In this document: positions 1-56,039 of the stretch, piece after piece | How the letters are laid out: each line of letters opens with the position of its first letter | How positions within the stretch are numbered: the first letter of the stretch is position 1 | DNA from: Thermodesulfobacteriota bacterium | GTDB lineage: Bacteria > Desulfobacterota > BSN033 > UBA1163 | DNA: 56,039 bases | Assembly (NCBI GenBank): GCA_035319625.1 | Contig: DATHCH010000303.1 | Coordinates: 1 to 56,039, forward strand | Direction: 5' to 3' | Notes under the pieces: generated by a model | The model's database searches: none | What the model saw: the letters and a program-made list of their open reading frames with translations, nothing else | What the model was told of the DNA's origin: nothing | Program-made: the position numbers and the translations under genes

Positions 1-280
1 ATTGCTTCACGGCTGCGGGCTCAACCTCTGGGAGAATGACTTCTTCTTTCACCTTCTTTTCTTTCTCCATGGCCGTTGCGGTAGTACCGATGAAGCTGAA
101 GAAGAGGATCACTGCCGGGATCAATTGGAGAAGGACGATGATCGCTCCGATGATAAGGAAGATCCAGAGGGCGACTCCGGCTCCTTTTAACTCGATGGAC
201 CTCGCAAACGCTGGAGTTGCGAAAAGCGTCATCGCTCCTCCCATCATCCCAACCTTTAAAGTTTGCCTTTTTCCTAACAT
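1..280 (-). CDS. hypothetical small membrane/secreted protein; 3' end runs off the window
   Basis: Absent from the ORF track because there is no stop in the window. Minus-strand ATG at 278-280 follows a GAAAGGGGGA Shine-Dalgarno. Translates MLGKRQTLKVGMMGGAMTLFATPAFA (signal-like), then hydrophobic LWIFLIIGAIIVLLQLIPAVILFF, then a Lys/Glu-rich tail. Confidence 0.35.
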   Translation of the reverse strand, partial: MLGKRQTLKVGMMGGAMTLFATPAFARSIELKGAGVALWIFLIIGAIIVLLQLIPAVILFFSFIGTTATAMEKEKKVKEEVILPEVEPAAVKQ

Positions 281-559
281 GGCCTATTCCCCCTTTCTTT
301 CTTATTGAGGCCTTTCAGTTGCCTCAACCTTGAAAACGCATACACGATGCCAAGTTGCAAAAGAAGTGCAGGAAATTCTCAATATATTGATTGTATTAGA
401 ATTTTTGTCCGAAAAGTTTTGTGAGCGATCTGAAAAGAGGCCGTTGTGTATACTGAATATACAAACATCAAAAGATGTCCCTTCTACAATTTGCGTAACA
501 TATTGAAACCATGATATTTCTATAATAAAATAATTATACATATGAATATTTTTGAATTC

Positions 560-655
560 ACCCCGTTAGAAATGATGCCCCGCTACTCTACAGAGGGGTT
601 ACATTTCGGATAATTCAAGCTAGGGTTAATACCCCGCTGGAATTTCTAACGGGGT
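560..655. repeat. perfect 14-bp inverted repeat (ACCCCGTTAGAAAT / ATTTCTAACGGGGT) enclosing a 68-nt structured core
   Basis: Arms at 560-573 and 642-655. The interior has an internal direct repeat CCCCGCT (577-583, 632-638) and short CCCC/GGGG stems. It sits in the gap downstream of the ATP-grasp-like gene. Confidence 0.5.
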
Positions 656-688
656 TCACTTTGGTTACCTGGAGAGGAAACGGCACGG

Positions 689-1600
689 TTACTCTTCGAA
701 GCAGGCTTTTGGCAGGCTAGAGAGATCTAATCCATCATAAAACCTTTCTATCTTTGTAGAGAGTTCCTTGATCGCTCTTAAAAGACGCTCAGGAATGAAG
801 ACCGTTGCCCTGGCCACCTCTTCTTCATATAAGTTGTGTCTCAGGTATTGAGGTTCTTTATCGCCAAACCATATCTCAGCTTCCCACGATTTTTGATTGA
901 ATAACTCAGTTCTGAAATGTCTCTCGTTCAGGCGAAACGCATTCCCAGGAGAGATAAAGGTTAGTATCCCGTGATTGGACGTAATGTTTGGTGAAAGGTT
1001 GGCATACATGCAAATAAACTCTCTCCCAAAAGCAACTGAGCGGATCGATAGACTGTATCCATCCATCTTGCTTTCGATATATTCTTGGAGGAGATAGTGA
1101 TTTAATGTGAGATTTAATTTGCACAAAGGTGACGGTTCAGAGATTACCTCCAAATCCCTTCCACCCCTTCCAACCCGACGTTTCAAAACCGCTTTCTTCT
1201 TTCGCTCAATAAATCGGTCAACTTCCACCCGGTCTTCGGTGTCGAGGACTATCGTCTCAGGCATAGGCGCGATGGATTTGAGTAATTGGTATTGATTCCA
1301 TTTATCCTCAAGCCTCAGTCCGGGATGGAAGGTCTTTGGAAGGGGTCCCATCCCGTCCATCCATATCTTGAAAGGTTTGAGGGCTTCAATAAAGGGAAGG
1401 GAGTGAAGGTAATCCTTGAATGCCTTTCCGTAAACCTTTCGCGAGACCCCTTCGATTCGTCTGAAAATGTCCGAGGGCTTTCCTAAATGGATGAGATGAG
1501 TAAGATGATATTCATGAGCCCCACCTGGGAGGCCCACATTCACCTCCACCAGATAGAGTTTTAGTTCGGAAGTTAGAAGAAAATCAATCCCGAGATACAT
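689..1600 (-). CDS. ATP-grasp-like protein with apparently permuted motif order
   Basis: 303 aa. The N-terminus GIDFLLTSELKLYLVEVNVGLPGG looks like the usual C-terminal ATP-grasp Mg/ATP motif. A RimK-like start follows (EDKWNQYQLL...KKAVLKRRVGRGGRDLEVI, then SIRSVAFGREFICMYA...SNHG). GAGG RBS; possible TTGGAG-N18-TATAAT promoter at 1654-1683. Confidence 0.6.
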   Translation of the reverse strand: MYLGIDFLLTSELKLYLVEVNVGLPGGAHEYHLTHLIHLGKPSDIFRRIEGVSRKVYGKAFKDYLHSLPFIEALKPFKIWMDGMGPLPKTFHPGLRLEDKWNQYQLLKSIAPMPETIVLDTEDRVEVDRFIERKKKAVLKRRVGRGGRDLEVISEPSPLCKLNLTLNHYLLQEYIESKMDGYSLSIRSVAFGREFICMYANLSPNITSNHGILTFISPGNAFRLNERHFRTELFNQKSWEAEIWFGDKEPQYLRHNLYEEEVARATVFIPERLLRAIKELSTKIERFYDGLDLSSLPKACFEE

Positions 1601-1787
1601 ACCTCAATCCGAAAGTGGCAAGTAAGGAGTAGAAAGTGGAAAGTAACTAAACCATTATATACCGCTCACATGCCATACTCCAATGCTTGACGCATGACCC
1701 CAGGAATCGTTCGGTCATTACAAAAAAACAGATCATCACTCGTGCGACCTGTTCCTTTTTCCCTCGGATGCGTACGGTCACTCAATA

Positions 1788-1817
1788 GGGGCTCCCTCCC
1801 TTCTTGGGAAGGAGCCC
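1788..1817 (-). terminator. GC-rich stem-loop after the rSAM gene and short ORF
   Basis: Minus strand reads GGGCTCCTTCCC-AAGAA-GGGAGGGAGCCCC. The following U-tract is weak (TATTGAG). Confidence 0.4.
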
Positions 1818-1827
1818 GATCGGTAGC

Positions 1828-1890
1828 TTAGCAAGATGCTTTGCATTTGCAAAGGCTGGAGAATTTCTTGGCCACCTTCTTGATGGTCAT
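1828..1890 (-). CDS. candidate 20-aa Cys-rich peptide MTIKKVAKKFSSLCKCKASC (possible RiPP precursor)
   Basis: Below the ORF-track size cutoff. The ATG lies 1 nt after the rSAM TGA stop. A GGAGGTGA SD is formed by the last rSAM codons (GGA GGT GAA TGA) with 7-nt spacing, and a GC hairpin follows the peptide stop. Caveat: the TGCAAATGCAAAG stretch is itself a small palindrome. Confidence 0.35.
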   Translation of the reverse strand: MTIKKVAKKFSSLCKCKASC

Positions 1891-1891
1891 A

Positions 1892-3058
1892 TCATTCACC
1901 TCCTTTCAAAACACCCCTTGCATAACATTGAAAAAGATCGGGTTGCAATAAATCACCTTGGATTTTTGCCCGATAGCGACATCCGCCCCGACACTCTTCC
2001 ATCACAGGGCATTTGCAGGTGAGGTCCTTCAGGGCAATTCGACGAATTCGTGCCCAGCAAGTCCGCAGCCCTTCCTCAATCGATCCCACGGGTTCACCGC
2101 TAAAAAGTCCACACTTACAAATTGCTCCATTTGGAATTATAGCACAAAGATGAGCTCCGCAAGTAGAATTTTCTGCGGCACCGTGAAATCCTCCTCCAAA
2201 GCCATAACTGAGAAACCGGCCTGCCTGAGAGGCTGAAACCCAAAAATCCTGATTTGCTTTCAACCTCCCCTCTGCACACGGGACATCGACATTCCACTCC
2301 TCAATGTGTTTCGATTGAAGGAGGGAAGCAAGCTGGTCAAATTCAGATAAATTTCTACGATGAATCATCGTGGCCACAGAGACCCGAAGGTTAGCCTGTT
2401 GCAGATGGTCAATGGCCGCCATCGTTTTTTCGAAGGTGTCTTTCCCTCGAAGTAATTCATGACCCTCCTTCACTCCATCGAGACTGACCTGGACCTCGTG
2501 GACGCGGAGCTTTTGGGCGACTTCTTTGGTAATCAACGTGCCATTGGAAAGAAGTACGGATCGAAATGCATGGTTTCGCAGTATGTCGTTGATCTCCCAA
2601 AAATGAGGATGGAGCAGCGGTTCCCCTCCAGAAATGAGTAGCCTCAATCCTTGGATCTCTTCAAATTCTTCCAAAACGCTTTGAATCTGTTTCTTAGTAA
2701 GATCCCGATGAGATCCCTCTCCGATATAACAGTGGCGGCATTGGAGATTGCATCGGTCTGTAATCTGGATCTCAAGATAACGGAGCGATGGGATCGGCGA
2801 GGGATTCAAAGGCATCTTCCTCTGAAGCGGAGCTTCTGAGAAGGCGATCAAATTTTCAGAAAGGCAAAATTGGATGAATTCTTCGTCCTCCTTTCGGACA
2901 GGAGGGTTCTCACCCCGGCAGATCTTGAGCAGAAATTGATAGGCATCCGCATTGAGTTCGTAAAGTTCATCTTTTTCGATATCGTAGAGGTAGGGTTCTT
3001 CGAGGTTTTTTAGAACGGAGTGAGGGGTCAGAATGACGTATTTATTCTCGGAGGGCAT
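1892..3058 (-). CDS. radical SAM/SPASM-domain peptide-maturase-like enzyme with N-terminal PqqD/RRE-like domain
   Basis: 388 aa. CxxxCxxC cluster DRCNLQCRHCY. C-terminal auxiliary-cluster Cys pattern CGAHLCAIIPNGAICKCG...CKCPVMEECRGGCRYRA. N-terminal ~75 aa (LYDIEKDELYELNADAYQFLLKICRG) resembles PqqD-type recognition elements. Confidence 0.85.
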   Translation of the reverse strand: MPSENKYVILTPHSVLKNLEEPYLYDIEKDELYELNADAYQFLLKICRGENPPVRKEDEEFIQFCLSENLIAFSEAPLQRKMPLNPSPIPSLRYLEIQITDRCNLQCRHCYIGEGSHRDLTKKQIQSVLEEFEEIQGLRLLISGGEPLLHPHFWEINDILRNHAFRSVLLSNGTLITKEVAQKLRVHEVQVSLDGVKEGHELLRGKDTFEKTMAAIDHLQQANLRVSVATMIHRRNLSEFDQLASLLQSKHIEEWNVDVPCAEGRLKANQDFWVSASQAGRFLSYGFGGGFHGAAENSTCGAHLCAIIPNGAICKCGLFSGEPVGSIEEGLRTCWARIRRIALKDLTCKCPVMEECRGGCRYRAKIQGDLLQPDLFQCYARGVLKGGE

Positions 3059-3206
3059 CGGAAATCTCTTTATGGGTAATGATCTTCTTTTCCAAAAGTC
3101 GTTTAAGGATTTTGTAAGCCCCGCATTCCAGGTCCTTTTCAGATTCTTTATAGAAGTTACAATGTTTGCAGATCAGATCGATCAGAGACTCTTTATCCAA
3201 TTTCAT
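3042..3206 (-). CDS. 54-aa CxxC-containing protein, first gene of the rSAM operon
   Basis: Below the track cutoff. MKLDKESLIDLICKHCNFYKESEKDLECGAYKILKRLLEKKIITHKEISDALRE. GAGGAG SD 6 nt upstream. Its 3' end overlaps the rSAM start by 17 nt, consistent with translational coupling. Confidence 0.5.
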   Translation of the reverse strand: MKLDKESLIDLICKHCNFYKESEKDLECGAYKILKRLLEKKIITHKEISDALRE

Positions 3207-3230
3207 CAAATCTCCTCATCCCCCACGCTT

Positions 3231-3268
3231 CTCTCCCCCTCAAGGTGGGAAGGGTTAGGTAAGGGGGA
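3231..3268. repeat. GC-rich palindromic element (CCCCCT...AGGGGG family)
   Basis: TCCCCCT-caaggtgggaagggttaggta-AGGGGGA, in the divergent promoter region between the rSAM operon and nifU. Confidence 0.5.
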
Positions 3269-3378
3269 AACAATTCTATTTTGACCGATTTTGTTAAATA
3301 GTAATGAATAATAGGAATTGAATCAAGCTATTTTTGCGCATGGGATTTCCATAAAAAGGTATCCTTGAATTAAAAAGG

Positions 3379-3408
3379 TTGACGGTGTAAAGGGATTGAA
3401 TTTATAAT
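3379..3408 (+). promoter_or_regulatory. putative sigma-70 promoter of nifUS
   Basis: TTGACG-N18-TATAAT, about 35 nt upstream of the nifU ATG. Confidence 0.45.
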
Positions 3409-3442
3409 AACTTATGGTTAATAAAAATACTGGGGGTTTCCT

Positions 3443-4285
3443 ATGTGGGATTATACAGAGAAGGTCAAAGATCATTTTCTGAATCCGAGAAATGTTGGAG
3501 AGATCGAAAATCCGGACGGGGAAGGTGAAGTTGGGTCGCTGGCCTGTGGGGATGCTCTGAGACTCACCTTCAAATTGGATGAGAAGAAACGGATCAAAGA
3601 TGTGAAGTTCAAGACCTTTGGCTGTGCCAGTGCCATTGCTTCCTCTTCTGCCTTGACCGAGATCATCAAGGGGAAGACGCTTGATGAAGCAGCGAAGATC
3701 ACCAATCAGGATATTGCTAATTATCTGGGAGGACTTCCCGAAGAAAAGATGCACTGCTCGGTGATGGGAAGAGAAGCTCTCGATGCTGCGATCGCCAATT
3801 ATCGCGGACAGAAAGTAACGAAAGAAGATTTTGAGGTGATCTGCAATTGCTTCGGTGTGACGGACAGAGAAATTATCAAGGCCGTTCGTGAGAACAATCT
3901 CAAGACAGTGGAACAGGTGACCTATTACACCAAGGCCGGCGGAGGATGTGGCCAGTGCCATCCAAAGATCGAAGCCATCATCGAGAAAGTGAGAAAGGAG
4001 ATGGAGAAAGAGGCACCTCCTCCAAAGCCAGAGAAAAAGAAGTTGACGAACATTCAGAAAATCAAATTGATCGAAGAGACATTGGGAAGGGAGATCATCC
4101 CGGCTTTAAAAGCGGACGGTGGAGATTTAGATTTGATCGATATCGAGGGCAACAAGGTTTTGGTGGCATTGAGGGGAAAGTGTTCCTTCTGCCCCAGCTC
4201 TGAATTTACTTTGAAACAATATGTCGAATCGAAGTTAAGGGAATTTGTGAGCGACGATATTGAAGTAGAGGAGGTCAGGCCGTGA
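3443..4285 (+). CDS. nifU: NifU-type Fe-S cluster scaffold (IscU-like N domain, central 2Fe-2S domain, C-terminal Nfu domain)
   Basis: Scaffold cysteines in GSLACGDALRL, FKTFGCASAIASS and MHCSVM. Central CNCFGV...GGGCGQC. C-terminal CSFCPSS. Confidence 0.92.
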   Translation: MWDYTEKVKDHFLNPRNVGEIENPDGEGEVGSLACGDALRLTFKLDEKKRIKDVKFKTFGCASAIASSSALTEIIKGKTLDEAAKITNQDIANYLGGLPEEKMHCSVMGREALDAAIANYRGQKVTKEDFEVICNCFGVTDREIIKAVRENNLKTVEQVTYYTKAGGGCGQCHPKIEAIIEKVRKEMEKEAPPPKPEKKKLTNIQKIKLIEETLGREIIPALKADGGDLDLIDIEGNKVLVALRGKCSFCPSSEFTLKQYVESKLREFVSDDIEVEEVRP

Positions 4286-5463
4286 AGACCGTCTATGTGG
4301 ACAATAATGCAACGACAAAAGTAGCTCCAGAGGTGTTGGAGGTGATGCTCCCATATTTTTCCGAATATTATGGGAATCCATCGAGCATGCACTTCTTCGG
4401 AGGACAGGTTCAAAAGAAGGTGGATGAGGCGAGGGGGAAGGTGGCAGATTTTTTAGGAGCAGAGCCTTCGGAGGTTGTTTTCACCAGTTGTGGGACGGAA
4501 AGTGATAATGCGGCAATATTAGGGACACTCGATTCCTATACGGAAAGGCGGCACCTCATCTCCACCCGGGTGGAACATCCTGCCATTGGGAATGTGGCGA
4601 CCTATTTAGGCCGAAAGGGCTACCACATCACTGAACTTTCTGTGGATCGAGAGGGACGGTTAGATCTGGATGATTTGAGGGAGTCGCTTACCGATGAAAC
4701 GGCTCTGGTCACCATTATGTATGCCAATAATGAAACCGGAGTGATCTTCCCGATCGAAGAGATTGGTGAGATTGTCAAGGCGAGGGGAATTTCTTTTCAT
4801 AGCGATGCAGTCCAGGCAGCGGGGAAGATCCCTCTCAACATGAAAAAATCGAAGCTGGATATGCTTTCCATCTCCGGCCACAAACTCCATGCGCCCAAGG
4901 GGATTGGGGTTCTTTACATCCGAAAAGGAACGAAATTTTCTCCGTTCTTGATCGGTGGCCACCAGGAGAAAGGGAGAAGGGGAGGAACAGAGAACGTCCC
5001 TTACATCATCGGGCTTGGGAAGGCGTGCGAGCTGGCCAAAAAGCATCTCGATGAAGAGAACACAAGGGTCAAAGCCCTGAGGGATTATCTCGAGGCAAAG
5101 CTCTTGGAGAAGATTCCAAATACCTTAGTGAATGGGGATCGGGTTCACCGACTTCCCAACACCGTGAGCGTTAGTTTTGAATATGTCGAAGGAGAATCCA
5201 TTCTCCTTCTGCTTTCTGATCTCGGTATCTGCGCCTCTTCAGGCTCCGCCTGCACATCCGGTTCACTGGAACCTTCGCATGTCCTCAGGGCCATGGGTGT
5301 TCCTTTCACCGCTGCCCACGGGTCGATTCGTTTCAGCCTGTCCGTCTACAACACAAAAGAGGAGATGGATTATATCATCGAACATCTTCCGCCGATTATT
5401 CAGAGGTTGAGGGATATCTCACCTTTCTGGAAAGATTATCTCAAGTCCCAGGGGAAAGCATAA
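4282..5463 (+). CDS. nifS: cysteine desulfurase NifS
   Basis: PLP-lysine motif SISGHKLHAPKGIG and active-site loop SSGSACTSGSLEPSHVL. Start overlaps the nifU stop (GTGA). Confidence 0.93.
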   Translation: MKTVYVDNNATTKVAPEVLEVMLPYFSEYYGNPSSMHFFGGQVQKKVDEARGKVADFLGAEPSEVVFTSCGTESDNAAILGTLDSYTERRHLISTRVEHPAIGNVATYLGRKGYHITELSVDREGRLDLDDLRESLTDETALVTIMYANNETGVIFPIEEIGEIVKARGISFHSDAVQAAGKIPLNMKKSKLDMLSISGHKLHAPKGIGVLYIRKGTKFSPFLIGGHQEKGRRGGTENVPYIIGLGKACELAKKHLDEENTRVKALRDYLEAKLLEKIPNTLVNGDRVHRLPNTVSVSFEYVEGESILLLLSDLGICASSGSACTSGSLEPSHVLRAMGVPFTAAHGSIRFSLSVYNTKEEMDYIIEHLPPIIQRLRDISPFWKDYLKSQGKA

Positions 5464-5930
5464 TCTCAACGGAACTTCGATTGATTGTCTCCATCGAGTT
5501 TCATGCACCGCAAAGATTTCCACTCTCGATTCACTGCTTCGTGTAATCATCCCGAAAGCGATATTTGGCAGTTTGTGTTGCCTCTGGCGCGTTGATAAAC
5601 GCCCGTGCTCTTTCGGTACTTTGGACCTCGAATTTGTCAAGATTATTTAATTCATTTTAGTACGTCCCTATCCCTCCTTTTCCGTCATTGCTTGATTGCA
5701 AGACCTGCCTTTTAATGGGTGACCCCCATGCCCTTTATCGGAAGATACCCCCGATCCAACAAGTAGAACGGTGTCAGGTTGCATTAGTATTGTTTGTAAC
5801 TGCTTTTCCATATGAGGGATCCGTTTACAGTCAGTTTAGGGTTCCAGAGACGCCTTGGTAGCAACGGGTCTTTTTGCAAAGTACGCCGCCGACTAGCATT
5901 ACGGGTCTTTCTTCATGTCGTAATTGTTTG

Positions 5931-5990
5931 GCGCATAACGAAAAAAATCAGCCGTAGCACAGCGTTCGGCTGGATTATTTGGTTATAATG
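5931..5990 (-). mobile_element. attC-like imperfect palindrome at the 3' end of the flavoprotein cassette
   Basis: Cassette (minus) orientation reads TATAAC-caaataatccagCCG-aacgctgtgcta-CGGctgatttttttc-GTTATGC. Outer boxes resemble R'' (..TAAC) and R' (GTTRRRY, one mismatch), and the inner arms carry unpaired bases as attC sites do. It starts ~40 nt after the stop of the 6028-6828 gene. Confidence 0.4.
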
Positions 5991-6027
5991 TTCTTTAAAT
6001 AAAACCGACCCCTTTTACTTCCCACTT

Positions 6028-6828
6028 TTACTCTCCTTTTACTCCAACCATGCTGCTTATGTTACTTGAGCGCCTGCAAACTTCCTGTTCAATAAACGGC
6101 CGAAACGCCGGAATGTGCCGCGCCATACGCACCGGAAATGGAATTTTTATGAAAGGCCGCTCTGCGATTTTCTTTGTTCTTCTCGAAATACATCCTTTTA
6201 ACACCAGTTCCTCTCCAGCGCTGACATAAGCATCCAGAACACTTTCCGCATTCTCTTTCGCCTTTTTGCCGGTTCCTGCCAGAGCGGCTATCCATGCCGC
6301 CGCACTCCGACGTTCCAAATGCGCTATATGAGGCGCATCCATGAAGCGTCCAAAAATTCGGAAATACTCTTTCGTATTGCGAACTGTGAGGTTTTCAATA
6401 TTATCGCATACTACTATTGAGATAAAAGGTTTGCTTGAAAGTGATTGATCTGTGGCATGAAAGAATAATCCGGATTTCGTTAATAGAACCTCCGCAACAG
6501 GAGCGCGAGAATGAAGTCTCTCAAGAAAACGTTTGAGAAGACTTGACACACCAAACACATAAACGGGAGATGCATAAATCAGCATATCGGCATCCGCCAT
6601 CTTGCCGAAGATTTCTTCCGTATTATCTTTGCCGTCGAAGATACATTTATACAATTTTGTTTTCTGACAGTGATTACATGCGCGGCAAGTTTCAATCTTT
6701 AGTTCCGAAAGGTTTACCACATTCCAGATTCCACCTGCCCTCTCGACGCCCGTTTTTATACTCTGAAGAATCTTACCTGTAGCTCCCCCAGCCCCTCTTA
6801 GACTTCCATTGAGCGCTAAGACTTTCAC
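6028..6828 (-). CDS. flavodoxin-fold NAD(P)H-dependent FMN reductase / iron-sulfur flavoprotein-like protein
   Basis: 266 aa. MKVLALNGSLRG... start typical of the FMN_red fold; Cys cluster CRACNHC; ADMLIYASPVY motif. GTG start with AGGGGA SD. Oriented divergently from the intI remnant, as an integron cassette would be. Confidence 0.75.
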   Translation of the reverse strand: MKVLALNGSLRGAGGATGKILQSIKTGVERAGGIWNVVNLSELKIETCRACNHCQKTKLYKCIFDGKDNTEEIFGKMADADMLIYASPVYVFGVSSLLKRFLERLHSRAPVAEVLLTKSGLFFHATDQSLSSKPFISIVVCDNIENLTVRNTKEYFRIFGRFMDAPHIAHLERRSAAAWIAALAGTGKKAKENAESVLDAYVSAGEELVLKGCISRRTKKIAERPFIKIPFPVRMARHIPAFRPFIEQEVCRRSSNISSMVGVKGE

Positions 6829-6999
6829 GTATTTCCCCTAAGAATCATAAATTACGTATCATCACCAACAGAGCCGCAGCAGAATAACCATTGATTAACT
6901 TGCCATTTTGCCCTGATAATGCGATAATAATACGATTTTGGGGCAATTTTGCCCGATGCCGTTATCAGCGATCTCGGGGTATCATTATGGGAGTCTTAT

Positions 7000-7310
7000 A
7001 TGCCTGACTCGGCAAAAAGTCAACAGCCAAAACTCCTCGATCAAGTCCGACAGCTACTCCGTCTGCACCACTACTCTATTCACACCGAGCGATCCTACGT
7101 GGACTGGATCGTGCGGTTTGTTCGTTTCCACAGCATGCGGTCCCCTGAGGCCCTCTTCCCGCCGAAGCCAAGATCGAATCGTTCCTGACCGACCTCGCCG
7201 TACACGCAAACGTTGCTCCCGCCACCCAGAACCAGGCGATGAATGCCCTGGTCTTCCTTTACAAGCGCGTCCTCAACCATCCTCTGCAGGACAGCATCAA
7301 TGCCGTTTAA
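7000..7310 (+). pseudogene. intI: integron-integrase-type tyrosine recombinase, N-terminal fragment (frameshifted and truncated)
   Basis: PKLLDQVRQLLRLHHYSIHTERSYVDWIVRFVRFH, frameshift near 7162, then [48 protein letters not shown] and a stop. This matches the IntI N-terminal SAM-like domain. The catalytic domain is missing. Confidence 0.65.
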
Positions 7311-7401
7311 CATTTAAAGGGTTTCTGTGGTGAAAATCATGGATATCCCAAATTCCAAAGAGCCTGCTCCCTTTTGCCTACCCTGGATATTGTTGGGAGC
7401 T

Positions 7402-7523
7402 TTATGCCCCAATTGGTTCTTCCGGAAGTTGAGCGCCGTGCCAGACAGCTACGATCCAGACGGTTTTTGAGCAATGGCTGCAAGGAACCGTTTGTGTCCC
7501 GAAGGAGTGAAAAGAACTTTCAA
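7402..7523 (-). pseudogene. degraded ParE/RelE-like toxin remnant
   Basis: N-terminal LKVLFTPSGHKRFLAAI.. overlaps the antitoxin stop. An out-of-frame C-terminal piece IVAVWHGAQLPEEPIGA follows. The middle of the gene is deleted. Confidence 0.3.
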
Positions 7524-7666
7524 GATTTCATCTCTTTTAGCAAGGAATCGGCTTCAGCGAAAACCACCTCAAGGTCATACCCCTTGCCTGCGTCGATCTC
7601 TTTTTCGCCCCAGGTAAGAAGGCGCAAAATCTCCAGCTCATGCTGGGAATGTTTATAAGCTTCCAT
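7520..7666 (-). CDS. 48-aa antitoxin-like protein
   Basis: MEAYKHSQHELEILRLLTWGEKEIDAGKGYDLEVVFAEADSLLKEMKS, below the track cutoff. Its stop overlaps the start of the toxin-like remnant, a typical type II TA arrangement. Confidence 0.4.
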   Translation of the reverse strand: MEAYKHSQHELEILRLLTWGEKEIDAGKGYDLEVVFAEADSLLKEMKS

Positions 7667-7676
7667 GCTTCCCTTT

Positions 7677-9915
<2,239 letters not shown>

Positions 9916-10015
9916 AAACAGAGGGCCCAAATACGGGGTCAAAGTGGCCTGGTTTGAATAGATGTTGGGGTCAACCGGGTCAAAATAAAAAATTGCATTA
10001 AGTATAAAATTTTAC

Positions 10016-10044
10016 TTGACAAATTTAAATTTTCAGGGTATTTG
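10016..10044 (+). promoter_or_regulatory. putative dcw promoter (Pmra)
   Basis: TTGACA-N17-TATTTG, ~65 nt upstream of mraZ. Confidence 0.45.
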
Positions 10045-10053
10045 TACATCCCA

Positions 10054-10083
10054 AGTGGTAAAAAGTGGGAAAAGGTGGTATGG
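10054..10083 (+). promoter_or_regulatory. MraZ operator-like triple direct repeat
   Basis: AGTGGTAAAA / AGTGGGAAAA / GGTGGTATGG: three GTGG[GT] boxes at exact 10-nt periodicity, between the -10 and the mraZ start. Confidence 0.55.
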
Positions 10084-10109
10084 ATTTCTAAAATGCGGGG
10101 GATGAAGCA

Positions 10110-10553
10110 ATGTTTCGGGGTCGGTATGAGCACACCATAGACTCTAAAGGTCGAATCAGCATTCCTTCAAAGTTTCGAGAGATTCTCAGCAAGAAATATG
10201 ACGACCGATTAGTCATCACCAATTTTGACCGCTGTCTGGTCGCATTTCCTTACGAAGAATGGTTCACTTTAGTAGAGCAAAAAGTGAGTTCATTCTCACT
10301 CGTCAGAAAAGAAACGAGTGCTTTTTTGAGGTTCTTTTATTCGAGTGCGATCGATTGCCTCATCGACAAGCACGGAAGGCTTCTCATCCCCCAGACGTTA
10401 AGAGATTATGCGACCCTTCAAAAAGATATTGTCTTGGTGGGCGAAGGACGATTCGTGGAAATCTTCGCCAAGGAGCGTTGGCAGGAAGTCGCTCAACAGG
10501 CAGAAGAGGGTTTTGATCAAATCAGGGATACTTTGGCCAATCTGGGAATATAA
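10110..10553 (+). CDS. mraZ: transcriptional regulator MraZ
   Basis: 147 aa. MFRGRYEHTIDSKGRISIPSKFRE plus a second SpoVT/AbrB-like half, DKHGRLLIPQTLRDYA. Confidence 0.95.
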   Translation: MFRGRYEHTIDSKGRISIPSKFREILSKKYDDRLVITNFDRCLVAFPYEEWFTLVEQKVSSFSLVRKETSAFLRFFYSSAIDCLIDKHGRLLIPQTLRDYATLQKDIVLVGEGRFVEIFAKERWQEVAQQAEEGFDQIRDTLANLGI

Positions 10554-10560
10554 CCGCCAC

Positions 10561-10623
10561 TCGTGAATCGTGATTGGTGAATCGTGAACTTATCGGATCA
10601 CGAACTACGAGCCACGAATCACG
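10561..10623. repeat. word-repeat hairpin (CGTGA words), mraZ-rsmH spacer
   Basis: TCGTGAATCGTGATTGGTGAATCGTGAAC - loop - TCACGAACTACGAGCCACGAATCACG. Confidence 0.6.
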
Positions 10624-10628
10624 TCACT

Positions 10629-11510
10629 ATGGGATCACGACACATTTCCGTCATGGTTGAAGAGGTGATGGCATTTTTAAGATGTGAACCCGGTCATACT
10701 TATGTGGATGCGACTCTGGGAGGGGGCGGGCACGCTTTTGAAATTTTGAAGAGGTCCGCACCGGATGGAATGCTTATCGGAATGGAGTGGGATGAAGAGG
10801 CCCTGTCTGAGGCAAAAAAAACACTTCTATCCTTTGGTGATCGGGTCAAACTAATCCGAGAAAATTTCGTCCATCTTCCCGACCTGATGAAGGCCGAATC
10901 CGCCGATGGGATCCTGCTCGATTTAGGGCTTTCTTCCATTCAACTGGAAAGGGAGGAAAGGGGGTTTAGTTTCAAAGGAGAGGGCCCTCTGGATATGAGG
11001 ATGGACCAACGGATTGACGAGACAGCGGCTGACCTGGTCAATAACCTTTCGTCGGAAGAGCTGGAATCCATCCTCTTTCAATATGGAGAGGAAAGATGGG
11101 CCAAGCGAATTGTCAGAGCCCTCGTGGAGGAAAGAGAACGAGAACCCATCCGGACGACCCAGGCTTTAAGAAAGATTGTCCACCATGCCATCCCAAGACG
11201 ATTTCATTCCCGGAGAATTGACCCCGCCACAAGAACGTTTCAAGCCCTGCGTATCAGGGTGAATGAGGAATTGGAGAATTTGCAAAAAATACTGGAAACA
11301 GGATGGAAGATCTTAAAAAAGGGCGGACGGATGTGCGTCATCTCTTTTCACTCCCTCGAGGATCGAATGGTCAAGGAGACGTTCCGAGCCCTGGAGAAAC
11401 AGGAAAAGATGGTTATCCTGACGAAAAAACCCGTGACGCCGTCTGAAGAAGAACAGAAGAGAAATCCTCGATCCCGGAGTGCCAAACTGAGGTGTGCGGA
11501 GAGAATTTAA
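10629..11510 (+). CDS. rsmH: 16S rRNA (cytosine1402-N4)-methyltransferase RsmH
   Basis: HISVMVEEV start region and SAM motif YVDATLGGGGH. Start moved to 10629 because the track's upstream extension translates the hairpin repeat. Confidence 0.92.
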   Translation: MGSRHISVMVEEVMAFLRCEPGHTYVDATLGGGGHAFEILKRSAPDGMLIGMEWDEEALSEAKKTLLSFGDRVKLIRENFVHLPDLMKAESADGILLDLGLSSIQLEREERGFSFKGEGPLDMRMDQRIDETAADLVNNLSSEELESILFQYGEERWAKRIVRALVEEREREPIRTTQALRKIVHHAIPRRFHSRRIDPATRTFQALRIRVNEELENLQKILETGWKILKKGGRMCVISFHSLEDRMVKETFRALEKQEKMVILTKKPVTPSEEEQKRNPRSRSAKLRCAERI

Positions 11511-11511
11511 C

Positions 11512-11856
11512 ATGGCAAAGGCAATCGACAAAAATGGAGATCGAATCCTCTGGACAGAAGAAGATTCAAGGTCCGGGCCGAAAGGAATAAAACTAAATTC
11601 CCTCATCCTTTTCAGTCTCCTCACCCTTTTTTTCATCGGGGGATCCTTGTTCTATGTCTGGTCGAGAATTCAGGTGATCCAACTCGGATACGAAATTTCG
11701 AATGCCCTAAAGGAGGAGAGGGCCTTTACCGAAGCCAATAAGAAGTTGCGGCTGGAGATCGCTACGCTCAAGTCCTATGCGCGGATTGAAAAATTTGCTG
11801 CAGAGGAGTTGAGTATGTCTAAGCCTAAACCTGACCAGATGATTGTGATCCGATGA
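11512..11856 (+). CDS. ftsL: cell division protein FtsL-like
   Basis: Small bitopic protein. TM helix LILFSLLTLFFIGGSLFYVW followed by a coiled coil. Canonical position between rsmH and ftsI. Confidence 0.75.
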   Translation: MAKAIDKNGDRILWTEEDSRSGPKGIKLNSLILFSLLTLFFIGGSLFYVWSRIQVIQLGYEISNALKEERAFTEANKKLRLEIATLKSYARIEKFAAEELSMSKPKPDQMIVIR

Positions 11857-13826
11857 AACAGAAATCTATGAATTGGTTCAAGGTCCGGATCGTCTTTCTC
11901 TCGTGTCTCCTCTTCGTCTGTTTTGTATTCGTTATGGGGAGAATGTTTCAGCTTCAGGTGCTGAAAAAAGAGCAGCTCTATAAGCTGGCCGCACAACAGC
12001 AGCATGTTCAGATCCCCCTCGTTCCCAAACGAGGGACGGTTTACGATAGCAATGGAGATGAATTGGCAGTCAGCATTGAGGTCGAATCGGTTTATGTCGA
12101 TGCTCGGAAAGTCGTTGACGTAGAGAAAACAGCCAGAGAGCTTGCCTCGATTCTTCAGATCGATCGGGAGGAATTGAAACAGAGATTGAAGACCCATCGA
12201 CCTTTTGAATGGGTTCAAAGAAAAATCTCCTCAAAGGAAGCCGAACGGATCAAGGCCCTTCAGCTGCCCGGCGTTTCTTTCTTAAATGAGAACCGGCGTT
12301 TCTATCCGAATTCCCAACTGGCCGCTCATCTTATTGGTTTCGTAGGCCTCGATTCGAAAGGTCTGGAGGGAATAGAGTTCCAATACGACGCCTTGCTCAA
12401 CGGAGAGAACCGTGTATGGACGGCCGCCAGAGATGCCCTCGGCCGGCAAATTGCCATGGGCAACGTTCCCTTTGAAAAGGAGGATCATTACCGGAATATC
12501 GTCTTGACCGTCGACAAGGCCGTTCAGCATATCGCCGAGACAGAGCTGGATCGAGGTGTCGAAAGGTGGGGAGCGAAGGGAGGCATGGTTATTGCCATGG
12601 ATCCCTCGACCGGAAAGATCCTGGCCATGGCCTCCTACCCGACTTTTAATCCAAACCAGTTCATCCAGTACCGCTCCAAAAGCTGGAGGAACGAGGCTAT
12701 CTCTGATGTCTTTGAGCCCGGTTCTCTCTTTAAAGTTTTTCTCGCCGCGGCCGCCTTGGAGGAGCAGGTGGTTCGGCCCTCCGATTCCTTCTTTTGTGAG
12801 AATGGCTCGTACACGGTATATGACCGGACGATCCATGATACCTCCAAACATGGGTGGCTTACCTTTCAACAGATTCTCAAGTTCTCCAGTAATATCGGGG
12901 CATCGAAAGTGGGCGAGAAGATGGGCAGGGAGCGTTTCTACCGATATATCGCCGCCTTCGGATTCGGTGAGAAGACTCAAATTAATCTCCCGGGAGAAGG
13001 GAAAGGAATCGTTCACCACCCAAGGTATTGGCCGCCGGTTGCCCTGGATACCATCTCCTTCGGCCAGGGAATTTCAGTGACGGGGATTCAATTGGTGACC
13101 GCTCTGTCAGCCATTGCCAACGGCGGGTTCCTGATGAGGCCCTATGTTGTAGAGAAGACTCTGAATGAGAAAGGGGAGGTGGTCCAATCGTTTCAGCCGG
13201 AGACCATCAGGAAGGTCATTTCAGGGGCGACGGCTGAAAAGGTGACGGCACTACTTAAGACGACGACGGAGAAGGGAGGGACAGGGGAAGGAGCAGTGCC
13301 CGCAGGATACGACGTGGCCGGAAAAACGGGAACGGCGCAGAAGGTCGATTCTTTATTGGGCGGGTACTCCGAAACCCGCTACACCAGTAGTTTTATGGGA
13401 TTCGCCCCTTCCGGGGAACCTAAGCTCGCACTCTTAGTCGTCATTGATGAGCCGCAGGGAGGTAACTACGGAGGAGTGGTTGCTGCTCCGATATTTAAAG
13501 CGATCATGGAAAAGGTTCTTCCGTACCTCCATGTGGTCCCAAGGGGGACGATGATTGTGAAGAACGAACTCAACGCCGCGCCCCGAAAAGAGATGTCGGA
13601 AGCCCAACCCTTGATCGACGAGATCAAGGTGGGTAAGGGAGCAGAAACGGTTGTGATGCCAGACCTTAAGGGGCTGTCCATGCGGAATGCCTTGAGCCGC
13701 ATAGAAGGGCGGGGACTAATCATCAAGGTCTCAGGGAATGGAAAGGTCGTGGAGCAGACTCCCCGGCCGGGGACAGTGATCGAGAAAGGGGATATCTGTT
13801 TCTTGAAGTTTCGATCTTCATCGTAA
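11853..13826 (+). CDS. ftsI: peptidoglycan D,D-transpeptidase FtsI (class B PBP) with C-terminal PASTA domain
   Basis: SxxK (GSLFK), SxN (FSSNIG) and KTG (GKTGTAQ) motifs. The last ~60 aa, VVMPDLKGLSMRNALSRIEGRGLIIKVSGNGKVVEQTPRPGTVIEKGD, are PASTA-like. Confidence 0.93.
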   Translation: MKQKSMNWFKVRIVFLSCLLFVCFVFVMGRMFQLQVLKKEQLYKLAAQQQHVQIPLVPKRGTVYDSNGDELAVSIEVESVYVDARKVVDVEKTARELASILQIDREELKQRLKTHRPFEWVQRKISSKEAERIKALQLPGVSFLNENRRFYPNSQLAAHLIGFVGLDSKGLEGIEFQYDALLNGENRVWTAARDALGRQIAMGNVPFEKEDHYRNIVLTVDKAVQHIAETELDRGVERWGAKGGMVIAMDPSTGKILAMASYPTFNPNQFIQYRSKSWRNEAISDVFEPGSLFKVFLAAAALEEQVVRPSDSFFCENGSYTVYDRTIHDTSKHGWLTFQQILKFSSNIGASKVGEKMGRERFYRYIAAFGFGEKTQINLPGEGKGIVHHPRYWPPVALDTISFGQGISVTGIQLVTALSAIANGGFLMRPYVVEKTLNEKGEVVQSFQPETIRKVISGATAEKVTALLKTTTEKGGTGEGAVPAGYDVAGKTGTAQKVDSLLGGYSETRYTSSFMGFAPSGEPKLALLVVIDEPQGGNYGGVVAAPIFKAIMEKVLPYLHVVPRGTMIVKNELNAAPRKEMSEAQPLIDEIKVGKGAETVVMPDLKGLSMRNALSRIEGRGLIIKVSGNGKVVEQTPRPGTVIEKGDICFLKFRSSS

Positions 13827-13869
13827 CCCCCCTTCCCCCCCTTTGCTAAAGGGGAGATGGGAGGGATTA
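13824..13869. repeat. GC-rich nested palindrome (TAACCCCCC family); its first 3 nt are the ftsI stop codon
   Basis: TAACCCCCCTTCCCCCCCTTTGCTAAAGGGGAGATGGGAGGGATTA. Confidence 0.55.
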
Positions 13870-13886
13870 GGGCCACAATAACCCAT

Positions 13887-15416
13887 ATGGAACTGAAGAA
13901 ATTATTAGAAGGCGTGGAGATCAAGAAAATCGCCGGAGAGACCCGAAAGGAGATCAAGGGGATCGCTTACCACTCGAAACAGGTAGAGAAAGATTTTCTT
14001 TTTGCCGCCATGCGAGGGATGGCAGTAGACGGGCACCAATTTGTTAGAGAGGCGATCGAAAGAGGAGCAGAGGCTGTTGTCCTGGAAGAAGGGCAAGAAG
14101 TCTCCGATCGAACCATGGTTGTCGTTCCCGATAGCCGCCGGGCCCTGGCAAAGATCTCCTCAAACTTTTATGGTGATCCATCGTCCCGGGTCAGCCTCAT
14201 TGGTATCACCGGGACAAACGGAAAGACCACCACCACCTATTTGTTAGAGTCCATTTTCAAAAACGCCGGTTGGACCGTAGGCGTGATCGGAACGATCAAT
14301 TACCGGTTCGGCCGAAAGACAACACCTGCTCCCAATACCACGCCGGAGTCGTTGGACCTACAAAGAATCCTTTGGGAGATGGTCAATGAAGGGACCTCTC
14401 ATGTGATTATGGAAGTTTCGTCCCATGGGCTTGACCTCGATCGTGTCTTTGGATGCCAATTTGATGGTGTGGTGTTTACAAATTTGACCTCCGAACATCT
14501 CGATTATCATAAGACCTTAGAGCAGTATTTCGAGAGCAAGAGGAGGCTATTCTCGGATCATTTAATGAAGAGTCGTAAGGAGAAACGATTTGCTGTGACG
14601 AACCATGACGACCCCAGAGGGGAGGAGATGGTCAAAGGGCTGGAAATGCCCGTCGTCCGTTATGGGTTGAGCCCTTCCTGCGATGTTACGGCGAATCAGG
14701 TGACCTCCTCCTTTGAAGGTCTATCCTGCCGGATCAAAACTCCGAAGGGCGATCTTTCGATCCACTCGAAACTCACGGGAGACTTCAATCTCTATAATAT
14801 CCTGGCGGCTGTGGCTGTTGGGACGGCCATGGAGGTCCCGTTAGAAACCCTAAAAGAAGGAGTGGAGGGATTGGAAGGCATTTCAGGAAGATTTGAGAAG
14901 GTCGAGAATAAGAGAGACATTCACGTTATTATCGACTATGCACACACCCACGATGCCTTGGAACGGGTTCTGTTGGGATTGAAGAATATCTTAAAGGACG
15001 GAACCCAGAACAACGGAAAGATGATCACTGTCTTCGGATGCGGTGGGGACCGGGATCGGACAAAGCGACCCTTGATGGGAGAGGTGGCGGGGAGGTACAG
15101 CGATCTCGCGATTCTCACCTCGGACAATCCAAGGACAGAAGACCCGTTGACCATCTTGGATGAGGTGGAAAGGGGTTTAAAATCTCTTCATCTAAAAGAG
15201 TGGGACGAGGATGAAATCAAGTCATGGAGATCAGGAAAGGGGTATTTGAAAGTGCCGGATCGAAGAGAAGCGATTCGCACAGCGATCCGATTGGCTCTCC
15301 CCTCGGATACGGTACTCATCGCCGGAAAAGGACACGAGGATTATCAGATCATCGGAAAGAAGAAATTTCCCTTTGACGATCGCATCGAAGCCAAAAAGGC
15401 CCTGGAGGAAGAGTGA
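13887..15416 (+). CDS. murE: UDP-N-acetylmuramoyl-L-alanyl-D-glutamate--2,6-diaminopimelate ligase
   Basis: GITGTNGKTTT P-loop and the DNPR motif (LTSDNPRTEDP) typical of the meso-DAP-adding enzyme. An alternative start at 13857 lies inside the palindromic repeat. Confidence 0.93.
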   Translation: MELKKLLEGVEIKKIAGETRKEIKGIAYHSKQVEKDFLFAAMRGMAVDGHQFVREAIERGAEAVVLEEGQEVSDRTMVVVPDSRRALAKISSNFYGDPSSRVSLIGITGTNGKTTTTYLLESIFKNAGWTVGVIGTINYRFGRKTTPAPNTTPESLDLQRILWEMVNEGTSHVIMEVSSHGLDLDRVFGCQFDGVVFTNLTSEHLDYHKTLEQYFESKRRLFSDHLMKSRKEKRFAVTNHDDPRGEEMVKGLEMPVVRYGLSPSCDVTANQVTSSFEGLSCRIKTPKGDLSIHSKLTGDFNLYNILAAVAVGTAMEVPLETLKEGVEGLEGISGRFEKVENKRDIHVIIDYAHTHDALERVLLGLKNILKDGTQNNGKMITVFGCGGDRDRTKRPLMGEVAGRYSDLAILTSDNPRTEDPLTILDEVERGLKSLHLKEWDEDEIKSWRSGKGYLKVPDRREAIRTAIRLALPSDTVLIAGKGHEDYQIIGKKKFPFDDRIEAKKALEEE

Positions 15417-16813
15417 TCCTTACCATTGATGAGGTTTTGAAGGTCACAGGAGGGAAACTCTTGCAGGGGAAGGGAGACTCCTCCTTTCAAGGGATTTCCA
15501 CGGATTCAAGAACGGTGGCTGAGGGAGAACTTTTTGTCGCCCTGAAAGGCCCCCGCTTTGACGGCCATCGTTTTGCCTTAGAGGCCCTTCGAAAAAAGGC
15601 GGGAGGCGTGTTGATCGAGGAGGGGAAGGTCGGAGACATTCGATGGAATGGTTATCGGTCCAGAGCGGTGATCGCTGTGGAAGACACCCTCTCCGCGTTA
15701 GGAAATATCGCTCAGGGTTGGAGACGCAAATACGATATCCCGCTGGTGGCTTTGACCGGAAGCAACGGTAAGACAACGACGAAAGAAATGATTGCTGTAT
15801 GCCTTGAGACGACTTTCCCCATTCTCAAAACGAAGGGGAATTTGAACAACTTGATTGGGGTCCCTCTGACACTCCTGACGCTCACCGAGAAAGAGAGGAT
15901 CGTGGTCCTTGAGATGGGGATGAATGTGCCGGGTGAGATCGGAAGGCTGGCCCAGATTGCGGAACCCGATGTGGGGCTGATCACGAACATCCAGACGGTT
16001 CATCTCGAGGGCATGGGGAGTTTGGAGAGATTGAAAGAGGAGAAGGGGGAACTCTTCCGAAGGATGAGAAGGGACGGAACGATTCTGGTGAATCAGGATG
16101 ATCCCCGAGTGGTAGATCTGGCAAGGGATTACCCCGGCCAAAAGATTACGTTCGGGACCGAACACCCTGCGGACGTCATGGCGAAAGAGATTCGACTTCG
16201 TAGCGCGCAAGGGACCTCTTTCACTTTGATTCTGGAGGGAGAAGCGCTGGATATTCATCTCCGGCTGTTGGGAAGACACTTCATCCCGAATGCCATCTCT
16301 GCCATGGCGGTGGCGTGCCTTTTCGGAGTGGAGGTGGATCGGGCCAGGGAGGCCCTGGAGAACTTTCGTCCTTTCCCCATGAGGATGGAGGTTATTCCCC
16401 TCAAGGGCGGACGGACTCTGATCAACGATGCGTACAATGCCAATCCTCACTCGACGGGAGTCGCCCTCGAGACCCTTGCAGAGGTGAAGGGAATGGGAAG
16501 GGCTATCGCTGTGTTGGGGGATATGTTAGAGCTTGGAAGTTTTACGAACGAAGCTCACGAACAAATAGGGAGAAAGGTGTGTGACCTCTCGATTGACTTC
16601 CTCCTCGTCATGGGAGATGAAGCGCCCATTGTCGTCGAGTCAGCGATTCGCCGCGGGCTTCCAATGGAGAGGGCAAGGATTGTGGAGAGTCATTCAGAAG
16701 CCATCTCTCTGCTAAGGCAGATGATCCAAAGCGGGGATTGGATATTGGTCAAGGGTTCGAGGCGGATGGCCATGGAAAAGATCGTAGAGGGTTTGGCAGA
16801 GGGGAGGGTCTAA
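15413..16813 (+). CDS. murF: UDP-N-acetylmuramoyl-tripeptide--D-alanyl-D-alanine ligase
   Basis: LTGSNGKTTTKE P-loop, Mur ligase middle and C domains, start overlapping the murE stop. Confidence 0.93.
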   Translation: MILTIDEVLKVTGGKLLQGKGDSSFQGISTDSRTVAEGELFVALKGPRFDGHRFALEALRKKAGGVLIEEGKVGDIRWNGYRSRAVIAVEDTLSALGNIAQGWRRKYDIPLVALTGSNGKTTTKEMIAVCLETTFPILKTKGNLNNLIGVPLTLLTLTEKERIVVLEMGMNVPGEIGRLAQIAEPDVGLITNIQTVHLEGMGSLERLKEEKGELFRRMRRDGTILVNQDDPRVVDLARDYPGQKITFGTEHPADVMAKEIRLRSAQGTSFTLILEGEALDIHLRLLGRHFIPNAISAMAVACLFGVEVDRAREALENFRPFPMRMEVIPLKGGRTLINDAYNANPHSTGVALETLAEVKGMGRAIAVLGDMLELGSFTNEAHEQIGRKVCDLSIDFLLVMGDEAPIVVESAIRRGLPMERARIVESHSEAISLLRQMIQSGDWILVKGSRRMAMEKIVEGLAEGRV

Positions 16814-16816
16814 AGA

Positions 16817-17893
16817 ATGCTATATCATCTCCTTTATCCCCTTCACGGGTTATTTTCTTTCTTCAATGTCTTCCGGTATATCACCTTCAGGACCATTTGC
16901 TCTATTCTCACCGCTCTTCTCATCAGTTTTATCATCGGGCCCTGGCTGATCAAGAAGTTGAGGGCTTTTCAGATTCAACAGGTGGTGAGGAAGGATGTCC
17001 CTTCTCGTCACATGGTCAAGAATGGGACTCCTACAATGGGAGGAAGCCTTATTCTGGCCGGCATTCTCGTCCCAACCCTTTTCTGGTCCGACCTGACGAA
17101 TCCCCACGTCTGGATCGTTTTGGTGACCACTTTGGCGTTCGGCCTCCTCGGTTTTTGGGATGACTATAAAAAGCTCAGGGATAAGAAAGGCATCGGCATC
17201 CGGGCTCGATATAAGTTTCCTATTCAGGTGGGCATGGGACTTGTCGTCAGCTTCATCCTGTTCAACACGATTGATCACGATTCCAGGTTGATCTTTCCCT
17301 TTTTTAAGAAAGTGATGCCGGACCTTGGGGAATGGTACATTCTCTTTGCCATGTTCGTCATCGTGGGTTCGGCCAATGCGGTCAACCTGACTGACGGGTT
17401 GGACGGATTGGCCATCGGACCCGTGCTCATTGCAAGCGCCACCTTTATGCTCTTCTGCTATCTTGCGGGAAACTTCAAATTCGCCAGCTATCTCCAAATT
17501 CCTTTTGTCAGAGGAAGCGGTGAACTGACCATCTTGTGCGGGGCCCTGGTCGGTTCGGGTCTGGGGTTTCTCTGGTTCAATACATATCCAGCTCAGGTTT
17601 TTATGGGTGACGTAGGTTCTCTCTCCCTGGGGGCAGCCCTTGGGACGATTTCTGTGATCACGAAACAAGAGTTTCTCTTGGTCATTGTAGGCGGGATTTT
17701 TGTGATCGAGGCGCTTTCGGTCATCATCCAGGTCGTCTCTTACCAGGTTCGCAAGAAACGGGTCTTCAGAATGGCACCCATTCACCATCATTTTGAGTTG
17801 AAGGGCTGGGCCGAGCCAAAGATCATTGTCCGATTCTGGGTCATCGCCATTATCCTCGGACTGATTGCGATCAGCACATTGAAGTTGAGATAA
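16817..17893 (+). CDS. mraY: phospho-N-acetylmuramoyl-pentapeptide transferase
   Basis: Polytopic membrane protein with [13 protein letters not shown] and [10 protein letters not shown] motifs. Confidence 0.95.
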
Positions 17894-17896
17894 GAC

Positions 17897-17991
17897 ATGG
17901 AATATTGGAAGAATGGAATGCTGGAATATTGGGTTTAAATGCGAATAGGAATGTTTTTACCCATCATTCCAATATTCCATTATTCCAGAAT
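17897..17991. repeat. word-repeat hairpin (GGAATATTGG / CCAATATTCC words), mraY-murD spacer
   Basis: ATGGAATATTGGAAGAATGGAATGCTGGAATATTGGG - AT-rich loop - CCCATCATTCCAATATTCCATTATTCCAGAAT. Confidence 0.65.
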
Positions 17992-18028
17992 TAAGGTTTG
18001 ACATCGGCATTTTTTTAAGGAAATAGAG

Positions 18029-19372
18029 ATGGACCTTTTTGGCAAAAAAGTTTTGGTGGTGGGCATGGCCCGAACAGGAATAGCGACAGCGAAATTCCTT
18101 AAGTCAAAAGGATCTCTTGTCACCGCGACAGAGGTGAAGCCGGAAGGGGAGATGAAGGAGGCTGTTGAAGAGTTGAAGGGCCTGGATATTTCCACGGAAT
18201 GGGGGGGCCATCGAGCAGAGACCTTTCTAAAACAGGATATGATTGTCGTGAGCCCAGGCGTGGACCTGAGCATCGAGCCCATTCAGGCGGCCCTCAAGAA
18301 AAAAGTTCGGGTGATCAGCGAAATTGAACTCGCTTACCATTTCATCCAGGTCCCCATCATCTCGGTCACAGGAACCAACGGAAAGACAACGACCACCATG
18401 TTGATTGGCGAGATGCTGAAAGAGGATGGGAAAAAAGTAGGGGTGGGAGGTAATGTCGGAGAGCCACTCGTCCTTTTTGCAGACGGAAGAGATCGATGGG
18501 ACGTGTTGGTGGTTGAGATCTCCAGTTTTCAGTTAGAGGCCATCGAGGATTTTCGTCCCCGAATCGCTGTTCTTCTAAATATCACGGAGGATCATCTGGA
18601 CCGTTATCCCAGTTACACGGACTACATCAAGGCCAAGGTCAGGATTTTTGCGAATCAGAATTCCGGGGATCTGGCTGTTCTGAACAGAGATGATCCCATC
18701 GTGATGAAGTCCGGAGTGGGCGTGAGGGGGAGAAAAGTTTTTTTCAGCTTGAGCGATAAGCCTGACGAGGGCGCTTTCTCCGATGGCCAATCGATCTTCC
18801 TCAGACTCGCAGGGAAAAGAGAAAAGTATTCCTTGGCGAAAGCTCCCATGAAGGGAATCCACAATGTGGAGAATATGATGGCAGCCCTCACCGCGGCCAG
18901 GAGCTTCGGTTGCTCGAAAAGAGCGGTCCAGGCCGTTCTCAACCGGTTTGAAAGTCTCGAGCATCGCCTCGAATTTGTCCGGGAGGTCGGGGGGGTTCGC
19001 TTCTACGATGACTCCAAAGGAACGAATGTCGGTTCCGTGGTCAAATCTCTTCAGAGTTTTTCAGAACCCATCATCCTGATTGCGGGAGGGAAGGACAAAA
19101 ACGGGGATTTAGGTCCCCTTGAAGAATTGATTCGGAAACGGGTCAAACATTTGATCCTGATCGGAGAGGCGAGGGAGAGAATGAACCGGGAGCTTGGAGG
19201 GCTGACCGATACGGTCCTGGTGGAAACCATGGAAGAGGCTGTGCTCCTCGCCCACGAGAAAGCGAGAGCAGGAGAGGTGGTCCTCCTCTCACCGGCCTGT
19301 TCGAGCTTTGATATGTTCAAGGATTATAAGGAGAGGGGAAGAGTATTTAAGGAAGCCGTTTACCGCCTTTGA
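18029..19372 (+). CDS. murD: UDP-N-acetylmuramoylalanine--D-glutamate ligase
   Basis: N-terminal Rossmann VLVVGMARTGIA and VTGTNGKTTTT P-loop. Confidence 0.93.
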   Translation: MDLFGKKVLVVGMARTGIATAKFLKSKGSLVTATEVKPEGEMKEAVEELKGLDISTEWGGHRAETFLKQDMIVVSPGVDLSIEPIQAALKKKVRVISEIELAYHFIQVPIISVTGTNGKTTTTMLIGEMLKEDGKKVGVGGNVGEPLVLFADGRDRWDVLVVEISSFQLEAIEDFRPRIAVLLNITEDHLDRYPSYTDYIKAKVRIFANQNSGDLAVLNRDDPIVMKSGVGVRGRKVFFSLSDKPDEGAFSDGQSIFLRLAGKREKYSLAKAPMKGIHNVENMMAALTAARSFGCSKRAVQAVLNRFESLEHRLEFVREVGGVRFYDDSKGTNVGSVVKSLQSFSEPIILIAGGKDKNGDLGPLEELIRKRVKHLILIGEARERMNRELGGLTDTVLVETMEEAVLLAHEKARAGEVVLLSPACSSFDMFKDYKERGRVFKEAVYRL

Positions 19373-19375
19373 AAG

Positions 19376-19449
19376 GCGGAGTAAATAGTTCGGAGTAATG
19401 CGTTCGGAGCCTGGTTATAAATCAACACTCCGAACTCCAAACTCCGAAC
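19376..19449. repeat. word-repeat hairpin (TTCGGAG / CTCCGAA words), murD-ftsW spacer
   Basis: GGCGGAGTAAATAGTTCGGAGTAATGCGTTCGGAGC - loop - CACTCCGAACTCCAAACTCCGAAC. Confidence 0.65.
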
Positions 19450-19456
19450 ATAAGAT

Positions 19457-20557
19457 ATGAAGGGTAGAAAGAGGCTCGATTTTATCCTGCTGTTTGCAGT
19501 CCTTGCGCTCGTGGGAATCGGGATTGTGATGGTTTACAGCACCAGTGCAATCATCGCCGGGGATCGTTTCGGAGACCCTTACTACTTTCTGAAGAGGCAG
19601 GCACTTTACGCAGCGGTGGGTTTCGCTCTGATGCTCGTCATGATGTTCTTGCCCTATGAAATTCTAAGGCGCGTTGCCTATCCCATTCTCATCTTTTCCG
19701 TTCTTCTCTTGGTGGTCGTGTTGGTTCCGGGCATCGGGCACCGAAGCGGTGGGGCGATGCGTTGGCTGAAGATCCAGTCTTTCTCCTTTCAACCTTCGGA
19801 GCTTGCTAAGCTGGGTTTGGTGATCTTTCTTGCGTACCTGTTAGCTAAAAAAGAGGAGAAGATTCGGAGCTTCTCCTTCGGGTTTCTTCCCCCGGTTCTT
19901 CTCTCTGGTCTCGTCATCGCTTTGGTGATGAAGGAACCCGATTTCGGAGCAGCCTTTTTTCTCACCGTGATGGTCTTTCTCCTTCTCTTCGTCAGCGGTG
20001 CCAGGGTGATTTATATTGCGAGTGCCTTTTTGATCGCTATTCCAATGGCTTATGCCCTTTTAATGAATGTGGGATATCGTTATAAGAGGTTGATGAGTTT
20101 CATCCGGCCCTGGGAAGACCCCAGTGGCACGAGTTTCCAAATTATTCAATCCTTCCTCTCCTTTGGCTCTGGAGGCCTGTTCGGGTTAGGGCTGGGAGAA
20201 GGAAAGCAGAAACTCTTCTTCCTTCCCGCTCCCCACACAGACTTCATCTTTTCCGTCATCGGAGAGGAGTTGGGCTTGCTGGGCGCCATGGTGGTTGTGC
20301 TCCTCTTCTTCATTATAGCCCTCAGGGGTATCCAGATCGCGCTTTCCCTCGAGGATCGGTTTGGCGTCTATTTGGCGTTGGGGATTACGTTGATGATTTC
20401 CCTCCAAGCAGCGATCAACATGGGAGTTGTTTTAGGACTCCTCCCTACAAAAGGATTGACGCTCCCCTTCGTCAGCTACGGGGGGACATCCTTGATCGCC
20501 AATTTGGCTGGGGTGGGGATACTTCTTCACCTTTCGACCCATGCGGAACGACGATGA
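19457..20557 (+). CDS. ftsW: SEDS-family peptidoglycan glycosyltransferase FtsW
   Basis: Ten-TM-type profile with the LPAPHTDFIFSVIGEELG motif. Confidence 0.92.
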   Translation: MKGRKRLDFILLFAVLALVGIGIVMVYSTSAIIAGDRFGDPYYFLKRQALYAAVGFALMLVMMFLPYEILRRVAYPILIFSVLLLVVVLVPGIGHRSGGAMRWLKIQSFSFQPSELAKLGLVIFLAYLLAKKEEKIRSFSFGFLPPVLLSGLVIALVMKEPDFGAAFFLTVMVFLLLFVSGARVIYIASAFLIAIPMAYALLMNVGYRYKRLMSFIRPWEDPSGTSFQIIQSFLSFGSGGLFGLGLGEGKQKLFFLPAPHTDFIFSVIGEELGLLGAMVVVLLFFIIALRGIQIALSLEDRFGVYLALGITLMISLQAAINMGVVLGLLPTKGLTLPFVSYGGTSLIANLAGVGILLHLSTHAERR

Positions 20558-21642
20558 AGTGTGTGATCGCCGGAGGAGGTACAGGAGGTCATCTTTTCCC
20601 GGGCATGGCAATTGCCGAGGCATTCGTTGAAAGAGAGAAAGGGAACGAAGTTTTATTTATTGGAACGGAAAGGGGGATCGAAGCCAAAGTTTTGCCAGGA
20701 GGGAAATTTCCGCTGAAGATGATTCAAGCGAAACCCATTCAGGGAAAATCTCTTCTGGGAAAGGCTAAAGCCATCCGGAGCTTACCGATGGCCGTCTGCG
20801 AAGCTTATTCGATCCTGAAAGAGTTTCAACCCCATTTCGTATTGGGCGTAGGGGGATATGCCTCCGGGCCCACTCTGTTGGCCGCATTCCTTCTCGGAAT
20901 GAAGAGGGCCATCCAGGAACAGAACGTGATGCCTGGAATGACGAATCGGATTCTAAAATGGTTTAGCCAACGGATCTTCGTCTCCTTCGAAGAGGCGAAA
21001 AAATACTTCCCTGAGAAGAAAACCCTTGTGACTGGAAATCCGATCAGGAAAGAATTCCTTGCCCTTGTAAGGGAAGACAGGCGGTTGGTGAAGAAAGAGG
21101 ATCGATTTACCCTTCTTATCTTTGGAGGAAGTGCAGGGGCACACCGGATCAATCAGGCGATGATAGAAGCTCTGGATCACCTTCAAGGAATCAAGTCCTC
21201 CCTAAAAATCATCCATCAAACCGGAAAAGAAGATCTCGATTTTGTATCAAGGAAGTATCGAGAAAGAGGGTTTGAAGCGTTGGTCAGGCCTTTCTTTGAA
21301 GACCTCGCCTCCTACTACCAGATCTCTGATCTGGTCATCTGCAGGTCAGGAGCGAGTACCGTGGCTGAGCTGGCGGTCTGCGGAAAAGCCGCCCTCCTCA
21401 TCCCTTATCCTTATGCGGCCCATGACCATCAATTGATCAACGCCAAGAAATTAGTGGATCTGGGTGCGGCCAAAATGATTTTAGATCAGGAGTTAAGTGG
21501 AGGAACCATCGTCCCAATGATCCTTCGTTTTTACGAGCATCCGGAGGAGCGTGTTAGAATGGAAGAGGCGATTCGACGGCTGGGGAGACCAAGGGCAGCA
21601 GAAGAGATAGTGGATCATTGTTATGCGTTGGTTGCGGGATAA
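20554..21642 (+). CDS. murG: undecaprenyldiphospho-muramoylpentapeptide beta-N-acetylglucosaminyltransferase
   Basis: GGTGGHLFPG motif and C-terminal ICRSGASTVAELA. Confidence 0.93.
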   Translation: MKCVIAGGGTGGHLFPGMAIAEAFVEREKGNEVLFIGTERGIEAKVLPGGKFPLKMIQAKPIQGKSLLGKAKAIRSLPMAVCEAYSILKEFQPHFVLGVGGYASGPTLLAAFLLGMKRAIQEQNVMPGMTNRILKWFSQRIFVSFEEAKKYFPEKKTLVTGNPIRKEFLALVREDRRLVKKEDRFTLLIFGGSAGAHRINQAMIEALDHLQGIKSSLKIIHQTGKEDLDFVSRKYRERGFEALVRPFFEDLASYYQISDLVICRSGASTVAELAVCGKAALLIPYPYAAHDHQLINAKKLVDLGAAKMILDQELSGGTIVPMILRFYEHPEERVRMEEAIRRLGRPRAAEEIVDHCYALVAG

Positions 21643-21643
21643 A

Positions 21644-21772
21644 ATGTCAAATGCCGAAGTTCAAGGTCAAAGGAGATTGAAAGTCCGAAGTTTCAAATAC
21701 CAAATTTAGACACAGAGTATTTTGGCATTTGGCAATCATTTGACATTTGAATTTTGACATTTGAACTTCAGG
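21644..21772. repeat. word-repeat hairpin (TCAAA / TTTGA words, ~130 nt), murG-murC spacer
   Basis: ATGTCAAATGCCGAAGTTCAAGGTCAAAGG...TTTCAAATACCAAA - loop - TTTGGCATTTGGCAATCATTTGACATTTGAATTTTGACATTTGAACTTCAGG. Confidence 0.65.
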
Positions 21773-21779
21773 TTTAAGA

Positions 21780-23150
21780 ATGTACCGAAGAGGGAAGATC
21801 CAGCATATTCATTTTGTGGGCATCGGCGGAATCGGCATGAGCGGGATTGCCGAGGTGTTACTCAATCTCGGTTACCATATCAGCGGGTCCGACATCAAGG
21901 AGACAGAGGTGACCCGAAGACTGCGGTCTTTGGGGTGCGAAATTTCCTACGGCCACCGGAGGGAGAATTTGAAAGAGGCGGACGTGGTGGTCATCTCCTC
22001 AGCCATCCGGCCACAAAACCCCGAGGTCAAGGCCGCCGAAGAGAGACTCATCCCCGTCATCCCAAGGGCAGAGATGCTGGCAGAGCTGATGCGAATGAAA
22101 ATCGGGATTGCGATCGCAGGGACCCACGGCAAGACGACGACCACCTCCCTCATTTCGACTGTTTTGGCGGCGGGCGGTCTGGATCCCACGGTTGTGATCG
22201 GCGGGCGGCTCAACAGCATCGGAAGCAATGCGAGGCTGGGGCAGGGTGAATTCCTGGTGGCCGAAGCCGATGAGAGCGATGGCTCCTTTCTCAAACTGAT
22301 GCCCACCATTGCCGTGGTGACCAACATCGACCCGGACCATCTTGATTATTATAAAGGCATCGACGAGATCAAAGAGACTTTCCTCTGCTTTTTGAACAAG
22401 ATTCCATTTTTCGGATTGGCCGTGCTCTGCCTCGATCATCCGAACATCCAGAGCCTTCTTCCGAGGTTGAAGAAACGCTTTACCACTTACGGGTTAACCC
22501 CGCAGGCTGACTTCCAGGCCAAGGAGATTATATTCGAAGGGCTCTCTAGCTCCTTCGATGTGATCCGCCAGCGTCAGGAAATAGGCAGACTGAGCCTCCA
22601 GATGCCGGGGCTCCACAATGTCTACAATGCCCTCGCGGCCTTGGCCACCGCTTTTGAACTGGATATTCCCTTCCGGGTCGTCCAGGAAACGCTGCGCGAT
22701 TTTAGCGGGATTCAGAGACGGTTCCAGATCAAAGGAGAGAAGAAGGGAGTCCTCGTTGTGGATGATTATGGTCATCATCCTGTGGAGATTATGGCCACGC
22801 TGAAGGCAGCACGGACCGGCTGGGGGAAAAGAATCATCGCCGTATTTCAGCCTCATCGGTACACGAGAACGCAGGCCCTGTTCAAGGAATTTCTCACGGC
22901 TTTTTATGACGCCGATGTCCTCATTCTTACCGAGATCTACCCCGCAGGAGAGGATCGGATAGAAGGCGTGGAATCGAAAACCCTCTTTGAGGGACTCCGG
23001 GAGTACGGCCATAAAGACGTGACTTATTTAGCCGATAAGAGGGAAATCGTCGAGCATCTTCTCCGTATTATCTCTCCGGGGGATCTGGTGATCACCCTGG
23101 GAGCAGGAGACATCTGGCAGGTTTCAGAGGAGTTAGTGAAACAATTATAA
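21780..23150 (+). CDS. murC: UDP-N-acetylmuramate--L-alanine ligase
   Basis: [14 protein letters not shown] and [11 protein letters not shown] motifs. Confidence 0.93.
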
Positions 23151-23152
23151 GC

Positions 23153-23228
23153 AGTTCGGAGTGATGAGTTCGGAGTTCGGAGAAATATATAGAAACTCCG
23201 AACTCAAAACCCCTAACTCCGAACTCAG
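23153..23228. repeat. word-repeat hairpin (GTTCGGAG / CTCCGAAC words), murC-murB spacer
   Basis: AGTTCGGAGTGATGAGTTCGGAGTTCGGAG - aaatatataga - AACTCCGAACTCAAAACCCCTAACTCCGAACTC. Same word as the murD-ftsW hairpin but not the same sequence. Confidence 0.65.
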
Positions 23229-23239
23229 ACGCGAAGCGG

Positions 23240-24145
23240 ATGCAAAAGGACTACAGAAAATGGGCGTCGGGGTTGATCAAGGGAAAGGTTCTTTTCGATG
23301 CGCCGATGAGACAGTTTACATCGATGCAGGTGGGAGGCCCTGCGGACAGCCTTTTGTTTCCCAGAAATGTGGACGAGCTGAAAAAGGTAGTCCGTTACGC
23401 AAGGAGAAAAAAAATTCCGTTCTTGATTTTAGGGAGGGGGACAAATTTAGTGGTGAGGGATAGAGGGGTTCGTGGATGGGTAATCAGTTTAGCCAAAGGG
23501 ATGAAAAAGATTCAGATGGACGGAGAGGTCGTAGACGCGGAAGCGGGCCTCTCCCTGCAACGGCTGGTCCAATTCTCCGTCCGGAAGGGACTCACGGGGC
23601 TCGAACCCTTCTTCGGTATTCCCGGAACGGTGGGAGGGGGTTTGGCGATGAACGCCGGAGCCTGGGGTGCCGAATTGAAGGATGTGCTTCTTTCGGTGAC
23701 GTTGATGAAGGAAGACGGAGAAATTGTGAAGAGGTCCCGTTCGAGGCTTCGATTCTCTTATCGAGGGTTGGCCATCCCCTCTTCTTGGATTATTCTCAAG
23801 GGCCGATTTAAGCTGAAGACGGGCAAGAAGGAAGAAATTCTTGAACGGGTGAAATGTTATTCGGAGATGAGGAAGAAAAAGCAACCCTTGGACTATCCCA
23901 GTGCGGGGTCCATTTTCAAAAATCCGAAAGAAGGCCCCGCAGGAAAATGGATTGAAGAAGCTGGGCTGAAGGGGTTTCGGATAGGTCGGGCGATGGTTTC
24001 AGAGCGGCATGCCAATTTTATCATCAATCTGGGAAAGGCCAAGGCCGAAGAGGTGATCCGGTTGATGGAGTTCATTGAAAAACTGATTCATGAAGAAAAG
24101 GGCATCTCCCTTGAAAGGGAGGTGAAGGTGGTAGGCGAGGCGTGA
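23240..24145 (+). CDS. murB: UDP-N-acetylenolpyruvoylglucosamine reductase
   Basis: FAD-binding domain (GRGTNLVV) and C-terminal SERHANFIIN. Confidence 0.92.
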   Translation: MQKDYRKWASGLIKGKVLFDAPMRQFTSMQVGGPADSLLFPRNVDELKKVVRYARRKKIPFLILGRGTNLVVRDRGVRGWVISLAKGMKKIQMDGEVVDAEAGLSLQRLVQFSVRKGLTGLEPFFGIPGTVGGGLAMNAGAWGAELKDVLLSVTLMKEDGEIVKRSRSRLRFSYRGLAIPSSWIILKGRFKLKTGKKEEILERVKCYSEMRKKKQPLDYPSAGSIFKNPKEGPAGKWIEEAGLKGFRIGRAMVSERHANFIINLGKAKAEEVIRLMEFIEKLIHEEKGISLEREVKVVGEA

Positions 24146-24147
24146 TG

Positions 24148-24207
24148 CGGATTTCGGAATGCAAACTCCGAAATAAATTTTGCATGATGGGTTCGTCACT
24201 CACGAAC
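24148..24207. repeat. short interleaved hairpins, murB-ddl spacer
   Basis: TTTCGGA..TCCGAAA interleaved with ATGCAAA..TTTTGCAT, then GTTCGT-cactc-ACGAAC. Confidence 0.5.
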
Positions 24208-24223
24208 GATGAAAATTACCCAG

Positions 24224-24323
24224 GATTATCCTCCCCCTTAGTGGGGGAGGAGCGAGGTGGGGGTGAATATGGTATGGCCCCCCTCACCCCCGCCCTCTCC
24301 CGCGAGGGGAGAGGGGGATAATC
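24224..24323. repeat. 100-bp GC-rich triple-hairpin element closed by GATTATC / GATAATC
   Basis: CCTCCCCC-ttag-TGGGGGAGG; GGTGGGGGTGA...TCACCCCCGCC; CCCTCTCCC-gcga-GGGGAGAGGG. Confidence 0.6.
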
Positions 24324-24366
24324 GAGTTATTTTCGACGTAAACGGTGGGGTTTTGGCGCCAGGGAG

Positions 24367-25311
24367 ATGAAAGAGCCATCGGTCAAGAAGAAGAAAATAG
24401 GGGTGATGATGGGCGGTCTTTCCAGGGAGAGAGAGATTTCCCTGAAGACGGGCAAGGCCATCTTGAAGGCTCTTACGGAGAAGGGGTATACGGCGGCCCC
24501 GATCGATGTGGGAGACGATATAGCAGAAAAATTGGTCAAAGAAAAGATTGAGTGTGCCTTTTTGGCTCTGCACGGAAGATTTGGAGAAGATGGAACCGTT
24601 CAGGGGATGTTGGAGTTGATGAGAATTCCCTACACCGGGTCAGGAGTTCTGGCCAGCGCTTTGGCCATGCACAAAGTCATGTCCAAGAAATTCTTCCTTT
24701 GTGAAAAGATTCCAACTCCTCGTTATGAGGTTTTTCAACGAGAGAAGATCAAGGAAGATCTGCCTGAAAGAATTTCCCTTCCCCTGCCGGTCGTGGTCAA
24801 ACCGGCCAGAGAGGGGTCGACGATCGGTGTTTCAATCGTTCGGGAGGATGAAGAGCTGGGCCCTGCGCTGACGAGGGCAGCAGAATACGATGAGGAGATA
24901 TTGGTAGAAGAATTTATGAAAGGGAGGGAGATCACCGTCGGCATTCTTGAAAACATTCCTCTACCCGTCATTGAGATCGCCCCCAAGAGCGGCTTCTACG
25001 ATTACCATTCTAAATATACAAAGGGTGAGACTCAGTACATTCTCCCGGCTCGGATTCCGAGAGAAAAGTACCTCTATGCGCAAGAGATAAGCCTCAGAGC
25101 CTTTCAAGAGCTGGATTGTTCTGGTGTGGCGAGGGTCGATCTGATGACCGATGAAAATGAAAATCCGTTTGTGGTTGACATCAACACCATGCCCGGCATG
25201 ACCGAGACGAGTCTCTTGCCCATGGCGGCCAATTATGCCGGCATTCCATTTGAAGATTTAGTTGAACGCATTTTGTTAGGGGCTTCTTTAAAAATGGGGG
25301 GTGGAACGTAG
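24367..25311 (+). CDS. ddl: D-alanine--D-alanine ligase
   Basis: ATP-grasp fold. ALHGRFGEDGTVQG and VDINTMPGMTETSLLP motifs. Confidence 0.93.
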   Translation: MKEPSVKKKKIGVMMGGLSREREISLKTGKAILKALTEKGYTAAPIDVGDDIAEKLVKEKIECAFLALHGRFGEDGTVQGMLELMRIPYTGSGVLASALAMHKVMSKKFFLCEKIPTPRYEVFQREKIKEDLPERISLPLPVVVKPAREGSTIGVSIVREDEELGPALTRAAEYDEEILVEEFMKGREITVGILENIPLPVIEIAPKSGFYDYHSKYTKGETQYILPARIPREKYLYAQEISLRAFQELDCSGVARVDLMTDENENPFVVDINTMPGMTETSLLPMAANYAGIPFEDLVERILLGASLKMGGGT

Positions 25312-25326
25312 TAACTGGAGGGTGGA

Positions 25327-25400
25327 AAGTGGAAAGTAGAACGTGGAAGTTAAATGTTTAGAAACCACTATCCACGCTCAACGCTCCACATTCGAGGGGT
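25327..25400. repeat. word-repeat hairpin (GTGGAAA / CCAC words), ddl-ftsQ spacer
   Basis: GGAGGGTGGAAAGTGGAAAGTAGAACGTGGAAG - loop - AACCACTATCCACGCTCAACGCTCCACATTCG. Confidence 0.6.
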
Positions 25401-25401
25401 G

Positions 25402-26235
25402 ATGGGAGAGACAGTTAAAGTACGAGAGGGAAAGTTTCTCCGACCAAAAGCGGGAAGGGAAGAGAAAGGAGCGGGAAAATTTCTGAGGATCTTGAAAAAA
25501 ACAATCCGGGTGGCTTTTCACCTTCTTCTTCTCTCTTTTTTCCTCCTGGTCAGCCATTGGATTTATGTCCGCCTCTTGGGGGATCCCTGTTTTCGAGTGA
25601 GGGAAGTCGAGGTGGAAGGAGGTCGAAAGATTCCGAAAGAGACTCTTCTCTCTCTGACGGTGATCGATGGAATGCCCAATCTCTTCTCGGTCAAGTTGAA
25701 GGAGGTTGTCAAGCGATTGGAATCCCATCCCTGGATTGAGCAGGTCCGGGTGATGAAGGTCTTTCCCCATAAGATATTGATTCAGATAGAAGAGAAGAAA
25801 CCGATGGCTATCATTCAATTGGAAGAGCTTTACTATATCGATACCAAAGGGGAGATATTTTCTCCCGTAGGAGATAGAGATGAATACAACTATCCCTATC
25901 TCACTGGTTTGACCCGCCGGGTTTTGGAAAAAGATCCAGTGGAAGCGAAGTACCTGATCGCCAAGGCCCTGGAGATTTTGAGAATCGCGGGACAAGAAAA
26001 ATTGCCTCCCCTTGAGGAAATATCTGAGATCCATATGGAAAAGGTGTATGGAATCGATTGTATTACCAAAGCAGAAGGGGTGGAGGTCAAAATGGGATGG
26101 GACGACTTTGGAGAGAAGCTGCAACGATTGTCTCTCATCTGGGCGGACCTTCGGAAGAGAGGGTTTTCAGCGGCTTCGATTGACTGCAGTGACTTGAAAC
26201 GAATGCTGGTTAAAAGGGTCCCCTCAGGGGGTTGA
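25402..26235 (+). CDS. ftsQ: cell division protein FtsQ
   Basis: TM helix VAFHLLLLSFFLLVSHWIYV, then POTRA (VREVEVEGGRKIPKETLL) and the FtsQ domain. Start moved past the hairpin. Confidence 0.85.
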   Translation: MGETVKVREGKFLRPKAGREEKGAGKFLRILKKTIRVAFHLLLLSFFLLVSHWIYVRLLGDPCFRVREVEVEGGRKIPKETLLSLTVIDGMPNLFSVKLKEVVKRLESHPWIEQVRVMKVFPHKILIQIEEKKPMAIIQLEELYYIDTKGEIFSPVGDRDEYNYPYLTGLTRRVLEKDPVEAKYLIAKALEILRIAGQEKLPPLEEISEIHMEKVYGIDCITKAEGVEVKMGWDDFGEKLQRLSLIWADLRKRGFSAASIDCSDLKRMLVKRVPSGG

Positions 26236-26251
26236 AAGGAGGTGATGAAAG

Positions 26252-27478
26252 GTGGCAAAGAAGGATTCGTTGGTAGTCGGGTTGGATATCGGGACGACCA
26301 AGATCTGTACCGTGGTCGGAGAAATTTCTGACAGTCAGGTCAACATCATCGGCCTCGGGACGTTTCCATCGAAGGGATTGCGAAAAGGTGTGGTCATCAA
26401 TATCGAGAGCACCGTCCATTCGATCAAAAAGGCGGTTGAAGAAGCGGAGTTGATGGCAGGATACCATCTCACCTCAGTCTATGCAGGAATCGCGGGCGGG
26501 CATATCAAAGGGATTAACAGCCACGGGGTGATCGCCGTAAAAAACAGAGAGATCGGTCCGAATGATGTGAAGCGAGTGATCGATGCCGCCAGCGCTGTGG
26601 CCATGCCCATGGATCGAGAGGTGATTCACATCATTCCTCAGGAATTCATCGTAGATGATCAGGATGGAATCAAAGATCCGGTGGGGATGTCAGGGGTACG
26701 ACTGGAGGGAAGAGTTCATATCGTCACCGGTGCGATTACCTCTGCCCAGAACATCATTAAATGCGCCAACAAGGCCGGGCTGGATGTGGACGACATTGTT
26801 TTGGAGCAGTTGGGGTCGAGCGAAGCGGTCCTCACTTCTGAGGAGAAGGATCTGGGAGTGGCCATCATCGATATCGGAGGCGGAACGACGGATCTGGTGA
26901 TCTTTTCAAACGGTGCCATCAAACATACATCTGTTTTTTCCCTGGCAGGAAGTCATATCACAAACGATATCTCGATGGGACTTCGGACACCGGTGGAGGA
27001 AGCAGAGAAGATCAAAATAAGATACGGATGTGCCCTGACTTCTTTGGTTCGGAAGGATGAAACCATTGAAGTTCCCAGTGTGGGGGGCAGGAAGCCTCGT
27101 GTCCTCTCCAGGCAGACCTTGGCGGAGATTGTCGAACCCAGGGTCGAGGAAATTCTCACCTTAGTTCATAACGAAGTGGTCAGGACGGGATTTGCCAATC
27201 TGCTCGCCTCTGGAATTGTCTTCACCGGCGGGAGCGCCATCCTGGAAGGTGTTCCTGAGTTGGCCGAGCAGATTTTTAATCTGCCTGTTCGGAGAGGGGA
27301 GCCCGTCGGCATCGGAGGATTGGTAGATCTGGTCGCGAGTCCAATGTATGCAACCGGAGTGGGTCTGGTTCTTTATGGAAGTCGAAAGAAAGGGCAGAGT
27401 CGGTTTAAGGTAGGCGAGGGGAACATCTTCAGCAAAGTCACGCATCGGATGAGGGAATGGATTGAAGAATTTTTCTAA
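26252..27478 (+). CDS. ftsA: cell division protein FtsA
   Basis: Actin-fold motif VVGLDIGTTKICTVVGE and IDIGGGTTD. GTG start with AAGGAGGTGA SD. Confidence 0.93.
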   Translation: MAKKDSLVVGLDIGTTKICTVVGEISDSQVNIIGLGTFPSKGLRKGVVINIESTVHSIKKAVEEAELMAGYHLTSVYAGIAGGHIKGINSHGVIAVKNREIGPNDVKRVIDAASAVAMPMDREVIHIIPQEFIVDDQDGIKDPVGMSGVRLEGRVHIVTGAITSAQNIIKCANKAGLDVDDIVLEQLGSSEAVLTSEEKDLGVAIIDIGGGTTDLVIFSNGAIKHTSVFSLAGSHITNDISMGLRTPVEEAEKIKIRYGCALTSLVRKDETIEVPSVGGRKPRVLSRQTLAEIVEPRVEEILTLVHNEVVRTGFANLLASGIVFTGGSAILEGVPELAEQIFNLPVRRGEPVGIGGLVDLVASPMYATGVGLVLYGSRKKGQSRFKVGEGNIFSKVTHRMREWIEEFF

Positions 27479-27494
27479 CGACCGGAGGATTCAT

Positions 27495-27590
27495 GGGGTC
27501 AAGGGTTCAAGGGGCCAAGTGGAACGCATAGGAACAAAACCAAATGATCACGAAACACTCGAACCCGTGAACCCTCGAATCCTTGAACAC
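27495..27590. repeat. word-repeat hairpin (CAAGGG/TTCAAGG vs CCTTGAA/CCCTCGA words), ftsA-ftsZ spacer
   Basis: GGGGTCAAGGGTTCAAGGGGCCAAGTGG - loop - CACTCGAACCCGTGAACCCTCGAATCCTTGAACAC. Confidence 0.6.
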
Positions 27591-27611
27591 TTTAACTAAA
27601 GGAGGAAGGAT

Positions 27612-28817
27612 ATGATCGAATTCGACGAAAATAAAAATTTAGCCGCCAAGGTCAAGATCATCGGAATTGGAGGAGGAGGGAACAATGCCCTGAATACCAT
27701 GATTTCCTACCAGCTCTCCGGTGTTGAGTTTATCGCAGCCAATACCGATGCGCAGGCGTTGGCGGCAAATATGGCCCCCATGAAATTGCAATTGGGCGAG
27801 AACTTGACCAAGGGTCTGGGAGCCGGAGCCAATCCGGAGATAGGAAGGAAGGCTGCTCTTGAGGATGTGGAGAAAATTCGTGAGGCCCTAAAAGGGTCAG
27901 ACATGGTCTTCATCACATCCGGGTTGGGCGGCGGGACCGGAACGGGCGGCGCGCCGGTGATTGCCGAAGTGGCGCGTGAAATGGGTGCCCTCACCGTGGC
28001 GATCGTGACCAAACCTTTCCATTTCGAAGGAAAGAAGAGGATGAGCCAGGCGGAAGAAGGGTTGGCTAACTTGAAGATGACGGCGGATGCCCTCATCACC
28101 ATCCCGAACCAGCGGCTCCTCGGCATCAGCGGGAAGAGCATGACGCTGCTGGAGGCTTTTAAAAGGGCAGATGAGGTCCTCTATCATGCTGCGAAAGGGA
28201 TCTCGGATATCATCGTCGGCCATGGAATTATCAATCTGGACTTTGCCGATGTCCGGACCGTCATGGTTGAGACAGGAATGGCATTGATGGGGACGGGAAT
28301 TGCTTCGGGCGAGAATCGATCGCTAGAAGCTGCTCAAAGAGCGATTTCCAGCCCTCTCCTGGAAGATATCACGATCGAAGGGGCTCGGGGCCTTCTCATC
28401 AACATCACCGGAGGAGAGAATATGACCCTCAGCGAAATCAACGAGGCAACGACTCTCGTTCAGAAGGAAGCCCATGAAGATGCCACGGTGATCTGGGGGA
28501 TGGTGGTTGACAAAACCATGAAGGAAGAGATTCGGGTGACCGTGATCGCTACGGGTTTCGGAAAGAAGGAGGATAAGAGAACAGCGCAGTTTAGGAAAAT
28601 AGCTCCTATCTCATTTGGCCTACGGGAGCAAAATAAGGACATGCCACGGTTCTCCTTCGGCGACAGAGAGAATAATAGGGATATCCCCGCTTTTATGAGG
28701 AGGGGAAAGGCCAGCGAGCGTTTCGATGAGCTCAAATTGGATCCGCCGTCGGATTTCTCTATGGAGGATGAGGATCGTTTTGACATCCCCACTTTCTTAA
28801 GAAAACAGGCCGACTGA
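27612..28817 (+). CDS. ftsZ: cell division GTPase FtsZ
   Basis: GGGTGTGGAP tubulin signature, NTDAQAL, and the conserved C-terminal peptide DIPTFLRKQ. Confidence 0.96.
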   Translation: MIEFDENKNLAAKVKIIGIGGGGNNALNTMISYQLSGVEFIAANTDAQALAANMAPMKLQLGENLTKGLGAGANPEIGRKAALEDVEKIREALKGSDMVFITSGLGGGTGTGGAPVIAEVAREMGALTVAIVTKPFHFEGKKRMSQAEEGLANLKMTADALITIPNQRLLGISGKSMTLLEAFKRADEVLYHAAKGISDIIVGHGIINLDFADVRTVMVETGMALMGTGIASGENRSLEAAQRAISSPLLEDITIEGARGLLINITGGENMTLSEINEATTLVQKEAHEDATVIWGMVVDKTMKEEIRVTVIATGFGKKEDKRTAQFRKIAPISFGLREQNKDMPRFSFGDRENNRDIPAFMRRGKASERFDELKLDPPSDFSMEDEDRFDIPTFLRKQAD

Positions 28818-28821
28818 ATTT

Positions 28822-28925
28822 AGTGGGTGGCCAGTGGTAGAGGGTGAGTGGTAAAAAAAGTTACATGAGTAGTTAAAATTCTGTTATATTGAATTTGCCA
28901 CTTTCTACATTCCACTATCCACTTA
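28822..28925. repeat. word-repeat hairpin (GTGG / CCAC words) after ftsZ
   Basis: AGTGGGTGGCCAGTGGTAGAGGGTGAGTGG - AT-rich loop - GCCACTTTCTACATTCCACTATCCACTTA. Confidence 0.6.
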
Positions 28926-28930
28926 CGAAG

Positions 28931-30643
28931 ATGACTTCTTGGAAACTCATTAAGAAGGCCAGGGGTATTCTTGAGAAAGAGAGAGGGGTTGTTCAAAAAC
29001 CATGGGGCGGGAAAATTACGATTTGTCTCCTCTATCCCAACGCCTACCACGTGGGAATGTCCAACCTCGGATTTCAGACCCTTTATCGAATCTTGAACGC
29101 TGCTGATGATGTGGTCTGTGAAAGAGCCTTCCTTCCTGAGCCAGAAGATCTCCAAGAATATCGCAATACCCAAACCCCTCTTTTCTCATTAGAATCCCAG
29201 AAGTTCCTCGCTAGCTTCGATATCTTAGCCTTCTCCATCTCCTTCGAGAATGATTTTCTCAATGTCCTCACGCTTCTGGAATTAGGCCATATCCCATCAG
29301 AGAGCCGTCTTCGGGATGGAAGATATCCGTGGGTCATTGCCGGAGGAGTCGCCGTTTTCCTAAATCCGGAACCCGTCAGTGATTTTTTTGACCTCTTCAT
29401 CCTTGGTGAGGCGGAAGAGGCGATTGAAGAATTTTTGGCAGTCTGTCGTCAAACCCTTTCAGATAAAAAGAGAAAGGAGAAGGACGATTTTTTAAGGAAG
29501 TTAGGAAGAGTGGAAGGGGTCTATGTCCCAAAGTTTTACAGGGTGACCTATGCCGAAAACGGAAAGCTAGAGGCGATGGATCCTGAGCCCGGGTTTGCGC
29601 GCAAGGTCAAACGGCGATGGATTCCTAAGCTCGATGAATTTCCAACCCAATCCGCGCTTTTCACCCCGGATACGGAGTTCAAAGAGATGGCTTTGGTGGA
29701 GATGAACCGGGGGTGCCCCAGGGGGTGCCGATTCTGCGCAGCTTGTTTTGTTTACCATCCTTTTCGAAACCGAAGCCTTTCCTCTCTGGAATCGATTTCA
29801 AAGGAAGCCCTTTTAAAGGAGCATCGGATTGGCCTGACCGGGACCGCGGTCTCAGACCATCCTAAACTTCTCCCATTGTGTCAGACCATCCTCTCTCAGC
29901 GAGGAGGAATTTCCTTATCCTCCTTAAGAGTGGATACCGTCACTCCGTCCCTGATTCAGTGTCTGAAAAAAGGGGAGGACCGCACCGTGGCCATCGCCCC
30001 TGAGGCAGGTTCAGAAAGGCTCAGGAAGATGCTGAAGAAGGGCTATCCTGAAGAGGAGATCTTAAAATCCATCGATATTTTAGTCGAGAATGGCCTCTCC
30101 CAAATCAAATGCTATTTCTTAATCGGTCTTCCCTCTGAAACCGACGAAGATGTCAAGGAAATACTGCTGCTGGCGAAACGGATTCGCCATCAGATTCTTT
30201 CGAGTCAGAAGAACCGAGAGAGGAGATGGAGGTTAGTCTTAAGCGTCAACCCCTTTATTCCCAAACCCGCGACACCCTTTCAGTGGGTGCCCTTGGAAGA
30301 GGTCGGGAGGTTAAAGAAGAAGTTAAAAATGATCCAAAGAGGGGTTCAAGGTGAGAGAGGGATGGAGATGATCCACGATCTTCCCAAATGGGCTTATGTT
30401 CAGGCCTTGCTCTCGAGAGGAGACCGGAGGGTGGGGAAGATATTGATGGCAACCCAGCGGTCTCAGGGAAATTGGAGCCAGGCTCTTCGAGAGACGAGTA
30501 TCAACGCGGATTTCTATGTTCATCGAGAAAGGGATCTCGACGAAGTTTTCCCATGGGATTTTATCGACCACGGCATCTCAAAAGAGCAATTGAAGGAAGA
30601 GTATCTGGCAGCGATGAAGGAAGCAGGGGTTAAAATTGAATAA
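28931..30643 (+). CDS. B12-binding-domain radical SAM protein (uncharacterised family)
   Basis: N-terminal LLYPNAYHVGMSNLGFQTLY and radical SAM cluster NRGCPRGCRFCAAC. Resembles the widespread uncharacterised B12-rSAM family (TIGR03960-like, from memory). Confidence 0.85.
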   Translation: MTSWKLIKKARGILEKERGVVQKPWGGKITICLLYPNAYHVGMSNLGFQTLYRILNAADDVVCERAFLPEPEDLQEYRNTQTPLFSLESQKFLASFDILAFSISFENDFLNVLTLLELGHIPSESRLRDGRYPWVIAGGVAVFLNPEPVSDFFDLFILGEAEEAIEEFLAVCRQTLSDKKRKEKDDFLRKLGRVEGVYVPKFYRVTYAENGKLEAMDPEPGFARKVKRRWIPKLDEFPTQSALFTPDTEFKEMALVEMNRGCPRGCRFCAACFVYHPFRNRSLSSLESISKEALLKEHRIGLTGTAVSDHPKLLPLCQTILSQRGGISLSSLRVDTVTPSLIQCLKKGEDRTVAIAPEAGSERLRKMLKKGYPEEEILKSIDILVENGLSQIKCYFLIGLPSETDEDVKEILLLAKRIRHQILSSQKNRERRWRLVLSVNPFIPKPATPFQWVPLEEVGRLKKKLKMIQRGVQGERGMEMIHDLPKWAYVQALLSRGDRRVGKILMATQRSQGNWSQALRETSINADFYVHRERDLDEVFPWDFIDHGISKEQLKEEYLAAMKEAGVKIE

Positions 30644-30677
30644 GCATCCCAGGATCCTCGCCCCTAATCGAGGCATT

Positions 30678-30840
30678 GACGGAAGAGACGGTCGGGTTCC
30701 AAAGTCTTAGAATGCGGTCTCTTAGGAATGGCTAATCGGTGCTTGCGGAAAATGGGGTCATCTGAAGGATATGGAACATTTGAATCTCCATGTAAGATGT
30801 TGCCGCCCTAAGACTTTTCCGCCCGACCATCTCCTCCGTC
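30678..30840. repeat. 33-nt imperfect inverted repeat around a ~97-nt loop
   Basis: GACGGAAGAGACGGTCGGGTTCCAAAGTCTTAG ... CTAAGACTTTTCCGCCCGACCATCTCCTCCGTC. Confidence 0.55.
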
Positions 30841-30965
30841 TTGTTTGGGAGGGGTTTCTATTATTACGACAAAGTCTCTGGTGGGAGACGCGAGGGGATG
30901 GGCGTTTTGATCGTTGGATAATTGGAATTTATTTGGAATTTGGGATTTTGATCGGGAGATACAAA

Positions 30966-31688
30966 ATGAGAACTGAGAAAGTGTCCTTCCAAAGTGAAGG
31001 ATATAGCATTTCAGGAGTCCTCCATCTACCTGAGAAAGAGACCCCTCCGTGCATCATTGCCTCTCATGGCCTTTTGTCGAGTAAGGATAGCGAAAAGTAT
31101 ATTGCTCTCGGCGAACGGATTTCAAGGGAGGGGATGGCCATGCTTCGCTTCGATTTCAGAGGAATCGGCGAGAGCGGAGGGAGCGAAGAAGACAATACGA
31201 TCAGCAAAAAGGTCGACGATCTGAGTGCGGCGATTGATTTTATAAGAAGTTATCCCGGACTGGGAGGGGGGATCGGGTTAATCGGTTCGAGTCTCGGAGG
31301 TTTTGTTTCACTCATCAAAGCATCGATGGATAAACGGATCAAGGCCACGGTGGTCTGGGCCACCCCTCACCACCTGGATGATCTTAAGACGAAGGAAAGG
31401 GATCAGGGCACCCCTTTACCTCCTGAGGCTTTTTTTGAGGATCTTCCAAGACATCGATTATTGCCCCTTCTGAACAAGGTTTCCAATTGCATGGTTATTC
31501 ATGGAGAAAAGGATGAGTTGGTCCCTGTCGAACAGGCATGGGAGATTTTTTATCATTTGGCCGAACCCAAGAGAATTCATGTGATCGAGGAGGCAAACCA
31601 CCGTTTGACCGATCCCGCGCATCGCCAGCGGGCCATCGAGCTTAGTGTGGCTTGGTTTAAGAAATATCTGTGGATGGGCAAACTCTAA
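30966..31688 (+). CDS. alpha/beta hydrolase
   Basis: Nucleophile elbow GSSLGG and C-terminal HGEKDELV / ANH. Start set at MRTEKVSF with a GGGAGA SD; the track's upstream extension crosses the inverted repeat. Confidence 0.85.
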   Translation: MRTEKVSFQSEGYSISGVLHLPEKETPPCIIASHGLLSSKDSEKYIALGERISREGMAMLRFDFRGIGESGGSEEDNTISKKVDDLSAAIDFIRSYPGLGGGIGLIGSSLGGFVSLIKASMDKRIKATVVWATPHHLDDLKTKERDQGTPLPPEAFFEDLPRHRLLPLLNKVSNCMVIHGEKDELVPVEQAWEIFYHLAEPKRIHVIEEANHRLTDPAHRQRAIELSVAWFKKYLWMGKL

Positions 31689-31840
31689 ACCCTAAATAAA
31701 TCCAAAATTAACCCCACCTAACCTCCCCATAGTTAAGGGGAGGAAGGAAGGGGTTACGGTAAAGGTTGTGTTTTGGGTTTTGAGTTTCTTGCATTTTGGG
31801 TTTACTTAGAGATTTAGGGTTTTGAATTTAGGATTTGTCA
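31687..31840. repeat. composite element: word arms (CCCTAAAT/CCAAAAT vs ATTTTGGG/ATTTAGGG) around a GC-rich nested palindrome (31708-31756)
   Basis: Core TTAACCCCACCTAACCTCCCCATAGTTAAGGGGAGGAAGGAAGGGGTTA. Right arm GTTTTGGGTTTTGAG...CATTTTGGGTTTACTTAGAGATTTAGGGTTTTGAATTTAGGATTTG. Confidence 0.6.
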
Positions 31841-31902
31841 CAAAATTGTTTCTAACACGGGGTGAGAAGGAGTCTCGGAATTTGCAGTCCATTTTAAGTA
31901 AA

Positions 31903-33342
31903 TCATCTCACCGCCTTCACTTCTTTTATTTTCCACGCCCCTTCTTCTTTCTTGAATTGCACGTCCAAAACGGACTTGTTCTCTTGGGGCCGGGTTCCGG
32001 CCTTTGAGGAAGTTTTGATCAACCATTCAACTTTTGCCTTGGCCGTATCGCCTGATATCGAAGTGTCCTTCAAATCGTAGGATAGGTCAACGTAATCAAA
32101 CCTTTTCCAATAGGCAAGTGTGGTCTTTTTCTTCCCTTCCCGGTCTTTGAAATCCGTAGCGTAACAAGATATGAAGAGGTCAATGTTCTTCTCTAAATTT
32201 GCCTGCCGGATGTCCTCGAGGAGGGTCTCAATGTTGCGTATCTCTGCGACTTCCGTAGAAGATGTTTTAGAGGCGTCCGAGAGAAAAAGGGAAGGGGGAA
32301 TCGCTTCTTTAGAAACAGTTGAACTCTCCTCTGTGTTTTTGAATCCTCGTGATTCGGTCACCGTCGTAGCTGGATCGGTAGTGGAAGAGGAACTGGGAAA
32401 GATCTGGTTGGCGGCGTCCTTAGAGGTGAGCGAATTCAGCTCAGGGTGTAAGACTGACCACAGAAAGTATCCTCCCGCCAGAGCTATGATCACCATGCTG
32501 CCGACTTCCAGGCCTAATCGGCGATAATCTCGTTTGGGCTTCTTCGCAGAACTTACCCTCTTTTCTGCTTGATCCGTTGCTTTCTTAGGAGGTTGTTGCT
32601 CAAGGGACTCGTCCTGAAAAAGCTCTTCCAAGGGCGTTGTGATCTTTTTTCTTTTGACCGGCTGGCTAACGCCCAACTCTTTCTCCTTAGGACTAAGGAG
32701 AGGAGGCTGTATGGTGGCACCCACGAGGTCTTGGTCTAAGTCCATTTTAGGGATCTCCTCTGAGGCTTTAGGGGGAGACGTCGAAGGAGGGACCTCGGCA
32801 TCCGACGATTTAGGCTTTTGTTTTTCTTGGGATGCAGTTTGCGGAACAAGGCTTGAGCCACATCTTACGCAAGAAGTTCCGCGTTCGTAAATGATCCCGC
32901 AGTCGGGGCAGATCAGTTTCTTACGGGGTGCCTCGATCAATTGTTCCTGGATTGTTTGTACCTGTAAGGGTTTTTCCTCGGCTACAGATTCACGAGGTAT
33001 GTTGAGCTCTTCCTTTTCTTGAGAGGGAATGTCTTTGGATGTTAGAAGCGGAGATTCTTTTTCTGCGGGTCCGGTTCTATGGGCTGACTCAGACTCTTCC
33101 TTCCCCCCGGGAGGCATCTGACGTCCCAGAGGGGATCCGCATTGTATGCAAGAACTCCCAAATTCATAAACGATCTTGCAGACCGGGCAGATCAGCTTTC
33201 CGTCTGAATTCTCGTCTTCGGATCGATTCACTTTCTTTGGAGCGGAAAGAGGTTCGTCTTTCGGGACAAGCGGGTCGCCGCAATGTTTGCAAAATTTCTT
33301 GCCTTCCTCGTATTCAACGTTACAATTCTTGCAGACCAGCAT
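31903..33342 (-). CDS. membrane protein with three N-terminal zinc ribbons and a C-terminal NTF2/SnoaL-like domain
   Basis: CKNCNVEYEEGKKFCKHCG, CPVCKIVYEFGSSCIQCG and CPDCGIIYERGTSCVRCG. One TM helix (LEVGSMVIIALAGGYFLWSVL). Ser/Thr-rich linker, then a ~120-aa domain ending KKEEGAWKIKEVKAV. Confidence 0.75.
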   Translation of the reverse strand: MLVCKNCNVEYEEGKKFCKHCGDPLVPKDEPLSAPKKVNRSEDENSDGKLICPVCKIVYEFGSSCIQCGSPLGRQMPPGGKEESESAHRTGPAEKESPLLTSKDIPSQEKEELNIPRESVAEEKPLQVQTIQEQLIEAPRKKLICPDCGIIYERGTSCVRCGSSLVPQTASQEKQKPKSSDAEVPPSTSPPKASEEIPKMDLDQDLVGATIQPPLLSPKEKELGVSQPVKRKKITTPLEELFQDESLEQQPPKKATDQAEKRVSSAKKPKRDYRRLGLEVGSMVIIALAGGYFLWSVLHPELNSLTSKDAANQIFPSSSSTTDPATTVTESRGFKNTEESSTVSKEAIPPSLFLSDASKTSSTEVAEIRNIETLLEDIRQANLEKNIDLFISCYATDFKDREGKKKTTLAYWKRFDYVDLSYDLKDTSISGDTAKAKVEWLIKTSSKAGTRPQENKSVLDVQFKKEEGAWKIKEVKAVR

Positions 33343-33371
33343 GGATGCCCCTTGGAACTATCCTTTTCGTA

Positions 33372-34334
33372 TCACATGGGTGTCGGGATGACAGAGGGCG
33401 TAGAGTGGGAAGGTTTGGGTGCCTCGGAAGTGGCCGATTTGTTCACCCATGCCGTGGTTCCGTCCTCGAGTCGAACGCGAAACCAATCTCCATTTACTTC
33501 AAGAATTTTCAGGGAGGTCCCTTTCTTCACGTTGCCAATCACTTTATAGTCCTTTCCTGGTCCTACACGGAGATTCACAAAGTCCCACGCAACTTGGGTA
33601 GTACGAAGAGCAGGCGGGGGGGTGACTTTCGGAGATACCGGGGTAGTTTTTGGGGTTTCCCTCTGGGCCACAACAGGGGCAACCCTGTAACAGTCGGGAG
33701 GCGTCTTTGCTACTACGATACTCGCCGATTCCTCAATGGTCATCCGTATGGCCTTTTCCATCAGTGTTTTTGAAAAGCCTTTAAATACTTCCGGTAGTGG
33801 ACCGCCTACCCTTGCGGTAGGTCCTCCGAATTCTGTCGCCTTTATCTTCACTCGCTCGGTCGTGACAATCTGTTTGGTTCTTGGATCGGTCATTGTGACA
33901 ATGATGGCAACATAGGATGCCCCCCCTGATTCATCTCCGGCCCCAGGGATACCGGGTTTGAATTCCCTAATCTCGCCCTCAACGAGAAGATCCATCTCTT
34001 TTTCTTTATTCACCCAACCGCTGTTCCCGAGGCCCTGATCTGCGTTCACGTCATCTGAGGATCTCCGTGCTTGAACAATATACCGGTTCGTGGCCAATAG
34101 GGCATGACGTAACATCTCGGCCATGCCATCGCCGACCTGGCTCATCTCTTTGTCCCTTGCCGATCTATCGATAAATCTTATGACAGCCACTCTTGCCTTA
34201 GGGCCTTTGTAATTTTCTTTCAAAATCTGCCCATAGGTTAAGCGTGTAGGGGAAGGAGACTTTGTCGTAGGCTCGACGGCTGCACAACCAAGCAGGAAAG
34301 ACACAGTTGTAATCAATAGCAGTAAGTCTCTCAT
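33372..34334 (-). CDS. CsgG-family lipoprotein with C-terminal bacterial SH3 domain
   Basis: Lipobox LLGC. ARVAVIRFIDRS...VGDGMAEMLRHALLATNRYIVQARR fits the CsgG family. C-terminal WDFVNLRVGPGKDYKVIGNVKKGTSLKILEVNGDWFRVRL is SH3_3-like. Confidence 0.75.
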   Translation of the reverse strand: MRDLLLLITTVSFLLGCAAVEPTTKSPSPTRLTYGQILKENYKGPKARVAVIRFIDRSARDKEMSQVGDGMAEMLRHALLATNRYIVQARRSSDDVNADQGLGNSGWVNKEKEMDLLVEGEIREFKPGIPGAGDESGGASYVAIIVTMTDPRTKQIVTTERVKIKATEFGGPTARVGGPLPEVFKGFSKTLMEKAIRMTIEESASIVVAKTPPDCYRVAPVVAQRETPKTTPVSPKVTPPPALRTTQVAWDFVNLRVGPGKDYKVIGNVKKGTSLKILEVNGDWFRVRLEDGTTAWVNKSATSEAPKPSHSTPSVIPTPM

Positions 34335-34377
34335 AGAGGTTTTACCTAATGGATGACATCAGACACTGTAGAGATTA

Positions 34378-34392
34378 GCAAAATAAGTGCCA
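34378..34392 (-). promoter_or_regulatory. sigma-54 promoter
   Basis: Minus strand reads TGGCAC-TTATT-TTGC with exact -24/-12 spacing, 44 nt upstream of the lipoprotein ATG. Confidence 0.65.
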
Positions 34393-34648
34393 AATTTTGT
34401 ATATTATAATTAGTTGAATTTACACAATTTTTCTACAAAGTGATTTGATTTGACCCTCTAAAAGTGCCAAATTATTGTATATTCATTACACAAAATGTCT
34501 CGTTTTATTAAGGGATTAACGGGAATGAACTAACAGGATGCCGAAAAAGTGATTTAGGCTAGGCTGCTCAAAAATGCCCGGGTGCAAGGTCCCCGGAATC
34601 CTTGGGAGTGAGGCGTACTTGAAAAGGAAGACGGTACAGTTCTCCTTG

Positions 34649-35425
34649 TTACCCAGCCGCCAGCCCCTTTTTGACATACTCCAAAATACTGGCCATAGTG
34701 AAACCAGCCTGACCATAGACGACCACATCTGCCATGCCATCGTAAGGAGTTGGGTCGCGGTTGATGATCACCAGTCTTGCTCCATTTCTCTTTGCCACCA
34801 GAGGCATTGAGGCAGCGGGTTGGACGACCAGTGAGGAACCGACAACGATGAAGAGATCGCAGGTCGAGGATCGATGATAAGCCTCTTGGGTCTCTCTTTC
34901 CGGCATGGATTGGCCGAAGGAGATGGTAGCAGGTTTGAGAGCGCCCCCGCAGTCGTCACAGCGGGGCGCCTTCTGTCCTCTTAGGATTCGTTCTTGGATT
35001 TCATCGCGATCATATCTCTTGTTACAATTCAAACAGGAGACGAAGATGGCTGTCCCATGAAGTTCAATCACCCTTTCTTCTGAATTTCCCGCCCTGAAGT
35101 GAAGACCGTCAATGTTTTGGGTAATCACGCAGTCGAGCTTACCGAGTTTCTCCAATTCTGCAATGGCGAAATGGGCTTGATTAGGCTTGGCCATCTTTAT
35201 TGGTCCATAGAATTCGGTTGCCATCTGCCAATACTTTTCACGGGAGGCTTCGCTGGCAAGGAAATTCTGGAAGGTGAAGTCCTCCGGATCATACCGCTCC
35301 CATATTCCGCCAGGGCTGCGGAAGTCCGGGATTCCGGATTCCGTACTGAGCCCAGCCCCCGAAAAAACGACGGTCTTTTTAGAAGCGGTGATCCATTGTG
35401 CGATCTGTTTAACTTGGTCCTCCAT
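34649..35425 (-). CDS. cobB: NAD-dependent protein deacylase (sirtuin)
   Basis: GAGLSTESGIPDFRS, catalytic HG, and Zn ribbon CLNCNKRY...CDDCGG. Confidence 0.9.
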   Translation of the reverse strand: MEDQVKQIAQWITASKKTVVFSGAGLSTESGIPDFRSPGGIWERYDPEDFTFQNFLASEASREKYWQMATEFYGPIKMAKPNQAHFAIAELEKLGKLDCVITQNIDGLHFRAGNSEERVIELHGTAIFVSCLNCNKRYDRDEIQERILRGQKAPRCDDCGGALKPATISFGQSMPERETQEAYHRSSTCDLFIVVGSSLVVQPAASMPLVAKRNGARLVIINRDPTPYDGMADVVVYGQAGFTMASILEYVKKGLAAG

Positions 35426-35528
35426 TTATTACCTCCACATTCCGTTTCTTGTCTCCTATCCTTCATTTCCTATATCACACGGTTCGTATGACTTGCAAGG
35501 GGAAGACGGCATGTGATAAAATTTCTTA

Positions 35529-36557
35529 ATGAAATGTAATTTAATCAGACAAGGATATCCGGAGGGAAGCTGTTTCATCGAAGTCGAAGGAGGGAAATCT
35601 CCTGCCTGTGAATCCACCCTCAAAAAGACAGACAATGGCCTCCTGAGGCTAATCTCTGCTGTCCACCTCTCTCGTCCGGAAAATTACCTCTCCATTTACC
35701 AATCCGGTTGTAACTTCTCATGCCGAAAATGTCATTCCTGGAATTTCACAAGAATTGCCAAGGGCGATTGGTGGTCTCCTGCGGATGTCTTGAAGGCCTG
35801 CAAAGAATATGAAAAAGAGGTGACGGTTCGAGAGCCTCGAGACAGAGCGACTGCCTTTCACGCCCACGACTCCTGCCGCGGTTGTGGGGCGTGTGTGATG
35901 TATGGGAAACGGTCCCCCCTCTGCCCAAAGGTGATCCAGAAAAAAGATATTGTTTTGAGTCCCCAGGGATGGGGCCCTGCCCGGAATATCGTTGCCTTCA
36001 CCGGGGGAGACTTAACCTGCTGTCCTGAGTTCTATGTTGAATGTACTCGCCTAATCAAGGCAGAGACCAAGCTCTGGGTAATGGTCGAAACCAATGGCTA
36101 CGGCCTTACCCCTCAGAACCTCGACGAATTGAAGGAGGCAGGGGTTGACTCCTTCTGGCTCGATATCAAGGCCTATGACGGGAGCGACCATAAATGGCTG
36201 ACCGGTTGTTTCAACAGGAACATCCTCAAACTTCCTGAAGAAATCGTTAAGAGAGGTTTTGTTCTGGAAGTGCTTTCTCTCTACATACCGAACCTTGTGG
36301 AGACGGTTCAATTGAAAAAGATTGCCCAATTGATTTTTGATGTCGATCCGGAAATCCCTTTTACCATTTTGGCCTTTTTCCCAGAATATCAAATGAAGCG
36401 CTACAAGAGCCCGAAGGTTTCCGAGATGATAGAGGCCTATATAGGGGCCAAGGCCGCCGGGCTGAAGAATGTCAGGCTTGGAAACGCCGGAATCTTTGCT
36501 TCCTCCGAGCAGGACTATGATCTCCTGAAAAAGAAAGTTGGCGGAGGAAACTATTAG
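35529..36557 (+). CDS. radical SAM protein (activase-like, function unknown)
   Basis: CNFSCRKCHSW cluster plus an extra Cys group, CRGCGACVMYGKRSPLC. Confidence 0.8.
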   Translation: MKCNLIRQGYPEGSCFIEVEGGKSPACESTLKKTDNGLLRLISAVHLSRPENYLSIYQSGCNFSCRKCHSWNFTRIAKGDWWSPADVLKACKEYEKEVTVREPRDRATAFHAHDSCRGCGACVMYGKRSPLCPKVIQKKDIVLSPQGWGPARNIVAFTGGDLTCCPEFYVECTRLIKAETKLWVMVETNGYGLTPQNLDELKEAGVDSFWLDIKAYDGSDHKWLTGCFNRNILKLPEEIVKRGFVLEVLSLYIPNLVETVQLKKIAQLIFDVDPEIPFTILAFFPEYQMKRYKSPKVSEMIEAYIGAKAAGLKNVRLGNAGIFASSEQDYDLLKKKVGGGNY

Positions 36558-36562
36558 AAAAT

Positions 36563-36645
36563 TGCGGATTGTGAAATGCGCCTGCCTGCCCCGCCCTCGG
36601 TCTAATAATAGTGTGGGACGGGGGCGGTAGGCATGGATTGCGAAG
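36563..36645. repeat. hairpin element with GCGGATTG / GGATTGCG words and a GC-rich stem
   Basis: TGCGGATTGTGAAATGCGCCTGCCTGCCCCGCCC - loop - GGGACGGGGGCGGTAGGCATGGATTGCGAAG. Confidence 0.55.
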
Positions 36646-36660
36646 TGAGTGAGGGGCAAG

Positions 36661-38148
36661 ATGGAACAGATTAAGAACTATATTAATGGGAAATGGGTCG
36701 ATTCTAAATCAGGGGAGACTTTTCGTTCGATCAATCCGGGCAACAGGGATGAAGTGATTGGAATTGTCCCGAAGTCGGACCGGGAGGACGTGGATCAAGC
36801 GGTCAAGGCAGCCCGACAGGCTTATGAAGACTGGCGGCTTACACCGGCCCCACGCCGGGGCGAAATCCTGTTCAGGGCTGCGGAGATTCTTTTGAGAAAT
36901 AAGGAGTCTTTGGGAAAGCTGGAAACACGGGAGATGGGCAAGATTCTTTCAGAGGGCCTGGGTGATGTCCAGGAGGCCATCGACATGGGTTATTACATGG
37001 CCGGCGAGGGAAGGAGGCTTTGCGGAGAAACCGTTCCCTCCGAACTTCCAAATAAGGACATGAAATCCATTCGCGTTCCCGTCGGTGTTTTCGGCTTAAT
37101 CACTCCCTGGAATTTTCCGATTGCCATCCCAGGATGGAAGGTCTTTCCAGCCCTCGTCTGCGGCAATACCGTTGTCTTCAAGCCCTCCAGTGATACTCCG
37201 GTCTGCGCAACAAGACTAGTAGAAGCCCTGGTGGAGGCGGGTTTGCCCAAAGGGGTCCTAAACCTGATCCATGGGCCAGGAGAGGAGGTGGGGGAATATC
37301 TGGTAAGCCATGCAGGAGTGGATGCTGTCTCCTTCACGGGTTCTTTTGATACCGGGAAGCGTCTCGAAGGAATTTGTGGAGCCATTCATCGAATCATTGT
37401 AACCGAGATGGGCGGAAAGAATGCGATCATCGTCATGGACGACGCGAACCTGAATTTGGCTGTCGAAGGGGCCATCTGGGGCGGTTTTGGAACAACCGGG
37501 CAACGATGCACTGCCGCCAGTCGAATCGTTGTGCACAAGAAAGTTTACAACGAGTTTGTTGAGAAGTTCCGAAAAGTTGCCGTCCGCCTCAAACTGGGTG
37601 ATGGTCTTCAAAGGGAGACGGATGTGGGTCCGGTGATCAATGAATCTCAGTTCAACAAAATTCTAAAGTATATCGAGATTGGAAGGAAAGAGGGCGCAAA
37701 ACTCGTCCTGGGCGGGAAAACCTGTCAGAAGGGCAATTGTTCAAAAGGGTATTTCATCGAGCCCACCATCTTTAGTGCCGTCACCCCGGAAATGCGGATC
37801 GCGCAGGAGGAAATCTTCGGGCCGGTGGTCTCAGTGATCAAAGCAGAAGACCTTGGGGACGCTATCCAGATCGTCAATCGGACTCCGTATGGACTCTCCT
37901 CCGCCATCTATACTCAGGATATCAATTCATCGGCTACCGCGGAGAGGGATCTGGAGACAGGGATTGTTTATATCAATGCCTCGACGATTGGGGCGGAGAT
38001 ACAACTTCCTTTTGGTGGGATCAAACATTCGGGTTATGGACGGAAGGAGGCAGGAGGTCGAGGGGGGGCTCTGGATACCTACAGTCGATGGAAGGTAATC
38101 TACCGGGACTTCAGCGGTCGGCTTCAGAAGGCCCAGATCGATAAATAG
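36661..38148 (+). CDS. NAD(P)-dependent aldehyde dehydrogenase
   Basis: FTGSFDTGK, catalytic EMGGKN and GQRCTA motifs. Confidence 0.92.
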
Positions 38149-38168
38149 ATATTCAAAATCCGAAATCC

Positions 38169-38300
38169 AATTGTCGAAGGTGATGGTTATCAGTATATAT
38201 GGATATCAGGTAGTGAATATCGGGGCATCAGGTTCAGAAATTTTGATCTTCTTTCATCCCGATCTCCTGGTACCCTGGTATCCTGCATCCTGATTTCCTG
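38169..38300. repeat. word-repeat hairpin (ATCAGG / CCTGAT, CCTGGTA words)
   Basis: GGTGATGGTTATCAGTATATATGGATATCAGGTAGTGAATATCGGGGCATCAGGTTCAG - loop - CCCGATCTCCTGGTACCCTGGTATCCTGCATCCTGATTTCCTGGTACCCCGAT. Confidence 0.6.
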
Positions 38301-38453
38301 GTACCCCGATTAACTCTCAGGAATAGTTCGGATTTCGCCTGCCTTCGTCCCGAAAGGCGGGACTACACGCAGGCAGGTGCTTCGAATTTAGATTTTGTTG
38401 ATATTTTAACAAGGTTGTGATATTGGAGAGGCGAGAGCTTCTCTGGAGGACAC

Positions 38454-39821
38454 ATGATGGAGAAGAAAGTCCTCGTCGTGGATGATGAGGAGAGCGTTGT
38501 TCAATCGATTGAGGGTGTTCTGGAGGACGAGGGGTTCCGAGTCGCCAAGGCAAAGAGCGGAGAAGACGCGATTAAGGTTTTCCAGGAGGAGGAACCAGAC
38601 GTTACCCTCCTCGATATCTGGTTGCCGGGGATGGATGGCATAGAGGTGTTGAAACGATTCAAATGGATAGCCCCGGAGTGCCAAGTGATCATGATCTCCG
38701 GTCATGCAACGATCTCAACGGCCATGACCGCCGTGAAATTAGGCGCTTTTGATTTTATTGAAAAGCCTCTTTCTCTTGATGTTCTTCTTATGACGATTTA
38801 TCGAGCCCTCGACCATCAGAAAGAGTTGGCCGTGCAGAGATCGGGAGAAATTGTCACAGAGGAATCCTTCCAGGGCAAGAAGATCTTTCCAAAGGAGGTG
38901 GCCGGAGAACTCCTCGGTCCCCCTCCTGATCCCATCCGGGAGGCTATCCCCTTGGCCATGAAGGATTCAAAGAGAAAGGGGATTTCTTTATTACCTCAGC
39001 GTACCCTGAAACAGAGCATGGTGCTTTACGGGACAGGGCTTTTTTCTGGAAAGAAGACAGGGCTTCTCCTCCAACCCCTACCCCCCCATAGCGGCATCCT
39101 TTTTGGAAATGTCTCGTCGGACGAAGTGGTGCCCGCCCATGTCGATTATGTCGAGACGACGGAATTCGCCACTTCTCTGAAGAAGGGGAGAGCCATTGCC
39201 AGGACGGTCGAGCACCTCATGGCCGTGTTACACGCCTATCGTATCACCAACTTAATGGTAAAAATGATTGAAGAGATTCCGGTGATGGACGGTTCTGCTT
39301 TGGAGTTTTGTAAGATTGTGGAAGAGGCGGGCGTGGAGGAACAGGAGGAGAAGGTGGACGAATTGGTCATCGATCGAAGGCTGGAGACCGTCCACAAAAA
39401 TAAATCCCTGATCGTCGAGCCTGCCGACATCTTCTCTGTCCACTTCTTTTTGGACTATCCTCCTCCCATCGGGCAGCAGACGTTGGACTTTGTCTTAGAG
39501 GACGAGTCGGCCTTTAGGGATCAGATCGCTCCGGCGAGAACCTTCGGCTTTGTTAAAGATGCGGAGATGCTTGGACGGATGGGAAGATTGGGGGGTGGGC
39601 GACTCCATAACTTTATCCTGGTTGACGAGGAGAAGATCGTCAACACCGAGCTCCGGTTTCCCGACGAATTTGTACGGCATAAGATTCTTGACCTGATCGG
39701 CGATTTCTATCTCCTCAACCGTCCGATTCGAGGAAGAGTGACCGCCCATTTGACCGGCCACACGGAAAATATCACTCTCATGAAGAAGATTCAGGAAGCG
39801 GCAAGAGAAGAGGAGCGATAA
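38454..39821 (+). CDS. lpxC: response-regulator receiver domain fused to UDP-3-O-acyl-GlcNAc deacetylase (REC-LpxC)
   Basis: REC: VVDDEE, phospho-acceptor LLDIWLPGMDG, MISGH, FDFIEKP. A ~70-aa linker follows. LpxC: TVEHLMAVL, HKILDLIGD and TGHTEN, so the Zn ligands and catalytic His are conserved. Confidence 0.88.
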   Translation: MMEKKVLVVDDEESVVQSIEGVLEDEGFRVAKAKSGEDAIKVFQEEEPDVTLLDIWLPGMDGIEVLKRFKWIAPECQVIMISGHATISTAMTAVKLGAFDFIEKPLSLDVLLMTIYRALDHQKELAVQRSGEIVTEESFQGKKIFPKEVAGELLGPPPDPIREAIPLAMKDSKRKGISLLPQRTLKQSMVLYGTGLFSGKKTGLLLQPLPPHSGILFGNVSSDEVVPAHVDYVETTEFATSLKKGRAIARTVEHLMAVLHAYRITNLMVKMIEEIPVMDGSALEFCKIVEEAGVEEQEEKVDELVIDRRLETVHKNKSLIVEPADIFSVHFFLDYPPPIGQQTLDFVLEDESAFRDQIAPARTFGFVKDAEMLGRMGRLGGGRLHNFILVDEEKIVNTELRFPDEFVRHKILDLIGDFYLLNRPIRGRVTAHLTGHTENITLMKKIQEAAREEER

Positions 39822-39936
39822 GGGATCGCACTCGATATTCTAACGGCGATAGCTTTTGTCAATGTCCCGAAGCGGAGTGGCGAAATGATCAATGGTGTTT
39901 TTATGCGACGCTGAGGCCTACCCTTTGGAGGGAAAA

Positions 39937-40302
39937 ATGGCACAGGAAGAATACCGACCCCCGATCAAAGAATTTTTGGATATGCTGGCTGACCTGTTGG
40001 CAGAGAAGTATTTTGAACGGATGGACGACCGGATGAAGAAGATTCCCGAACTCCGGAGATTGATTACTGCCAAAGAGGCGAGCCAGTACTTGAGCCTCTC
40101 GACAGACACGGTCTACCGAATGGCCTCCCTGAAAAAACTCCCCTACCTCAAAATTGGGGACCGGGTTCTTTTCGATGTGAAAGCCCTCGACCACTGGATT
40201 GAGAGAAATATGATCCGCGAGAAAGGGTGGAAGAGGGAAGAATTGAAGCCGTCGAAAGAATCTGACCTCCCCGGTCTGCTGAAGAAAAAGGGAAAAGACT
40301 AA
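39937..40302 (+). CDS. helix-turn-helix (excisionase/MerR-type) DNA-binding protein
   Basis: LITAKEASQYLSLSTDTVYRMASLKKLPYLKIGDRVLFDVKALDHWI. GGAGGG SD. Confidence 0.7.
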   Translation: MAQEEYRPPIKEFLDMLADLLAEKYFERMDDRMKKIPELRRLITAKEASQYLSLSTDTVYRMASLKKLPYLKIGDRVLFDVKALDHWIERNMIREKGWKREELKPSKESDLPGLLKKKGKD

Positions 40303-40340
40303 CCCCCCTTCTTCCCCCCTTAATTTAAGGGGGAATTTTT
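40300..40340 (+). terminator. GC-rich palindrome family member acting as an intrinsic terminator; first 3 nt are the stop codon
   Basis: TAACCCCCCTTCTTCCCCCCTTAATTTAAGGGGGAATTTTTAT. Confidence 0.55.
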
Positions 40341-40400
40341 ATCAATGCATCACCTCTTGATGAAGGGTCATTGAAGCGCGTAAACAAGGGAGTGAGAAAG

Positions 40401-41616
40401 ATGGTGGATTATTTTCAAGTGGAAGGATTGCTGAATGAAGAAGAGAAAAGGTTCAGGGACAAGGTCCGAAGATTCGTGGATGAAGAATGCATGCCCCTTA
40501 TTGCCACCCATTTCGATAATGGAACCTTTCCCATGGAACTCATTCCCAGAATGGCGGAGATGGGACTTTTCGGCCTCCATGTGGATGGCTACGGATGTAC
40601 CAGATCAAACCATACGATTTATGGCTTGATCTGCCAGGAGCTGGGCCGGTGTGATAGTGGTCTCAGGGCCATGTTTTCAGTTCAAAATTCCTTGGTGATG
40701 TATCCCATCTATGCCTTTGGATCCGAAGAGCAGAAATCAAGGTGGCTTCCCAGGATGGCACGAGGTCAGGCCATCGGCTGTTTCGGTCTCTCCGAACCCG
40801 ATTTCGGATCGAATCCTTCTGGAATGGAGACGCGAGCCGTAAAGCAAGGAGACCATTACCTCCTCAATGGAACCAAGATGTGGATTACCAATGGGTCCGT
40901 TGCGAGTGTGGCACTGATTTGGGCGAAAATAGATGACGAAATCCGGGGGGTCCTGGTAGAAGCTGGGACTCCGGGATTTCAAGCTCCCCTGATCCAGAGG
41001 AAGTTCTCTTACCGAACCTCTCCCACTTCCGCCCTGATGTTCAAGGACTGCAAGATTCCCGAAAAAAACCTTCTCCCGGGAGCCAAGGGCTTGAAATCGG
41101 TTTTGAGCTGCCTGAACTATGCCCGGTACGGGGTCGCTTGCGGCGCCTTAGGCTCCGCCATTGCCTGCTACGAAGCCGCTGAGGCCTTTGCCCGCCAAAG
41201 GAGGGTCTTTGAAAAACCCGTCGCCTCTTAATCAGCTTGTCCAGGAAAAGCTGGTGAGGATGGTATTGGAAATTACGAAGGCGCAGTTGCTCACCTTTCA
41301 TCTAAGCAGATTACTGGATCGGCATCAAGCGAGACCTCCCCAGATCTCGATGGCCAAGCTGAACAATGTTCGGGAAGGGATGAAGGTCGCTCGTGCGGCC
41401 AGAGACATCCTCGGGGGCCGGGGGATTCTGGCCGATCACCATGTCATCCGCCATCTCTGTGATCTCGAGGCCGTGAGCACGCTGGAGGGAACGGAGAGTA
41501 TTCATACGCTGATCACCGGACAGGACCTGACCGGAATTTCAGCCTTCTATTTAGGATTTTTTCGGCATGTGTCGCCATCCCAGCTTCTCTCTGTTCTTCT
41601 CTCTGTTTTTTCTTGA
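40401..41616 (+). pseudogene. glutaryl-CoA dehydrogenase-like acyl-CoA dehydrogenase with a single +1 frameshift
   Basis: Two track ORFs (40371-41231, 41161-41616) join as ...RQRRVFEKPVAS | NQLVQEKLVRMVLEI... An extra T lies in the TCTTAA run near 41227. GCFGLSEPDFGSNP and VIRHLCDLEAVSTLEGT motifs are intact. Confidence 0.8.
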
Positions 41617-41667
41617 CACAGGGGGAAAGTAAATTTAAAATAGAATAAAAAGAAGGAGGTGAGGCCA

Positions 41668-41730
41668 ATGAGATGGATGTTTCCCCATGCAACCCATTGC
41701 TCGACCTGCGGTTCGTTGCGTTGGTCCTGA
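41668..41730 (+). CDS. candidate 20-aa peptide MRWMFPHATHCSTCGSLRWS
   Basis: Perfect AAGGAGGTGA SD with 7-nt spacing. A strong intrinsic terminator lies ~50 nt downstream. Below the track cutoff. Confidence 0.3.
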   Translation: MRWMFPHATHCSTCGSLRWS

Positions 41731-41778
41731 GCAGGACGTTAAACGGCTCAACAGAAAGCAAAAGAATAGATGAAAAAT

Positions 41779-41815
41779 TAAAAGGCCGGCAGGGATGCCG
41801 GCCTTTTTGTTTTGT
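41779..41815 (+). terminator. rho-independent terminator
   Basis: AAAAGGCCGGC-agggat-GCCGGCCTTTTTGTTTTG. The upstream A-run makes it potentially bidirectional. Confidence 0.8.
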
Positions 41816-41911
41816 GTTGCCAGGATACTTCCGTCCGCCTTGACTTCGCTTTGCATATCTTATAAACTCCTGCACAAATCGACGCTTGGTATCATCCTCT
41901 TGTCAGGCTCA

Positions 41912-41944
41912 CCCCTGCCTTTCTCCAGTGGGGAGAGGGGAAAG
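41912..41944. repeat. GC-rich palindrome family member
   Basis: CCCCTGCCTTTCTCC-agt-GGGGAGAGGGGAAAG, followed by a nested GTCGCC..GGCGAC hairpin. Confidence 0.45.
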
Positions 41945-42022
41945 TCGCCGACGCGCCATAGCGCTTTGGCGACGGCGTGGTGAGAGGGCGAGATGAACAG
42001 AAGTGAGAGGAGGTAAACAGCT

Positions 42023-42610
42023 ATGCCAGAAGTGGAACTTCCGAATGCAGAAGAGCTTGAGGAAATCAAAAGTAAGGCTTTTACGAAGCGTGTGGCACTC
42101 ACCACAGCGATCTTTGCGGTCGTACTGGCGATCACCTCGCTGGGCGGAAATCATGCGATGAAGGAAATGCTCCTTGCCCAGCAGCAGTCCTCTGACCAAT
42201 GGTCTTTCTACCAGGCCAAGGTCTTACGTGAGCATCTTTACCGGAACCAAAAGTTACGCCTGGAGATAGACCTGATCGAACGAGGAAGCGGGATGAAGGC
42301 AGAAGTGAAAGACCGGGTTGAGGGGTTGCTTAAGAAGACGGCTGAAGAGGAAGCGCGGTACAATACCGAGAAGAAAGAGATCGAGAAAGAGGCAAGGGAA
42401 CTCGAACACGAAAGGGATGTGAATCGGAATAAAGATCCTTACTTCGACTACGGAGAGGTTCTACTTCAGATTGCCATTGTCATGGCCTCTATTTCCATTC
42501 TTTCAGGATCCAGGCCAGTCTATTATTTTGCCATTATCAGTGCCTGCTTGGGGGCCCTTTCATCACTGAACGGCTTCCTTATGATCTTTCGAATCCCTTT
42601 CCTCCATTAA
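42023..42610 (+). CDS. DUF4337-like membrane protein
   Basis: 195 aa. N-terminal TM, SSDQWSFYQAKVLRE motif, coiled coil, C-terminal TM pair. Confidence 0.7.
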   Translation: MPEVELPNAEELEEIKSKAFTKRVALTTAIFAVVLAITSLGGNHAMKEMLLAQQQSSDQWSFYQAKVLREHLYRNQKLRLEIDLIERGSGMKAEVKDRVEGLLKKTAEEEARYNTEKKEIEKEARELEHERDVNRNKDPYFDYGEVLLQIAIVMASISILSGSRPVYYFAIISACLGALSSLNGFLMIFRIPFLH

Positions 42611-42753
42611 GAACACGGGACGGGAGGAGCACGTCTTCGAGGGGGTTATTATTTTAGGAGGGACTTCTCGGAGGGACGATTCTCGTAGGATATCTAAATT
42701 TTGCCAAACCACCTCCTCCCGTCTCTTCCTAAGGGGCTGTGTTGTAACCGCAG

Positions 42754-42930
42754 CTACTTTCTCCGGGTGCGGCCATTGACTCCGGCTCGCCCCGTGGGAG
42801 ATTCCCGATTTTCCAAAATCACCGGATCGATGATCTCTCCGCAAAAAATGCATCTCCACCCCCAAAAATGTTCGTGGGGGCCATAGAATTTTTCGTAAAC
42901 CATATGGTTTCTACAGCGATGGCATTTCAT
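42754..42930 (-). CDS. 58-aa zinc-ribbon protein
   Basis: MKCHRCRNHMVYEKFYGPHEHFWGWRCIFCGEIIDPVILENR... (CxxC...CxxC), with a GGAGG SD. Below the track cutoff. The listed 42563-42865 ORF is in a different frame. Confidence 0.5.
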   Translation of the reverse strand: MKCHRCRNHMVYEKFYGPHEHFWGWRCIFCGEIIDPVILENRESPTGRAGVNGRTRRK

Positions 42931-43144
42931 GGGAACCTCCTGTTTCCTTTAAATCTCTTCGGCATCTTGGGAAAGGGCACTTGCCGGTCAACCCGTGATT
43001 GAGGGGAATAATTGTTTTCTGTTCGGGGACTCGTGACAAAGCATAAAGCTTTTCTTAAATGCCTCGTTAAAAAACTCCCCTTTCATGAGATCCTCAAAAC
43101 GGTCGCCAAGGTGATGCTTGGTCGAGGTCTTTTTTGCTATCTGC

Positions 43145-43906
43145 TTAGTGATCGGACAGGAACCCTGGAGCATTTAGCCACCCCCTTTCACTTGGCCTGT
43201 CATTGGCCAATCTTGTTTGTCGTTCATCCAACCCACCGCGGGTGTAGTGTATTTCCAGCCCATAGGCGCTTGCGTGATTCTTTGCAATGTTAAACAGCGC
43301 GTCGTAAGCTTCCGGAGGAGCCCAGTCACGGTGCAAGGCGAAGAGCATCTGGAGCCACGTCATCGGCACTGCCCCTCGCCGGCAGAGGCGCTGGGTAGCG
43401 ATGGCGTGAGCTCTTGGGGTCACATCTCCGCAGGCGTCCACGATCATGAAAACTTCATAACCTAATTGTCTTGCCTGCTGAACGGAAGCCGCGACACCGA
43501 AGTCCGTCCACAATCCGGCGATGACAAGCTTGTTTCGTCCTATCTTCTCCAAGGCGGTGAGAACCCTCGTATCTTCAAAAACGCTCAGGGTAGTTCGGTC
43601 GATGGGTTCGTGGTCGGGGAAGATTTTTTGAAGTCCTGAAACGACAGGGCCGCCAAAGTTTGATTGTCCGATGGTCGTCAGAAGAGTGGGAATGCTGAAC
43701 GTCTTGGCGATCTTTGCAAGGCTGATTCCATTATGGATAAGGATATCTGCGTCGGCCGAGTTGATGCTTAGGGCAAACTGCGGTTGATAATCCATCAGGA
43801 TGACCGCACAGTTCGTCGGGGTCAGCCGACCATGAATGGATTGCAAGATCATATGGTTTATCAAAATCTCCTTTGCTGCTTCAATCTGAGAAGCCGGATT
43901 TGCCAT
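43145..43906 (-). CDS. isochorismatase-family cysteine hydrolase
   Basis: CAVILMDYQ..., KLVIAGLWTDFGV, MIVDACGD motifs. Confidence 0.85.
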   Translation of the reverse strand: MANPASQIEAAKEILINHMILQSIHGRLTPTNCAVILMDYQPQFALSINSADADILIHNGISLAKIAKTFSIPTLLTTIGQSNFGGPVVSGLQKIFPDHEPIDRTTLSVFEDTRVLTALEKIGRNKLVIAGLWTDFGVAASVQQARQLGYEVFMIVDACGDVTPRAHAIATQRLCRRGAVPMTWLQMLFALHRDWAPPEAYDALFNIAKNHASAYGLEIHYTRGGLDERQTRLANDRPSERGWLNAPGFLSDH

Positions 43907-43961
43907 TTCATTATCTGAATTTTGATCCTTGTCATCATTGTTGAGATTCCCTCATCATCAT

Positions 43962-44285
43962 TCAGCGATCCTTCAGCTCCGGGGACAATTCTTCCAAATA
44001 GTGTTCCGTCATTTCGGTGAGGCGCGTGGCGTTCGAGAGGACCTCCCTTATCTTGTCAGCCGCCTCCTCATCCATTTTCCCGTAATAGCCCCGATTCAGC
44101 AGCTTGAGGGTTGACACCATGGACATGAGGGGTCCTCGGATATCATGCGACATAATCTTCAGCAGGCTCACCATGTTCTCGTCTACCCCGGATTTCAACG
44201 CTCCGGTTGTCGAATCCGGGCAACCGCCCATCTCCCGGAGGCTTTGCGGATCGCCTTGCGCTGTCAAGATCTTGTAGTCTCTCAT
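43962..44285 (-). CDS. stand-alone HisKA (DHp) fragment with no ATPase domain
   Basis: H-box MSHDIRGPLMSM. The ORF ends shortly after the second DHp helix. Either a truncated kinase or a phosphotransfer protein. Confidence 0.55.
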   Translation of the reverse strand: MRDYKILTAQGDPQSLREMGGCPDSTTGALKSGVDENMVSLLKIMSHDIRGPLMSMVSTLKLLNRGYYGKMDEEAADKIREVLSNATRLTEMTEHYLEELSPELKDR

Positions 44286-44435
44286 CCGTTTGCCTCATCA
44301 TGCGAAAGGGCTTAAAAGCATTGTGATGGAAAACCGTGTAGAAAGTGAATCAGGTCAACCCCTTATTCTGTGCGGAAAAGCACAGTATTTCCTTTCCGAA
44401 ATTCCCCAGACCTCGTGCGGTATAGGGGACAGACT

Positions 44436-44807
44436 TCATCGGCCCGCCAGAATAGACTCCACTAATGCCAGGATACCCTCTTTGCTCGAAGAACCCTTTG
44501 AGAGAAAATGGTCCGCTTTGACTTGGGCCGCCGCCTCTCTGTATTCCGGGGTGTCGTAGCTCGTCAGAATGATGACGGTCACGTCAGGATACTTGGCTTT
44601 GATCTTTCCGGTCAGCTCGAGACCGTTTTTTCCCGGCAATTTGATGTCCATGAAGATGAGGTCAGGTGGGTGGGCACTGATTTGTTGCATGGCTTCTTCC
44701 CCACTTTCCGCCTCGATAATTTCCATGGACGGGAACCGAGAGCGCAGAGTGTCTTTAAGCAACTTTCGGTAAAGGGCGCTATCTTCGACGATTAAAGTCT
44801 TGGGCAC
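44436..44807 (-). CDS. single-domain CheY-like response regulator
   Basis: IVEDS..., DLIFMDIKLPGKNG, ILTSY, K in FLSKG. Confidence 0.88.
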   Translation of the reverse strand: MPKTLIVEDSALYRKLLKDTLRSRFPSMEIIEAESGEEAMQQISAHPPDLIFMDIKLPGKNGLELTGKIKAKYPDVTVIILTSYDTPEYREAAAQVKADHFLSKGSSSKEGILALVESILAGR

Positions 44808-44911
44808 GAAAGTTTATCCCCCCTGAGTAAATTTCTGATTGATCCTATCCATTATCTCGCACCGTGATTTCCGGTCGGTGCCGGATTGGCCGGAATGTCA
44901 TGGCCGGTCTT

Positions 44912-45307
44912 TCAATGGGCTCCCCTGCTATTTGAGTTATCCTTCCCCGTATCGTGATTCGTTAAAATGGAACCGATGATACTGAGGAAGGAGTCCTTCG
45001 AAACGAAATGGTCCGCCCCGGAGTGGTAGGCAGCCTCTCGATATTCCGGTAAATCATAATTGGTCAGAATAACGATTATGATGTTGGGATATTGGGCTTT
45101 TATTTTTTTTGTGAGCTCCAGGCCGTTTTCCCCGGGCAATCTGAGGTCCATGAGGATGGCCTCGGGTGAAAACGTCTTGATTTTCTGCATCGCCTCCTCT
45201 CCGTTGGCCGCTTCAAGCATATCTATCGAGGGAAACCGCAGATGCATGGTCTCTTTGAGAAATTGCAGGAAAAAGGCATTATCCTCAACAATGAGTATGC
45301 GTTTCAT
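44912..45307 (-). CDS. single-domain CheY-like response regulator (paralog of 44436-44807)
   Basis: MKRILIVEDNAFF..., AILMDLRLPGENG, ILTNY. The track's N-terminal extension translates the GC-rich palindrome. Confidence 0.85.
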   Translation of the reverse strand: MKRILIVEDNAFFLQFLKETMHLRFPSIDMLEAANGEEAMQKIKTFSPEAILMDLRLPGENGLELTKKIKAQYPNIIIVILTNYDLPEYREAAYHSGADHFVSKDSFLSIIGSILTNHDTGKDNSNSRGAH

Positions 45308-45334
45308 ATCCGTTCTCAACATCTTACCAATATA

Positions 45335-45383
45335 TCCCTCACCCTCCCTTCTCCCCGAAGGGGCGAGGGATAGGGTGAAGGGG
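45335..45383. repeat. GC-rich nested palindrome family member
   Basis: TCCCTCACCCTCCCTTCTCCCCGAAGGGGCGAGGGATAGGGTGAAGGGG. Confidence 0.55.
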
Positions 45384-45570
45384 TCATTTCTGATTGCCAC
45401 GAAAAAGCAGACCCCTGCTGATTATCCCCCACTTTACTAATTTCTATAAACGTGGTAAATAAGGTATACACTGTAGTTGGAGGAAGGTTATACAGTATTT
45501 TTGGGGGGCAAAACTAAGTAAGAAGGGCATCTGCGGATAGGTGGGTACAGGGAGAGGGGGAATCTGACTC

Positions 45571-46230
45571 ATGAGCGAAAAAGTTCGAATCGTTATTGCC
45601 GAAGACCATACCATCCTCAGGGAGGGGTTGCGATCACTCCTCTCTTCAAGTCCAAATTTCGAGATCATAGGGGAGGCGGGGGATGGCCGAGAGGCCATCC
45701 GGCAAGTTAGAAAGTTCAAACCCGAGCTCATCCTGACTGACCTCTCCATGCCGAGGATGAACGGTATGGAGGCCATTAAGGAGATCAAGAGGGAGTCACC
45801 CGCGACCAAGATCTTGGTCTTGACGGTTCACAGGGCTGAGGAATACATCCTTGCCACCTTCCGGGCCGGAGCCGACGGATATCTCCTAAAGGATTCCACG
45901 CACTCCGAGTTACTCATGGCCGTCAAGAAAGTTTTAAGCGGCACGCATTATATCAGTCCTGAGATCTCAGAGAAGGTGATTGAAGGCTACATCGAAGGGA
46001 AAAAGAGTCTGAAATCCCGTACGTCCTGGGAAACCCTCACCCAACGGGAGCGAGAGATCCTGAAGCTGATTGCCGAGGGATACAGGAACAAAGAGATTGC
46101 CGAGGATCTTTGTATCAGTGTCAAAACCGTTGAAAAACACCGGGCCAACCTGATGGAAAAGTTGGATCTCCACAGCATTCAGGCCCTGACCACCTTTGCC
46201 ATCGAGAAAGGACTGGTGTCGCGCGAATAA
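45571..46230 (+). CDS. NarL/FixJ-family response regulator (REC + LuxR HTH)
   Basis: LILTDLSMPRMNG; HTH LTQREREILKLIAEGYRNKEIAEDLCISVKTVEKHR. Confidence 0.92.
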   Translation: MSEKVRIVIAEDHTILREGLRSLLSSSPNFEIIGEAGDGREAIRQVRKFKPELILTDLSMPRMNGMEAIKEIKRESPATKILVLTVHRAEEYILATFRAGADGYLLKDSTHSELLMAVKKVLSGTHYISPEISEKVIEGYIEGKKSLKSRTSWETLTQREREILKLIAEGYRNKEIAEDLCISVKTVEKHRANLMEKLDLHSIQALTTFAIEKGLVSRE

Positions 46231-46240
46231 CTAATGACGC

Positions 46241-46505
46241 GGAGACGCAGGGACGCGGAGATACGGTGAAGGCAGATGCACAAAATGGTCATTCGCTACG
46301 CGACCTAATTCTCCATTGTTCCGGGCATACCATCATCTGATCAGTCAGGGAATATTTTTCTTCCGTTGGGAAGAGTTTGCTAACTTCAAAAGTCCTCATG
46401 GCTAATTCCATCCCCAGTTTATAAACATCCAGTTCACGAAAATGCCGAATATTCGTTTTCCTATTCTCCATACATTCTCTCCCTCTTCGTGTCCCCGCGT
46501 CTTTC
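46241..46505. repeat. word-repeat hairpin (GACGCGGAGAC / GTCCCCGCGTC) whose loop holds the four-helix-bundle ORF remnant
   Basis: Left arm GACGCGGAGACGCAGGGACGCGGAGATACGG (46241-46271); right arm CGTGTCCCCGCGTCTTTC (46488-46505). Confidence 0.6.
46289..46471 (-). pseudogene. four-helix-bundle protein (23S rRNA IVS protein family), N-terminal fragment
   Basis: IRHFRELDVYKLGMELAMRTFEVSKLFPTEEKYSLTDQM matches the family N-terminus. It then diverges and stops at 60 aa; family members are ~120 aa. Confidence 0.6.
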
Positions 46506-46508
46506 TAT

Positions 46509-48005
46509 TCACAAAGGCCAGTTGGCTCTGATCATTGTGCCGGCTCCCGGAGTCGTTTCAATCACAAAGACGCCGCCTGAAAGCTCGGTACGCTCTCTCA
46601 TGCTGTTAAGCCCCAGTCCTTTCTTTGGCTTTTCGGACGACAGAATTTCTTCCAAGCCGAATCCTATCCCGTTGTCTTTAATGATTAATTCAATCCTGTT
46701 CTCCATGGTTTGAAGCGAGAGATGAACGAGGTCAGCCTTGCTGTGTTTGGCGATATTGTTGAGGGCCTCCTGGATCAAGCGGTAGATCGCCGTTTTGAGA
46801 GGAACAGAGACTTCGTTCTCCTGGAGGCCAATCTCTTTTTCGATACGGATGTGGGAATAGATTTTTTGATACTCCCGGCAGAACCAGTCGAGGGTTGCCA
46901 ATACTCCAAGGTCATCCAGCGTGGAAGGCCAGAGATCCATCTGGATCCTTCTGGTTTCTTCAATTGTTTCTCTAACCAGGGGAATGAGGGTCTCCGGAGA
47001 TTTCTTTTTATTTTTTTCCTGAAGGGTGCTTTCTATTTTGAACTTGATGGCCGTCAGCATCTGCCCGATGCTGTCATGGAGTTCTACGGCGATCCTTCTT
47101 CTCTCGTTCTCCTGGACGGCCAGGAGCTGGGAAGAGAGATAACGGAGGCGTCCCTCCGAATCCTTCAGTTCCTCCTCTAAATTAAACCGATTGGCTGCCT
47201 CCCCGATCAAAGGCGCCATAGACTCGATAAACACGATACTGTTTAAGGTGACTTTCCCTTCACATTCATCAGCGACATGGATTGCCCCCATAATCTTTTC
47301 GCGGTAGCGAATGGGAACGATGGCGACCGACTTGAACCCGTGCTTGATGCAGACGCCTCTGAACCTTGTCTTCTCCTCTTCCAATAAGCTTCCGATAAAT
47401 TCAAAAGTGTTCTCGCAACGGAAGGAGCCTGCGGGTGTCATCACAGGTCTATCTTGTGGATCGGGTCTCCCCGTGACGACCCGGATACAGGCGCACTGAT
47501 CATACTTGACCGAAAGCAGATTCTCCGATTCCCAGAACTCCTGATCGAAGCCCACATAGGACTCGTAGGGGATATAATCTTTCTCATTCAATATCCGGAT
47601 GCCCACGCAACGGTAACCGCTCCAGGGCTGAATCAGTTCAATAACAGAATCAAGGTACTCCTTTCGGGTCGATTTTCTCACAAAGAGGTTCAGGAGAAAA
47701 TTGGTAGCTTCCATGCGCCTGTGGGCTTCTGTGAGCTCGGTAATGTCGCGGGCCGCGGCAAAGACGCCCTGGATCTCGCCAGCCTCGTTTCTATAAACCG
47801 TTGCGTTGTATAAAACGTTTACGACTTTGCCCGACGTATGACGGATGGCAAGAGGATAGTCTCTAACCAATCCCTCCGTAAAGACCTGTTGGTATCCTTC
47901 TTTAGCTCTCACAGGGTCCGTAAAATAGTCCGAGAAATCGCTTCCAATAAGTCCCTCGCGGGTCATGCCGGTCACAAGCTTCGTAGCCTCATTCACATCC
48001 ATCAC
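46509..48005 (-). CDS. PAS-GAF-HisKA_3-HATPase sensor kinase segment (C-terminal part of an interrupted giant kinase)
   Basis: H-box RRRIAVELHDSIGQML, N-box EALNNIAKHS, DNGIGF and GLGLNSMRER. The partner type fits the NarL-family regulator at 45571. Confidence 0.85.
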   Translation of the reverse strand: MMDVNEATKLVTGMTREGLIGSDFSDYFTDPVRAKEGYQQVFTEGLVRDYPLAIRHTSGKVVNVLYNATVYRNEAGEIQGVFAAARDITELTEAHRRMEATNFLLNLFVRKSTRKEYLDSVIELIQPWSGYRCVGIRILNEKDYIPYESYVGFDQEFWESENLLSVKYDQCACIRVVTGRPDPQDRPVMTPAGSFRCENTFEFIGSLLEEEKTRFRGVCIKHGFKSVAIVPIRYREKIMGAIHVADECEGKVTLNSIVFIESMAPLIGEAANRFNLEEELKDSEGRLRYLSSQLLAVQENERRRIAVELHDSIGQMLTAIKFKIESTLQEKNKKKSPETLIPLVRETIEETRRIQMDLWPSTLDDLGVLATLDWFCREYQKIYSHIRIEKEIGLQENEVSVPLKTAIYRLIQEALNNIAKHSKADLVHLSLQTMENRIELIIKDNGIGFGLEEILSSEKPKKGLGLNSMRERTELSGGVFVIETTPGAGTMIRANWPL

Positions 48006-48547
48006 CTTTCCGTCTGCACTGATCGTGACAAGGGGATCGAGCTGGCCTCGATGAGACTGCGGTTATATTGGTGGGCTGCCTTCAGAGCCTCTTCAGCCCG
48101 TTTCCGCTCAGTGATATCGAGGAAGGATGCAACCCAGCCCGTTGTCTCCCCTTTTGTGCCAGAGAGAGGTGAGATAGAAATCAGAGTGTCAAAGCGTTCT
48201 TTGTTACGCCGGCGAAGTCGCAGCTCGAAACCCTGCACTGATTTCCTTCTGGCCAAATTTTGTTGAATTTCCCCGGCAATCTTTGCAGATTCAGGCGGCC
48301 AAAAGACAAAAGGAGGGTACATCCCAACCAATTCATCTTCGCTCCATCCGGCCATTTTGCAAAAAGCATTGTTAACGTAGATGAGTTTCCCGGAAGGGTC
48401 GGTCGCCGCGACACCGGCAACCATGGAGTTTTCAATCGCCTTGCGGAAATTATATTCCTTCCGAAAGGCATCTTCTGCTCGCTTTTGCTCGGTGACATCC
48501 TGGAGCGAAAACACTAAAAGCTCCACTTCACCCTTATCATCTAACAA
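48002..48547 (-). CDS. PAS-domain segment of the interrupted kinase
   Basis: A PAS core (VAATDPSGKLIYVNNAFCKMAGWSEDELVG) between coiled-coil linkers (QDVTEQKRAEDAF, ITERKRAEEAL). Separated from the downstream segment only by a frameshift near 48040-48050. Confidence 0.7.
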   Translation of the reverse strand: MLDDKGEVELLVFSLQDVTEQKRAEDAFRKEYNFRKAIENSMVAGVAATDPSGKLIYVNNAFCKMAGWSEDELVGMYPPFVFWPPESAKIAGEIQQNLARRKSVQGFELRLRRRNKERFDTLISISPLSGTKGETTGWVASFLDITERKRAEEALKAAHQYNRSLIEASSIPLSRSVQTER

Positions 48548-48670
48548 TGGTGTTAAAGTTCAGTCCCAATAAGTGAGGCCCCACTCAGGATGGTCCGGGA
48601 AGGAAAACGGTTTCGCAAAGGCTTGATAAGGTGCCTTTGTCTCTACCACTTGCTTGAAGATAGCCTCATT

Positions 48671-51238
48671 TTACTCGTGAGGATAAAATTCGAAATGGTT
48701 ATGCCCTGGAAATTCAGAAATGTCACGCTGGCAGGTGTTGGCGTAGGCTTCGTTGACTCTGACAAAATTGAAATTCCTGTCGAGAAATACAAGAGGAGTG
48801 ATCGTTGAAGTAAAGAATCCCTCCAAGATCTTCGATTGCTCCATGACAGCCTTACCAGACTTCATGTACCCGATCATTTCTCCGAGTTCTATGGCAATGG
48901 CATTGATCAGACCTCTTTCTTCCTTTGTGAAAGGTCCTTCGTAACATGTGGGCCTCTCTTTCAGGTAGCACACTTCTATGCTGCCGACGGTTTCTCCGTG
49001 GACAATGATGTCACTGGCCTGCTTCCATGCGGTCTCTCTGAAGTTATCGGCCTTATATCCGTTGCCTCCAAGAACGATTCGTGCAGTGGCGACTTGCGGA
49101 TATTGCCACCCCGAGGAAATGAGATGGGCAATATTCTGGAGTTTTTCTTCCAGCCGGGTGTATTGTCTTTCGACATAATAACTGATGGAGTAAAGGAGGT
49201 TTAATTGCTTCACCCGCTCATTGAGATCATGGGTTAGTTTTCGTAACGCTTCCTCGGTTTGTTTTCGCGCTGCAATTTCACCCCTCAATTCTTCGTTGAC
49301 TTTTGCCAGCTCTGCGGTCCGCTCTTGAACGCGTATTTCTAATTCGTCCCTAGACCTTTGGAGCTCGTCGAAAAGTCGCGTGTTTTCAAGGGCAAGACCC
49401 AGCGAGTGGCCAAGCTTTCGGGCAAAATCGATCTGGGCACTGGCGAAGGTAACAGGGGCCGAATGGTGGTTTACGAAAAGGACGCCTATCACCCTTTCTT
49501 TAGTGACCAAGGGGATGACTATAACCGAACGAACATTATGTTTTTGCATGTGCTCTCGGTTGACTCTTCCGTCATTGAAGACATCATTAATAACAACCAC
49601 CTGTTTCGTTTTAATCGCAAGTAAAGCATGGGGTTCTTGCTCATCAACCATTTCTGCCCCAATGAAATCCTCTGGGAAGCCGTAGACATAACTTACAACC
49701 CATTCATTTCCTTTCCTCAGGGATATGGCTGCCGACTCAGCGCCTATTGCCTCGCAAGCTTGTGCGACAACTCGATTCACAATCTCATCAAAATCGAGAG
49801 TGGAATTGATAACGAGGCTAATATCGTTAAGGGATTGACTTAGCATTTGCGCCTGCTTGCGCTCGGTGATGTCGCAGCTATAAATACGTATGCGATCCGT
49901 ATTCGGAACACGGAAAAAAGTTTGATCATACCAGAAATTGCCAATCTTTACTTCATGTCTAAGAGGCCCCTTGATTTCTTCTTTCAGAGTAGAAGCGAAC
50001 GATTCCAAACCGGCAAGCGATGGGTGCTGGATCCCAGAAGTTGTAAGATCAGGGAATAATTCTTTAGCTGCTGGGTTAAGATAATGGAGGGTTCCAGCCA
50101 GATCTACTTCCACGATGGGGTTGGGATTTATCTCAGGAAACGAAGCAAGGTAGTGAAGTGACTCTTCAGCACGCTTGCGCTCGGTGATTTCCTGTTTCAG
50201 GTATTCGTTTGCATTTTCAACTTCGGCGGTGCGCTGGCGGACGCGTTCCTCAAGCTGTACATCGAGTTGTTTGAGTTCGTTCTCCATTTGTTTAAGATGG
50301 GTGACGTCTCCAAACGTTCCTATCCAGCCTACGACTTTTCCCTCGCGATCTTTTAGGGGTGAAGGCAGGACCAAAACATCGAAGCGTTCTCCGTTCTTTC
50401 TCATGAGGCGGAGTTCAAGGCCGTCACGGGAAGCCTTGCCACTCATTACTGTATGGAAAGCCCTGGTGATGTGATCCAATTTCTCCGGAGGCCAATAGGC
50501 AAAGGGTGGTTTTCTTCCAAGTAATTCCTCCTCGCTTCGTCCAACCATCCTGCAGAAAGTATTATTAACGTACGATTGTCGCCCGTCCAAATCGACGGCG
50601 GCAATTCCCGGAAGGATAGAATTCTCGACGGCAATGCGAAAGGCATGTTCGGTTTCGGCTTTCTCCTGTGCCTTCTTGAGTTCGGTGATGTCAGTGACGA
50701 CGGATCGTATCCTGAAGGTTTTCCCATCAGGGGCTGAAATGCTCTCAAGGGACGCATAGAAAGGCTCCCCATTTTTCCCAATGAGTTTCAGCTCGCATCG
50801 CTCTTTCGCCCCGGGCTTTAAGAGATTCAGACGGTGATCACTAAAGAGAAAATGAAAGTCCGGATCCACAAATGTCGAAAATGGGCTATGGAGCAACTTT
50901 GTCCTCTCGACACTCAGAAGGTTGGCTCCCGTGAGATTGACTTCCAAAATTTCTCCTCGCTGGCTGAATGTGAAATAGCCAACCCGGGCAAAATCGTAGA
51001 GATCGGAATACATGGTTCGAGACTCCTCAATCTCTGCCCGATCCCTCCGCAGCTCCTCATTCTGCATCTCCAGCTCAATCTGATGTACGTGAAGCTCGTG
51101 GACGAGCTTCTTGACATCCTTGTCTTCGACCTTGGAGACAATCTGAGAATTTTCGGAGAGCGGCTTCTCCGCCCTCTGCCGCAGTGGTTCTTTTTTGGAT
51201 TTCTTGGTGGAACTCATATGTGACGCTCCTGTCTTCAA
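48671..51238 (-). CDS. multi-PAS / double-GAF sensor segment (N-terminal part of the interrupted kinase)
   Basis: 855 aa. Repeated PAS cores joined by coiled-coil linkers of the TERK[RQ]AE type, plus two GAF-like regions. Ends at an in-frame TAA in the middle of a PAS domain. Confidence 0.8.
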   Translation of the reverse strand: MKTGASHMSSTKKSKKEPLRQRAEKPLSENSQIVSKVEDKDVKKLVHELHVHQIELEMQNEELRRDRAEIEESRTMYSDLYDFARVGYFTFSQRGEILEVNLTGANLLSVERTKLLHSPFSTFVDPDFHFLFSDHRLNLLKPGAKERCELKLIGKNGEPFYASLESISAPDGKTFRIRSVVTDITELKKAQEKAETEHAFRIAVENSILPGIAAVDLDGRQSYVNNTFCRMVGRSEEELLGRKPPFAYWPPEKLDHITRAFHTVMSGKASRDGLELRLMRKNGERFDVLVLPSPLKDREGKVVGWIGTFGDVTHLKQMENELKQLDVQLEERVRQRTAEVENANEYLKQEITERKRAEESLHYLASFPEINPNPIVEVDLAGTLHYLNPAAKELFPDLTTSGIQHPSLAGLESFASTLKEEIKGPLRHEVKIGNFWYDQTFFRVPNTDRIRIYSCDITERKQAQMLSQSLNDISLVINSTLDFDEIVNRVVAQACEAIGAESAAISLRKGNEWVVSYVYGFPEDFIGAEMVDEQEPHALLAIKTKQVVVINDVFNDGRVNREHMQKHNVRSVIVIPLVTKERVIGVLFVNHHSAPVTFASAQIDFARKLGHSLGLALENTRLFDELQRSRDELEIRVQERTAELAKVNEELRGEIAARKQTEEALRKLTHDLNERVKQLNLLYSISYYVERQYTRLEEKLQNIAHLISSGWQYPQVATARIVLGGNGYKADNFRETAWKQASDIIVHGETVGSIEVCYLKERPTCYEGPFTKEERGLINAIAIELGEMIGYMKSGKAVMEQSKILEGFFTSTITPLVFLDRNFNFVRVNEAYANTCQRDISEFPGHNHFEFYPHE

Positions 51239-51240
51239 TT

Positions 51241-51270
51241 TCGGATTGCGGATTGCGAATTACGAATTAC
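51241..51270. repeat. solo word-repeat arm (CGGATTGCG / CGAATTAC words)
   Basis: TCGGATTGCGGATTGCGAATTACGAATTAC. No complementary arm is seen. The same GGATTGCG word occurs at 36563-36645. Confidence 0.5.
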
Positions 51271-51334
51271 TCTAAAGTTTAGGAGATGGGGAGATAGGGG
51301 GGTGGGGAACCTCATCCTTCCCGAACCTAAGTGC

Positions 51335-51631
51335 TCAACGTCGCTTCGCCCCTGGCAGTAACCACGGTTGAGGACTGTTGATCATGGTCACTATCTTTCC
51401 CAGAATGTTATCGTAGGAGGTCAATAATTTTCGTCCTCTTTTTGTGCTTAAATAACCACACCGAGCTGAGAACTCCAACCATACCTGCGTCTCGGCAGCC
51501 TCTGCCTCAGCGTCACTTAGCTTACTGAGGAATGAAGCTTCATAACGCCTCTTACGCCACGCTTCTGCTATATTTGTAGAAATCGATCGTGATGAACGCC
51601 GTATCTGATATCCTGGTTCGCGCCCCTTTGA
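51335..51631 (-). pseudogene. four-helix-bundle protein (23S rRNA IVS protein family), C-terminal fragment without a start codon
   Basis: The open frame reads ..EPGYQIRRSSRSISTNIAEAWRKRRYEASFLSKLSDAEAEAAETQVWLEFSARCGYLSTKRGRKLLTSYDNILGKIVTMINSPQPW. There is no in-frame start, and a TAA lies immediately upstream. Confidence 0.6.
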
Positions 51632-51828
51632 TTATCATAATACATCCCAATTTTATCATTTAACTCCGTTATTTTCCAGATGTCAAGAAGGATGGAATGT
51701 GTCCAAGGCATCGTTATTCATTCACCTTTCTTGACGTAAGCCTCCCTTTCTTGTATATTCAACTCACCCTGAAAGGAAGCTCTTATGGTGGCCGTCAGCG
51801 AATTAGTTGGTACTCTTGGAAAGGGGTG

Positions 51829-54153
51829 ATGAGCGTGGACCTTTTTGAGAAGGCCTATAACTATCATGATGCCGAGAGAATTATTAATCTCGGTCTCTAC
51901 CCTTATTTTCGCGTCAACGAAGGGGCGGTAGACACCACGGTCATTATGAATGGCCGCAAAACAGTGATGATCGGCTCCAACAATTATCTCGGTTTGACCT
52001 CGCATCCGGAGGTGAAGGAGGCTGCCGTCAAGGCCATTGAGAAGTACGGGACCGGCTGCACAGGCTCCCGTTTTCTGAACGGGACGATCGATTTGCATGT
52101 GGAGCTGGAGTGGCGCCTGGCCCGGTTTATGAAGAAAGAGGCCTCCTTGGTATTTAGTACCGGGTTTACGACCAATCTGGGCGTTATCTCCACGATCGTG
52201 GGAAAGAATGACATCGTCATCTCGGACCGCACCAATCATGCGTCGATCTTGGACGGCTGTCGGATGGCCTTAGGAAAAGTTTTAAAATTTCGTCATAATG
52301 ACATGGAAGACCTGGAGCGCATCCTGATCAATATTCAGGATAAGAAGGTGGGTAAACTCATTGTGGTCGACGGGGTATTTTCCATGGAAGGCGATCTGGC
52401 GGATCTGAAGCATATTGTCCCTTTGGCTAAGAGATACCGATGCCGGGTGATGGTGGATGAGGCACACAGCCTGGGCGTGCTGGGCAAGGGCGGCCGGGGC
52501 ACGTGCGAAGAAATGGGTGTGCTGGATAAGGTGGATCTGGTGATGGGCACGTTTTCAAAATCGTTTGCGAGCTTGGGGGGATTTATCGCCGGCGAAGAAA
52601 AAGTGATCTCGTTCTTAAAGCACAATGCCCGCACCTTTATGTTCCAGGCGGCCCCTCCGCCCGCTGCCGCAGCGACCGCTCTGGCTGCCTTGAATATTCT
52701 GGAGCGCGAGCCGGAGCGCAGGCAAAAGCTCTGGGAGAATGTGCGCTACATGCTCAGGGAAATTCAACGCATGGGATTTAAGACCGCGGCGACGCAATCG
52801 GCCATCATTCCTATTCTTGTGGGCGATGATTTGAAAACCTTCCAATTTGCCAAGATGCTCGAGCAGGAGGGTGTCTACGTCAATCCGGTGGTCTCTCCCG
52901 CCGTTCCACCCGGGATGGCCTGTCTTCGGACCTCCTATACGGCCACGCATTCTCGCCAGGAGCTGGACTATGCCCTGGACAAGCTTAGAAAAATCGGCAC
53001 CGAGTTGGGTGTGATCGGACCCAGCGCGCCGGGGGCGCCCATCGACATCCGCACGATCGGTGAGGAGAAGAGCGATCAAATGAATTTCTTGAAGCTGCCC
53101 TGGAAAATCTACACCCGGGACCACAATTGGGTGCCGCCGATGATTACGGATGTGGAGACGATTTTTGACCGTCAAGAAAATATTTTCTACGGCCACGGCG
53201 AGGCGAGAGCTTTTTTGGCGTATCGAGGAGGGGAGATCGCAGGCCGGATTGTGGCTGCCGTTGACGATCGCGCCAACCGGTATCATAATGAGCGGGCGGG
53301 TTTCTTCGGTTTTTTCGAGGCCGACCGGGACTACAGTGCCGCCGCCGCGCTTTTGGATGCCGCCAGGAAGTGGTTGTCGGAGCGGGACATGAAGGTGATA
53401 CGCGGGCCGATCGCTTTTTCCCAATTGGACGGGATGGGCTGCTTAGTGGAAGGGTTTGACCATCCGCCGGCCATCATGATGCCTTACAATCCTTCTTATT
53501 ATCCTGAGTTTCTGGAGAAATATGGTTTTGAGAAAGAGAAGGATTTCTATGCCTATTGGATGGACGCCCGCGGTCCTTTCCCAGAGGGTTTGGAGAAACT
53601 CTCCGAGCATGCCCAGAAGAAGGAGGGGATTGCCATCCGGCACCTGAACATGAGCCGGTTCCGGCAGGAGATGAATACGCTGATGGGGATATTGAACGAT
53701 GCCAACAGTGAGGAATTCGGGTTTACTCCTCTCAGCGCCGGCGACCTCCAGTACCTTATCGCCAAACTTCGGCCTGTGATTGAAAAGGAGCTGGTCAATT
53801 TTGTGGAGGTCAAGGGCAAGCCCGTGGCCTTCTCGATGATTTTGCCCAACTATAATGAAGTACTCAAACGCTTTGACGGGCGCGTGGGCTTTGCCGACAT
53901 GTTGAAATTTTATTTCTACTCCAAGCAGATCAAGACCCTCAGGTTCGCCTTACTGGCTGTGCGCAAAGCTTTCCAGCGCCGGGGATTGGAGACCCTCCTG
54001 TATCTCGAGTCCTTCCGGGTGGCAAAGGCACGCGGCTACACGGGCGGCGAGCTTTCATGGGTACGGGAAGACAACAACCTGCTCAACAAAAGAATTGAGA
54101 TGATGGGGGGCAAGCGCATCAAAACGTACCGGGTGTATCAATTGAAGCTCTAA
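51829..54153 (+). CDS. fusion protein: alpha-oxoamine synthase (serine palmitoyltransferase/KBL-like) + ~390-aa GNAT-like N-acyltransferase domain
   Basis: N half: GSNNYLGL, DEAHSLGVLG, PLP-lysine GTFSKSFASLGG. C half: RAGFFGFFEA..., LAVRKAFQRRGLETLL (acyl-CoA binding-like), ELSWVREDN. Start set at MSVDLFEKAY (the track ORF begins at 51697). Confidence 0.85.
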   Translation: MSVDLFEKAYNYHDAERIINLGLYPYFRVNEGAVDTTVIMNGRKTVMIGSNNYLGLTSHPEVKEAAVKAIEKYGTGCTGSRFLNGTIDLHVELEWRLARFMKKEASLVFSTGFTTNLGVISTIVGKNDIVISDRTNHASILDGCRMALGKVLKFRHNDMEDLERILINIQDKKVGKLIVVDGVFSMEGDLADLKHIVPLAKRYRCRVMVDEAHSLGVLGKGGRGTCEEMGVLDKVDLVMGTFSKSFASLGGFIAGEEKVISFLKHNARTFMFQAAPPPAAAATALAALNILEREPERRQKLWENVRYMLREIQRMGFKTAATQSAIIPILVGDDLKTFQFAKMLEQEGVYVNPVVSPAVPPGMACLRTSYTATHSRQELDYALDKLRKIGTELGVIGPSAPGAPIDIRTIGEEKSDQMNFLKLPWKIYTRDHNWVPPMITDVETIFDRQENIFYGHGEARAFLAYRGGEIAGRIVAAVDDRANRYHNERAGFFGFFEADRDYSAAAALLDAARKWLSERDMKVIRGPIAFSQLDGMGCLVEGFDHPPAIMMPYNPSYYPEFLEKYGFEKEKDFYAYWMDARGPFPEGLEKLSEHAQKKEGIAIRHLNMSRFRQEMNTLMGILNDANSEEFGFTPLSAGDLQYLIAKLRPVIEKELVNFVEVKGKPVAFSMILPNYNEVLKRFDGRVGFADMLKFYFYSKQIKTLRFALLAVRKAFQRRGLETLLYLESFRVAKARGYTGGELSWVREDNNLLNKRIEMMGGKRIKTYRVYQLKL

Positions 54154-54292
54154 CACAAACGGAAAAGCCGCATCTCAGACCTTAAGGACCCTTCTTCGTA
54201 ACGATACACAACCAGTTCTTGGTTCGCGGGCGGTCGCCCGAGCCTAGGATAAAGGTTTAGCCCTGAGTCTTCAAATCTTCGGCATCCTTCTC

Positions 54293-54321
54293 TTGCTTTT
54301 GATCCTGGATTTAGATATAAT
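54293..54321 (+). promoter_or_regulatory. near-consensus sigma-70 promoter
   Basis: TTGCTT-N17-TATAAT. Confidence 0.55.
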
Positions 54322-54327
54322 AACAAC

Positions 54328-54407
54328 ACAACCAAGTTGCGCAGAGCGTTTTAGGCTTACAGGATATGCCCGCAAGAACTCTAAACGACTTCTTTGCGGG
54401 CTTTTTT
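54328..54407 (+). ncRNA. candidate ~80-nt small RNA or terminating 5' leader
   Basis: The promoter lies immediately upstream. It ends in an intrinsic terminator, GCCCGCAAGAA-ctctaaacgac-TTCTTTGCGGGC-TTTTTT (54368-54407). Confidence 0.4.
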
Positions 54408-54563
54408 ATGGCCAAGCCAAAGAAGATTTTGGCAATTAAGAGCCTTAACGGGAAGGAACTCCAGGGTAAAGAGACGAGCGTGACTGAGGCGAATCCTCGT
54501 ACCGGTGATCGAAGAACTGGGGGAGGGCGAATGGAAGATAATCGCCGCAGAAACCGCTACTAA
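54408..54563 (+). pseudogene. 3' remnant of an RRM-type RNA-binding protein gene
   Basis: AIKSLNGKELQGKETSVTEANPR plus an Arg/Gly tail corresponds to the last strand(s) of an RRM. The RNP1 and RNP2 motifs are missing. Confidence 0.5.
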
Positions 54564-54592
54564 TCCTGTTTTTCCGGAGAAGAGGTTGGTCA

Positions 54593-54784
54593 ATGTTACA
54601 GCGAAGAAGGCATGGGCGCCCCCATGCTCCAAAATCAAACCATTTTAGACATTCAAAGTCATATAAAGTCGTATGCTCGGGCTGTGGAAAGGAAGTCATC
54701 ACTCCGGTTCTCCCGCCAGATGACAAGAAACTGCTCTGCATGGAATGCTTCAGCAAATCAGGAATATCAAAGGAGGAAACATGA
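54593..54784 (+). CDS. CxxC-x17-CxxC zinc-ribbon protein
   Basis: CSGC-GKEVITPVLPPDDKKLL-CMEC has exactly 17 residues between the pairs. Its stop overlaps the RRM gene start (ATGA). Confidence 0.7.
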   Translation: MLQRRRHGRPHAPKSNHFRHSKSYKVVCSGCGKEVITPVLPPDDKKLLCMECFSKSGISKEET

Positions 54785-55047
54785 ACAGGAAAGTTTACGT
54801 AGCCAACCTCCCTGGACAGGCCACCGAGACCGAACTCAGGGCGCTTTTCTCGAAAGCCGGAAACGTCATTTCGGTCAAGATGGTCCAGGACCGACAAACG
54901 GGGCAGCCAAGAGGCATTGCCTTCGTGGAGATGTCTACGCAATGGGAAGGCCGAAGAGCTGTTTCCATGCTGAACCGCCAGGATTTCATGGGGAGAAATT
55001 TACTAGTAAAAGAGGCTGCAGAAAAAAGAAGCTTCCGAGGAAGATAG
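54781..55047 (+). CDS. RRM-domain RNA-binding protein
   Basis: RNP2 VYVANL and RNP1 RGIAFVEM. AAGGAGG SD. Confidence 0.88.
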   Translation: MNRKVYVANLPGQATETELRALFSKAGNVISVKMVQDRQTGQPRGIAFVEMSTQWEGRRAVSMLNRQDFMGRNLLVKEAAEKRSFRGR

Positions 55048-55066
55048 GGGTAGAAAGGGAGGGGCC

Positions 55067-55327
55067 ATGAATAAAGCAAGACTTGAGTGGGTGATGTCCG
55101 GGTTAAACCAGTATGCATTAACCACGGCTGAACTCCTTTTTCTCTAAACTGTATCGGCAGACTTCGATAGAAACCAGGTGCTGACGGAACATCAGGAGGA
55201 AAGACTGGGGGACCTTTACAAAGAGAAGTCAAAACTGATACCTATTAAAAAGGCTGATCATTTTTCCCCTAAGAAAAGCAACCCCCAAAAGACTGGGCCT
55301 CGGATGCCCCACGGGAAAACATTCTAA
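55067..55327 (+). pseudogene. hypothetical 86-codon frame interrupted by an in-frame TAA at 55145
   Basis: GGGAGG SD. MNKARLEWVMSGLNQYALTTAELLFL-stop-TVSADFDRNQVLTEHQEERLGDLYKEK..., all in one frame. Confidence 0.3.
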
Positions 55328-55330
55328 TGT

Positions 55331-55715
55331 GTGCCTATTGCTGAAAAAGTGATCAGGGTGGACGTCAAGACACAGCCTTATCCCTTCAAAGAAACCGACG
55401 CTTCTTCAAAAGAGTACCAGATGGTTAAAACGACGAGTAGGATGAACTTCCATATCGATCCGGTTTTGTGTCAACGACCTTTACCAGAAAGTGGGGCTCG
55501 ACTTTGCCGACAACGTGATTGATCCGGCCCTTAATGACGTTGTTAAGGAGATCGTCCCGACCTATCCGATCGGAGAAATCCTCGCTTCGAATCCTGCAAT
55601 CGAGAAAATTAGCATTATAGAAAGGCCCATGCTTTTGGCACGGGCCCTTTGTTTGCCGGCTCCCCGCGCAGGACTCGGTCACTACGGTCGAGACCTGCTC
55701 ACCTTTGTTGCGTAG
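55331..55715 (+). pseudogene. SPFH/band-7 domain fragment with a frameshift
   Basis: ..RMNFHIDPVL | VNDLYQKVGLDFADNVIDPALNDVVKEIVPTYPIGEILA.. spans two track ORFs (55331-55522, 55491-55715). Both ends are truncated. Confidence 0.5.
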
Positions 55716-55923
55716 AGGCATTGACAATCAGATCCAGTTTCTTCCTTCTACTCCAACCTTTAAGCATCCTCTCTCTTTTGAGCGCATCATTTTTTGACAT
55801 TGGCCCTTCAACGTATGGAGAATTCGGGTGCTCATGTTGTCGCATTCTGTTTTCTAAATCGGTTGTGATCCCGGCATACAATTTCGTCTCCTTCTGAATA
55901 ATATAAACCCACCAGTTGTCCAT
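55699..55923 (-). CDS. small GIY-YIG nuclease-family protein (possibly internally shortened)
   Basis: WWVYIIQKETKLYAGITTDLENRMRQH ... ALKRERMLKGWSRRKKLDLI. Confidence 0.6.
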   Translation of the reverse strand: MDNWWVYIIQKETKLYAGITTDLENRMRQHEHPNSPYVEGPMSKNDALKRERMLKGWSRRKKLDLIVNASTQQR

Positions 55924-56039
55924 AAGGTCTCCACACAACAGGCTTAAGGCGGGCAGGACTTCCTTCGCTGCTCTCGGGACAAGCTCACAACAGTTCTCTC
56001 CATGACAGGAACAAAGAATTTAAGAAGGGGACCCCTAAG

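Follow-up and report, generated by a model that had tools for sequence, protein, structure and literature searches.

A conserved three-gene radical SAM/SPASM cassette with a 20-residue cysteine-rich peptide, a candidate SCIFF-like RiPP-type unit in bacteria and Archaeoglobus

Pairs of a radical SAM/SPASM enzyme and a short peptide have been a repeated source of new chemistry, as in the sactipeptides and ranthipeptides, streptide, mycofactocin and PQQ. In SCIFF systems the peptide has six cysteines in forty-five residues and the maturase is CteB or Tte1186; the mycofactocin precursor MftA ends in ...GVY, and sactipeptide precursors are longer than the peptide described here, with export and immunity genes in their clusters. 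SkfB and AlbA, described in a source that also provides part of the SCIFF background, act on peptides that contain Cys and create thioether bonds, and in SkfB a Twitch domain holds a single auxiliary cluster (PMC10114670). The SPASM domain is defined by the seven-Cys motif CX9-15GX4C...CX2CX5CX3C...C (PMC5715301).

The window analyzed here, a 56,039-nucleotide stretch of a Thermodesulfobacteriota contig, contains a related locus that the initial annotation had described as four co-directional minus-strand ORFs forming an uncharacterized peptide-maturase-type system with an RRE and a radical SAM/SPASM enzyme. All four ORFs lie where they had been placed, every coordinate having been rechecked, and the general description is borne out by the domain architecture, the lack of an equivalog match and the conserved tiny ORF. 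The core unit is a three-gene minus-strand operon encoding a partner protein, the radical SAM/SPASM enzyme and a 20-aa peptide; an ATP-grasp-like gene that follows lies outside it. Homologous loci place the cassette in Thermodesulfobacteriota, Nitrospirota, Rokubacteria, Actinomycetota and Archaeoglobus, and it matches no named family in NCBIfam and Pfam comparisons. We consider it probable (about 0.65) that the cassette is an undescribed SCIFF-like RiPP-type unit making a modified peptide, with the 20-aa product as the putative substrate.

The 20-aa precursor-type peptide gene (1828-1890, minus strand; MTIKKVAKKFSSLCKCKASC) starts with an ATG 1 nt after the TGA stop codon of the radical SAM gene, and its Shine-Dalgarno site, GGAGGTG at 1899-1905, lies 6 nt upstream inside the last radical SAM codons. 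A conserved ORF of fewer than 60 residues following this stop codon had been proposed as a test of the system, and the peptide gene indeed adjoins the radical SAM homolog in 32 of 38 homologous loci (84%), always in strict adjacency, in at least four bacterial phyla and Archaeoglobus; it was also found in L086, L096 and L097. All 32 copies have an AGGAGG-type Shine-Dalgarno site, and the family follows the consensus M-x-I-[KRT]-K-[VI]-x-[KR]-x4-5-C-K-C-[KNA]-x-[SA]-C. Over its full length the peptide hardly varies between phyla, with one extra C-terminal residue (G or A) in Actinomycetota and Archaeoglobus; the window peptide ends in CKCKASC and has no Asp or Glu. Mean codon-position entropies among 27 unique DNA sequences are 0.56, 0.52 and 1.29, with variation mainly at third positions, which points to purifying selection on a coding sequence. 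Because the conserved sequence recurs in 32 of the 38 loci the ORF is not a chance frame, and on this comparative evidence it is a real gene. Two observations count against our reading: four loci with good flanks (L025, L028, L033 and L040) have no detectable peptide, and the peptide is so short, with its three cysteines within seven residues, that there is little room for classical sactipeptide or ranthipeptide rings. The peptide has no match in NCBIfam or Pfam at E values up to 10. Public gene calls on related contigs never include it but sometimes include the 54-aa partner gene.

The radical SAM gene (1892-3058, minus strand) encodes 388 aa, with CNLQCRHC at residues 103-110 in a radical SAM core spanning residues 94-250 (2309-2779, minus strand; Pfam Radical_SAM, E=6.5e-24). 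The cysteines of its CX3CX2C motif, C103-x3-C107-x2-C110, are invariant in all 45 family sequences compared, at 32-81% identity. Residues 296-388 (1895-2173, minus strand) carry the seven-Cys SPASM motif as C300-x10-G311-x4-C316 ... C348-x1-C350-x5-C356-x3-C360 ... C378, in which six cysteines and G311 are invariant in the 45 diverse members and the seventh, C378, is present in 44. The CxnC spacing is the canonical 2 in 21 of the 45 and 1 in 20, the window protein having CxC. The TIGR04085 SPASM model scores 26.8 bits, essentially at its cut-off of 27, and Pfam SPASM matches eight of the 45 members. An AlphaFold2 (AF2) model of the enzyme, built on a shallow alignment of 11 sequences at 71% identity or more, has a mean pLDDT of 59.6, and its SPASM region is unreliable at below 50, which counts against our reading; because that region was unusable, the domain was assessed by motif conservation and profile searches. 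With the TIGR04085 score and a PqqE profile alignment covering residues 90-380, and thus both the core and the SPASM domain, motif conservation confirms the C-terminal SPASM-like cysteine pattern noted initially.

By profile comparison, the closest solved relatives of the enzyme are peptide maturases: SkfB (6.6e-29), PqqE (4.5e-25), CteB (5.1e-21), SuiB (1.5e-15) and TigE (7.9e-12); the top Foldseek matches are SuiB, SkfB and TigE. The enzyme reaches no NCBIfam equivalog cut-off. Its roughly equal scores of ~100 bits to the WgkB, ScmE, NirJ, MftC and AhbD models, over the core region only, do not single out one chemistry, which counts against our reading. Its position outside the heme and cofactor families is supported by bit scores of 86.5 for AhbD (cut-off 500), 98.9 for NirJ (515), 87.6 for AhbC (650), 92 for MftC (265) and 58 for PqqE (381).

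An N-terminal PqqD/RRE-like domain had been noted initially, and for residues 1-90 (2789-3058, minus strand) the evidence gives moderate support to a PqqD-like RiPP recognition element. In the AF2 model four beta strands are followed by two helices and a further strand (block pLDDT 65-86), and hhalign matches 44 columns, in the expected register, to a profile built from nine annotated PqqD proteins (P=1.3e-4, probability 53%). HMM alignments to CteB (5wgg) and TigE (8vpo) start before the radical SAM core, at query residues 41 and 31 respectively, in a region that we take to be the RRE of those structures. The Pfam PqqD model does not match this domain, an HMM of the isolated domain finds no RRE in the PDB, and hhalign against a single PqqD sequence is insignificant (probability 1.7%), only the profile-profile version being informative.

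The partner gene (3042-3206, minus strand) encodes a 54-aa protein with invariant C13, C16 and C28, and is identified by its ORF and by homolog conservation. It starts at an ATG at 3206 or an alternative TTG at 3209, and its last 17 nt overlap the radical SAM start at 3058; the 17-nt overlap is kept in relatives and suggests translational coupling. There are 335 homologs, all annotated as 'hypothetical'. The partner adjoins the radical SAM gene in 27 of 40 loci and lies upstream of it as a single repeat in 19, while in Nitrospirota it is a two-repeat protein of ~109 aa, and in L013 and five 50%-identity clusters (P0242, P0245, P0248, P0253 and P0269) it is fused to the enzyme N-terminus. An adjacent partner gene is absent in one Nitrospirota subclade, which counts against our reading. 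Because of the duplication in Nitrospirota and the fusions in several lineages, the protein is most likely an accessory subunit or domain of the enzyme; the suggestion that it is a second substrate is unlikely. It has no match in Pfam or NCBIfam at E values up to 10, and a 14.9-bit match of the two-repeat form to Csp1 was judged meaningless. Its profile gives only noise against PDB sequences (E of at least 0.36), and AF2 models the two-repeat form P0127 as entirely helical (pLDDT 74.6), with no Foldseek match, all E values being above 3.

Neighbor clustering of 38 loci shows that only the cassette genes recur across phyla, and identified no conserved protease, transporter or immunity gene near them. 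The cassette is single-copy and set among housekeeping genes, and there are no Rfam RNA families in the window. A link to NifU/NifS was considered and rejected, since only the closest relatives have these genes beside the cassette. The carriers found are all uncultured MAGs from presumably anaerobic lineages, and the lack of a cultured, studied organism among them counts against our interpretation. Literature searches on the peptide motifs and on radical SAM RiPP mining in these phyla returned nothing relevant.

We propose that the 20-aa peptide is the substrate, and that its basic and hydrophobic N-terminal half, M-x-I-K-K-V-x-K-K, would be bound by the PqqD/RRE-like domain. The radical SAM core would then take a hydrogen atom from the C-terminal C-K-C-K-x-S-C core, and at least one intramolecular cross-link would be installed there with two SPASM auxiliary Fe-S clusters. 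Cys-derived thioethers of the sactipeptide or ranthipeptide type are the leading candidates for these cross-links, an assignment that we hold tentatively and at somewhat less than even odds. The helical three-Cys protein, which is associated with the enzyme by adjacency and fusion, would be a dedicated subunit, probably a metal- or Fe-S-binding module that may present the thiol-rich substrate or pass electrons. Since no protease, transporter or immunity gene accompanies the cassette and the peptide hardly differs from phylum to phylum, the product more likely serves, like SCIFF, a conserved physiological function than acts as a diversifying antibiotic shaped by an arms race.

The same enzymology could instead yield a different product, an intracellular redox cofactor or metallophore derived from CKCKxSC, like mycofactocin or PQQ, with the partner acting as a metallochaperone or scaffold. 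Extreme conservation across phyla and domains is typical of PqqA and MftA and not of antibiotic RiPPs, and the single-copy setting among housekeeping genes, free of transporter, protease and immunity genes, is in keeping with such a role, as are the MftA/B/C-like layout of peptide, small partner and radical SAM/SPASM enzyme and the confinement to uncultured MAGs of lineages that we take to be anaerobic. However, neither a peptidase nor any additional tailoring enzyme able to release a small molecule is conserved nearby, there is no co-occurring family of dependent oxidoreductases, the MftC and PqqE scores are far below cut-off, and the partner is not PqqD-like. A conversion of the peptide into an intracellular thiol/thioether redox or metal-binding species in bacteria and archaea, with the partner as a new Fe-S- or metal-binding fold, is on balance unlikely. 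If true, strictly anaerobic lineages would have their own equivalent of mycofactocin or PQQ, and the new fold would be one dedicated to a radical SAM enzyme.

The assignment of the peptide as substrate must also be weighed against a role as a regulatory ORF or subunit, with the enzyme modifying the CxxC protein, another protein (anSME-like) or a tetrapyrrole-type cofactor (AhbD/NirJ-like). NirJ, AhbD and AhbC are among the top NCBIfam matches, but these cover the generic radical SAM core only and are 5-7-fold below cut-off; with a conserved peptide alongside, the enzyme falls outside the heme and heme d1 group. One homolog, P0093, is named 'AdoMet-dependent heme synthase' in one source, and the four loci with no detectable peptide are also compatible with a different substrate. 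Set against these are the joint, strictly adjacent occurrence of peptide and enzyme in 84% of the bacterial and archaeal loci, the predicted peptide-binding domain of the enzyme, and the existence of lineages in which the CxxC protein is fused to the enzyme, an arrangement that would be uncommon if it were the substrate. We therefore regard this arrangement as improbable and favor the peptide as the substrate.

The 3' end of the cassette bears on whether the ATP-grasp gene belongs to the system. A 12-bp GC-rich hairpin (1789-1817, minus strand; -26 kcal/mol) comes right after the peptide stop codon and is kept in relatives though the stem sequences differ on both arms; in other phyla a hairpin also follows the peptide gene, with a T-run in several loci. 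A second, intrinsic-terminator-like hairpin, AACAGGTC...GATCTGTT followed by T7 (1722-1753, minus strand), closes the cassette before the ATP-grasp gene; L002, L005 and L086 have this element too, with a T7-T8 run. The 303-aa ATP-grasp-like product (689-1600, minus strand; Pfam ATP-grasp_3 at 33 bits, cut-off 23.2) is apparently circularly permuted: its residues 3-30 align to TTL 296-322, and its residues 137-178 correspond to TTL 128-170. The initial annotation had given this gene its own promoter; a consensus scan finds none on the minus strand, although a perfect TATAAT (1654-1659), whose -35 is weak, and the terminator-like hairpin upstream of it are consistent with a transcription unit of its own. 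Only a few members of the clade have a MacB-type ABC transporter downstream of the ATP-grasp gene.

The ATP-grasp enzyme could be a fourth pathway member in the window's clade, for example in C-terminal amino-acid ligation or the formation of an amide or ester bond. The gene is immediately downstream and co-directional in eight clade loci, shares many metagenomic contigs with the radical SAM gene, and encodes conserved K140, E176, E19 and N21, the residues expected for ATP and Mg binding; the extra G or A of the Actinomycetota and Archaeoglobus peptides could hint at C-terminal extension chemistry. Yet it occurs only in the Thermodesulfobacteriota clade and in no other phylum among the 38 loci, and is separated from the peptide gene by the terminator. 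Because gene and cassette each occur alone, the cassette in L001 and the ATP-grasp gene directly beside NifU/NifS in L084 and L085 with neither cassette nor peptide, we consider it probably a mere neighbor, contrary to its initial inclusion in the system. A graspetide-type pathway would have the ATP-grasp domain, but the independent occurrence, the terminator and a peptide with no Asp or Glu for ligation leave participation of this enzyme a poor prospect. The last reading, an orphan radical SAM enzyme beside two chance frames, would suit the lack of Pfam or NCBIfam matches for either short ORF and the omission of the 20-aa ORF by gene callers, but it has a negligible likelihood and is refuted by conservation of the peptide across phyla with a synonymous, codon-position signature, the Shine-Dalgarno site in all 32 copies, and the 335 homologs and fusion forms of the 54-aa protein.

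The cassette is a compact, widely distributed radical SAM/SPASM-peptide pair that is in no curated family or paper found by literature search. Its putative precursor is among the shortest known and almost invariant from Thermodesulfobacteriota to Archaeoglobus, and the locus illustrates how pathway-completing genes of under 30 aa are lost in automated annotation. The accessory Cys-containing helical module, which in some cases forms part of the enzyme chain, finds no match in Pfam, among PDB sequences or in the PDB by Foldseek, and three small genes should suffice for heterologous reconstitution.

Among described systems, PQQ biosynthesis is similar in the PqqE alignment over core and SPASM domain and in the alignment of the N-terminal domain to the PqqD profile, but the PqqE score is far below cut-off, the peptide has no Glu...Tyr pair and neither pqqB nor pqqC is present. 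The sactipeptide synthase SkfB is the best solved-structure relative by sequence; the enzyme here has the full seven-Cys SPASM motif instead of a Twitch domain, and the AlbA model scores only 59.5 against a cut-off of 850. The mycofactocin MftA/MftB/MftC system likewise combines a conserved peptide of very few residues with a small partner protein and a radical SAM/SPASM enzyme, and MftC is among the best NCBIfam matches (TIGR03962, 92.3 bits), short of its cut-off of 265. MftB is an RRE of the PqqD family; in the present cassette the enzyme itself carries the RRE-like domain, and the partner, a helical protein with cysteines, is unrelated to MftB. The peptide ends in CKCKxSC instead of GVY, and there are no mycofactocin-associated genes nearby, which places the cassette outside that family. 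The cassette also differs from SCIFF/ranthipeptide systems (CteB, Tte1186), in which no such three-Cys helical partner occurs: its peptide has 20 aa and three Cys instead of ~45 aa and six, it occurs in Thermodesulfobacteriota, Nitrospirota, Actinomycetota, Rokubacteria and Archaeoglobus instead of Clostridia, and no ranthipeptide/SCIFF maturase model reaches its cut-off (PapB 50.8 against 340 on P0279), so that it is not a member of that family. It nevertheless resembles SCIFF in its strong profile match to CteB, aligned from ahead of the radical SAM core, in its spread across a whole group of anaerobes free of a dedicated protease or transporter, and in its minimal plan of a highly conserved Cys-rich peptide beside a maturase that combines RRE, radical SAM and SPASM domains.

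All four minus-strand ORFs that the initial annotation placed at 689-3206 are confirmed, with exactly the positions it gave. The first encodes a 54-aa protein (MKLDKESLIDLICKHCNFYKESEKDLECGAYKILKRLLEKKIITHKEISDALRE; 3042-3206), and the ATG of the second, a 388-aa radical SAM (rSAM) gene (1892-3058), lies 17 nt within its 3' end. The 20-aa ORF (MTIKKVAKKFSSLCKCKASC; 1828-1890) has its ATG 1 nt past the rSAM stop codon, and is followed by a 303-aa ATP-grasp-like ORF (689-1600). Genes for NifU and NifS (3443-5463) are divergent from the cassette, and no Rfam families were found in the window. When all ORFs from 38 homologous loci are clustered, the enzyme, the 54-aa partner and the 20-aa peptide are the only ones common to loci across phyla; the cassette surroundings are housekeeping genes, and the neighbour analysis shows protease, exporter and immunity genes to be absent. 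A RiPP-type cassette is the best-supported model for the three genes.

When each GTDB species is represented by one genome, full-length enzyme homologs with 38-85% identity are recovered from the Thermodesulfobacteriota, Nitrospirota, Rokubacteria and Actinomycetota (including Ca. Solincola), and among archaea from Archaeoglobus sp. UBA234 and one uncultured archaeon. The peptide adjoins the enzyme in 32 of the 38 loci in a six-frame search, spanning several phyla and Archaeoglobus, which bears out the proposed conserved tiny Cys-rich ORF beside rSAM homologs; it is also found in L086, L096 and L097, contigs fetched for other reasons. Its sequence is M[TS]I[KRQ]KV.KKFS..CKCKASC in Thermodesulfobacteriota, MTIKKVSKK.ATTCKCK[SG]SC in Nitrospirota, LKIKKVAKASASTCKCASSC in Rokubacteria, MRITKIPRRKGGTCKCNKSCG in Actinomycetota and MKIEKVRKESGICKCNASCA in Archaeoglobus, where the gene order is peptide, partner, enzyme. 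As anticipated, it escapes automated annotation, none of its copies having been called as a gene in the source collections; no NCBIfam or Pfam model matches the peptide, and its motifs were not found in the searchable literature. Every copy has an AGGAGG-type Shine-Dalgarno sequence 5-9 nt 5' of the gene, and in 27 unique peptide-gene DNA sequences the mean entropy at codon positions 1, 2 and 3 is 0.56, 0.52 and 1.29 respectively, pointing to purifying selection on the peptide as a protein. Chance ORFs are thus the weakest of the rival explanations, and from its conservation we regard the 20-aa ORF as a real, widely conserved gene.

The Shine-Dalgarno sequence of the window copy, GGAGGTG, is made up of the final rSAM codons (..K-G-G-E-stop; 1892-1905, minus strand), and the KGGE C-terminus of the enzyme is invariant in the Thermodesulfobacteriota clade of the window, probably because the same codons form this site. 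In 396-aa rSAM homologs (L001 6169-6191) the stop is lost and the enzyme extends by 8 codons that overlap the peptide gene in a different frame. Among loci lacking a peptide, three are interrupted by contig ends or N runs and L010 has a decayed copy, its peptide frame being disrupted at 7180-7260 (..IQKVIRKFFGLCQRRPPC..) with neither a start nor a stop in register; no peptide was seen within the flanks at hand in L025, L028, L033 and L040. The L086 rSAM appears in the gene calls as two ORFs (216 and 176 aa; 2474-3641), and this split and the disrupted frame of L010 could reflect pseudogenisation or MAG assembly errors.

The ATP-grasp gene was initially counted within the operon, and its participation is a second rival. 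Neighbour clustering limits it to the clade of the window (eight loci), with 62-76% identity among six aligned proteins. The peptide gene is followed by a hairpin with a 12-bp GC-rich stem (1789-1817) and a terminator-like stem with T7 (1722-1753; conserved in L002, L005 and L086), L001 contains the cassette without the ATP-grasp gene, and in L084 and L085, which lack both cassette and peptide, an ATP-grasp gene of 74% identity is separated from NifU by 186 nt. The terminator-like stem and these three loci argue against the gene as a cassette member, and the 20-aa peptide offers no acidic residue for graspetide chemistry. The NifU-ATP-grasp adjacency of L084 and L085, together with L001, indicates that the cassette is an insertion or deletion in a NifSU/ATP-grasp backbone.

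The NifS-NifU pair lies directly beside the ATP-grasp gene in L084 (1794-4924) and L085 (678-2630), the cassette being between them in the window (689-5463), and in L002, L003 and L086 a methyltransferase and a MazE-like gene are additionally present between NifU and the ATP-grasp gene. Given these differing contents between relatives, the interval behaves as a variable insertion site. A palindromic element of ~110 nt, REP- or MITE-like (GTCATTGCGAGCGATCCCGCC...GCAATGAC; L002 6290-6410), separates the peptide-gene hairpin from the terminator in L002 and L003, and is absent from the window. Several clade members have a MacB-type ABC transporter (ABC_tran plus MacB_PCD/FtsX) 3' of the ATP-grasp gene (L002 7529-10954; L003 7523-10949; L086 6012-8936), the equivalent site being beyond the end of the window contig.

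The sequence of the 303-aa ATP-grasp-like protein suggests that it is circularly permuted. Residues 3-30 ('GxDf...EVN..PG'; LGIDFL...EVNVGLPGG) align to tubulin-tyrosine ligase (TTL) 296-322, the C-terminal Mg-binding strand that is usually at the end of the domain, and residues 137-178 align to TTL 128-170. Pfam ATP-grasp_3 begins only at residue 98 ('DKW..YQLL...P.PET', the canonical domain start), and the protein stops where the Mg-binding strand would normally come. This displaced-strand layout is kept in >100 homologs of ~303 aa. Pfam has CP_ATPgrasp families, and the protein matches none of these models.

The only Pfam match of the 388-aa enzyme is Radical_SAM (residues 97-247). A total of 78 NCBIfam families match it, every one via the core region and far under cut-off (bits versus cut-off: WgkB 102 vs 650, ScmE 100 vs 400, NirJ 99 vs 515, MftC 92 vs 265, AhbD 86.5 vs 500, PqqE 58 vs 381), and scores of distant family members are likewise core-only and far under the cut-offs. 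The sub-cut-off scores, those of NirJ and AhbD included, place the enzyme outside the heme and cofactor rSAM families. Metagenomes contain >100 close homologs (71-96% identity), and searching the 50%-identity representatives exhaustively yields 99 clusters with E <=1e-30, of which ~45 are full-length. An alignment of 45 members with 32-81% identity (A4) shows C103, C107, C110, C300, G311, C316, C348, C350, C356 and C360 to be invariant, with C378 in 44 of the 45, a pattern of CX3CX2C plus the seven-Cys SPASM motif (CX9-15GX4C...CX2CX5CX3C...C; PMC5715301). The canonical Cx2C of this motif occurs in 21 of the 45 members, and the window protein has CxC there. Pfam SPASM matches 8/45 members, and TIGR04085 (SPASM) scores 26.8 bits against a cut-off of 27 on the isolated C-terminal 134 residues; the SPASM-like Cys pattern proposed from the sequence is thus borne out by its conservation.

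A non-peptide substrate is a third rival, and the nearest solved structures found with a broad profile are peptide maturases: SkfB (6.6e-29), PqqE (4.5e-25), CteB (5.1e-21), SuiB (1.5e-15) and TigE (7.9e-12). The PqqE alignment extends over query residues 90-380 and so includes the SPASM domain. An AF2 enzyme model from a shallow alignment is poor (pLDDT 59.6, <50 in the SPASM part), and the top Foldseek matches with this poor model are SuiB, SkfB and TigE.

The identity of the enzyme N-terminal domain as PqqD/RRE-like is moderately well supported, and the predicted RRE fold stands to that extent. In AF2, residues 1-80 form four beta strands, two helices and one strand (block pLDDT 65-86). Comparing a profile built from 35 N-terminal domains (A6) with one from nine annotated PqqD proteins of plasmid pqq operons (A7), hhalign gives P=1.3e-4 and a probability of 53% over 44 columns, in the expected register (LYELd-eAf-fL...G over mvkLN-tA-Il..dG, and fl-ycl-EgLl over Fl..A...Wi). 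The HMM alignments begin before the radical-SAM core, at query residue 41 for CteB and 31 for TigE, in what we take to be their RRE domains. Pfam PqqD matches none of the enzyme members, and an HMM of the isolated N-terminal domain has no match in the PDB.

The 54-aa partner is directly 5' of the enzyme with the same stop/start overlap (+13 to +22 nt) in Thermodesulfobacteriota, Rokubacteria, Actinomycetota, Archaeoglobus and one Nitrospirota lineage. HMM searches of six-frame translations reveal additional forms: many Nitrospirota have a divergently transcribed ~109-aa protein with two repeats of the module, in the Desulfobacteraceae locus L032 the two-repeat form is 5' of the enzyme on the same strand, and in L013 it is joined in frame to the enzyme N-terminus. 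Five independent clusters (50% identity, ~470-513 aa; P0242, P0245, P0248, P0253 and P0269) show the same fusion. Overall, 27/40 loci have the module next to the enzyme or fused to it, and two further two-repeat genes, randomly picked (P0188, P0193), each adjoin an rSAM and a peptide. The family has 335 detectable members, all annotated as 'hypothetical', with no Pfam domain and no PDB sequence relative. C13, C16 and C28 (window-protein numbering) are invariant, and the long form has a fourth Cys in the second repeat. AF2 predicts an all-helical two-repeat protein (89-sequence alignment; pLDDT 74.6, pTM 0.70), each repeat being a helix-loop-helix, and by sequence position the first two Cys end helix 1 and the third is just ahead of helix 2; a Foldseek search of this model against the PDB gives no match. 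From the enzyme fusions, the duplication and the conserved Cys triad we infer that the partner is probably an accessory subunit that binds a metal or a cluster, and not the likely substrate that it was first proposed to be.

A Nitrospirota subclade (L014, L016, L018, L019, L023 and L030) keeps the enzyme and peptide (mostly ...CKCKGSC) and has no partner gene within 6 kb; a TPR protein, IspE, PRPP synthetase and ribosomal protein L25 follow instead. The partner gene of these loci may lie elsewhere, or the partner may not be needed. Rubrerythrin or ferritin-like diiron genes recur beside the cassette, mainly in Nitrospirota and convergent with the peptide gene (L011, L015, L024, L026 and L027, opposite strand, +190 to +740 nt past the rSAM; L096 1-441 and 4392-4859; L097 2035-2523; L001 8231-8803). 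Lineage synteny could account for this recurrence, as could a functional link, for example to oxidative stress or metal handling.

In the RiPP-type model, the peptide would dock on the RRE-like domain through its conserved N-terminal half and be modified in its CKCKxSC core by the rSAM/SPASM enzyme, with the three-Cys module assisting. Thioether formation is the most likely chemistry, at a probability of roughly 0.35-0.4, as the nearest characterised relatives acting on Cys peptides (SkfB and CteB) form thioethers and the core is thiol-rich. Since Actinomycetota and Archaeoglobus peptides end in one additional Gly or Ala, the Cys need not be free at the C-terminus. The peptide is near-invariant across domains of life, and this, with the housekeeping surroundings and the lack of protease, exporter and immunity genes, argues for a conserved physiological product over a diversifying antibiotic. 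A cofactor or metallopeptide product is the rival that survives best, and the product could resemble SCIFF or even a cofactor.

Among known systems, the SCIFF/CteB ranthipeptide pair is the nearest analogue of the cassette in architecture and conservation pattern, and mycofactocin is the nearest in component count, with a peptide, a small partner and an rSAM/SPASM enzyme. The cassette falls outside both, since it was tested against their defining family models and precursor features and matches neither. It belongs to the known type of an rSAM/SPASM enzyme plus short precursor peptide, and what is new in it is the precursor family, the enzyme subfamily, and an accessory module without a Pfam or PDB match.

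Follow-up and report, generated by a model that had tools for sequence, protein, structure and literature searches.

The systems closest to the locus described here are those in which a ribosomal peptide is modified by a radical SAM (rSAM)/SPASM enzyme. SCIFF/ranthipeptide systems (CteB, Tte1186) are two-gene modules that encode a small Cys-rich peptide (about 45 aa, six Cys) and an RRE-rSAM-SPASM enzyme; the peptide is unusually conserved across many anaerobes, and the module has no dedicated protease or exporter. A short precursor gene beside the enzyme gene is also found in SuiA/SuiB (streptide) and SkfA/SkfB. SuiB joins Lys to Trp, whereas SkfB introduces one Cys-to-Met thioether into a secreted 26-residue product that is later cyclised, and the Skf operon includes a protease and an exporter. 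PqqA/PqqE/PqqD and MftA/MftC combine a very short conserved precursor with an rSAM/SPASM enzyme and an RRE (fused or free), and lead to intracellular products from a C-terminal core. Finally, the grasp-with-SPASM loci of Bacteroidetes (“branch 5” graspetides) comprise a small protein encoded upstream of the SPASM enzyme, short Cys precursors and an ATP-grasp enzyme, and a role as PqqD-like helper has been proposed for the small protein just upstream of the SPASM enzyme (PMC8939145).

The window considered here, that is, the whole stretch of DNA that was analysed (56,039 nucleotides), comes from a Thermodesulfobacteriota bacterium of the class Syntrophia. It carries an rSAM/SPASM gene followed directly by a very short gene, named pep20 in this study. 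We consider it likely that pep20 encodes a translated precursor peptide that serves the neighbouring radical SAM/SPASM maturase as its dedicated substrate.

The pep20 gene and its translation signals

pep20 (1828..1890, minus strand) is an unannotated gene of 20 codons plus stop, the product of which is MTIKKVAKKFSSLCKCKASC. In minus-strand reading its ATG is located at 1890-1888 and its TAA at 1830-1828. An earlier note on this DNA had proposed a 20-aa ORF at this position, with three Cys in a CxCxxxC arrangement behind a Lys-rich N-terminus, and both the ORF and the Cys trio are present. The three Cys belong to the core C14-K-C-K-A-S-C20, while residues 1 to about 10 are proposed to form a leader, in which I3, K5, V6 and K8 are invariant. 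The peptide of the window contains neither Asp nor Glu, leaving the C-terminus as its sole available carboxylate; among the 92 copies described below, Glu occurs at position 7 in six and at no other position. Two features of this layout count against pep20 being an enzyme substrate: a leader of about 10-13 residues would be short for RRE recognition, and nested rings as in classical sactipeptides would hardly fit into a core of seven residues.

The Shine-Dalgarno sequence GGAGGTGA (1896..1903, minus strand) is embedded in the last codons of the rSAM gene, which ends in AAA GGA GGT GAA TGA (stop at 1894-1892), and a single base (1891) separates this stop from the pep20 ATG. The placement of a Shine-Dalgarno in the final rSAM codons, as reported earlier, was therefore correct; the accompanying distance of exactly 7 nt is approximate but fair, as the ATG lies 5 nt from the end of the 8-mer and 8 nt from the end of its GGAGG core. 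Translational coupling to the rSAM gene, also claimed there, agrees with the arrangement in Syntrophia, where the two genes are 1 nt apart in 15 loci and overlap by 4-23 nt in another 15, but it does not extend to Nitrospirota, where pep20 lies 15-186 nt away and has its own Shine-Dalgarno. An in-frame GTG at 1899, which would give a 23-aa product, was rejected as an alternative start because, outside Syntrophia, the residues preceding the ATG lack conservation, and because the Shine-Dalgarno would leave no space before the GTG.

Conservation of pep20

A lone 20-codon ORF is trivial by chance, and what takes pep20 beyond chance, as judged by sequence comparison, is its conservation. Twenty-five orthologous loci were located via the rSAM enzyme alone (40-89% identity), with the peptide pattern left out of the search, and an ORF ending in C-K-C-x-[A/G]-S-C-stop was found in 23 of them. 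The set includes Dissulfurispiraceae (Nitrospirota), Thermoleophilia and one locus with the ORF upstream of rSAM. Of the two exceptions, one is located at a contig edge 48 nt past the enzyme gene and the other retains a decayed remnant of the ORF, with an intact pep20 copy on another contig of the same genome.

A search with the pep20 codon pattern in the contigs of one genome per species yielded 90 stretches, against a chance expectation of about 0.03 (our own estimate). Carriers were identified in at least five phyla and comprise Syntrophia, Nitrospirota, Nitrospinota, Chloroflexota, Thermoleophilia, Desulfomonile and Syntrophorhabdus. Ninety-two distinct copies were analysed further. Any residue that the pattern prescribes is necessarily invariant among them, a bias from which only the enzyme-anchored sets are free. 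The pattern placed no constraint on the start codon, Ile3, Lys17, the length or the Shine-Dalgarno. An ATG, GTG or TTG is nevertheless present exactly 20 codons before the stop in 92/92 copies, Ile3 is invariant while being encoded by three different codons, and a Shine-Dalgarno-like 5-mer precedes every copy (92/92, modal spacing 7 nt) compared to 15% of random 20-nt windows. Conservation is equally high in the Cys-free N-terminal half and in the Cys core. Further loci added the cores CKCKSSC and CKCKNSC and, in some Nitrospirota, 19-residue forms, giving the general motif M-x-I-[KR]-K-V-x-[KR]...C-K-C-K-x-S-C.

Variation in the 92 copies is concentrated at third codon positions, with entropies of 0.48, 0.55 and 1.34 for positions 1, 2 and 3, and pN/pS is 0.23 (pS being saturated at 0.85). 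pep20 is thus under purifying selection. Because the start, the Shine-Dalgarno and the core are kept in 92 copies that vary at third positions, these comparisons identify it as a real gene and not as an RNA element. The two checks put forward in the earlier note, presence of the ORF at orthologous loci and preservation of codons rather than of a hairpin, both turned out in favour of the peptide.

Hairpins and the internal palindrome

A GC-rich hairpin of 12 bp without a U-run (1789..1817, minus strand) starts 10 nt past the pep20 stop, a distance that had been given earlier and that was verified on the minus strand. Its stem pairs 1817-1806 with 1800-1789 around the loop AAGAA (-26.4 kcal/mol, z -4.66 compared to shuffles), and the hairpin is kept in 19 Syntrophia loci, with compensatory changes in four of its 12 pairs. 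It is located outside the pep20 frame and its sequence is not conserved between phyla, where other hairpins occur in its place; a stable hairpin follows most of the 92 pep20 copies on their 3′ side. The 12-bp hairpin probably marks the end of the rSAM-pep20 message, either stabilising the mRNA or acting as an attenuator. A second hairpin (1722..1758, minus strand; -14.1 kcal/mol, z -3.46), located between pep20 and the ATP-grasp gene discussed below, is flanked by an A-run and a U-run and resembles an intrinsic terminator. Similar ACAGGTC...GACCTGTTT hairpins are found in related loci. Both structures came from folding, and a simple promoter/terminator scan of the minus strand from 600 to 3500 made no calls.

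Codons 13-17 of pep20 form the palindrome CTTTGC-AAAT-GCAAAG, and it had been argued that the Cys codons could be an accident of such an RNA or DNA structure. Taken further, the whole ORF would be accidental, and the sequence would have been kept as a structure 3′ of rSAM, either as this palindrome or as part of a terminator region. The palindrome is indeed real (-6.6 kcal/mol, z -1.85) and a strong hairpin does follow the ORF directly. However, any TGY-AAR-TGY-AAR codon series dictates the inner three pairs of the palindrome. Its outer three pairs fail to form in 5-12 of the 24 enzyme-anchored loci, and its pairing shows no excess over chance, since 280 of 500 shuffles reached the observed percent paired and 103 of 500 the observed covariation. 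It follows that the Cys codons make the palindrome and not the reverse, and the argument fails. The true hairpin, on the other hand, is the one outside the ORF, while the ORF itself keeps its start, stop and Shine-Dalgarno in 92/92 copies, the 92 DNA sequences encoding 70 peptides with variation at third positions. An accidental ORF is therefore extremely improbable, being already contradicted by the alignments.

The radical SAM/SPASM enzyme

The enzyme encoded directly upstream of pep20 (1892..3058, minus strand) has 388 aa, and its only Pfam match is Radical_SAM (PF04055, E 6.5e-24). None of the curated NCBIfam cut-offs was reached, and the scores were far below those for WgkB, ScmE, NirJ, MftC, PqqE and others. 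In 37 orthologues the CX3CX2C motif (C103, C107, C110) is invariant, and so are seven C-terminal Cys (C300, C316, C348, C350, C356, C360 and C378), the spacings of which are SPASM-like (G311-x4-C316 and C-x-C-x5-C-x3-C). When the last 152 residues were compared with Pfam, no model matched, not even SPASM, at thresholds up to E 10. In the PDB, SkfB is the closest enzyme by sequence (E 9e-25).

An AlphaFold model of the enzyme (pLDDT 87) aligned with SuiB over residues 7-384 (Z 26.4, rmsd 3.8-4.0 Å over 352-360 residues) and with SkfB at Z 26.1, while anSME (Z 23) and CteB (Z 22), as well as ChlB and PqqE, match its core and SPASM part. With the SPASM enzymes SuiB, anSME and CteB, the alignment extends to residues 383-386. 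At the other end, the alignment with SuiB begins at residue 7-8 of the model and residue 1-2 of the SuiB chain, so that it covers the N-terminal stretch of SuiB that we take to be its RRE. The corresponding part of the model (approximately residues 7-85) is an RRE-like domain with strands in 7-34 and helices in 37-47 and 56-67. No Pfam PqqD match was found in the enzyme, and the RRE is supported at the level of fold only. Based on the predicted structure, the enzyme belongs to the fold class of leader-binding RiPP maturases (RRE-like domain plus SPASM). Its N-terminal domain carries the acidic residues E20 and D30, which are invariant in the 37 orthologues, and E31 and E34, which are nearly so, and this acidic face and the invariant Lys residues in the first half of pep20 would fit each other.

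Co-inheritance of pep20 and the enzyme

Co-inheritance was investigated in 68 genomes of Syntrophia, the class of the window, with E <= 1e-60 as threshold for rSAM presence. rSAM and pep20 are present in the same 35 genomes and both are missing from the other 33, with a patchy distribution within genera (9/14 genomes in one genus, 5/13 in another). In a class of Nitrospirota (151 genomes), all 67 rSAM-positive genomes also carry pep20, one genome carries pep20 alone and 83 carry neither. The strict pattern, with Ala or Gly at position 18, detected pep20 in 36 of these 151 genomes, and in 68 once it had been widened for the CKCKSSC and CKCKNSC cores; reversed-pattern controls produced one match in the 68 genomes and none in the 151. 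The genomes within one class are related and such counts overstate independence, a concern that is lessened by the second phylum and by the unlinked cases. Five genomes in which pep20 initially appeared to be an “orphan” each proved to contain exactly one rSAM orthologue. Extra copies of pep20 were found without extra copies of the enzyme (three copies in one genome, two each in two others), as is typical of precursor genes.

Comparing the rSAM and pep20 tables for Nitrospirota, the two genes were found to be adjacent in 42 of the 67 genomes, on other contigs or 24-676 kb apart in 24, and at a contig end in one. Among the 92 pep20 loci, an rSAM orthologue is located on the same strand within 4 kb in 72, and pep20 precedes rSAM in six loci; over the same distance of 4 kb, neither peptidases nor transporters are recurrent neighbours in the 92 loci. 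Thirty-two unlinked copies (a partly overlapping set) were examined for their neighbours: twelve occupy the ancestral position before a TPR-IspE-Prs-L25 housekeeping cluster, six near a P-type ATPase, and the rest in heterogeneous surroundings. The TPR-IspE-Prs-L25 cluster is the commonest neighbour of pep20, and linked copies are found there too; in the genomes of those twelve copies it is the enzyme gene that moved, with pep20 left behind as a unit of its own. Co-inheritance of unlinked genes in two phyla is strong evidence of a mutual need between pep20 and rSAM.

Alternatively, pep20 could be a real peptide but no substrate, acting as a small partner of rSAM or as a free thiol peptide. It might, for example, donate a Cys ligand or sulfur to a cluster, or be a metal-binding or chaperone peptide that needs the product of the enzyme. 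A CxCxxxC motif is a plausible ligand set for a metal or an Fe-S cluster, and several neighbourhoods point the same way: two Nitrospirota genomes have a paralogue (...ACKCHGSC) directly behind the gene of a heavy-metal P1B ATPase, some unlinked copies are located near P-type ATPases or CopA-like ORFs, p55-like proteins (see below) follow a CutA-like gene, named by eye, in three Nitrospirota genomes, and nifU and nifS are located divergently upstream in the window. Yet this metal context concerns a minority (6 of the 32 unlinked loci plus the two paralogues), compared to the TPR-IspE-Prs-L25 cluster as commonest neighbour. Moreover, the enzyme has an RRE domain, as does SuiB, which binds the leader of its substrate, and an N-terminal half that is free of Cys and as conserved as the core fits a leader better than a bare ligand peptide. 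We consider a non-substrate role unlikely. A function in metal homeostasis was not retained, given its inconsistent context, other than as a weak lead.

p55 and the ATP-grasp ligase

Two further genes complete the cassette in Syntrophia. The first, p55 (3042..3209, minus strand), overlaps the start of rSAM by 17 nt and encodes a protein of 54/55 aa whose motif is CxxC-x-F-YKE...EC-G-A. Among the 68 Syntrophia genomes, the 35 that carry p55 are precisely those with rSAM and pep20. Relatives of p55, some with a doubled repeat, are found beside rSAM in Chloroflexota, Nitrospinota and other lineages, and none was found beside rSAM in Nitrospirota. In three of five Nitrospirota genomes with rSAM and pep20 the p55 profile detected a double-repeat protein located away from rSAM, and in the other two it detected nothing. 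The three double-repeat proteins are those that follow the CutA-like gene, which was named by eye from its sequence.

The co-occurrence of p55 with rSAM in Syntrophia is as perfect as that of pep20, and p55 could be a second or even the true substrate there. If p55 were the real substrate of rSAM in the cassette, pep20 would serve otherwise, for instance as a substrate of the ATP-grasp ligase only. The overlap with the start of rSAM, the three conserved Cys, the many Asp, Glu and Lys residues and the occurrence in exactly the same 35 genomes all agree with this. In Nitrospirota, however, where pep20 accompanies rSAM in 67/67 genomes, p55 does not occur beside rSAM and its profile is empty in two of the five genomes with rSAM and pep20. 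In addition, its position upstream of the SPASM enzyme is that of the proposed PqqD-like helper in Bacteroidetes (PMC8939145). This makes a role of p55 as the actual substrate quite improbable.

The second gene encodes an ATP-grasp ligase of 303 aa with a circularly permuted motif order (689..1600, minus strand), for which Pfam ATP-grasp_3 matches residues 98-201 only (E 7.5e-8). The best structural matches of its model (pLDDT 81.6) that align from residue 1 are 3k1t (Z 10.7) and 2io7 (glutathionylspermidine synthetase, Z 9.4), which are permuted carboxylate-amine ligases, followed by eukaryotic-type glutathione synthetases and YgiC. The classical enzymes RimK, LysX and Ddl, in contrast, align only from about residue 60-90. 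Of the 35 Syntrophia genomes with the cassette, 33 carry the gene, as does one genome lacking the others; it was not found beside rSAM in other phyla. Taken together, the gene distributions suggest that rSAM and pep20 form the universal module, that p55 is a frequent helper and that the ATP-grasp ligase represents a lineage-specific tailoring enzyme of Syntrophia. Since pep20 contains no Asp or Glu in the window, its C-terminal Cys carboxylate must be the target if the ligase acts on it. Glutathione synthetase uses the same kind of site on gamma-Glu-Cys.

Proposed maturation of pep20

pep20 is inherited with one peptide-modifying rSAM in several phyla and is therefore most likely its substrate. 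The earlier reading of the peptide as a minimal leader-plus-core precursor is supported by the ORF at 23/25 loci and by its codon-preserving changes, and we regard pep20 as most likely such a precursor, in a SCIFF-like RiPP system that is as yet uncharacterised. In the proposed sequence of events, the rSAM-pep20 message is translated, the start of pep20 being coupled in this genome through the Shine-Dalgarno in the end of rSAM and the ATG 1 nt past its stop. The Lys-rich N-terminal half (M-x-I-K/R-K-V-x-K) would act as a short leader and dock as a strand on the acidic RRE domain, allowing the invariant C-K-C-K-x-S-C core to enter the active site. There, the 5′-deoxyadenosyl radical and two auxiliary Fe-S clusters would carry out Cys-centred chemistry on the core. 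The likeliest outcome would be at least one thioether cross-link, of either the sactionine or the ranthionine type; for an enzyme of this class, a thioether from one or more Cys is the default expectation, although the core is very small. In Syntrophia, p55, with its CxxC motif, probably assists rSAM, and the permuted glutathione-synthetase-type ATP-grasp ligase probably ligates an amine to the C-terminal Cys carboxylate of pep20.

The product probably stays in the cell, because the module contains no protease or exporter, and is in this respect closer to SCIFF or a peptide-derived cofactor than to a secreted antibiotic. A bolder and more tentative proposal is that pep20 gives rise, via undescribed radical chemistry, to a new small, intracellular, sulfur-rich product, such as a cofactor derived from the peptide or a thiol peptide that handles metals. 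The minimal two-gene module would then serve anaerobes of at least five phyla, with the Syntrophia ATP-grasp ligase extending the C-terminal Cys; we see this as possible, with the odds against it.

Novelty and relevance

Four variants of the peptide had no Pfam or NCBIfam match up to E 10, and five pep20 copies that were looked up in a collection of 15 billion proteins were absent. The core motifs gave no match in a full-text literature search, and a search for rSAM or RiPP work on the taxa that carry pep20 returned nothing relevant. ORFs of 63 nt are skipped by gene callers, and the enzyme has been annotated as an orphan “radical SAM/SPASM protein”; once paired with pep20, it becomes part of a two-gene system that lends itself to direct testing. 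pep20 is carried by syntrophs and by anaerobes that cycle sulfur or metals, which are difficult to study. The peptide/enzyme pair can be reconstituted in E. coli. The high conservation of the peptide across Syntrophia, Nitrospirota, Chloroflexota and Thermoleophilia, the strict co-inheritance even when unlinked and the lack of export or cleavage genes together suggest a cellular rather than an antibiotic role, as for SCIFF, PQQ and mycofactocin.

Comparison with known systems

The system resembles SCIFF in several respects. Each pairs a small Cys-rich peptide with an RRE-rSAM-SPASM enzyme in a two-gene module, in both the peptide is unusually conserved across many anaerobes, neither has its own protease or exporter, and CteB is a strong fold match of the enzyme (Z 22). 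They differ in the peptide, since pep20 has 20 aa (19 in some Nitrospirota) and three Cys, and in the enzyme, which scores 27.5 bits against a cut-off of 425 for TIGR03974 (rSAM_six_Cys). The pep20 system is also found in other phyla, and in Syntrophia an ATP-grasp ligase and a CxxC protein are added.

Over its full length, with the RRE, the enzyme is structurally most similar to SuiB and SkfB. Their systems share the short precursor gene beside the enzyme gene, but the sequence identity of the two enzymes to rSAM is only 15-21%. The Lys-to-Trp joining of SuiB has no evident counterpart in a peptide without a conserved aromatic residue, and the secreted, subsequently cyclised thioether product of SkfB, with its operon-encoded protease and exporter, differs from the module described here. 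As for PQQ and mycofactocin, the likeness lies in the very short conserved precursor, the rSAM/SPASM enzyme with its RRE, the C-terminal core and the intracellular product that is predicted here. rSAM scores 58.3 bits against the PqqE cut-off of 381 (TIGR02109) and 92.3 bits against the MftC cut-off of 265 (TIGR03962), however, and pep20 lacks the Glu...Tyr pair of PqqA, ends in Ser-Cys where MftA ends in Val-Tyr, and is not accompanied by downstream cofactor-processing genes.

The layout of the Syntrophia cassette is shared with the grasp-with-SPASM loci of Bacteroidetes. Nevertheless, of the two family models for those loci, TIGR04193 misses the rSAM of the window and TIGR04192 has no match in the genome, the ATP-grasp enzyme of Syntrophia is of the permuted glutathione-synthetase type and is dispensable in the pep20 system outside this class, and pep20 does not offer the Asp or Glu that a graspetide needs, next to Ser, Thr or Lys, for a side-chain lactone or lactam. 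Judged from sequence and gene order, the pep20 system is closest to SCIFF in its logic and to the Bacteroidetes grasp-with-SPASM loci in its layout, and is a member of neither. We place it with the rSAM/SPASM-modified ribosomal peptides, with pep20 as the predicted target of its enzyme.

Broken cassette genes and a pep20 paralogue

The radical SAM/SPASM enzyme gene (rSAM, 1892-3058, minus strand) and the adjoining 20-codon peptide gene pep20 (1828-1890, minus strand) have relatives in other genomes, not all of them intact. In one fetched locus (L017, ~5160-5230), a decayed pep20 remnant, IQKVIRKFFGLCQRRPPC, without a start codon and without the CKC motif, adjoins an intact rSAM gene and an intact ATP-grasp ligase gene, while an intact pep20 copy is present on a different contig of the same genome. 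Broken cassette genes were also observed in three of the surveyed relatives (G058, contig C5, 304354-305518; G008, contig C81; G011, contig C26, 53847-54757): in one the rSAM gene is split into two overlapping frames, in one a second copy of the cassette carries in-frame stops, and in one the ATP-grasp gene carries stops and is fragmented into three pieces. Either decay or assembly errors could account for such breaks.

Directly 3' of a P1B-type heavy-metal ATPase gene lies a second pep20 paralogue whose core reads A-C-K-C-H-G-S-C (L103, 1764-1826, minus strand; L134, 2383-2445, plus strand). In the genomes harboring this paralogue, the canonical pep20 copy still adjoins rSAM.

One 1354-bp contig labelled Nanoarchaeota (L015) holds both rSAM and pep20. 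Its rSAM shares 74% identity with the Syntrophia enzyme, and the contig is most likely a mis-binned bacterial one rather than an archaeal occurrence of the gene pair.

Gene neighbourhoods and the p55 family

In Nitrospirota (for example L081, 327-4826, and L115, 950-3580), pep20 immediately precedes a gene for a TPR protein that is secreted; next come the genes for IspE, Prs and ribosomal protein L25. A glycogen phosphorylase gene is found upstream of rSAM. Among these names, Pfam confirmed the TPR repeats only, the others (IspE, Prs, L25, glycogen phosphorylase) being assigned by eye from sequence. We regard the TPR-IspE-Prs-L25 genes as a housekeeping cluster with no connection to pep20.

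The CxxC...ECG motif of the small protein p55 (3042-3209, minus strand) is common to a wider protein family. Double-repeat relatives of 105-129 aa carrying this motif occur in three Nitrospirota genomes (L175, 1306-1695, minus strand; L176, 1264-1599, minus strand; L177, 1477-1794, plus strand), directly 3' of a gene read by eye as CutA-like, and in two of the three the adjacent gene encodes a membrane protein that carries the motif GHCxxMCGP.

Three Nitrospinota loci (L141, L142, L118) present further arrangements. In two loci, the gene order is a second rSAM-like ORF of ~463 aa, then pep20, then p55 in its double-repeat form and the rSAM orthologue; one 2.6-kb contig contains two pep20 copies, with 1.9 kb between them.

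Fold of the ATP-grasp protein

The ATP-grasp protein (689-1600, minus strand) is circularly permuted, as its structural model shows. In structure comparison, ligases of the glutathione-synthetase, glutathionylspermidine-synthetase and YgiC types match the model from residue 1 (Z 8.4-10.7), whereas the alignment of the classical enzymes RimK, LysX and Ddl begins only at residue 60-90.

Follow-up and report, generated by a model that had tools for sequence, protein, structure and literature searches.

Hairpins of inverted tandem words in the dcw spacers of a Syntrophaceae-like bacterium and their turnover among related loci

The dcw cluster and the hairpins in its spacers

The window analysed here, that is the whole stretch of 56,039 nt, belongs to the genome of an uncultured Syntrophaceae-like bacterium and carries a dcw operon in which Pfam confirms mraZ, rsmH, ftsL, ftsI, murE, murF, mraY, murD, ftsW and the genes from murG to ftsZ. 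The original prediction was that nine spacers of this cluster each hold an imperfect hairpin built of short tandem words. We assayed the spacers through per-spacer dinucleotide shuffles and a word-based detector, used instead of a sliding 100-nt MFE scan in which intergenic and coding DNA were inseparable (noise).

In seven of the nine spacers there is an imperfect hairpin of 60-120 nt whose z score reaches -3 to -6 on at least one strand; in all seven, both arms consist of tandem words (7-8 nt) facing complementary words, as had been proposed. The remaining two departed from the expected design. Specifically, the ddl-ftsQ array lacks a second arm and its spacer fold (25312-25353) gives z values of -1.8/+0.3, and the murB-ddl spacer is a composite of a small word hairpin and a G/C-rich class. 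The words, once thought to differ from spacer to spacer, do not always do so, murD-ftsW and murC-murB sharing the TTCGGAG family. Overlapping genes carry no hairpin, which is true but trivial, as they leave no room between them.

Table 1. Word hairpins and related elements of the window. Coordinates are those of the MFE fold; z compares the MFE fold with 100 dinucleotide shuffles (sense/antisense).
Feature	Position	Strand	z	Words and remarks
mraZ-rsmH hairpin	10562..10623	+	-3.0/-2.4	left CGTGAAT-type heptamers, right ATTCACG/GATCACG
mraY-murD hairpin	17894..17998	+	-3.5/-4.8	TGGAATAT-type words, period 8
murD-ftsW hairpin	19388..19449	+	-5.2/-5.1	TTCGGAG family (A2)
murG-murC hairpin	21647..21764	+	-3.3/-4.9	GTCAAAT/GTTCAAG words
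murC-murB hairpin	23151..23226	+	-6.3/-6.1	TTCGGAG family (A2), second window copy
murB-ddl small word hairpin, spacer start	24146..24184 (39 nt)	+		TGCGGATTTCGGAATGC ... CTCCGAAAT
murB-ddl G/C-rich composite hairpin	24188..24361	+		CCCCTC/GAGGGG; different element class, not a word hairpin
ddl-ftsQ tandem array	25317..25349	+		GTGGAAA words; no inverted partner
ftsA-ftsZ hairpin	27484..27593	+	-1.9/-4.1	GGGTTCAA-type words, period 8
post-ftsZ hairpin	28823..28926	+	-4.9/-1.3	left GTGGGTG/AGTGG words, right CCAC words
long hairpin	30647-30850			word periodicity not significant
composite, convergent intergenic region	31689..31901	.		ACCCTAAA/ATCCAAAA words paired with GGGTTTT/GAGTTT words
G/C-rich hairpin	36565..36647	+		CCTGCC...GGTAGGC; inside direct array of ATTGCGA-like words
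word hairpin	38162..38336	+		ATCAGG / CCTGGTA/CCTGAT words; upstream of REC-LpxC gene

The hairpins fill their spacers closely, with a median of 4 nt from the stop codon to the hairpin base and of 12 nt from the hairpin end to the start codon, and the unpaired remainder has a median of 19 nt. In practical terms, word hairpins create spurious N-terminal ORF extensions in annotation, and two such cases are supported. For rsmH, the Pfam match begins at residue 19 of the GTG ORF, which places the true ATG at 10629; for the radical-SAM gene after ftsZ, the conserved start lies at 28931. Outside the cluster, the proposed recurrence of the same design holds for the hairpin upstream of the REC-LpxC gene; the long hairpin at 30647 shows no significant word periodicity, and the element at 36565 is a G/C-rich structure between direct word copies. 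A G/C-rich hairpin is also nested within the composite of the convergent region.

A strict detector (a 6-mer occurring twice and its reverse complement twice within 250 nt) found five elements in the window against 0.1 expected per shuffled window. Four of these five lie in dcw spacers, and four are fully intergenic, the fifth being a single-word match inside a gene. The comparison was then extended to 33 related dcw loci whose MurC is at least 80% identical. Tandem arrays were detected in 57% of the spacers of this clade, compared with 1.8% for shuffles and 0.6% for coding segments; of 69 arrays, 49 have a period of 7, nine of 8 and six of 9. Arrays tend to coincide with hairpins (odds ratio 3.9, p = 9e-4), a significant hairpin being found in 54 of the 69 array-bearing spacers. 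Among dcw spacers of at least 50 nt, z falls below -2 in 62% in the 33 clade loci versus 19% in distant taxa, and median spacer lengths are 77-133 nt in the clade versus 4-40 nt in the distant taxa.

Rfam 15 at the gathering threshold gave zero matches in the whole window. Intrinsic (Rho-independent) terminators were ruled out, as no + strand hairpin of the spacers was picked up by a terminator scan or has a T run in its 3' flank, and terminator and promoter consensus counts in the cluster were not above those of shuffles. CsrA-type GGA motifs were likewise dropped as a source of the words, since many families contain no GGA.

Families, dispersal and turnover among relatives

Far from arbitrary, the words sort into sequence families, for example TTCGGAG, CCAAGCACCAAT and GTCAAAT/GTTCAAA. 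Across the dcw loci compared, families recur at four different spacers: the TTCGGAG family at murC|murB, murD|ftsW, ftsI|murE and mraY|murD, and the CCAAGCACCAAT family at murG|murC, murD|ftsW, ftsA|ftsZ and ddl|ftsQ. The likeness spans 70-130 nt, including the non-repetitive loop, across spacers and genomes, and TTCGGAG copies keep about 85% identity across genomes that differ at about 55-65% of their 4-fold sites. In both families that were modelled, every copy has the same orientation relative to transcription. The original view that the spacers share an architecture and not a sequence is thus correct for the architecture, but the words form conserved sequence families. In one relative (L028), an apparent compensatory change from TTCGGAG/CTCCGAA to TTAGGG/CCCTAA was read by eye only.

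Relationships between individual spacers were taken from explicit alignments, pairwise calls of homologous or replaced spacers having been dropped because their score threshold lay too near the shuffled 99th percentile. L007 has the mraZ-rsmH word family as well, and so have the post-ftsZ spacers of L001 and L003. The mraY-murD spacer holds other families in L106, L001 and L084 and measures just 14 nt in L004. Orthologous copies of the murD-ftsW hairpin are present in L109, L098 and L028, with other families at this site in L106, L001 and L086, and the murG-murC family of the window appears in the murD-ftsW spacer of L106, L089 and L099. At its own site, the murG-murC hairpin is 93% identical in L106, where an additional G/C-rich mini-hairpin of 31 nt is inserted in the right arm. 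In L081, related TGCGGA/TTCGGA arrays occupy the same place as the small word hairpin that opens the murB-ddl spacer; in L106 the whole spacer is only 55 nt long, without the G/C-rich composite hairpin. The ddl-ftsQ array looks like a tandem copy of the final 20 nt of ddl and is missing in L106, where ddl and ftsQ overlap. For the ftsA-ftsZ hairpin, identity is 95% to L106 and 85% to L081, most of the changes falling in the loop, and the loop of the post-ftsZ hairpin contains a conserved TGTTATA-type motif.

Presence/absence polymorphism was also observed: the murD-ftsW spacer is empty (8-20 nt) in L096, L101, L102 and L004. The spacers of L004 and L096 measure 0-20 nt, and it follows that no single hairpin is essential. 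The window and L106, its closest relative, diverge by 0.15 at 4-fold sites, evenly as far as the gene ends, and yet three spacers hold different families and three more are filled in one genome versus empty, or nearly so, in the other. These data show that spacers holding elements measure only about 10-20 nt in relatives without them, and that gain, loss and replacement of elements proceed much faster than synonymous-site saturation. A further genome (L161, same FtsA, 98.7% identical) differs from the window at contig ends only, the middle being virtually identical, and is for this reason uninformative on spacer evolution.

Of the three roles first suggested for the hairpins, the footprint of a mobile element is the one best supported by these sequence comparisons. 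Families in different spacers, empty sites and quick replacement all support it. Many families are present and not one element, and neither target-site duplications nor a transposase were found. Specifically, 17 copies from two families lack any consistent flanking direct repeat, where fuzzy ends could hide short duplications, and no transposase or RAYT-like gene is present among the 30 window proteins scanned.

Published repeat systems with a similar architecture

Inverted pairs of tandem heptanucleotide repeats are an already published architecture, described in Geobacter metallireducens and Xanthomonas, and we file the dcw hairpins as a further case. Tandem 7-9 nt units, a complementary second array and an intergenic site are all found here, ddl-ftsQ being the exception in the window as regards the second array. 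The dcw hairpins are unusually dense, diverse and fast-changing for such repeats.

The closest likeness is with the 'predicted global regulator binding sites' of classes 1-3 in G. metallireducens (Aklujkar et al. 2009, PMC2700814). Like the dcw hairpins, these are intergenic pairs of sites on opposite strands at variable distance, drawn as hairpins, and each site has three to five tandem units of 7-9 nt (GTTGCTYN, TCTCCGTS[Y], MTYCTGA), an arrangement like that of the dcw arms. Several classes exist per genome, as several families do in dcw; one pair even lies within an operon, between proB and proA; and class 4, with CCYTC repeats (PMC2700814), corresponds to the G/C-rich hairpins with CCCCTC/GAGGGG seen in the window. 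The words are not the same, nor is the order, and at least ten families occur in the one dcw operon, with a turnover documented via relatives.

In Xanthomonas, tandem GGGAATC heptamers are also intergenic, and 70-75 cases per genome consist of two close arrays on opposite strands, that is convergent pairs, with stem-loop or cruciform potential, as in dcw; array length differs between species and the single or paired type is preserved (Rehm et al. 2015, PMC4692102). Each Xanthomonas genome has a single G-rich word, which was investigated for its G-quadruplex formation (PMC4692102), whereas the dcw cluster has many words, most without G4 capacity. In Beggiatoaceae, TAACTGA repeats are short tandem heptamers lying close upstream of start codons within many operons, which recalls dcw, but a single word occurs in 169 direct sets versus one indirect set, hence without a hairpin (MacGregor 2015, PMC4679880).

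The cyanobacterial STRR (short tandemly repeated repetitive) heptamers also form intergenic and intra-operon arrays like those of dcw. In Nostoc PCC 7120, the hupS-asr0689 spacer contains TTGTCAG repeats followed by CTGAC-type repeats, and the hypF-hypC spacer contains ATTGCGAATTGCGAATTG (PMC2408588). STRRs belong to a different phylum and are mostly direct arrays of a few genome-wide words and, unlike in dcw, hairpin pairing does not define them. According to what Elhai et al. reportedly described in 2008, cyanobacterial small dispersed repeats insert into heptamer arrays, a behaviour to be compared with the G/C-rich mini-hairpins of the dcw clade.

REPINs, the REP elements associated with RAYT transposases, resemble the dcw elements in being small, non-coding, exclusively intergenic long hairpins made of two inverted units, in having families conserved across species and in not being expected to show target-site duplications (Bertels & Rainey 2011, PMC3116915). 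The REP unit differs in being itself an imperfect palindrome of 20-40 bp, whereas the dcw arms are non-palindromic tandem words such as TTCGGAG and CGTGAAT. In addition, REPIN systems typically comprise one to three families, far fewer than dcw. MITEs such as the Correia elements of Neisseria are hairpin-forming, non-coding, polymorphic for presence or absence, located between genes and co-transcribed, and the dcw elements are alike in this; MITEs are set apart by defined terminal inverted repeats, by target-site duplications and by related autonomous IS, of which the window showed none. The MITE-like trait found in dcw is presence/absence polymorphism together with copies at non-homologous sites.

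Origin and possible use of the hairpins

By comparing all these data, we consider with modest confidence, leaning towards acceptance, that each hairpin is a copy from one of several families of short palindromic repeats, non-coding and about 60-130 bp in length, whose arms are inverted heptanucleotide arrays. The best reading is that these families arise and turn over at the DNA level and are tolerated, and possibly used, in an essential operon. Arrays would be born and remodelled via slippage of whole words, and the ddl-ftsQ array may have arisen by a local duplication of the 3' end of ddl. Complementarity of the arms could be maintained by hairpin-templated repair or by selection, and whole elements would spread between spacers through some copy mechanism. 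A palindromic insert without a U-tail should not halt transcription, and folding of the mRNA would leave the upstream stop and the downstream start about 19 nt apart, such that expression and translational coupling survive; their persistence in an essential operon may be explained in this way. Putative gains for the host, for instance in 3'-end protection or in processing, would be secondary. The absence of flanking target-site duplications and of a transposase or RAYT-like gene in the window speaks against mobile families, and sequence-specific transposases would hardly explain ten or more families. The order of divergence in retained orthologous hairpins (stem below loop below 4-fold sites) and the conservation of TTCGGAG also count against this reading, looking like host-level purifying selection and not like selfish or neutral DNA, and function could be the cause of the uniform orientation of both modelled families.

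A possible, though doubtful, account is that the hairpins are selected RNA structures of the polycistronic dcw mRNA, acting as 3'-end protectors, RNase III/E sites or stop-start coupling devices, in which words drift and arms stay complementary. In retained orthologous hairpins, stem divergence is 9.1% versus 16.6% in the loop, both below that of 4-fold sites, from which stems differ most; in post-ftsZ orthologues, the loop is conserved and both arms have changed to different, still complementary words. These observations are consistent with such selection, as are the uniform orientation and the extension of hairpins almost exactly from stop to start codon. The raw sense folds point the same way, being 2.4 kcal/mol more stable, with more G-U pairs (483 versus 310), and the sense strand is the more stable in 10 of 10 post-ftsZ orthologues. 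This asymmetry was nevertheless rejected as evidence of RNA-level selection because it vanishes in composition-controlled z-scores (sense -2.77, antisense -2.94, p = 0.15), the two strands being equally structured; an RNA-level function is hence not demanded. The account is further weakened by L106, where whole families have been exchanged in three spacers and elements are missing from others, by the relatives living with 0-20 nt spacers, and by the conservation within families of the word sequence beyond pairing. Alignment-based covariation was not demonstrated by RNAalifold on the TTCGGAG family and the post-ftsZ orthologues, in which tandem words shift register.

An unlikely but different scheme would involve no sequence-specific transposase. 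An architecture-driven DNA process, either heptamer slippage plus hairpin-templated strand switching or a structure-specific enzyme, would keep inventing word families, and selection would retain the elements, the folded hairpin keeping stop and start about 19 nt apart and preserving translational coupling.

Arrays formed purely in situ, by slippage of heptamers and a template-switched inverted copy, with shared words due to convergence or gene conversion between neighbours, appear more improbable still. The ddl-ftsQ array, an apparent local duplicate without a partner arm, argues for such an origin, and so does L087, where 11 tandem GGCAG(A/T)A units have only a short partner. The heptamer excess fits the slippage-prone unit length of bacterial simple sequence repeats (cited in PMC4679880), and the lack of target-site duplications also agrees with it, but a family likeness of 70-130 nt including non-repetitive loops, in different spacers and genomes, makes convergence unlikely. 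Least probable of all, to a degree that we regard as slight, is that an abundant architectural or globally acting regulatory protein binds the paired arrays, as Aklujkar et al. proposed in reading the sites of the same architecture in G. metallireducens as IHF/HU sites (PMC2700814). Strand symmetry at the DNA level and words conserved within families favour it, but at least ten unrelated words would call for a whole set of proteins or for a single one indifferent to sequence, the 7-nt period mismatches the helical repeat of DNA, the sites lie mostly inside the operon and not at promoters, and the elements are dispensable in close relatives.

In conclusion, this clade represents a compact natural experiment: in dozens of related genomes, the spacers of one essential and syntenic operon stand empty, hold an element or have received another family in its place. 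The clade makes measurable the rates of gain, loss and word change, the constraint on stem versus loop and the secondary insertion of mini-hairpins. If the architecture-driven process were true, the elements would form a self-renewing, sequence-agnostic class of operon spacer. Should the hairpins be selfish, they reveal the amount of palindromic DNA tolerable in an essential operon; if they set the ratios of division proteins or maintain translational coupling, they would constitute a new layer of operon regulation.

Word hairpins in the spacers of the dcw cluster

A complete dcw cluster lies on the plus strand of the window (mraZ, rsmH, ftsL, ftsI, murE, murF, mraY, murD, ftsW, murG, murC, murB, ddl, ftsQ, ftsA and ftsZ), all genes being confirmed by Pfam. 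The original prediction placed a hairpin of 60-130 nt, with arms made of short tandem words, in each of nine dcw spacers. Reading and folding of the sequence revealed a single long imperfect hairpin in seven of them. As predicted, tandem words (CGTGAAT, TGGAATAT, TTCGGAG, GTCAAAT/GTTCAAG, GGGTTCAA and GTGGGTG) face complementary words, and the folds are more stable than dinucleotide-preserving shuffles (z between -3 and -6 for one strand or both; 100 shuffles). The description does not hold for the other two spacers: ddl-ftsQ contains a tandem GTGGAAA array lacking a second arm (z -1.8 sense, +0.3 antisense), and murB-ddl is a composite of a 39-nt word hairpin and G/C-rich CCCCTC/GAGGGG hairpins, a separate class. 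A strict detector, which calls an element where a 6-mer and its reverse complement each occur two times within 250 nt, gave five hits in the window, against 0.1 expected per shuffled window; four of the five lie in dcw spacers. A search of Rfam returned no match. With the corrections for ddl-ftsQ and murB-ddl, the word hairpins of the dcw spacers are real and far beyond chance.

Positions of hairpins, other repeats and genes in the window
Feature	Positions	Details
mraZ-rsmH hairpin	10562-10623	folding
mraY-murD hairpin	17894-17998	folding
murD-ftsW hairpin	19388-19449	folding
murG-murC hairpin	21647-21764	folding
murC-murB hairpin	23151-23226	folding
ftsA-ftsZ hairpin	27484-27593	folding
post-ftsZ hairpin	28823-28926	folding
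post-ftsZ loop motif	28879-28891	TTCTGTTATATTG
murD-stop hairpin	19363-19379	CCGCCTTTGAAAGGCGG
GTGGN boxes upstream of mraZ	10053-10083	AAGTGGTAAAAAGTGGGAAAAGGTGGTATGG
G/C-rich hairpins	13827-13856, 24188-24361, 31712-31758, 40303-40335, 41908-41945, 51283-51322	also in spacers of L002, L081, L099
CCTGCC...GGCAGG mini-hairpins	36581-36632, 38338-38377	also in spacers of L085, L086, L001; L106 murG-murC
GTGGCAA/GTGGAAA-type word array	1615-1693	weak partner; outside cluster
GACGCGGA word array	46241-46504	partner 250 nt off; outside cluster
four CGGATTG/CGAATTA units	51239-51270	no partner; adjoin PAS/GAF protein gene start
receiver-LpxC ORF	38454-39821	receiver, residues 6-114; LpxC deacetylase, residues 182-447
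acyl-CoA dehydrogenase ORF	40371-41512	ends after 48 of 150 positions of C-terminal domain
region aligned with L161	19938-35794	

Scanning of genome and metagenome collections with MurC yielded 33 loci at 80% MurC identity or more and 128 more distant ones, and grouped the window with uncultured Thermodesulfobacteriota/Syntrophaceae MAGs. Median spacer lengths in this clade and in distant taxa are, respectively, 94 and 33 nt for mraY-murD, 91 and 4 nt for murD-ftsW, 92 and 15 nt for murG-murC, and 77 and 40 nt for murC-murB. Among spacers of at least 50 nt, 62% in the clade have z below -2, compared to 19% in distant taxa. Tandem arrays occur in 57% of clade spacers, versus 1.8% in shuffled controls and 0.6% in coding segments; their period is 7 in 49 of 69, 8 in nine and 9 in six, and they co-occur with hairpins (odds ratio 3.9, p = 9e-4). 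Loci of Methylomirabilota, Binatia and Geobacteraceae show the same architecture in their dcw spacers, and it is therefore not peculiar to the lineage of the window.

Inverted heptamer arrays have already been published at least twice. Geobacter metallireducens has a catalogue of opposite-strand site pairs, each of 3-5 tandem 7-9 nt units, in three classes of 8-24 pairs; one pair lies between proB and proA, and the authors drew the pairs as hairpins and guessed at IHF/HU binding (Aklujkar et al. 2009, PMC2700814). Xanthomonas carries 70-75 convergent GGGAATC heptamer-array pairs per genome (Rehm et al. 2015, PMC4692102). The STRR heptamers of cyanobacteria (PMC2408588) and the TAACTGA repeats of Beggiatoaceae (PMC4679880) are related phenomena, but direct repeats; according to work cited in the latter, heptamers are the most frequent of the long simple-sequence-repeat units of bacteria. 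The window's hairpins are not REPs or REPINs, because their arms are not palindromic units, nor terminators, since none of them has a terminator-like T tail, and they are not demonstrable MITEs because no target-site duplication was found.

Dispersal, turnover and origin of the arrays

The words mark out sequence families, two of which were shown by profile searches to be spread over several spacers. The TTCGGAG element (consensus AATAGTTCGGAGTRATGAGTTCGGAG ... ACTCCGAACTCCGAACTCCGAAC), with two copies in the window, occurs across genomes at murC-murB, murD-ftsW, ftsI-murE and mraY-murD; its copies are about 85% identical between genomes in which 55-65% of 4-fold sites, our synonymous reference, differ. 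The second (consensus CCAAAT.CCAAGCACCAATATCCAAATAAATCCCAA ... TTGGGATTTGG) occurs at murG-murC, murD-ftsW, ftsA-ftsZ and ddl-ftsQ. The family of the window's murG-murC hairpin sits at murD-ftsW in three related loci (L106, L089 and L099), and the CGTGAAT words of mraZ-rsmH reappear after ftsZ in L001 and L003, and in L007. Empty sites also exist: the murD-ftsW spacer measures 8-20 nt in L096, L101, L102 and L004, and the murC-murB spacer 0 nt in L096.

L106, the closest relative compared, differs from the window at about 15% of 4-fold sites, evenly and up to the gene ends; despite this, mraY-murD, murD-ftsW and murC-murB hold other families there. Elements thus turn over quickly compared with point substitution, and recombination of large flanking segments does not account for this. 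The two loci have only the murG-murC and ftsA-ftsZ hairpins in common (93-95% identity). L106 lacks most of the murB-ddl arrays and also the ddl-ftsQ array, ddl and ftsQ overlapping there. The 45-nt ddl-ftsQ insert of the window (GGAGGGTGGAAAGTGGAAAGTAGAAC...) closely matches the final 20 nt of ddl (GGGGGGTGGAACGTAGTAAC) and holds an internal 7-nt duplication; it resembles the product of tandem duplication in place, a proto-array that lacks a partner arm. From this proto-array and the eleven tandem GGCAG(A/T)A units at murD-ftsW of L087, we infer that whole-word slippage contributes to array origin.

At the 3' end of murD in L001, L084, L085, L106, L089 and L099, the reading frame enters the left arm of the hairpin, and MurD ends in ...RLSTKSQAPISK or ...RICTG rather than the common ...VFKEAVRRL*. 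The extra residues are read from the arms, and the elements therefore remodel protein C-termini. In the window, a small perfect hairpin with the murD stop codon in its loop lies just upstream of the TTCGGAG element, and is conserved in L109 and L098.

Other repeats and genes

A second repeat class, G/C-rich polypyrimidine/polypurine hairpins (CCCCTCCCC ... GGGGAGGGG), occupies many intergenic regions, often nested within or adjoining word arrays. Its counterpart is class 4 (CCYTC repeats) of G. metallireducens (PMC2700814). Mini-hairpins with CCTGCC...GGCAGG ends form another family. In the right arm of the L106 murG-murC hairpin, otherwise 93% identical, one is a clean 31-nt insertion (GCCTGCGCGAAGCTGCTTCGGCGAAGGCAGG) at window position 21749/21750, with no obvious target-site duplication. 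Inside word arrays they follow ...TTTG or ...GCG and precede GAAT or AAT, which suggests an actively mobile element targeting such arrays. Upstream of mraZ, three GTGGN boxes with a 10-nt period form a direct repeat without a hairpin, resembling the repeated boxes of the MraZ operator in the E. coli system.

L161, an independent ENA contig with identical FtsA, shows eight differences from the window over 21.4-34.9 kb, and about 5-10% of aligned positions differ in the last 1-1.5 kb at each contig end; this clustering suggests recombination tracts or chimeric assembly. Among other genes, one joins an LpxC deacetylase domain to a response-regulator receiver domain at the N-terminus, an unusual architecture for an enzyme of the committed step in lipid A synthesis. 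The shortened acyl-CoA dehydrogenase ORF, behind which lie 280 nt of unstructured and apparently non-coding sequence, likely reflects a frameshift, a sequencing error or a pseudogene.

Probable DNA-level origin and room for function

In 79 hairpin-bearing spacers, the median distance is 4 nt from the stop codon to the main stem and 12 nt from the stem to the next start codon, and the unpaired remainder (median 19 nt) approximates the length of an empty spacer. A palindrome inserted into a short spacer would produce this geometry. Folding of the mRNA would also keep the stop and start codons near each other, which could preserve translational coupling.

Before correction for composition, folds of the sense strand are the more stable by 2.4 kcal/mol, with 483 G-U pairs versus 310, and the spacers are G-rich on this strand. 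With composition controlled, the strands are equally structured (mean z -2.77 sense, -2.94 antisense, p = 0.15). Arm complementarity is therefore Watson-Crick symmetric, as expected of inverted repeats that arise in the DNA, and nothing requires RNA-level selection. A primary RNA function of the hairpins, the main rival explanation, appears unlikely to us. Real room for host-level function is left by three observations. In retained orthologous hairpins, paired positions differ at 84 of 924 (9.1%) and unpaired ones at 115 of 693 (16.6%), both below 4-fold-site divergence, these figures covering alignable pairs only and being subject to ascertainment. In addition, post-ftsZ orthologues conserve the loop, while their arm words change between lineages yet stay complementary, and every copy of both modelled families has the same orientation.

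The post-ftsZ loop carries a conserved extended -10-like motif between arms differing by lineage, with versions such as TGTTATAGT and TGTGATAGAAT in relatives (loci L001, L002, L003, L004, L028, L093, L096, L098 and L110). It may be a promoter of the radical-SAM gene that lies downstream, in which case both arms would be present only in read-through transcripts from ftsZ.

In conclusion, the best-supported reading, to which we give somewhat better than even credence, is that the hairpins are families of small palindromic dispersed repeats of inverted heptanucleotide arrays, which are generated and replaced at the DNA level and which an essential operon tolerates and perhaps exploits. Their value lies in their density, their family diversity, and the series of orthologous sites that can be compared across relatives as filled, refilled or empty.

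Follow-up and report, generated by a model that had tools for sequence, protein, structure and literature searches.

The stretch of DNA analysed here, 56,039 nucleotides in length and hereafter called the window, corresponds to contig C303 in a MAG of 3.5 Mb which consists of 313 contigs and is 84 % complete, with 6 % contamination. It carries an open reading frame in which an N-terminal response regulator receiver (REC) domain is joined to the deacetylase LpxC, the committed step toward the lipid A of the outer membrane. The features of the locus are the following:

38445..38449, plus strand: Shine-Dalgarno sequence GGAGG, 4 nt 5' of the ATG, read off the sequence
38454..39821, plus strand: REC-LpxC fusion gene, 455 codons plus stop in a single open frame
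38469..38795, plus strand: receiver (REC) domain, NtrX-type, residues 6-114 (Pfam PF00072, E 6.8e-31)
38613..38615, plus strand: codon of the predicted phospho-acceptor Asp54, at least 90 % conserved (n = 32 fused proteins)
38847..38987, plus strand: flexible linker, residues 132-178 (from AF2 pLDDT of about 25, alignment and dN/dS)
38889-38912, plus strand: linker stretch PKEVAGEL, residues 146-153, aligned to the HTH_8 helix of P0129 and P0136
38997..39794, plus strand: LpxC (UDP-3-O-acyl-GlcNAc deacetylase) domain, residues 182-447 (Pfam PF03331, E 4.5e-80)

The original prediction of one intact REC-LpxC frame at this position was borne out, with neither a stop codon nor a frameshift in the open reading frame of 455 amino acids. 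The receiver scored 107.2 bits with the Response_reg model PF00072 (cut-off 30.2) and the LpxC domain 269.5 bits with PF03331 (cut-off 27), the latter match covering profile positions 1-267 of 268. The NCBIfam lpxC model TIGR00325 gave 231.8 bits (cut-off 187.25) over profile positions 3-276 of 297; the match stops at 276/297, the non-polar C-terminal degron tail of the E. coli type is missing, and a charged tail of 8 residues follows the Pfam LpxC domain. The best match of the LpxC domain in the PDB was the LpxC of P. aeruginosa (E ~3e-48). A score of 198.7 bits, against a cut-off of 465, was also obtained with the LpxC-FabZ model NF009667, the match being to its LpxC part.

The AlphaFold2 model of the fusion (pLDDT 82, pTM 0.80) consists of two confident domains, separated by a linker of approximately 45-65 residues. 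The pLDDT was 76-96 over residues 1-120, with helix alpha5 reaching approximately residue 131, and about 25 in the low-confidence linker of residues 131-176. Docking of the REC (residues 1-135) against the LpxC domain (residues 177-455) was predicted with a score of 0.00, without controls, a result which neither supports nor opposes binding between the two.

The REC active site of the window protein consists of D10, D11, D54, S82 and K104 together with the aromatic switch residue F101, and the motifs that had been read from the sequence (D10/D11, D54 in LLDIWLPG, S82 in MISGH and K104 in IEKP) are present in the correct alignment columns. When 32 short fused proteins with 31-96 % identity were aligned, D11, S82, K104 and P105 were invariant, and conservation of D10 and D54 was at least 90 %. 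The phosphorylation quintet is retained across several phyla; in P0139, a single representative of the fusions, Asn replaces the phospho-acceptor. In the LpxC part of the same 32 proteins E253, H254, H409, K410, D413, D417, H436 and F364 were invariant and T363 was at least 90 % conserved. In solved structures H254, H409, D413, E253, H436, T363, K410 and D417 align to the Zn-ligand and catalytic positions of the E. coli enzyme, which are H79, H238 and D242 for the Zn ligands and E78, H265, T191, K239 and D246 for catalysis. The expected motifs TVEHL, HKILDLIGD and GHTEN are likewise present and aligned with the Zn and catalytic residues of the P. aeruginosa LpxC structures. Loss of the phospho-acceptor or of the catalytic residues, which would have refuted the proposed function, was thus not observed across the 32 fusions at 31-96 % identity.

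One deviation from the canonical enzyme was found in the N-terminal GxGLHSG motif, the conserved His of which, His19 of E. coli LpxC, is replaced in the window protein by Phe197. Most fused relatives have H at this position and others have F, Y, Q, M or L, even among close orthologs, and because the position is variable in the family the effect of Phe197 on catalysis is uncertain. Selective constraint was estimated as median dN/dS among seven orthologs from the window's genus and family, the values being 0.070 for the REC, 0.057 for the LpxC domain and 0.34 for the linker (residues 123-178). Constraint on the receiver is therefore as strong as on the enzyme, and this speaks against its being a decayed relic.

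The fusion is not restricted to the MAG in which it was noticed. A database cluster with 53 members matches the window protein at 100 % identity, and orthologs at 83-96 % identity have the same pair of Pfam domains. Over 120 database clusters (83-100 % identity), which come from independent samples, combine both domains in one protein. The closest relatives come from Syntrophorhabdus-like MAGs (77 % identity). In the window's family, which is Syntrophorhabdaceae-like, all 24 of the sampled genomes (11 genera) have a copy at 68-97 % identity, with an intact full-length frame in 22; the damaged copies are a gene split in two frames (G008) and one with an in-frame TAG (G011). Many of the family genomes with the fusion are 95-100 % complete, one of them in 2 contigs, and a second LpxC is listed in none. 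The fusion is also present, at 54-56 % identity, in a second family from the window's class, and other full-length fusions were found in Syntrophobacteraceae, Candidatus Binatia, Candidatus Acidiferrales, Nitrospinaceae/Nitromaritima and Candidatus Entotheonellia. The survey of phyletic spread that had been suggested thus places the fusion in several phyla besides the window's own.

Approximately 103 genomes in an even sample of 401 from the phylum had an LpxC of the fused clade, counted as rows at E <= 1e-66, nearly all in frames of 417-840 aa. Nearly all of these genomes have a single LpxC locus, and one (G344) clearly also has a stand-alone copy. The bearers of the full-length fusions are all uncultured, and the proteins are annotated in the databases merely as LpxC or 'NtrX'. 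A hidden frameshift between the domains, the other observation that would have refuted the original prediction, can be set aside because the same architecture recurs on hundreds of independent contigs. On this sequence evidence the fusion is real and old.

The fused gene was the only LpxC match in the window's MAG. No second, stand-alone lpxC, for which a check had been proposed, was found in this MAG (84 % complete), and none is listed in 31 relatives with an intact full-length fusion. As had been noted, the gene is not in an lpx/fab cluster: its neighbours encode an aldehyde dehydrogenase and an HTH_17 protein, and lpxD, lpxA and lpxB are located together on contig C57 of the same MAG. From this context the fusion appears to be the cell's lipid A deacetylase, the activity itself being inferred.

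The origin of the receiver is indicated by its similarity to NtrX, which was its best NCBIfam match (121.9 bits). In unfused relatives of the same class the corresponding locus comprises, in this order, lpxC, DUF4390, an NtrY-type kinase (with NtrY_N, HAMP, PAS, HisKA and HATPase domains) and an NtrX-type σ54 regulator. The NtrY-type kinase starts 275-1,333 bp downstream of stand-alone lpxC in 27 of 28 loci, with an NtrX-type REC just after the kinase in 26 of the 28; one locus (L079) has the kinase and no REC within 600 bp. The fused REC has 56-61 % identity with the REC of the response regulator located approximately 3 kb from lpxC in unfused relatives, compared with 37-45 % for paralogs. 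In a tree of REC domains one clade (SH-aLRT 91) contained all 21 NtrX-type RECs and 42 of the 54 fused RECs, the window's among them; the 37 other RECs encoded in the window's genome all fell outside it. The remaining 12 fused RECs are divergent and were unresolved. This tree and that of the LpxC domain discussed below were quick ones made from short alignments, and support for the key clades was moderate (SH-aLRT 84-91). Judged from these comparisons, the fused REC has its origin in the regulator of lpxC, which is of the NtrX type. Neither an AAA+ domain nor HTH_8 was matched in the window protein with Pfam, and since it is without the AAA+ and HTH domains it is no longer a σ54 activator. A σ54 promoter (GG-N10-GC) was not seen upstream of the fusion gene, where the sequence was read by eye only.

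Intermediate architectures, in which more of the ancestral regulator remains, were found in an exhaustive search of representatives. A long form of 650-736 aa, with the order REC, σ54 AAA+, lid and LpxC, was represented by 15 complete clusters (at 50 % identity) in the top 150, and the short form, REC-linker-LpxC (412-505 aa), by 21 clusters. A REC-HTH_8-LpxC form has 491 aa, HTH_8 being detected in P0129. Only 8 linker residues of the window protein (PKEVAGEL) align with the HTH_8 helix of this protein and of P0136. The long forms occupy the ntrX slot, after DUF4390 and ntrY. In their AAA+ module GAFTGA, the Walker B Glu and the arginine-finger motif 'REDLY' were lost in 17 of the 17 examined, and with these three motifs gone activation of σ54 is no longer possible. 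The LpxC-domain tree placed nearly all fused forms on one side (66 rows, SH-aLRT 84), where long and short forms were interleaved and included strongly supported long/short sister pairs, which implies that the AAA+ module was lost repeatedly. It may be inferred that an NtrX-type σ54 regulator, of the kind encoded beside lpxC in relatives, became fused N-terminally to LpxC, that the AAA+ and DNA-binding parts of this ancestral regulator decayed and were then deleted, and that in the window's family the fused gene became separated from the kinase gene.

The cognate kinase had been left to be identified, and a candidate can be named from gene order. Of 17 short-form loci from other lineages, 12 have a full-length NtrY-type kinase gene ahead of the fused gene in the same orientation, with a gap of 45-442 bp between the two. 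In the window and in the window's genus the fused gene is not directly downstream of such a kinase. The genus keeps a full-length NtrY-type kinase with 54-56 % identity to the kinase of unfused relatives and with no response regulator adjacent to it; in one genome (G010) it is located between an RNase H gene and smpB. Besides this genus, G038 also keeps such an orphan kinase, between unrelated genes. In the window's MAG the assembly breaks inside the kinase gene, of which only fragments were found, by protein search: the N-terminus (56 % identity) and the C-terminus (51 %) are at the ends of contigs C213 and C71. Pfam NtrY_N accordingly had no match in this MAG, the gene being broken by the assembly. 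DUF4390 was not detected in the MAG either, an uninformative result since the control also found nothing. In the second fused family 4 of 5 genomes had an NtrY_N kinase, located on other contigs, and no kinase was found within 6 kb upstream in the Nitrospinaceae long-form loci (within 1.3 kb in the case of L063, where the contig ends).

An ortholog of NtrX itself was not found in four fusion-bearing genomes, where the best matches (45-47 %) correspond to the paralog background, compared with 81 % in an unfused relative. Because the kinase has been kept without its transcription-factor partner, and LpxC carries an NtrX-type receiver, the NtrY-type kinase is the obvious candidate partner. In the window's family, where the two genes are not linked, the pairing is based on ancestry and on the lack of any other NtrX-type partner, and phosphotransfer is inferred. 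Open frames of 1,007-1,423 aa (G146, G178, G112), which had the appearance of triple kinase-REC-LpxC fusions, were rejected as high-GC frame artefacts: the kinase is in another frame and a short REC-LpxC simply follows it.

The best reading of these observations, to which we assign a probability of about 0.75 in the absence of biochemical evidence, is that LpxC is here built as a response regulator, with an NtrX-type REC, a flexible linker and the enzyme as output, and is tuned by an NtrY-type kinase. It includes the prediction that the fused LpxC is catalytically competent and the sole LpxC of the organism, deacetylase activity being inferred. The orphan NtrY-type membrane histidine kinase (TM region-HAMP-PAS-HisKA-HATPase) would phosphorylate D54, and this phosphorylation would alter the output of LpxC. 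The more specific proposal, that the kinase directly switches the catalytic activity of the sole LpxC via phosphorylation of the attached receiver, is favoured with somewhat less assurance, both the phosphorylation and its effect being inferred. Since the sole LpxC is fused to a receiver of the type that belongs to lpxC's own regulator, direct control of the enzyme by a sensor kinase is probable, although it has not been shown biochemically. The possibility of phosphorylation control raised in the original prediction is thus supported by comparative evidence, without biochemical proof of the phosphorylation or of an effect on activity.

Whether phosphorylation would raise or lower the activity of LpxC is nearly evenly balanced, with a slight and weakly grounded lean towards activation in our analysis. 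The lean comes from the ancestral σ54 activator, which when phosphorylated would have raised lpxC expression, and from REC-enzyme regulators such as CheB, which are relieved from inhibition by phosphorylation.

The receiver might instead set the amount of LpxC, with phosphorylation altering how readily the protein is degraded by a protease (FtsH/LapB, Lon or ClpXP). Regulated turnover as in E. coli would then be retained, but placed under two-component command. RssB and CpdR couple phosphorylation to proteolysis, and LpxC is controlled through proteolysis by FtsH/LapB/YejM in enterobacteria and by other proteases elsewhere, proteolytic control of LpxC in several proteobacteria being established knowledge. 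The regulated proteolysis of LpxC has been reviewed (PMC12444477). Full-length LapB-type homologs (TPR and LapB-zinc-ribbon) were found in three fusion-bearing genomes (G010, G004 and G038), with 34-35 % identity over approximately residues 5-439 when a verified LapB-type protein was used as query, and the disordered linker of 45 residues in the structural model could act as a protease entry site. The C-terminal tail which in the E. coli enzyme bears the FtsH degron is, on the other hand, missing from the fused LpxC, a search of G026, which belongs to the second fused family, gave no LapB-type match, and nothing links the REC to any protease. Control of turnover is considered unlikely as the main function of the receiver, although the presence of a LapB-type homolog in fusion-bearing genomes means that proteolysis is not excluded as an additional layer and that turnover control remains a live alternative. 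A census with PF18073 had suggested that the fused lineages lost LapB; this was rejected, given the full-length homologs in the same three genomes. The PF18073 model also matches Gram-positive controls, and the G010 match that was checked was RadA.

Less probable still is that the receiver is no longer a phospho-switch and has become a constitutive structural or dimerisation module by which LpxC is not regulated. Such a role would fit the Asn at the acceptor position of P0139, the lack of an adjacent kinase gene in the window's family and the fact that the remainder of the ancestral regulator (AAA+ and HTH) did decay. It would not account for the full phosphorylation quintet being kept across several phyla, for a REC dN/dS as low as that of the enzyme, for the retention of the orphan NtrY-type kinase after its transcription-factor partner had gone, or for the kinase still being immediately upstream in 12 of the 17 short-form loci. 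That the fusion results from misassembly or faulty gene calling, or is a pseudogene, the real LpxC being in the unassembled 16 % of the MAG, can practically be dismissed: the incompleteness and contamination of the MAG and the damaged copies in G008 and G011 are outweighed by the single open reading frames with both domains in the independently sampled clusters, by the copies in 24/24 family genomes (22 intact, none with a second LpxC listed) and by purifying selection on both halves.

To our knowledge, LpxC is otherwise controlled only by regulated proteolysis or at transcription. Control of LpxC as the output of an NtrY-type two-component system would, if true, add a third logic, in which a two-component system acts directly on the enzyme, and would be the normal form of LPS regulation in about one in four genomes of the Thermodesulfobacteriota type, as well as in representatives of several further phyla. 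The fusion may also serve as a natural 'Rosetta stone' which ties NtrY/NtrX specifically to LpxC, and living lineages preserve each step by which a transcription factor would have become the regulatory domain of its own target. Such control, if demonstrated, would bear on how widely the regulation of LpxC differs among Gram-negative bacteria. As far as was found, the fusion is widespread in uncultured bacteria, visible in the databases and apparently undescribed. The regulation of lipid A was reviewed in JBC in 2025; the NtrYX work is cited there, and the words 'receiver', 'fused' and 'fusion' are absent (PMC12444477). No description of a REC-LpxC fusion was found in the open-access literature, although this absence is not proof.

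NtrY/NtrX is a poorly understood system, tied to the cell envelope in alphaproteobacteria. With it, including the pair DVU2931/DVU2934, the fusion shares the NtrX-type REC and, in many lineages, the ntrX slot after an NtrY-type kinase. The biological target is also shared, being lpxC in one case and LpxC in the other. In D. vulgaris lpxC was the single DAP-chip target of the σ54 response regulator DVU2934, which is in an operon with the kinase DVU2931 (Rajeev et al. 2011, PMC3333781), and in S. fumaroxidans lpxC is directly upstream of the orthologous response regulator operon (PMC3333781). In Rhodobacter, deletion of ntrYX increased lpxC mRNA 8.8-fold, and LPS also increased (Lemmer et al. 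2020, PMC7240162). NtrX is, however, a transcription factor with the architecture REC-AAA+-HTH, whereas the window protein has neither AAA+ nor HTH and has LpxC itself as its output; the kinase gene, moreover, is not linked to the fused gene in the window's family.

Compared with the canonical LpxC of E. coli, P. aeruginosa and A. aeolicus, the enzyme part has the same full-length fold and profile, the same Zn ligands and the same catalytic Glu, His, Thr, Lys and Asp. The window protein differs in the added N-terminal receiver and linker, in the Phe in place of His19 and in the absence of the degron tail, and in the tree its LpxC domain falls on a separate branch, the one that holds nearly all fused forms (SH-aLRT 84). 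LpxC-FabZ (NF009667, PRK13188), in which two enzymes that compete for one acyl-ACP precursor are joined, is also a natural fusion of LpxC, but there FabZ is C-terminal, whereas here a signalling domain is N-terminal. The closest likeness in design, REC-linker-enzyme, is to the methylesterase CheB, the diguanylate cyclases PleD and WspR and the HD-GYP protein RpfG, in all of which a REC joined by a linker gates the activity of an enzyme. The output of these regulators is never an enzyme of lipid A or envelope biosynthesis, whereas here it is an essential housekeeping enzyme of which the cell has only one copy.

The DNA 5' of the fused REC-LpxC gene contains several copies of the near-repeats tcctggtaccc/tcctggtatcc, located in the intergenic region at window positions 38240-38310, which could represent an operator or a repeat element. 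Downstream of the gene, the following features are found:

39892-40302, + strand, gene for a protein of 136 aa with an excisionase/MerR-like HTH_17 domain, the first gene downstream of REC-LpxC
40371-41616, + strand, acyl-CoA dehydrogenase, two overlapping ORFs between which the domains are divided

The first of these ORFs (40371-41231, +) codes for the N-terminal and middle domains of the acyl-CoA dehydrogenase and the beginning of its C-terminal domain, the remainder of which is encoded by the second (41161-41616, +). The acyl-CoA dehydrogenase gene is split by a frameshift and is therefore either a pseudogene or the result of a sequencing error in the MAG.

Apparently damaged orthologs of the fused gene itself are found in two genomes of the same genus. 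In one (G008:C50:81088-82454) the ortholog lies in two frames, with the break at approximately residue 210, and in the other (G011:C128:4269-5636) it contains a single in-frame TAG. The damage in both could reflect assembly errors or real pseudogenes.

In the second fused family, the genome G033 carries two paralogous REC-LpxC genes on contig C1 (1532771-1534129 and 1662119-1663477; loci L030 and L031), the products of which have 54-56 % identity with the window protein. Upstream of each of the two lies a conserved gene encoding a coiled-coil-like protein of approximately 230 aa, for which no Pfam family was found above threshold. In an unfused relative (G039, locus L027), the gene at 9240-11078, after the lpxC-DUF4390-ntrY-ntrX operon, codes for a Ser/Thr protein kinase that contains PEGA domains.

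In the fused representative P0139, Asn replaces Asp at the phospho-acceptor position (LLNIWLP), and this protein may therefore be a pseudo-receiver variant. The LpxC domains of the short REC-LpxC representatives P0152 and P0155 group with the stand-alone LpxCs P0177 and P0197 (99*) and not with the main fused clade, a placement which may reflect either an independent fusion event or misplacement in the tree.

Follow-up and report, generated by a model that had tools for sequence, protein, structure and literature searches.

A predicted Spt-bCerS fusion protein joins the first two enzymes of the bacterial ceramide pathway in a Thermodesulfobacteriota bacterium

Introduction

Do the two halves of a protein that combines an alpha-oxoamine synthase with a GNAT-like acyltransferase catalyze consecutive steps of one lipid pathway, and if so, which? 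The question is raised by a gene in a 56,039-nucleotide stretch of DNA (the window) from a Thermodesulfobacteriota bacterium. The source organism is a peat-soil bacterium.

The steps that come into consideration are those of bacterial ceramide synthesis, for which Spt, bCerS and CerR are encoded in Caulobacter crescentus by CC_1162, CC_1154 and CC_1164, with spt, yghO and an epimerase gene in E. coli B and O111, and the E. coli Spt is enzymatically active (PMC9386255). In E. coli O111, yghO lies beside genes for a fatty acyl-AMP ligase, an epimerase-family protein, an ACP and spt; in E. coli K-12, the sphingolipid cluster is truncated by IS5 adjoining yghO. Both Spt and bCerS have been proposed to be cytoplasmic and to act before reduction (PMC11087976). 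The order of the last two steps is nevertheless disputed, acylation coming first according to Stankeviciute et al. (2022), as cited in PMC11087976, and the opposing view being a eukaryote-like order (PMC11324152, PMC9386255).

Here we describe the fused gene, its relatives and its genomic setting. Sequence comparison makes it likely that the product is a bifunctional, soluble cytoplasmic ceramide-backbone enzyme that has taken over the role of the native Spt. The arrangement is a new joining of the first two enzymes of the known bacterial ceramide pathway and not a new type of system; a literature search found no description of an Spt-bCerS fusion.

Gene and domain architecture

Translation of the frame gives 774 residues with no internal stop. 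An alternative, longer frame opens at ATG 51697; position 51829 is taken as the start because homologues begin there (alignment A1), and GGAAAGGGG stands immediately upstream of this ATG. The motifs quoted in an earlier reading of the sequence alone (the sequence-only reading) are found in both halves, with GSNNYLGL at residues 49-56, DEAHSLG at 210-216 and GTFSKS at 240-245 for the alpha-oxoamine synthase, and FFGFFEA at 492-498, QRRGLETLL at 716-724 and SWVREDN at 743-749 for the C-terminal half. Pfam places Aminotran_1_2 on residues 46-386 (E 1.4e-62) and gives a weak Acetyltransf_1 match on residues 659-749. The proposed union of an alpha-oxoamine synthase and a GNAT-like acyltransferase in one protein is thereby confirmed, in one intact ORF (Table 1).

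Table 1. Features of the fused gene, in window coordinates
Feature	Position	Strand	Remarks
Fused gene spt-bcerS	51829..54153	+	774 codons plus stop codon; single open frame
Spt domain, residues 1-396	51829..53016	+	PLP-dependent alpha-oxoamine synthase
Predicted PLP lysine K244, in GTFSKS	52546-52563	+	Spt domain
Linker GPSAPGAPIDIRTIGE, residues 397-412	53017..53064	+	Short, Pro/Gly/Ala-rich
bCerS/YghO-family tandem-GNAT acyltransferase domain, residues about 413-774	53065..54150	+	
First GNAT lobe	roughly 53041-53574	+	
Second GNAT lobe, putative acyl-CoA-binding	roughly 53629-54150	+	
Motif QRRGLETLL	53974-54000	+	bCerS domain

Between the conserved halves, the linker region is the sole stretch that varies in both length and sequence (alignment A1), and it is at this position that the spt stop codon and the bcerS start codon fall in non-fused relatives.

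The fusion in independent assemblies

Full-length fused homologues of 766-812 residues (64-95% identity) are present in ENA, JGI, NCBI and Logan assemblies. The search for the fusion in other genomes that the sequence-only reading had called for also returned locus L001, from a genome of the same genus, with an identical single-ORF layout. Contigs from three peat metagenome runs, one of which may be the source sample, span the junction (about 53017-53064) without insertions or deletions. The halves, which might have proved to be separate genes in read data, are one gene in independent assemblies, and the fusion is not an assembly error. Contigs from peat metatranscriptomes overlap portions of both domains and give weak support for transcription; those of RNA run X20 cover a small share of the gene, with no single transcript shown.

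The Spt domain and its substrate

The N-terminal domain scores 546.7 bits with the NCBIfam model SerpalmtaseCFB, all other families giving at most 413. This is below the equivalog cut-off of 640, which is reached in none of 41 related genomes, native Spt encoded next to bcerS (573 bits at most) included; the threshold therefore seems tuned to Bacteroidota. Among solved enzymes, the best match is Sphingobacterium multivorum SPT (PDB 8GUH/3A2B; 417 bits, E 5e-124, residues 6-390), ahead of Kbl (about 279 bits), cysteate acyltransferase (261 bits) and BioF (about 207 bits). S. multivorum SPT is a stand-alone enzyme of 398-399 residues, and the window protein extends about 380 residues further at the C-terminus.

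The phylogenetic placement proposed by the sequence-only reading puts the domain among 104-107 Spt-like rows, including E. coli Spt, with BioF and Kbl outside at 100% SH-aLRT. The outgroup of this tree consists of three rows (E. coli BioF, E. coli Kbl and the BioF of the same genome), with no ALAS or CqsA, and P0122 was left out of the trees for its end branch of 6.76. By its model scores, the N-terminal half classifies as an Spt of the Bacteroidota (CFB) type and not of the alpha/gamma-proteobacterial type.

A further interpretation is that the gene encodes a BioF- or Kbl-type enzyme, serving biotin or threonine metabolism and fused by chance with an unrelated acetyltransferase, or that the fusion is an assembly artefact; in its favour, fused homologues are publicly named '8-amino-7-oxononanoate synthase' (or a generic aminotransferase), and scores with the BioF and Kbl models are about 400 bits. 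It is very improbable, and already contradicted by the results: both models stay under their own cut-offs (TIGR00858 gives 400.3 against 426.45) and about 145 bits under the Spt model, BioF and Kbl form the outgroup of the tree, and a true BioF (489.7 bits, same cut-off) is encoded on contig C153 of the same genome, adjoining bioA, so that the biotin context belongs to a separate gene. As for an artefact, the same single ORF is seen in many independent assemblies, and its junction is spanned by contigs.

The active site bears on the substrate, which the sequence-only reading had left as serine, glycine, cysteate or alanine. The fold-type I PLP signature is complete (H137, D210, H213, T241 and K244), and all 15 residues compared (N51, G79, S80, F82, L83, H137, S185, D210, A212, H213, T241, S243, K244, M271 and F272) match the active site of S. 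multivorum SPT (PMC10196870). In that enzyme, L-serine is held by Asn52, Gly80, Ser81, His138, Ser185, Ser243 and Met271, among others (PMC10196870), and these are identical at N51, G79, S80, H137, S185, S243 and M271. We infer from this active site that the substrate is serine.

Use of alanine, glycine or cysteate instead, to give a 1-deoxy-ceramide-like, sulfonolipid-like or other N-acyl aminoketone lipid or signal accessory to the native ceramide pathway, is unlikely. Apart from the sub-threshold Spt score, it draws on the report that S. multivorum SPT takes alanine and glycine, though poorly (PMC10196870); against it, every serine-contacting residue of that enzyme is conserved. For cysteate, the pocket residues Ala82 and Lys280 of the C. 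ochracea enzyme appear to have no counterpart, with Ser80 at the position of Ala82 and Ala274 expected to face Lys280 (from a constant numbering offset rather than an alignment), and the domain falls outside the cysteate-C-fatty acyltransferases, its 261 bits comparing with 417 for SPT. The genomic distribution of the fused gene also bears on this alternative and is taken up below.

The bCerS domain

The C-terminal domain is a homologue of E. coli K-12 YghO along its whole length (31% identity over 369 residues, E 1e-58 by BLASTP; hhalign probability 100), in line with the earlier suggestion of an acyltransferase-type ceramide synthase. The yghO gene (ECD_02850) is listed together with CC_1154, which encodes the Caulobacter N-acyltransferase (PMC9386255), and the bCerS assignment goes via E. 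coli YghO and this homology listing rather than via the Caulobacter sequence. The domain belongs to a family with 7397 cluster representatives at E <= 0.001, mainly stand-alone proteins of 370-390 residues, which bears out its description as a widespread family of large GNAT proteins. No NCBIfam family matched the domain, and Pfam Acetyltransf_6 touches 9 of the 57 family members in alignment A2.

An AlphaFold model of the domain (pLDDT 94.3) has tandem-GNAT proteins as its top structural matches, with Foldseek E values down to 3e-15. Single-sequence search of the PDB with the C domain returned chance S100 matches only, solved GNATs being reached by the family profile alone; this profile places residues around 716-724 on motif A of solved GNATs. 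This region of the acyl-CoA motif, whose absence would have spoken against an acyltransferase, is therefore present in the domain. The predicted complex of the Spt half and the bCerS half scored 0.00, which counts neither way on contact between the domains.

Of 52 family positions conserved at 85% or above, the domain retains 46. The six deviations, which include W630F and G710A, leave room for a reading in which the Spt half functions as proposed and the GNAT half acts on another acceptor, O-acylates, or is structural or regulatory, N-acylation being left to a stand-alone bCerS. We regard this as quite improbable, as most of the conserved positions are kept, as is the acyl-CoA motif region, and both domains are conserved throughout the fused clade, down to about 65% identity; its remaining evidence comes from gene neighbourhoods.

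Adjacent gene pairs and repeated fusion

Among 80 related loci, drawn from many phyla, 62 have separate spt and bcerS genes that are directly adjacent and in this order. The groups that carry the pair include Ignavibacteriota, Zixibacteria, Nitrospirota, Acidobacteriota, Bdellovibrionota, Binatia and Sphingobacteriaceae, and bCerS and CerR have been reported as frequent neighbours of Spt in metagenomes (PMC11334938). The window gene unites the same two families in the same order; the difference is that the pairs keep their own stop and start codons, whereas in the window, as in at least three or four further lineages, a short linker has taken the place of the lost stop.

Mapped on the trees, the fused state requires six changes for Spt and five for bCerS, and strongly supported branches alone require at least six and at least four, respectively. 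By these counts, the fusion arose at least four or five times. That the same two genes were fused independently argues for consecutive reactions, and so against a GNAT half that acts elsewhere; on the other side, two tandem bCerS-like genes lie 3' of spt at some Bacteroidales loci, suggesting functionally diverged paralogues.

Programmed readthrough of an in-frame stop was considered for loci L002-L036 and rejected, since the second gene has its own start codon and, at several loci, two or more stops separate the genes. The readthrough-like tblastn alignments at these loci were discounted because such alignments rank same-frame pairs first.

Loss of native spt within the genus

In relatives, the native cluster has the order cerR-like, spt, bcerS, and relatives without the fusion keep spt. 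In the genome studied here, contig C309 carries a CerR-like reductase gene (C309:8968-9996), a stand-alone bCerS gene and a PAP2_3 gene for a PAP2-type transferase, with spt missing from the otherwise conserved cluster. The sequence-only reading saw no reductase gene adjacent to the fusion, but a CerR-like gene is present on this other contig, and the substrate that it gave as unknown is probably serine, to judge by the active site. Around the fused gene, a locus-level search turned up no dedicated gene for an ACP or an acyl-ACP synthetase. At 83.6% completeness, the genome may also contain a stand-alone spt that was not assembled.

Eight of the genus's 15 genomes carry the fused gene, which lies in a variable region apart from the native cluster. 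Seven of the 15 have a native cluster without spt, and six of these carry the fused gene, the seventh having another Spt paralogue; the other eight keep native spt, and only two of them also have the fusion, one of these with a frameshift in native bcerS. Native spt is thus usually lost in genomes with the fusion. The loss tracks two subclades within one genus (CerR identity 74-93% versus 61-69%), so that one event, and not several, may account for it. In the trees, the fused Spt domains group in a clade with 100% support that excludes the native genes of these relatives, and the fused bCerS domains do likewise, which indicates that the fused gene is not descended from native spt or bcerS. It was probably acquired from outside this lineage and has since assumed the role of Spt.

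Two of the alternatives introduced above find something in this distribution. A non-serine product accessory to native ceramide would suit a gene that is present in about half of the genus, lies in a variable region away from the native cluster and shares its genome with a stand-alone bCerS; however, the occurrence of the fusion in six of the seven genomes with spt-less clusters fits the supply of the normal long-chain base. N-acylation by the stand-alone enzyme, with the GNAT half doing something else, is consistent with the intact native bCerS kept in all fusion carriers examined except G007; in G007, however, native bcerS is frameshifted and the fused gene is intact. The retained stand-alone bCerS means that the fused bCerS domain is not obviously needed, and it may differ in specificity.

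Replacement of native spt by the fusion inside a single genus would be a clear example of gene displacement among lipid enzymes, and the pattern is comparative evidence for a functional fused Spt half. A 155-codon frame at another locus (L100:8479-8946) was set aside as it looks non-coding, being arginine-rich, without a family match and split over two frames in G013.

Proposed function and comparison with known systems

In the proposed reaction sequence of the bifunctional ceramide-backbone enzyme, the Spt domain, which like other alpha-oxoamine synthases is presumably a PLP-dependent dimer, would condense L-serine and a long-chain acyl thioester into 3-ketodihydrosphingosine (3-ketosphinganine). 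The bCerS domain, with its putative acyl-CoA site in the second lobe, would N-acylate the amine to N-acyl-3-ketosphinganine (oxidised ceramide), the keto group of which would then be reduced by the CerR-like reductase encoded on C309. The PAP2_3 membrane protein encoded on the same contig probably adds a phospho head group. The sequence data show the identities of the domains, their conserved residues, the linkage of the genes and the complementary loss of native spt; from these we infer which acyl donors are used, that acylation precedes reduction, any channelling from one domain to the other, and acquisition by transfer.

A bolder version, which we hold tentatively and think slightly less likely to be right than wrong, is that of a self-contained 'oxidised ceramide synthase' in which 3-ketosphinganine would pass directly from Spt to bCerS. 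It would be a transferable module that replaced native spt in one peat-dwelling Thermodesulfobacteriota subclade and possibly native bcerS in another strain, and a second ceramide species, differing in its acyl chain, would come from the native bCerS that was kept. If true, such a direct-transfer enzyme would be a natural proof of acylation before reduction in bacteria.

Compared with the Caulobacter and E. coli pathway, the enzyme types are the same (with 39% identity to E. coli Spt, 31% to YghO and 33% for the CerR-like, epimerase-family protein to its E. coli counterpart); the differences are that the window has the first two enzymes as one polypeptide and that the genome adds a stand-alone bCerS. 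Covalent fusion of steps one and two fits the proposal of cytoplasmic action before reduction (PMC11087976). As a fusion that has arisen several times from neighbouring genes, it lends independent genomic support to back-to-back action of Spt and bCerS, and as a single protein it offers an in vitro system for step order and substrate channelling.

The mycobacterial BioF2-type proteins, with a GNAT-like domain followed by an alpha-oxoamine synthase, also combine an alpha-oxoamine synthase with a GNAT/FemAB-like domain, in an order that is the reverse of that in the window. The public naming of fused homologues after BioF or aminotransferases masks predicted sphingolipid producers in peat and wetland metagenomes.

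Architecture and reality of the fusion

The spt-bcerS gene encodes a serine palmitoyltransferase (Spt) domain followed by a bacterial ceramide synthase (bCerS) domain in one open frame (see table). An upstream ATG at 51697 would lengthen this frame; the start at 51829 is preferred because the N-termini of homologues align with it (alignment A1 of fused homologues) and because a purine-rich GGAAAGGGG lies immediately 5' of the ATG. All motifs quoted in the sequence-only reading are found in the protein where that reading placed them. Pfam matches Aminotran_1_2 to residues 46-386 (E 1.4e-62) and, only weakly, Acetyltransf_1 to residues 659-749. The fused protein has no segment hydrophobic enough to span a membrane (maximum Kyte-Doolittle mean over 19 residues, 1.35). 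The ~590 bases 5' of the gene (51241-51828) contain heptamer-word repeats (ggattgcggattgcgaatta at 51245-51270) and no ORF with a family match.

The concern raised earlier that the halves might be separate genes is answered by full-length fused homologues (766-812 residues, 64-95% identity) in ENA, JGI, NCBI and Logan assemblies, and the fusion is real. The same single ORF occurs in a bin of the same genus labeled 'uncultured delta proteobacterium' (locus L001), and a second large group of fused proteins (777-839 residues) shows ~40% identity over the entire length. Contigs from three peat metagenome runs, the best of which may be the source sample, span the domain junction without insertions or deletions. 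Contigs from a peat metatranscriptome fall on both halves; as contigs, they are no proof of one continuous transcript. Public records give the fused homologues generic names.

Features of the window and of related loci (G000, the window's own genome; G005 and G014, genomes of the same genus; C, contigs; L, fetched loci)
Feature	Location	Strand	Remarks
Response-regulator receiver domain fused to LpxC	window 38454-39821	+	Pfam
Acyl-CoA dehydrogenase ORF	window 40371-41231	+	286 residues
Large PAS/GAF sensor histidine kinase	window 46509-51238	-	gene upstream of fusion
Fused gene spt-bcerS	window 51829-54153	+	single open frame, 774 codons
Epimerase-family gene	G000:C309 (L100) 7044-8060		conserved cluster spans 7044-12168
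CerR-like epimerase-family reductase	G000:C309 (L100) 8968-9996		directly upstream of bCerS; 33% identity to E. coli gene, E 3.6e-27
Stand-alone bCerS	G000:C309 (L100) 10068-11237		40% identity to fused bCerS domain
PAP2_3 membrane protein	G000:C309 (L100) 11302-12168	-	downstream of stand-alone bCerS
Third Spt/bCerS paralogues	G005:C4 (L110) 1982-3073 and 18180-19361; G014:C78 and C89 (L108, L109)

The N-terminal Spt domain

The N-terminal half is assigned to Spt by its sequence relationships. Among NCBIfam models, Bacteroidota-type serine palmitoyltransferase ranks first (546.7 bits), ahead of beta-proteobacterial Spt (413 bits) and Kbl and BioF (~400 bits), all under their cut-offs. Of the solved structures, Sphingobacterium multivorum SPT (8GUH/3A2B, 417 bits) is the closest, compared with Thermus KBL/AONS (331 bits), alpha-proteobacterial SPTs (~291 bits), Kbl (~279 bits), cysteate-C-fatty acyltransferase (261 bits) and BioF (~207 bits). 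All 15 residues named for the active site and surroundings of the S. multivorum enzyme (Asn52, Gly80, Ser81, Phe83, Leu84, His138, Ser185, Asp210, Ala212, His213, Thr241, Ser243, Lys244, Met271 and Phe272; PMC10196870) have an identical counterpart in the alignment with the window protein. The cysteate enzyme has Ala82 and uses Lys280 (PMC13692747), whereas the window protein has Ser80 at the former position and, by constant offset, would have Ala274 at the latter.

The domain is 39% identical to E. coli Spt, which produces 3-oxosphinganine (PMC9386255). The sequence-only reading had also considered placement among BioF or Kbl enzymes; in a quick maximum-likelihood tree with E. coli BioF, E. 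coli Kbl and the genome's own BioF as outgroup, the Spt-like proteins, including E. coli Spt, stand apart from BioF/Kbl with 100% SH-aLRT support. The biotin context lies elsewhere, the true BioF (above the BioF cut-off) adjoining bioA on contig C153.

The C-terminal bCerS domain

Searched alone against NCBIfam, the C-terminal domain matches no family. As proposed from the sequence, it belongs to a very large, widespread family whose members are mostly stand-alone proteins of 370-390 residues (7397 representatives at E <= 0.001), and it keeps 46 of the 52 family positions with >= 85% conservation. Its AlphaFold model (pLDDT 94.3, input alignment of 57 rows) is a tandem GNAT, best matched by tandem-GNAT enzymes such as Clostridium glucosamine N-acetyltransferase, MAB_4324 and MshD. 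The family profile places the QRRGLETLL region on the acyl-CoA motif of solved GNATs, in keeping with an acyl-CoA site.

The domain shares 31% identity over 369 residues with E. coli K-12 YghO (E 1e-58; hhalign probability 100), and the dihydroceramide-synthesis acyl-CoA N-acyltransferase genes are listed as 'aca: CC_1154, yghO ECD_02850, Swit_3908 ...' (PMC9386255). With YghO as the go-between to Caulobacter, we assign the C-terminal half to the bCerS acyltransferase family. In E. coli O111 (L090), the neighbors of yghO are a fatty acyl-AMP ligase, an epimerase-family gene, ACP, spt and lptG/lptF paralogues. In K-12 (L089 9044-11341), an IS5 element abuts yghO, and this remainder of the sphingolipid cluster is missing. 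Such loss beside yghO is familiar from the E. coli B-strain literature.

Linkage and repeated fusion of spt and bcerS

Among the best 80 related loci from one-per-species genomes, spt is directly followed by a separate bcerS in 62, stands alone within the fetched stretch in 17 and is fused in one. These loci come from Ignavibacteriota, Zixibacteria, Balneolota, Rhodothermota, Bdellovibrionota, Binatia, Nitrospirota, Acidobacteriota, Planctomycetota and Sphingobacteriaceae, including cultured Mucilaginibacter oryzae DSM 19975. In many adjacent pairs the two genes share a reading frame; stop-codon readthrough was considered and rejected, since tblastn alignments run across the stop and favor such pairs.

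The fused state requires six changes on the Spt tree and five on the bCerS tree, of which strongly supported branches alone force at least six and at least four, respectively. Fused groups also have matching neighbors in both trees (P0185 with Binatia, P0037 with Bacteroidota or Sphingobacteriaceae), and the fusion therefore arose more than once from neighboring genes, the trees giving a minimum of four or five independent events. Such a pattern typically marks steps that are consecutive or physically coupled.

Two Bacteroidales bins (L032 8001-11360, L033 8001-11422) carry a tandem pair of bCerS-like genes after spt. Each of the pair has only 23-26% identity to the C-terminal domain of the fused protein, which suggests functional divergence among bCerS paralogues.

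The native cluster and loss of spt

Apart from the fused gene and BioF, the G000 genome (3.52 Mb, 83.6% complete) has no alpha-oxoamine synthase. Its native cluster on contig C309 retains the reductase, a stand-alone bCerS and a PAP2_3 protein. The last faintly resembles phosphoinositol dihydroceramide synthase (27 bits, far under cut-off) and may be the head-group transferase.

The order cerR-like, spt, bcerS, PAP2 is found in the fusion-free relatives G014, G021, G004, G010, G016 and G017, while spt is gone from the cluster in G000, G013, G009, G008, G012, G015 and G005, leaving a cerR-like to bcerS gap of ~80 bases. Among the 15 genomes of the genus, the fused gene is present in six of the seven lacking native spt (the seventh, G005, has a third Spt paralogue) and in only two of the eight keeping it (G006, G007), counts that are not independent because the two states follow two subclades (CerR identity to G000 74-93% versus 61-69%), so that native spt was probably lost once.

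A frameshift splits native bcerS in G007 (L116, G007:C3, 6433-7591), whose fused gene is intact. The ceramide pathway seems to be decaying in G011: native bcerS is broken into three, the PAP2 gene is truncated (L121, G011:C53, 5816-7082), and the fused gene was not found in this genome. A third Spt (399 residues) and a third bCerS paralogue (~385 residues) occur in G005, G008, G012, G014 and G015, apart from the native cluster and, in G005, 16 kb from each other.

Against native Spt of relatives, the fused Spt half reaches only ~55% identity; against native bCerS, the fused bCerS half reaches ~40%. Each half forms its own clade (100% support) away from the native genes, and the fused clade also takes in proteins of other candidate phyla. 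On the simplest reading, the lineage acquired the fused gene from elsewhere, presumably by horizontal transfer, and native spt became dispensable as a result.

Proposed pathway

In the proposed pathway, the Spt site would condense L-serine with a long-chain acyl thioester to 3-ketosphinganine, which the bCerS domain would N-acylate with acyl-CoA. The CerR-like enzyme would then reduce the N-acylated product, and the PAP2 protein would add the head group. The retained stand-alone bCerS may have another acyl-chain specificity or act on released base. The pathway is the known bacterial ceramide pathway, but the architecture, with Spt and bCerS as one protein, is new; no paper describing a natural Spt-bCerS fusion was found within the literature searched. 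Spt and bCerS have been proposed to be cytoplasmic and to act ahead of reduction (PMC11087976); a covalent unit is consistent with this order without proving it. With the fused protein, the disputed order of steps in ceramide synthesis could be tested in a single-protein system.

Other genes of the window

LpxC, here fused to a receiver domain, is the committed enzyme of lipid A synthesis. This fusion may merit reading alongside the sphingolipid genes, given the link between lipid A and sphingolipids in Caulobacter (PMC9393093). The PAS/GAF kinase is broken into three ORFs (48671-51238, 48002-48547 and 46509-48005). The region upstream of the fused gene is variable, since in G013 the stretch from the same LuxR-type regulator to the fused gene holds other genes. 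The acyl-CoA dehydrogenase ORF is probably truncated, as its C-terminal domain breaks off after only ~48 of 150 positions.
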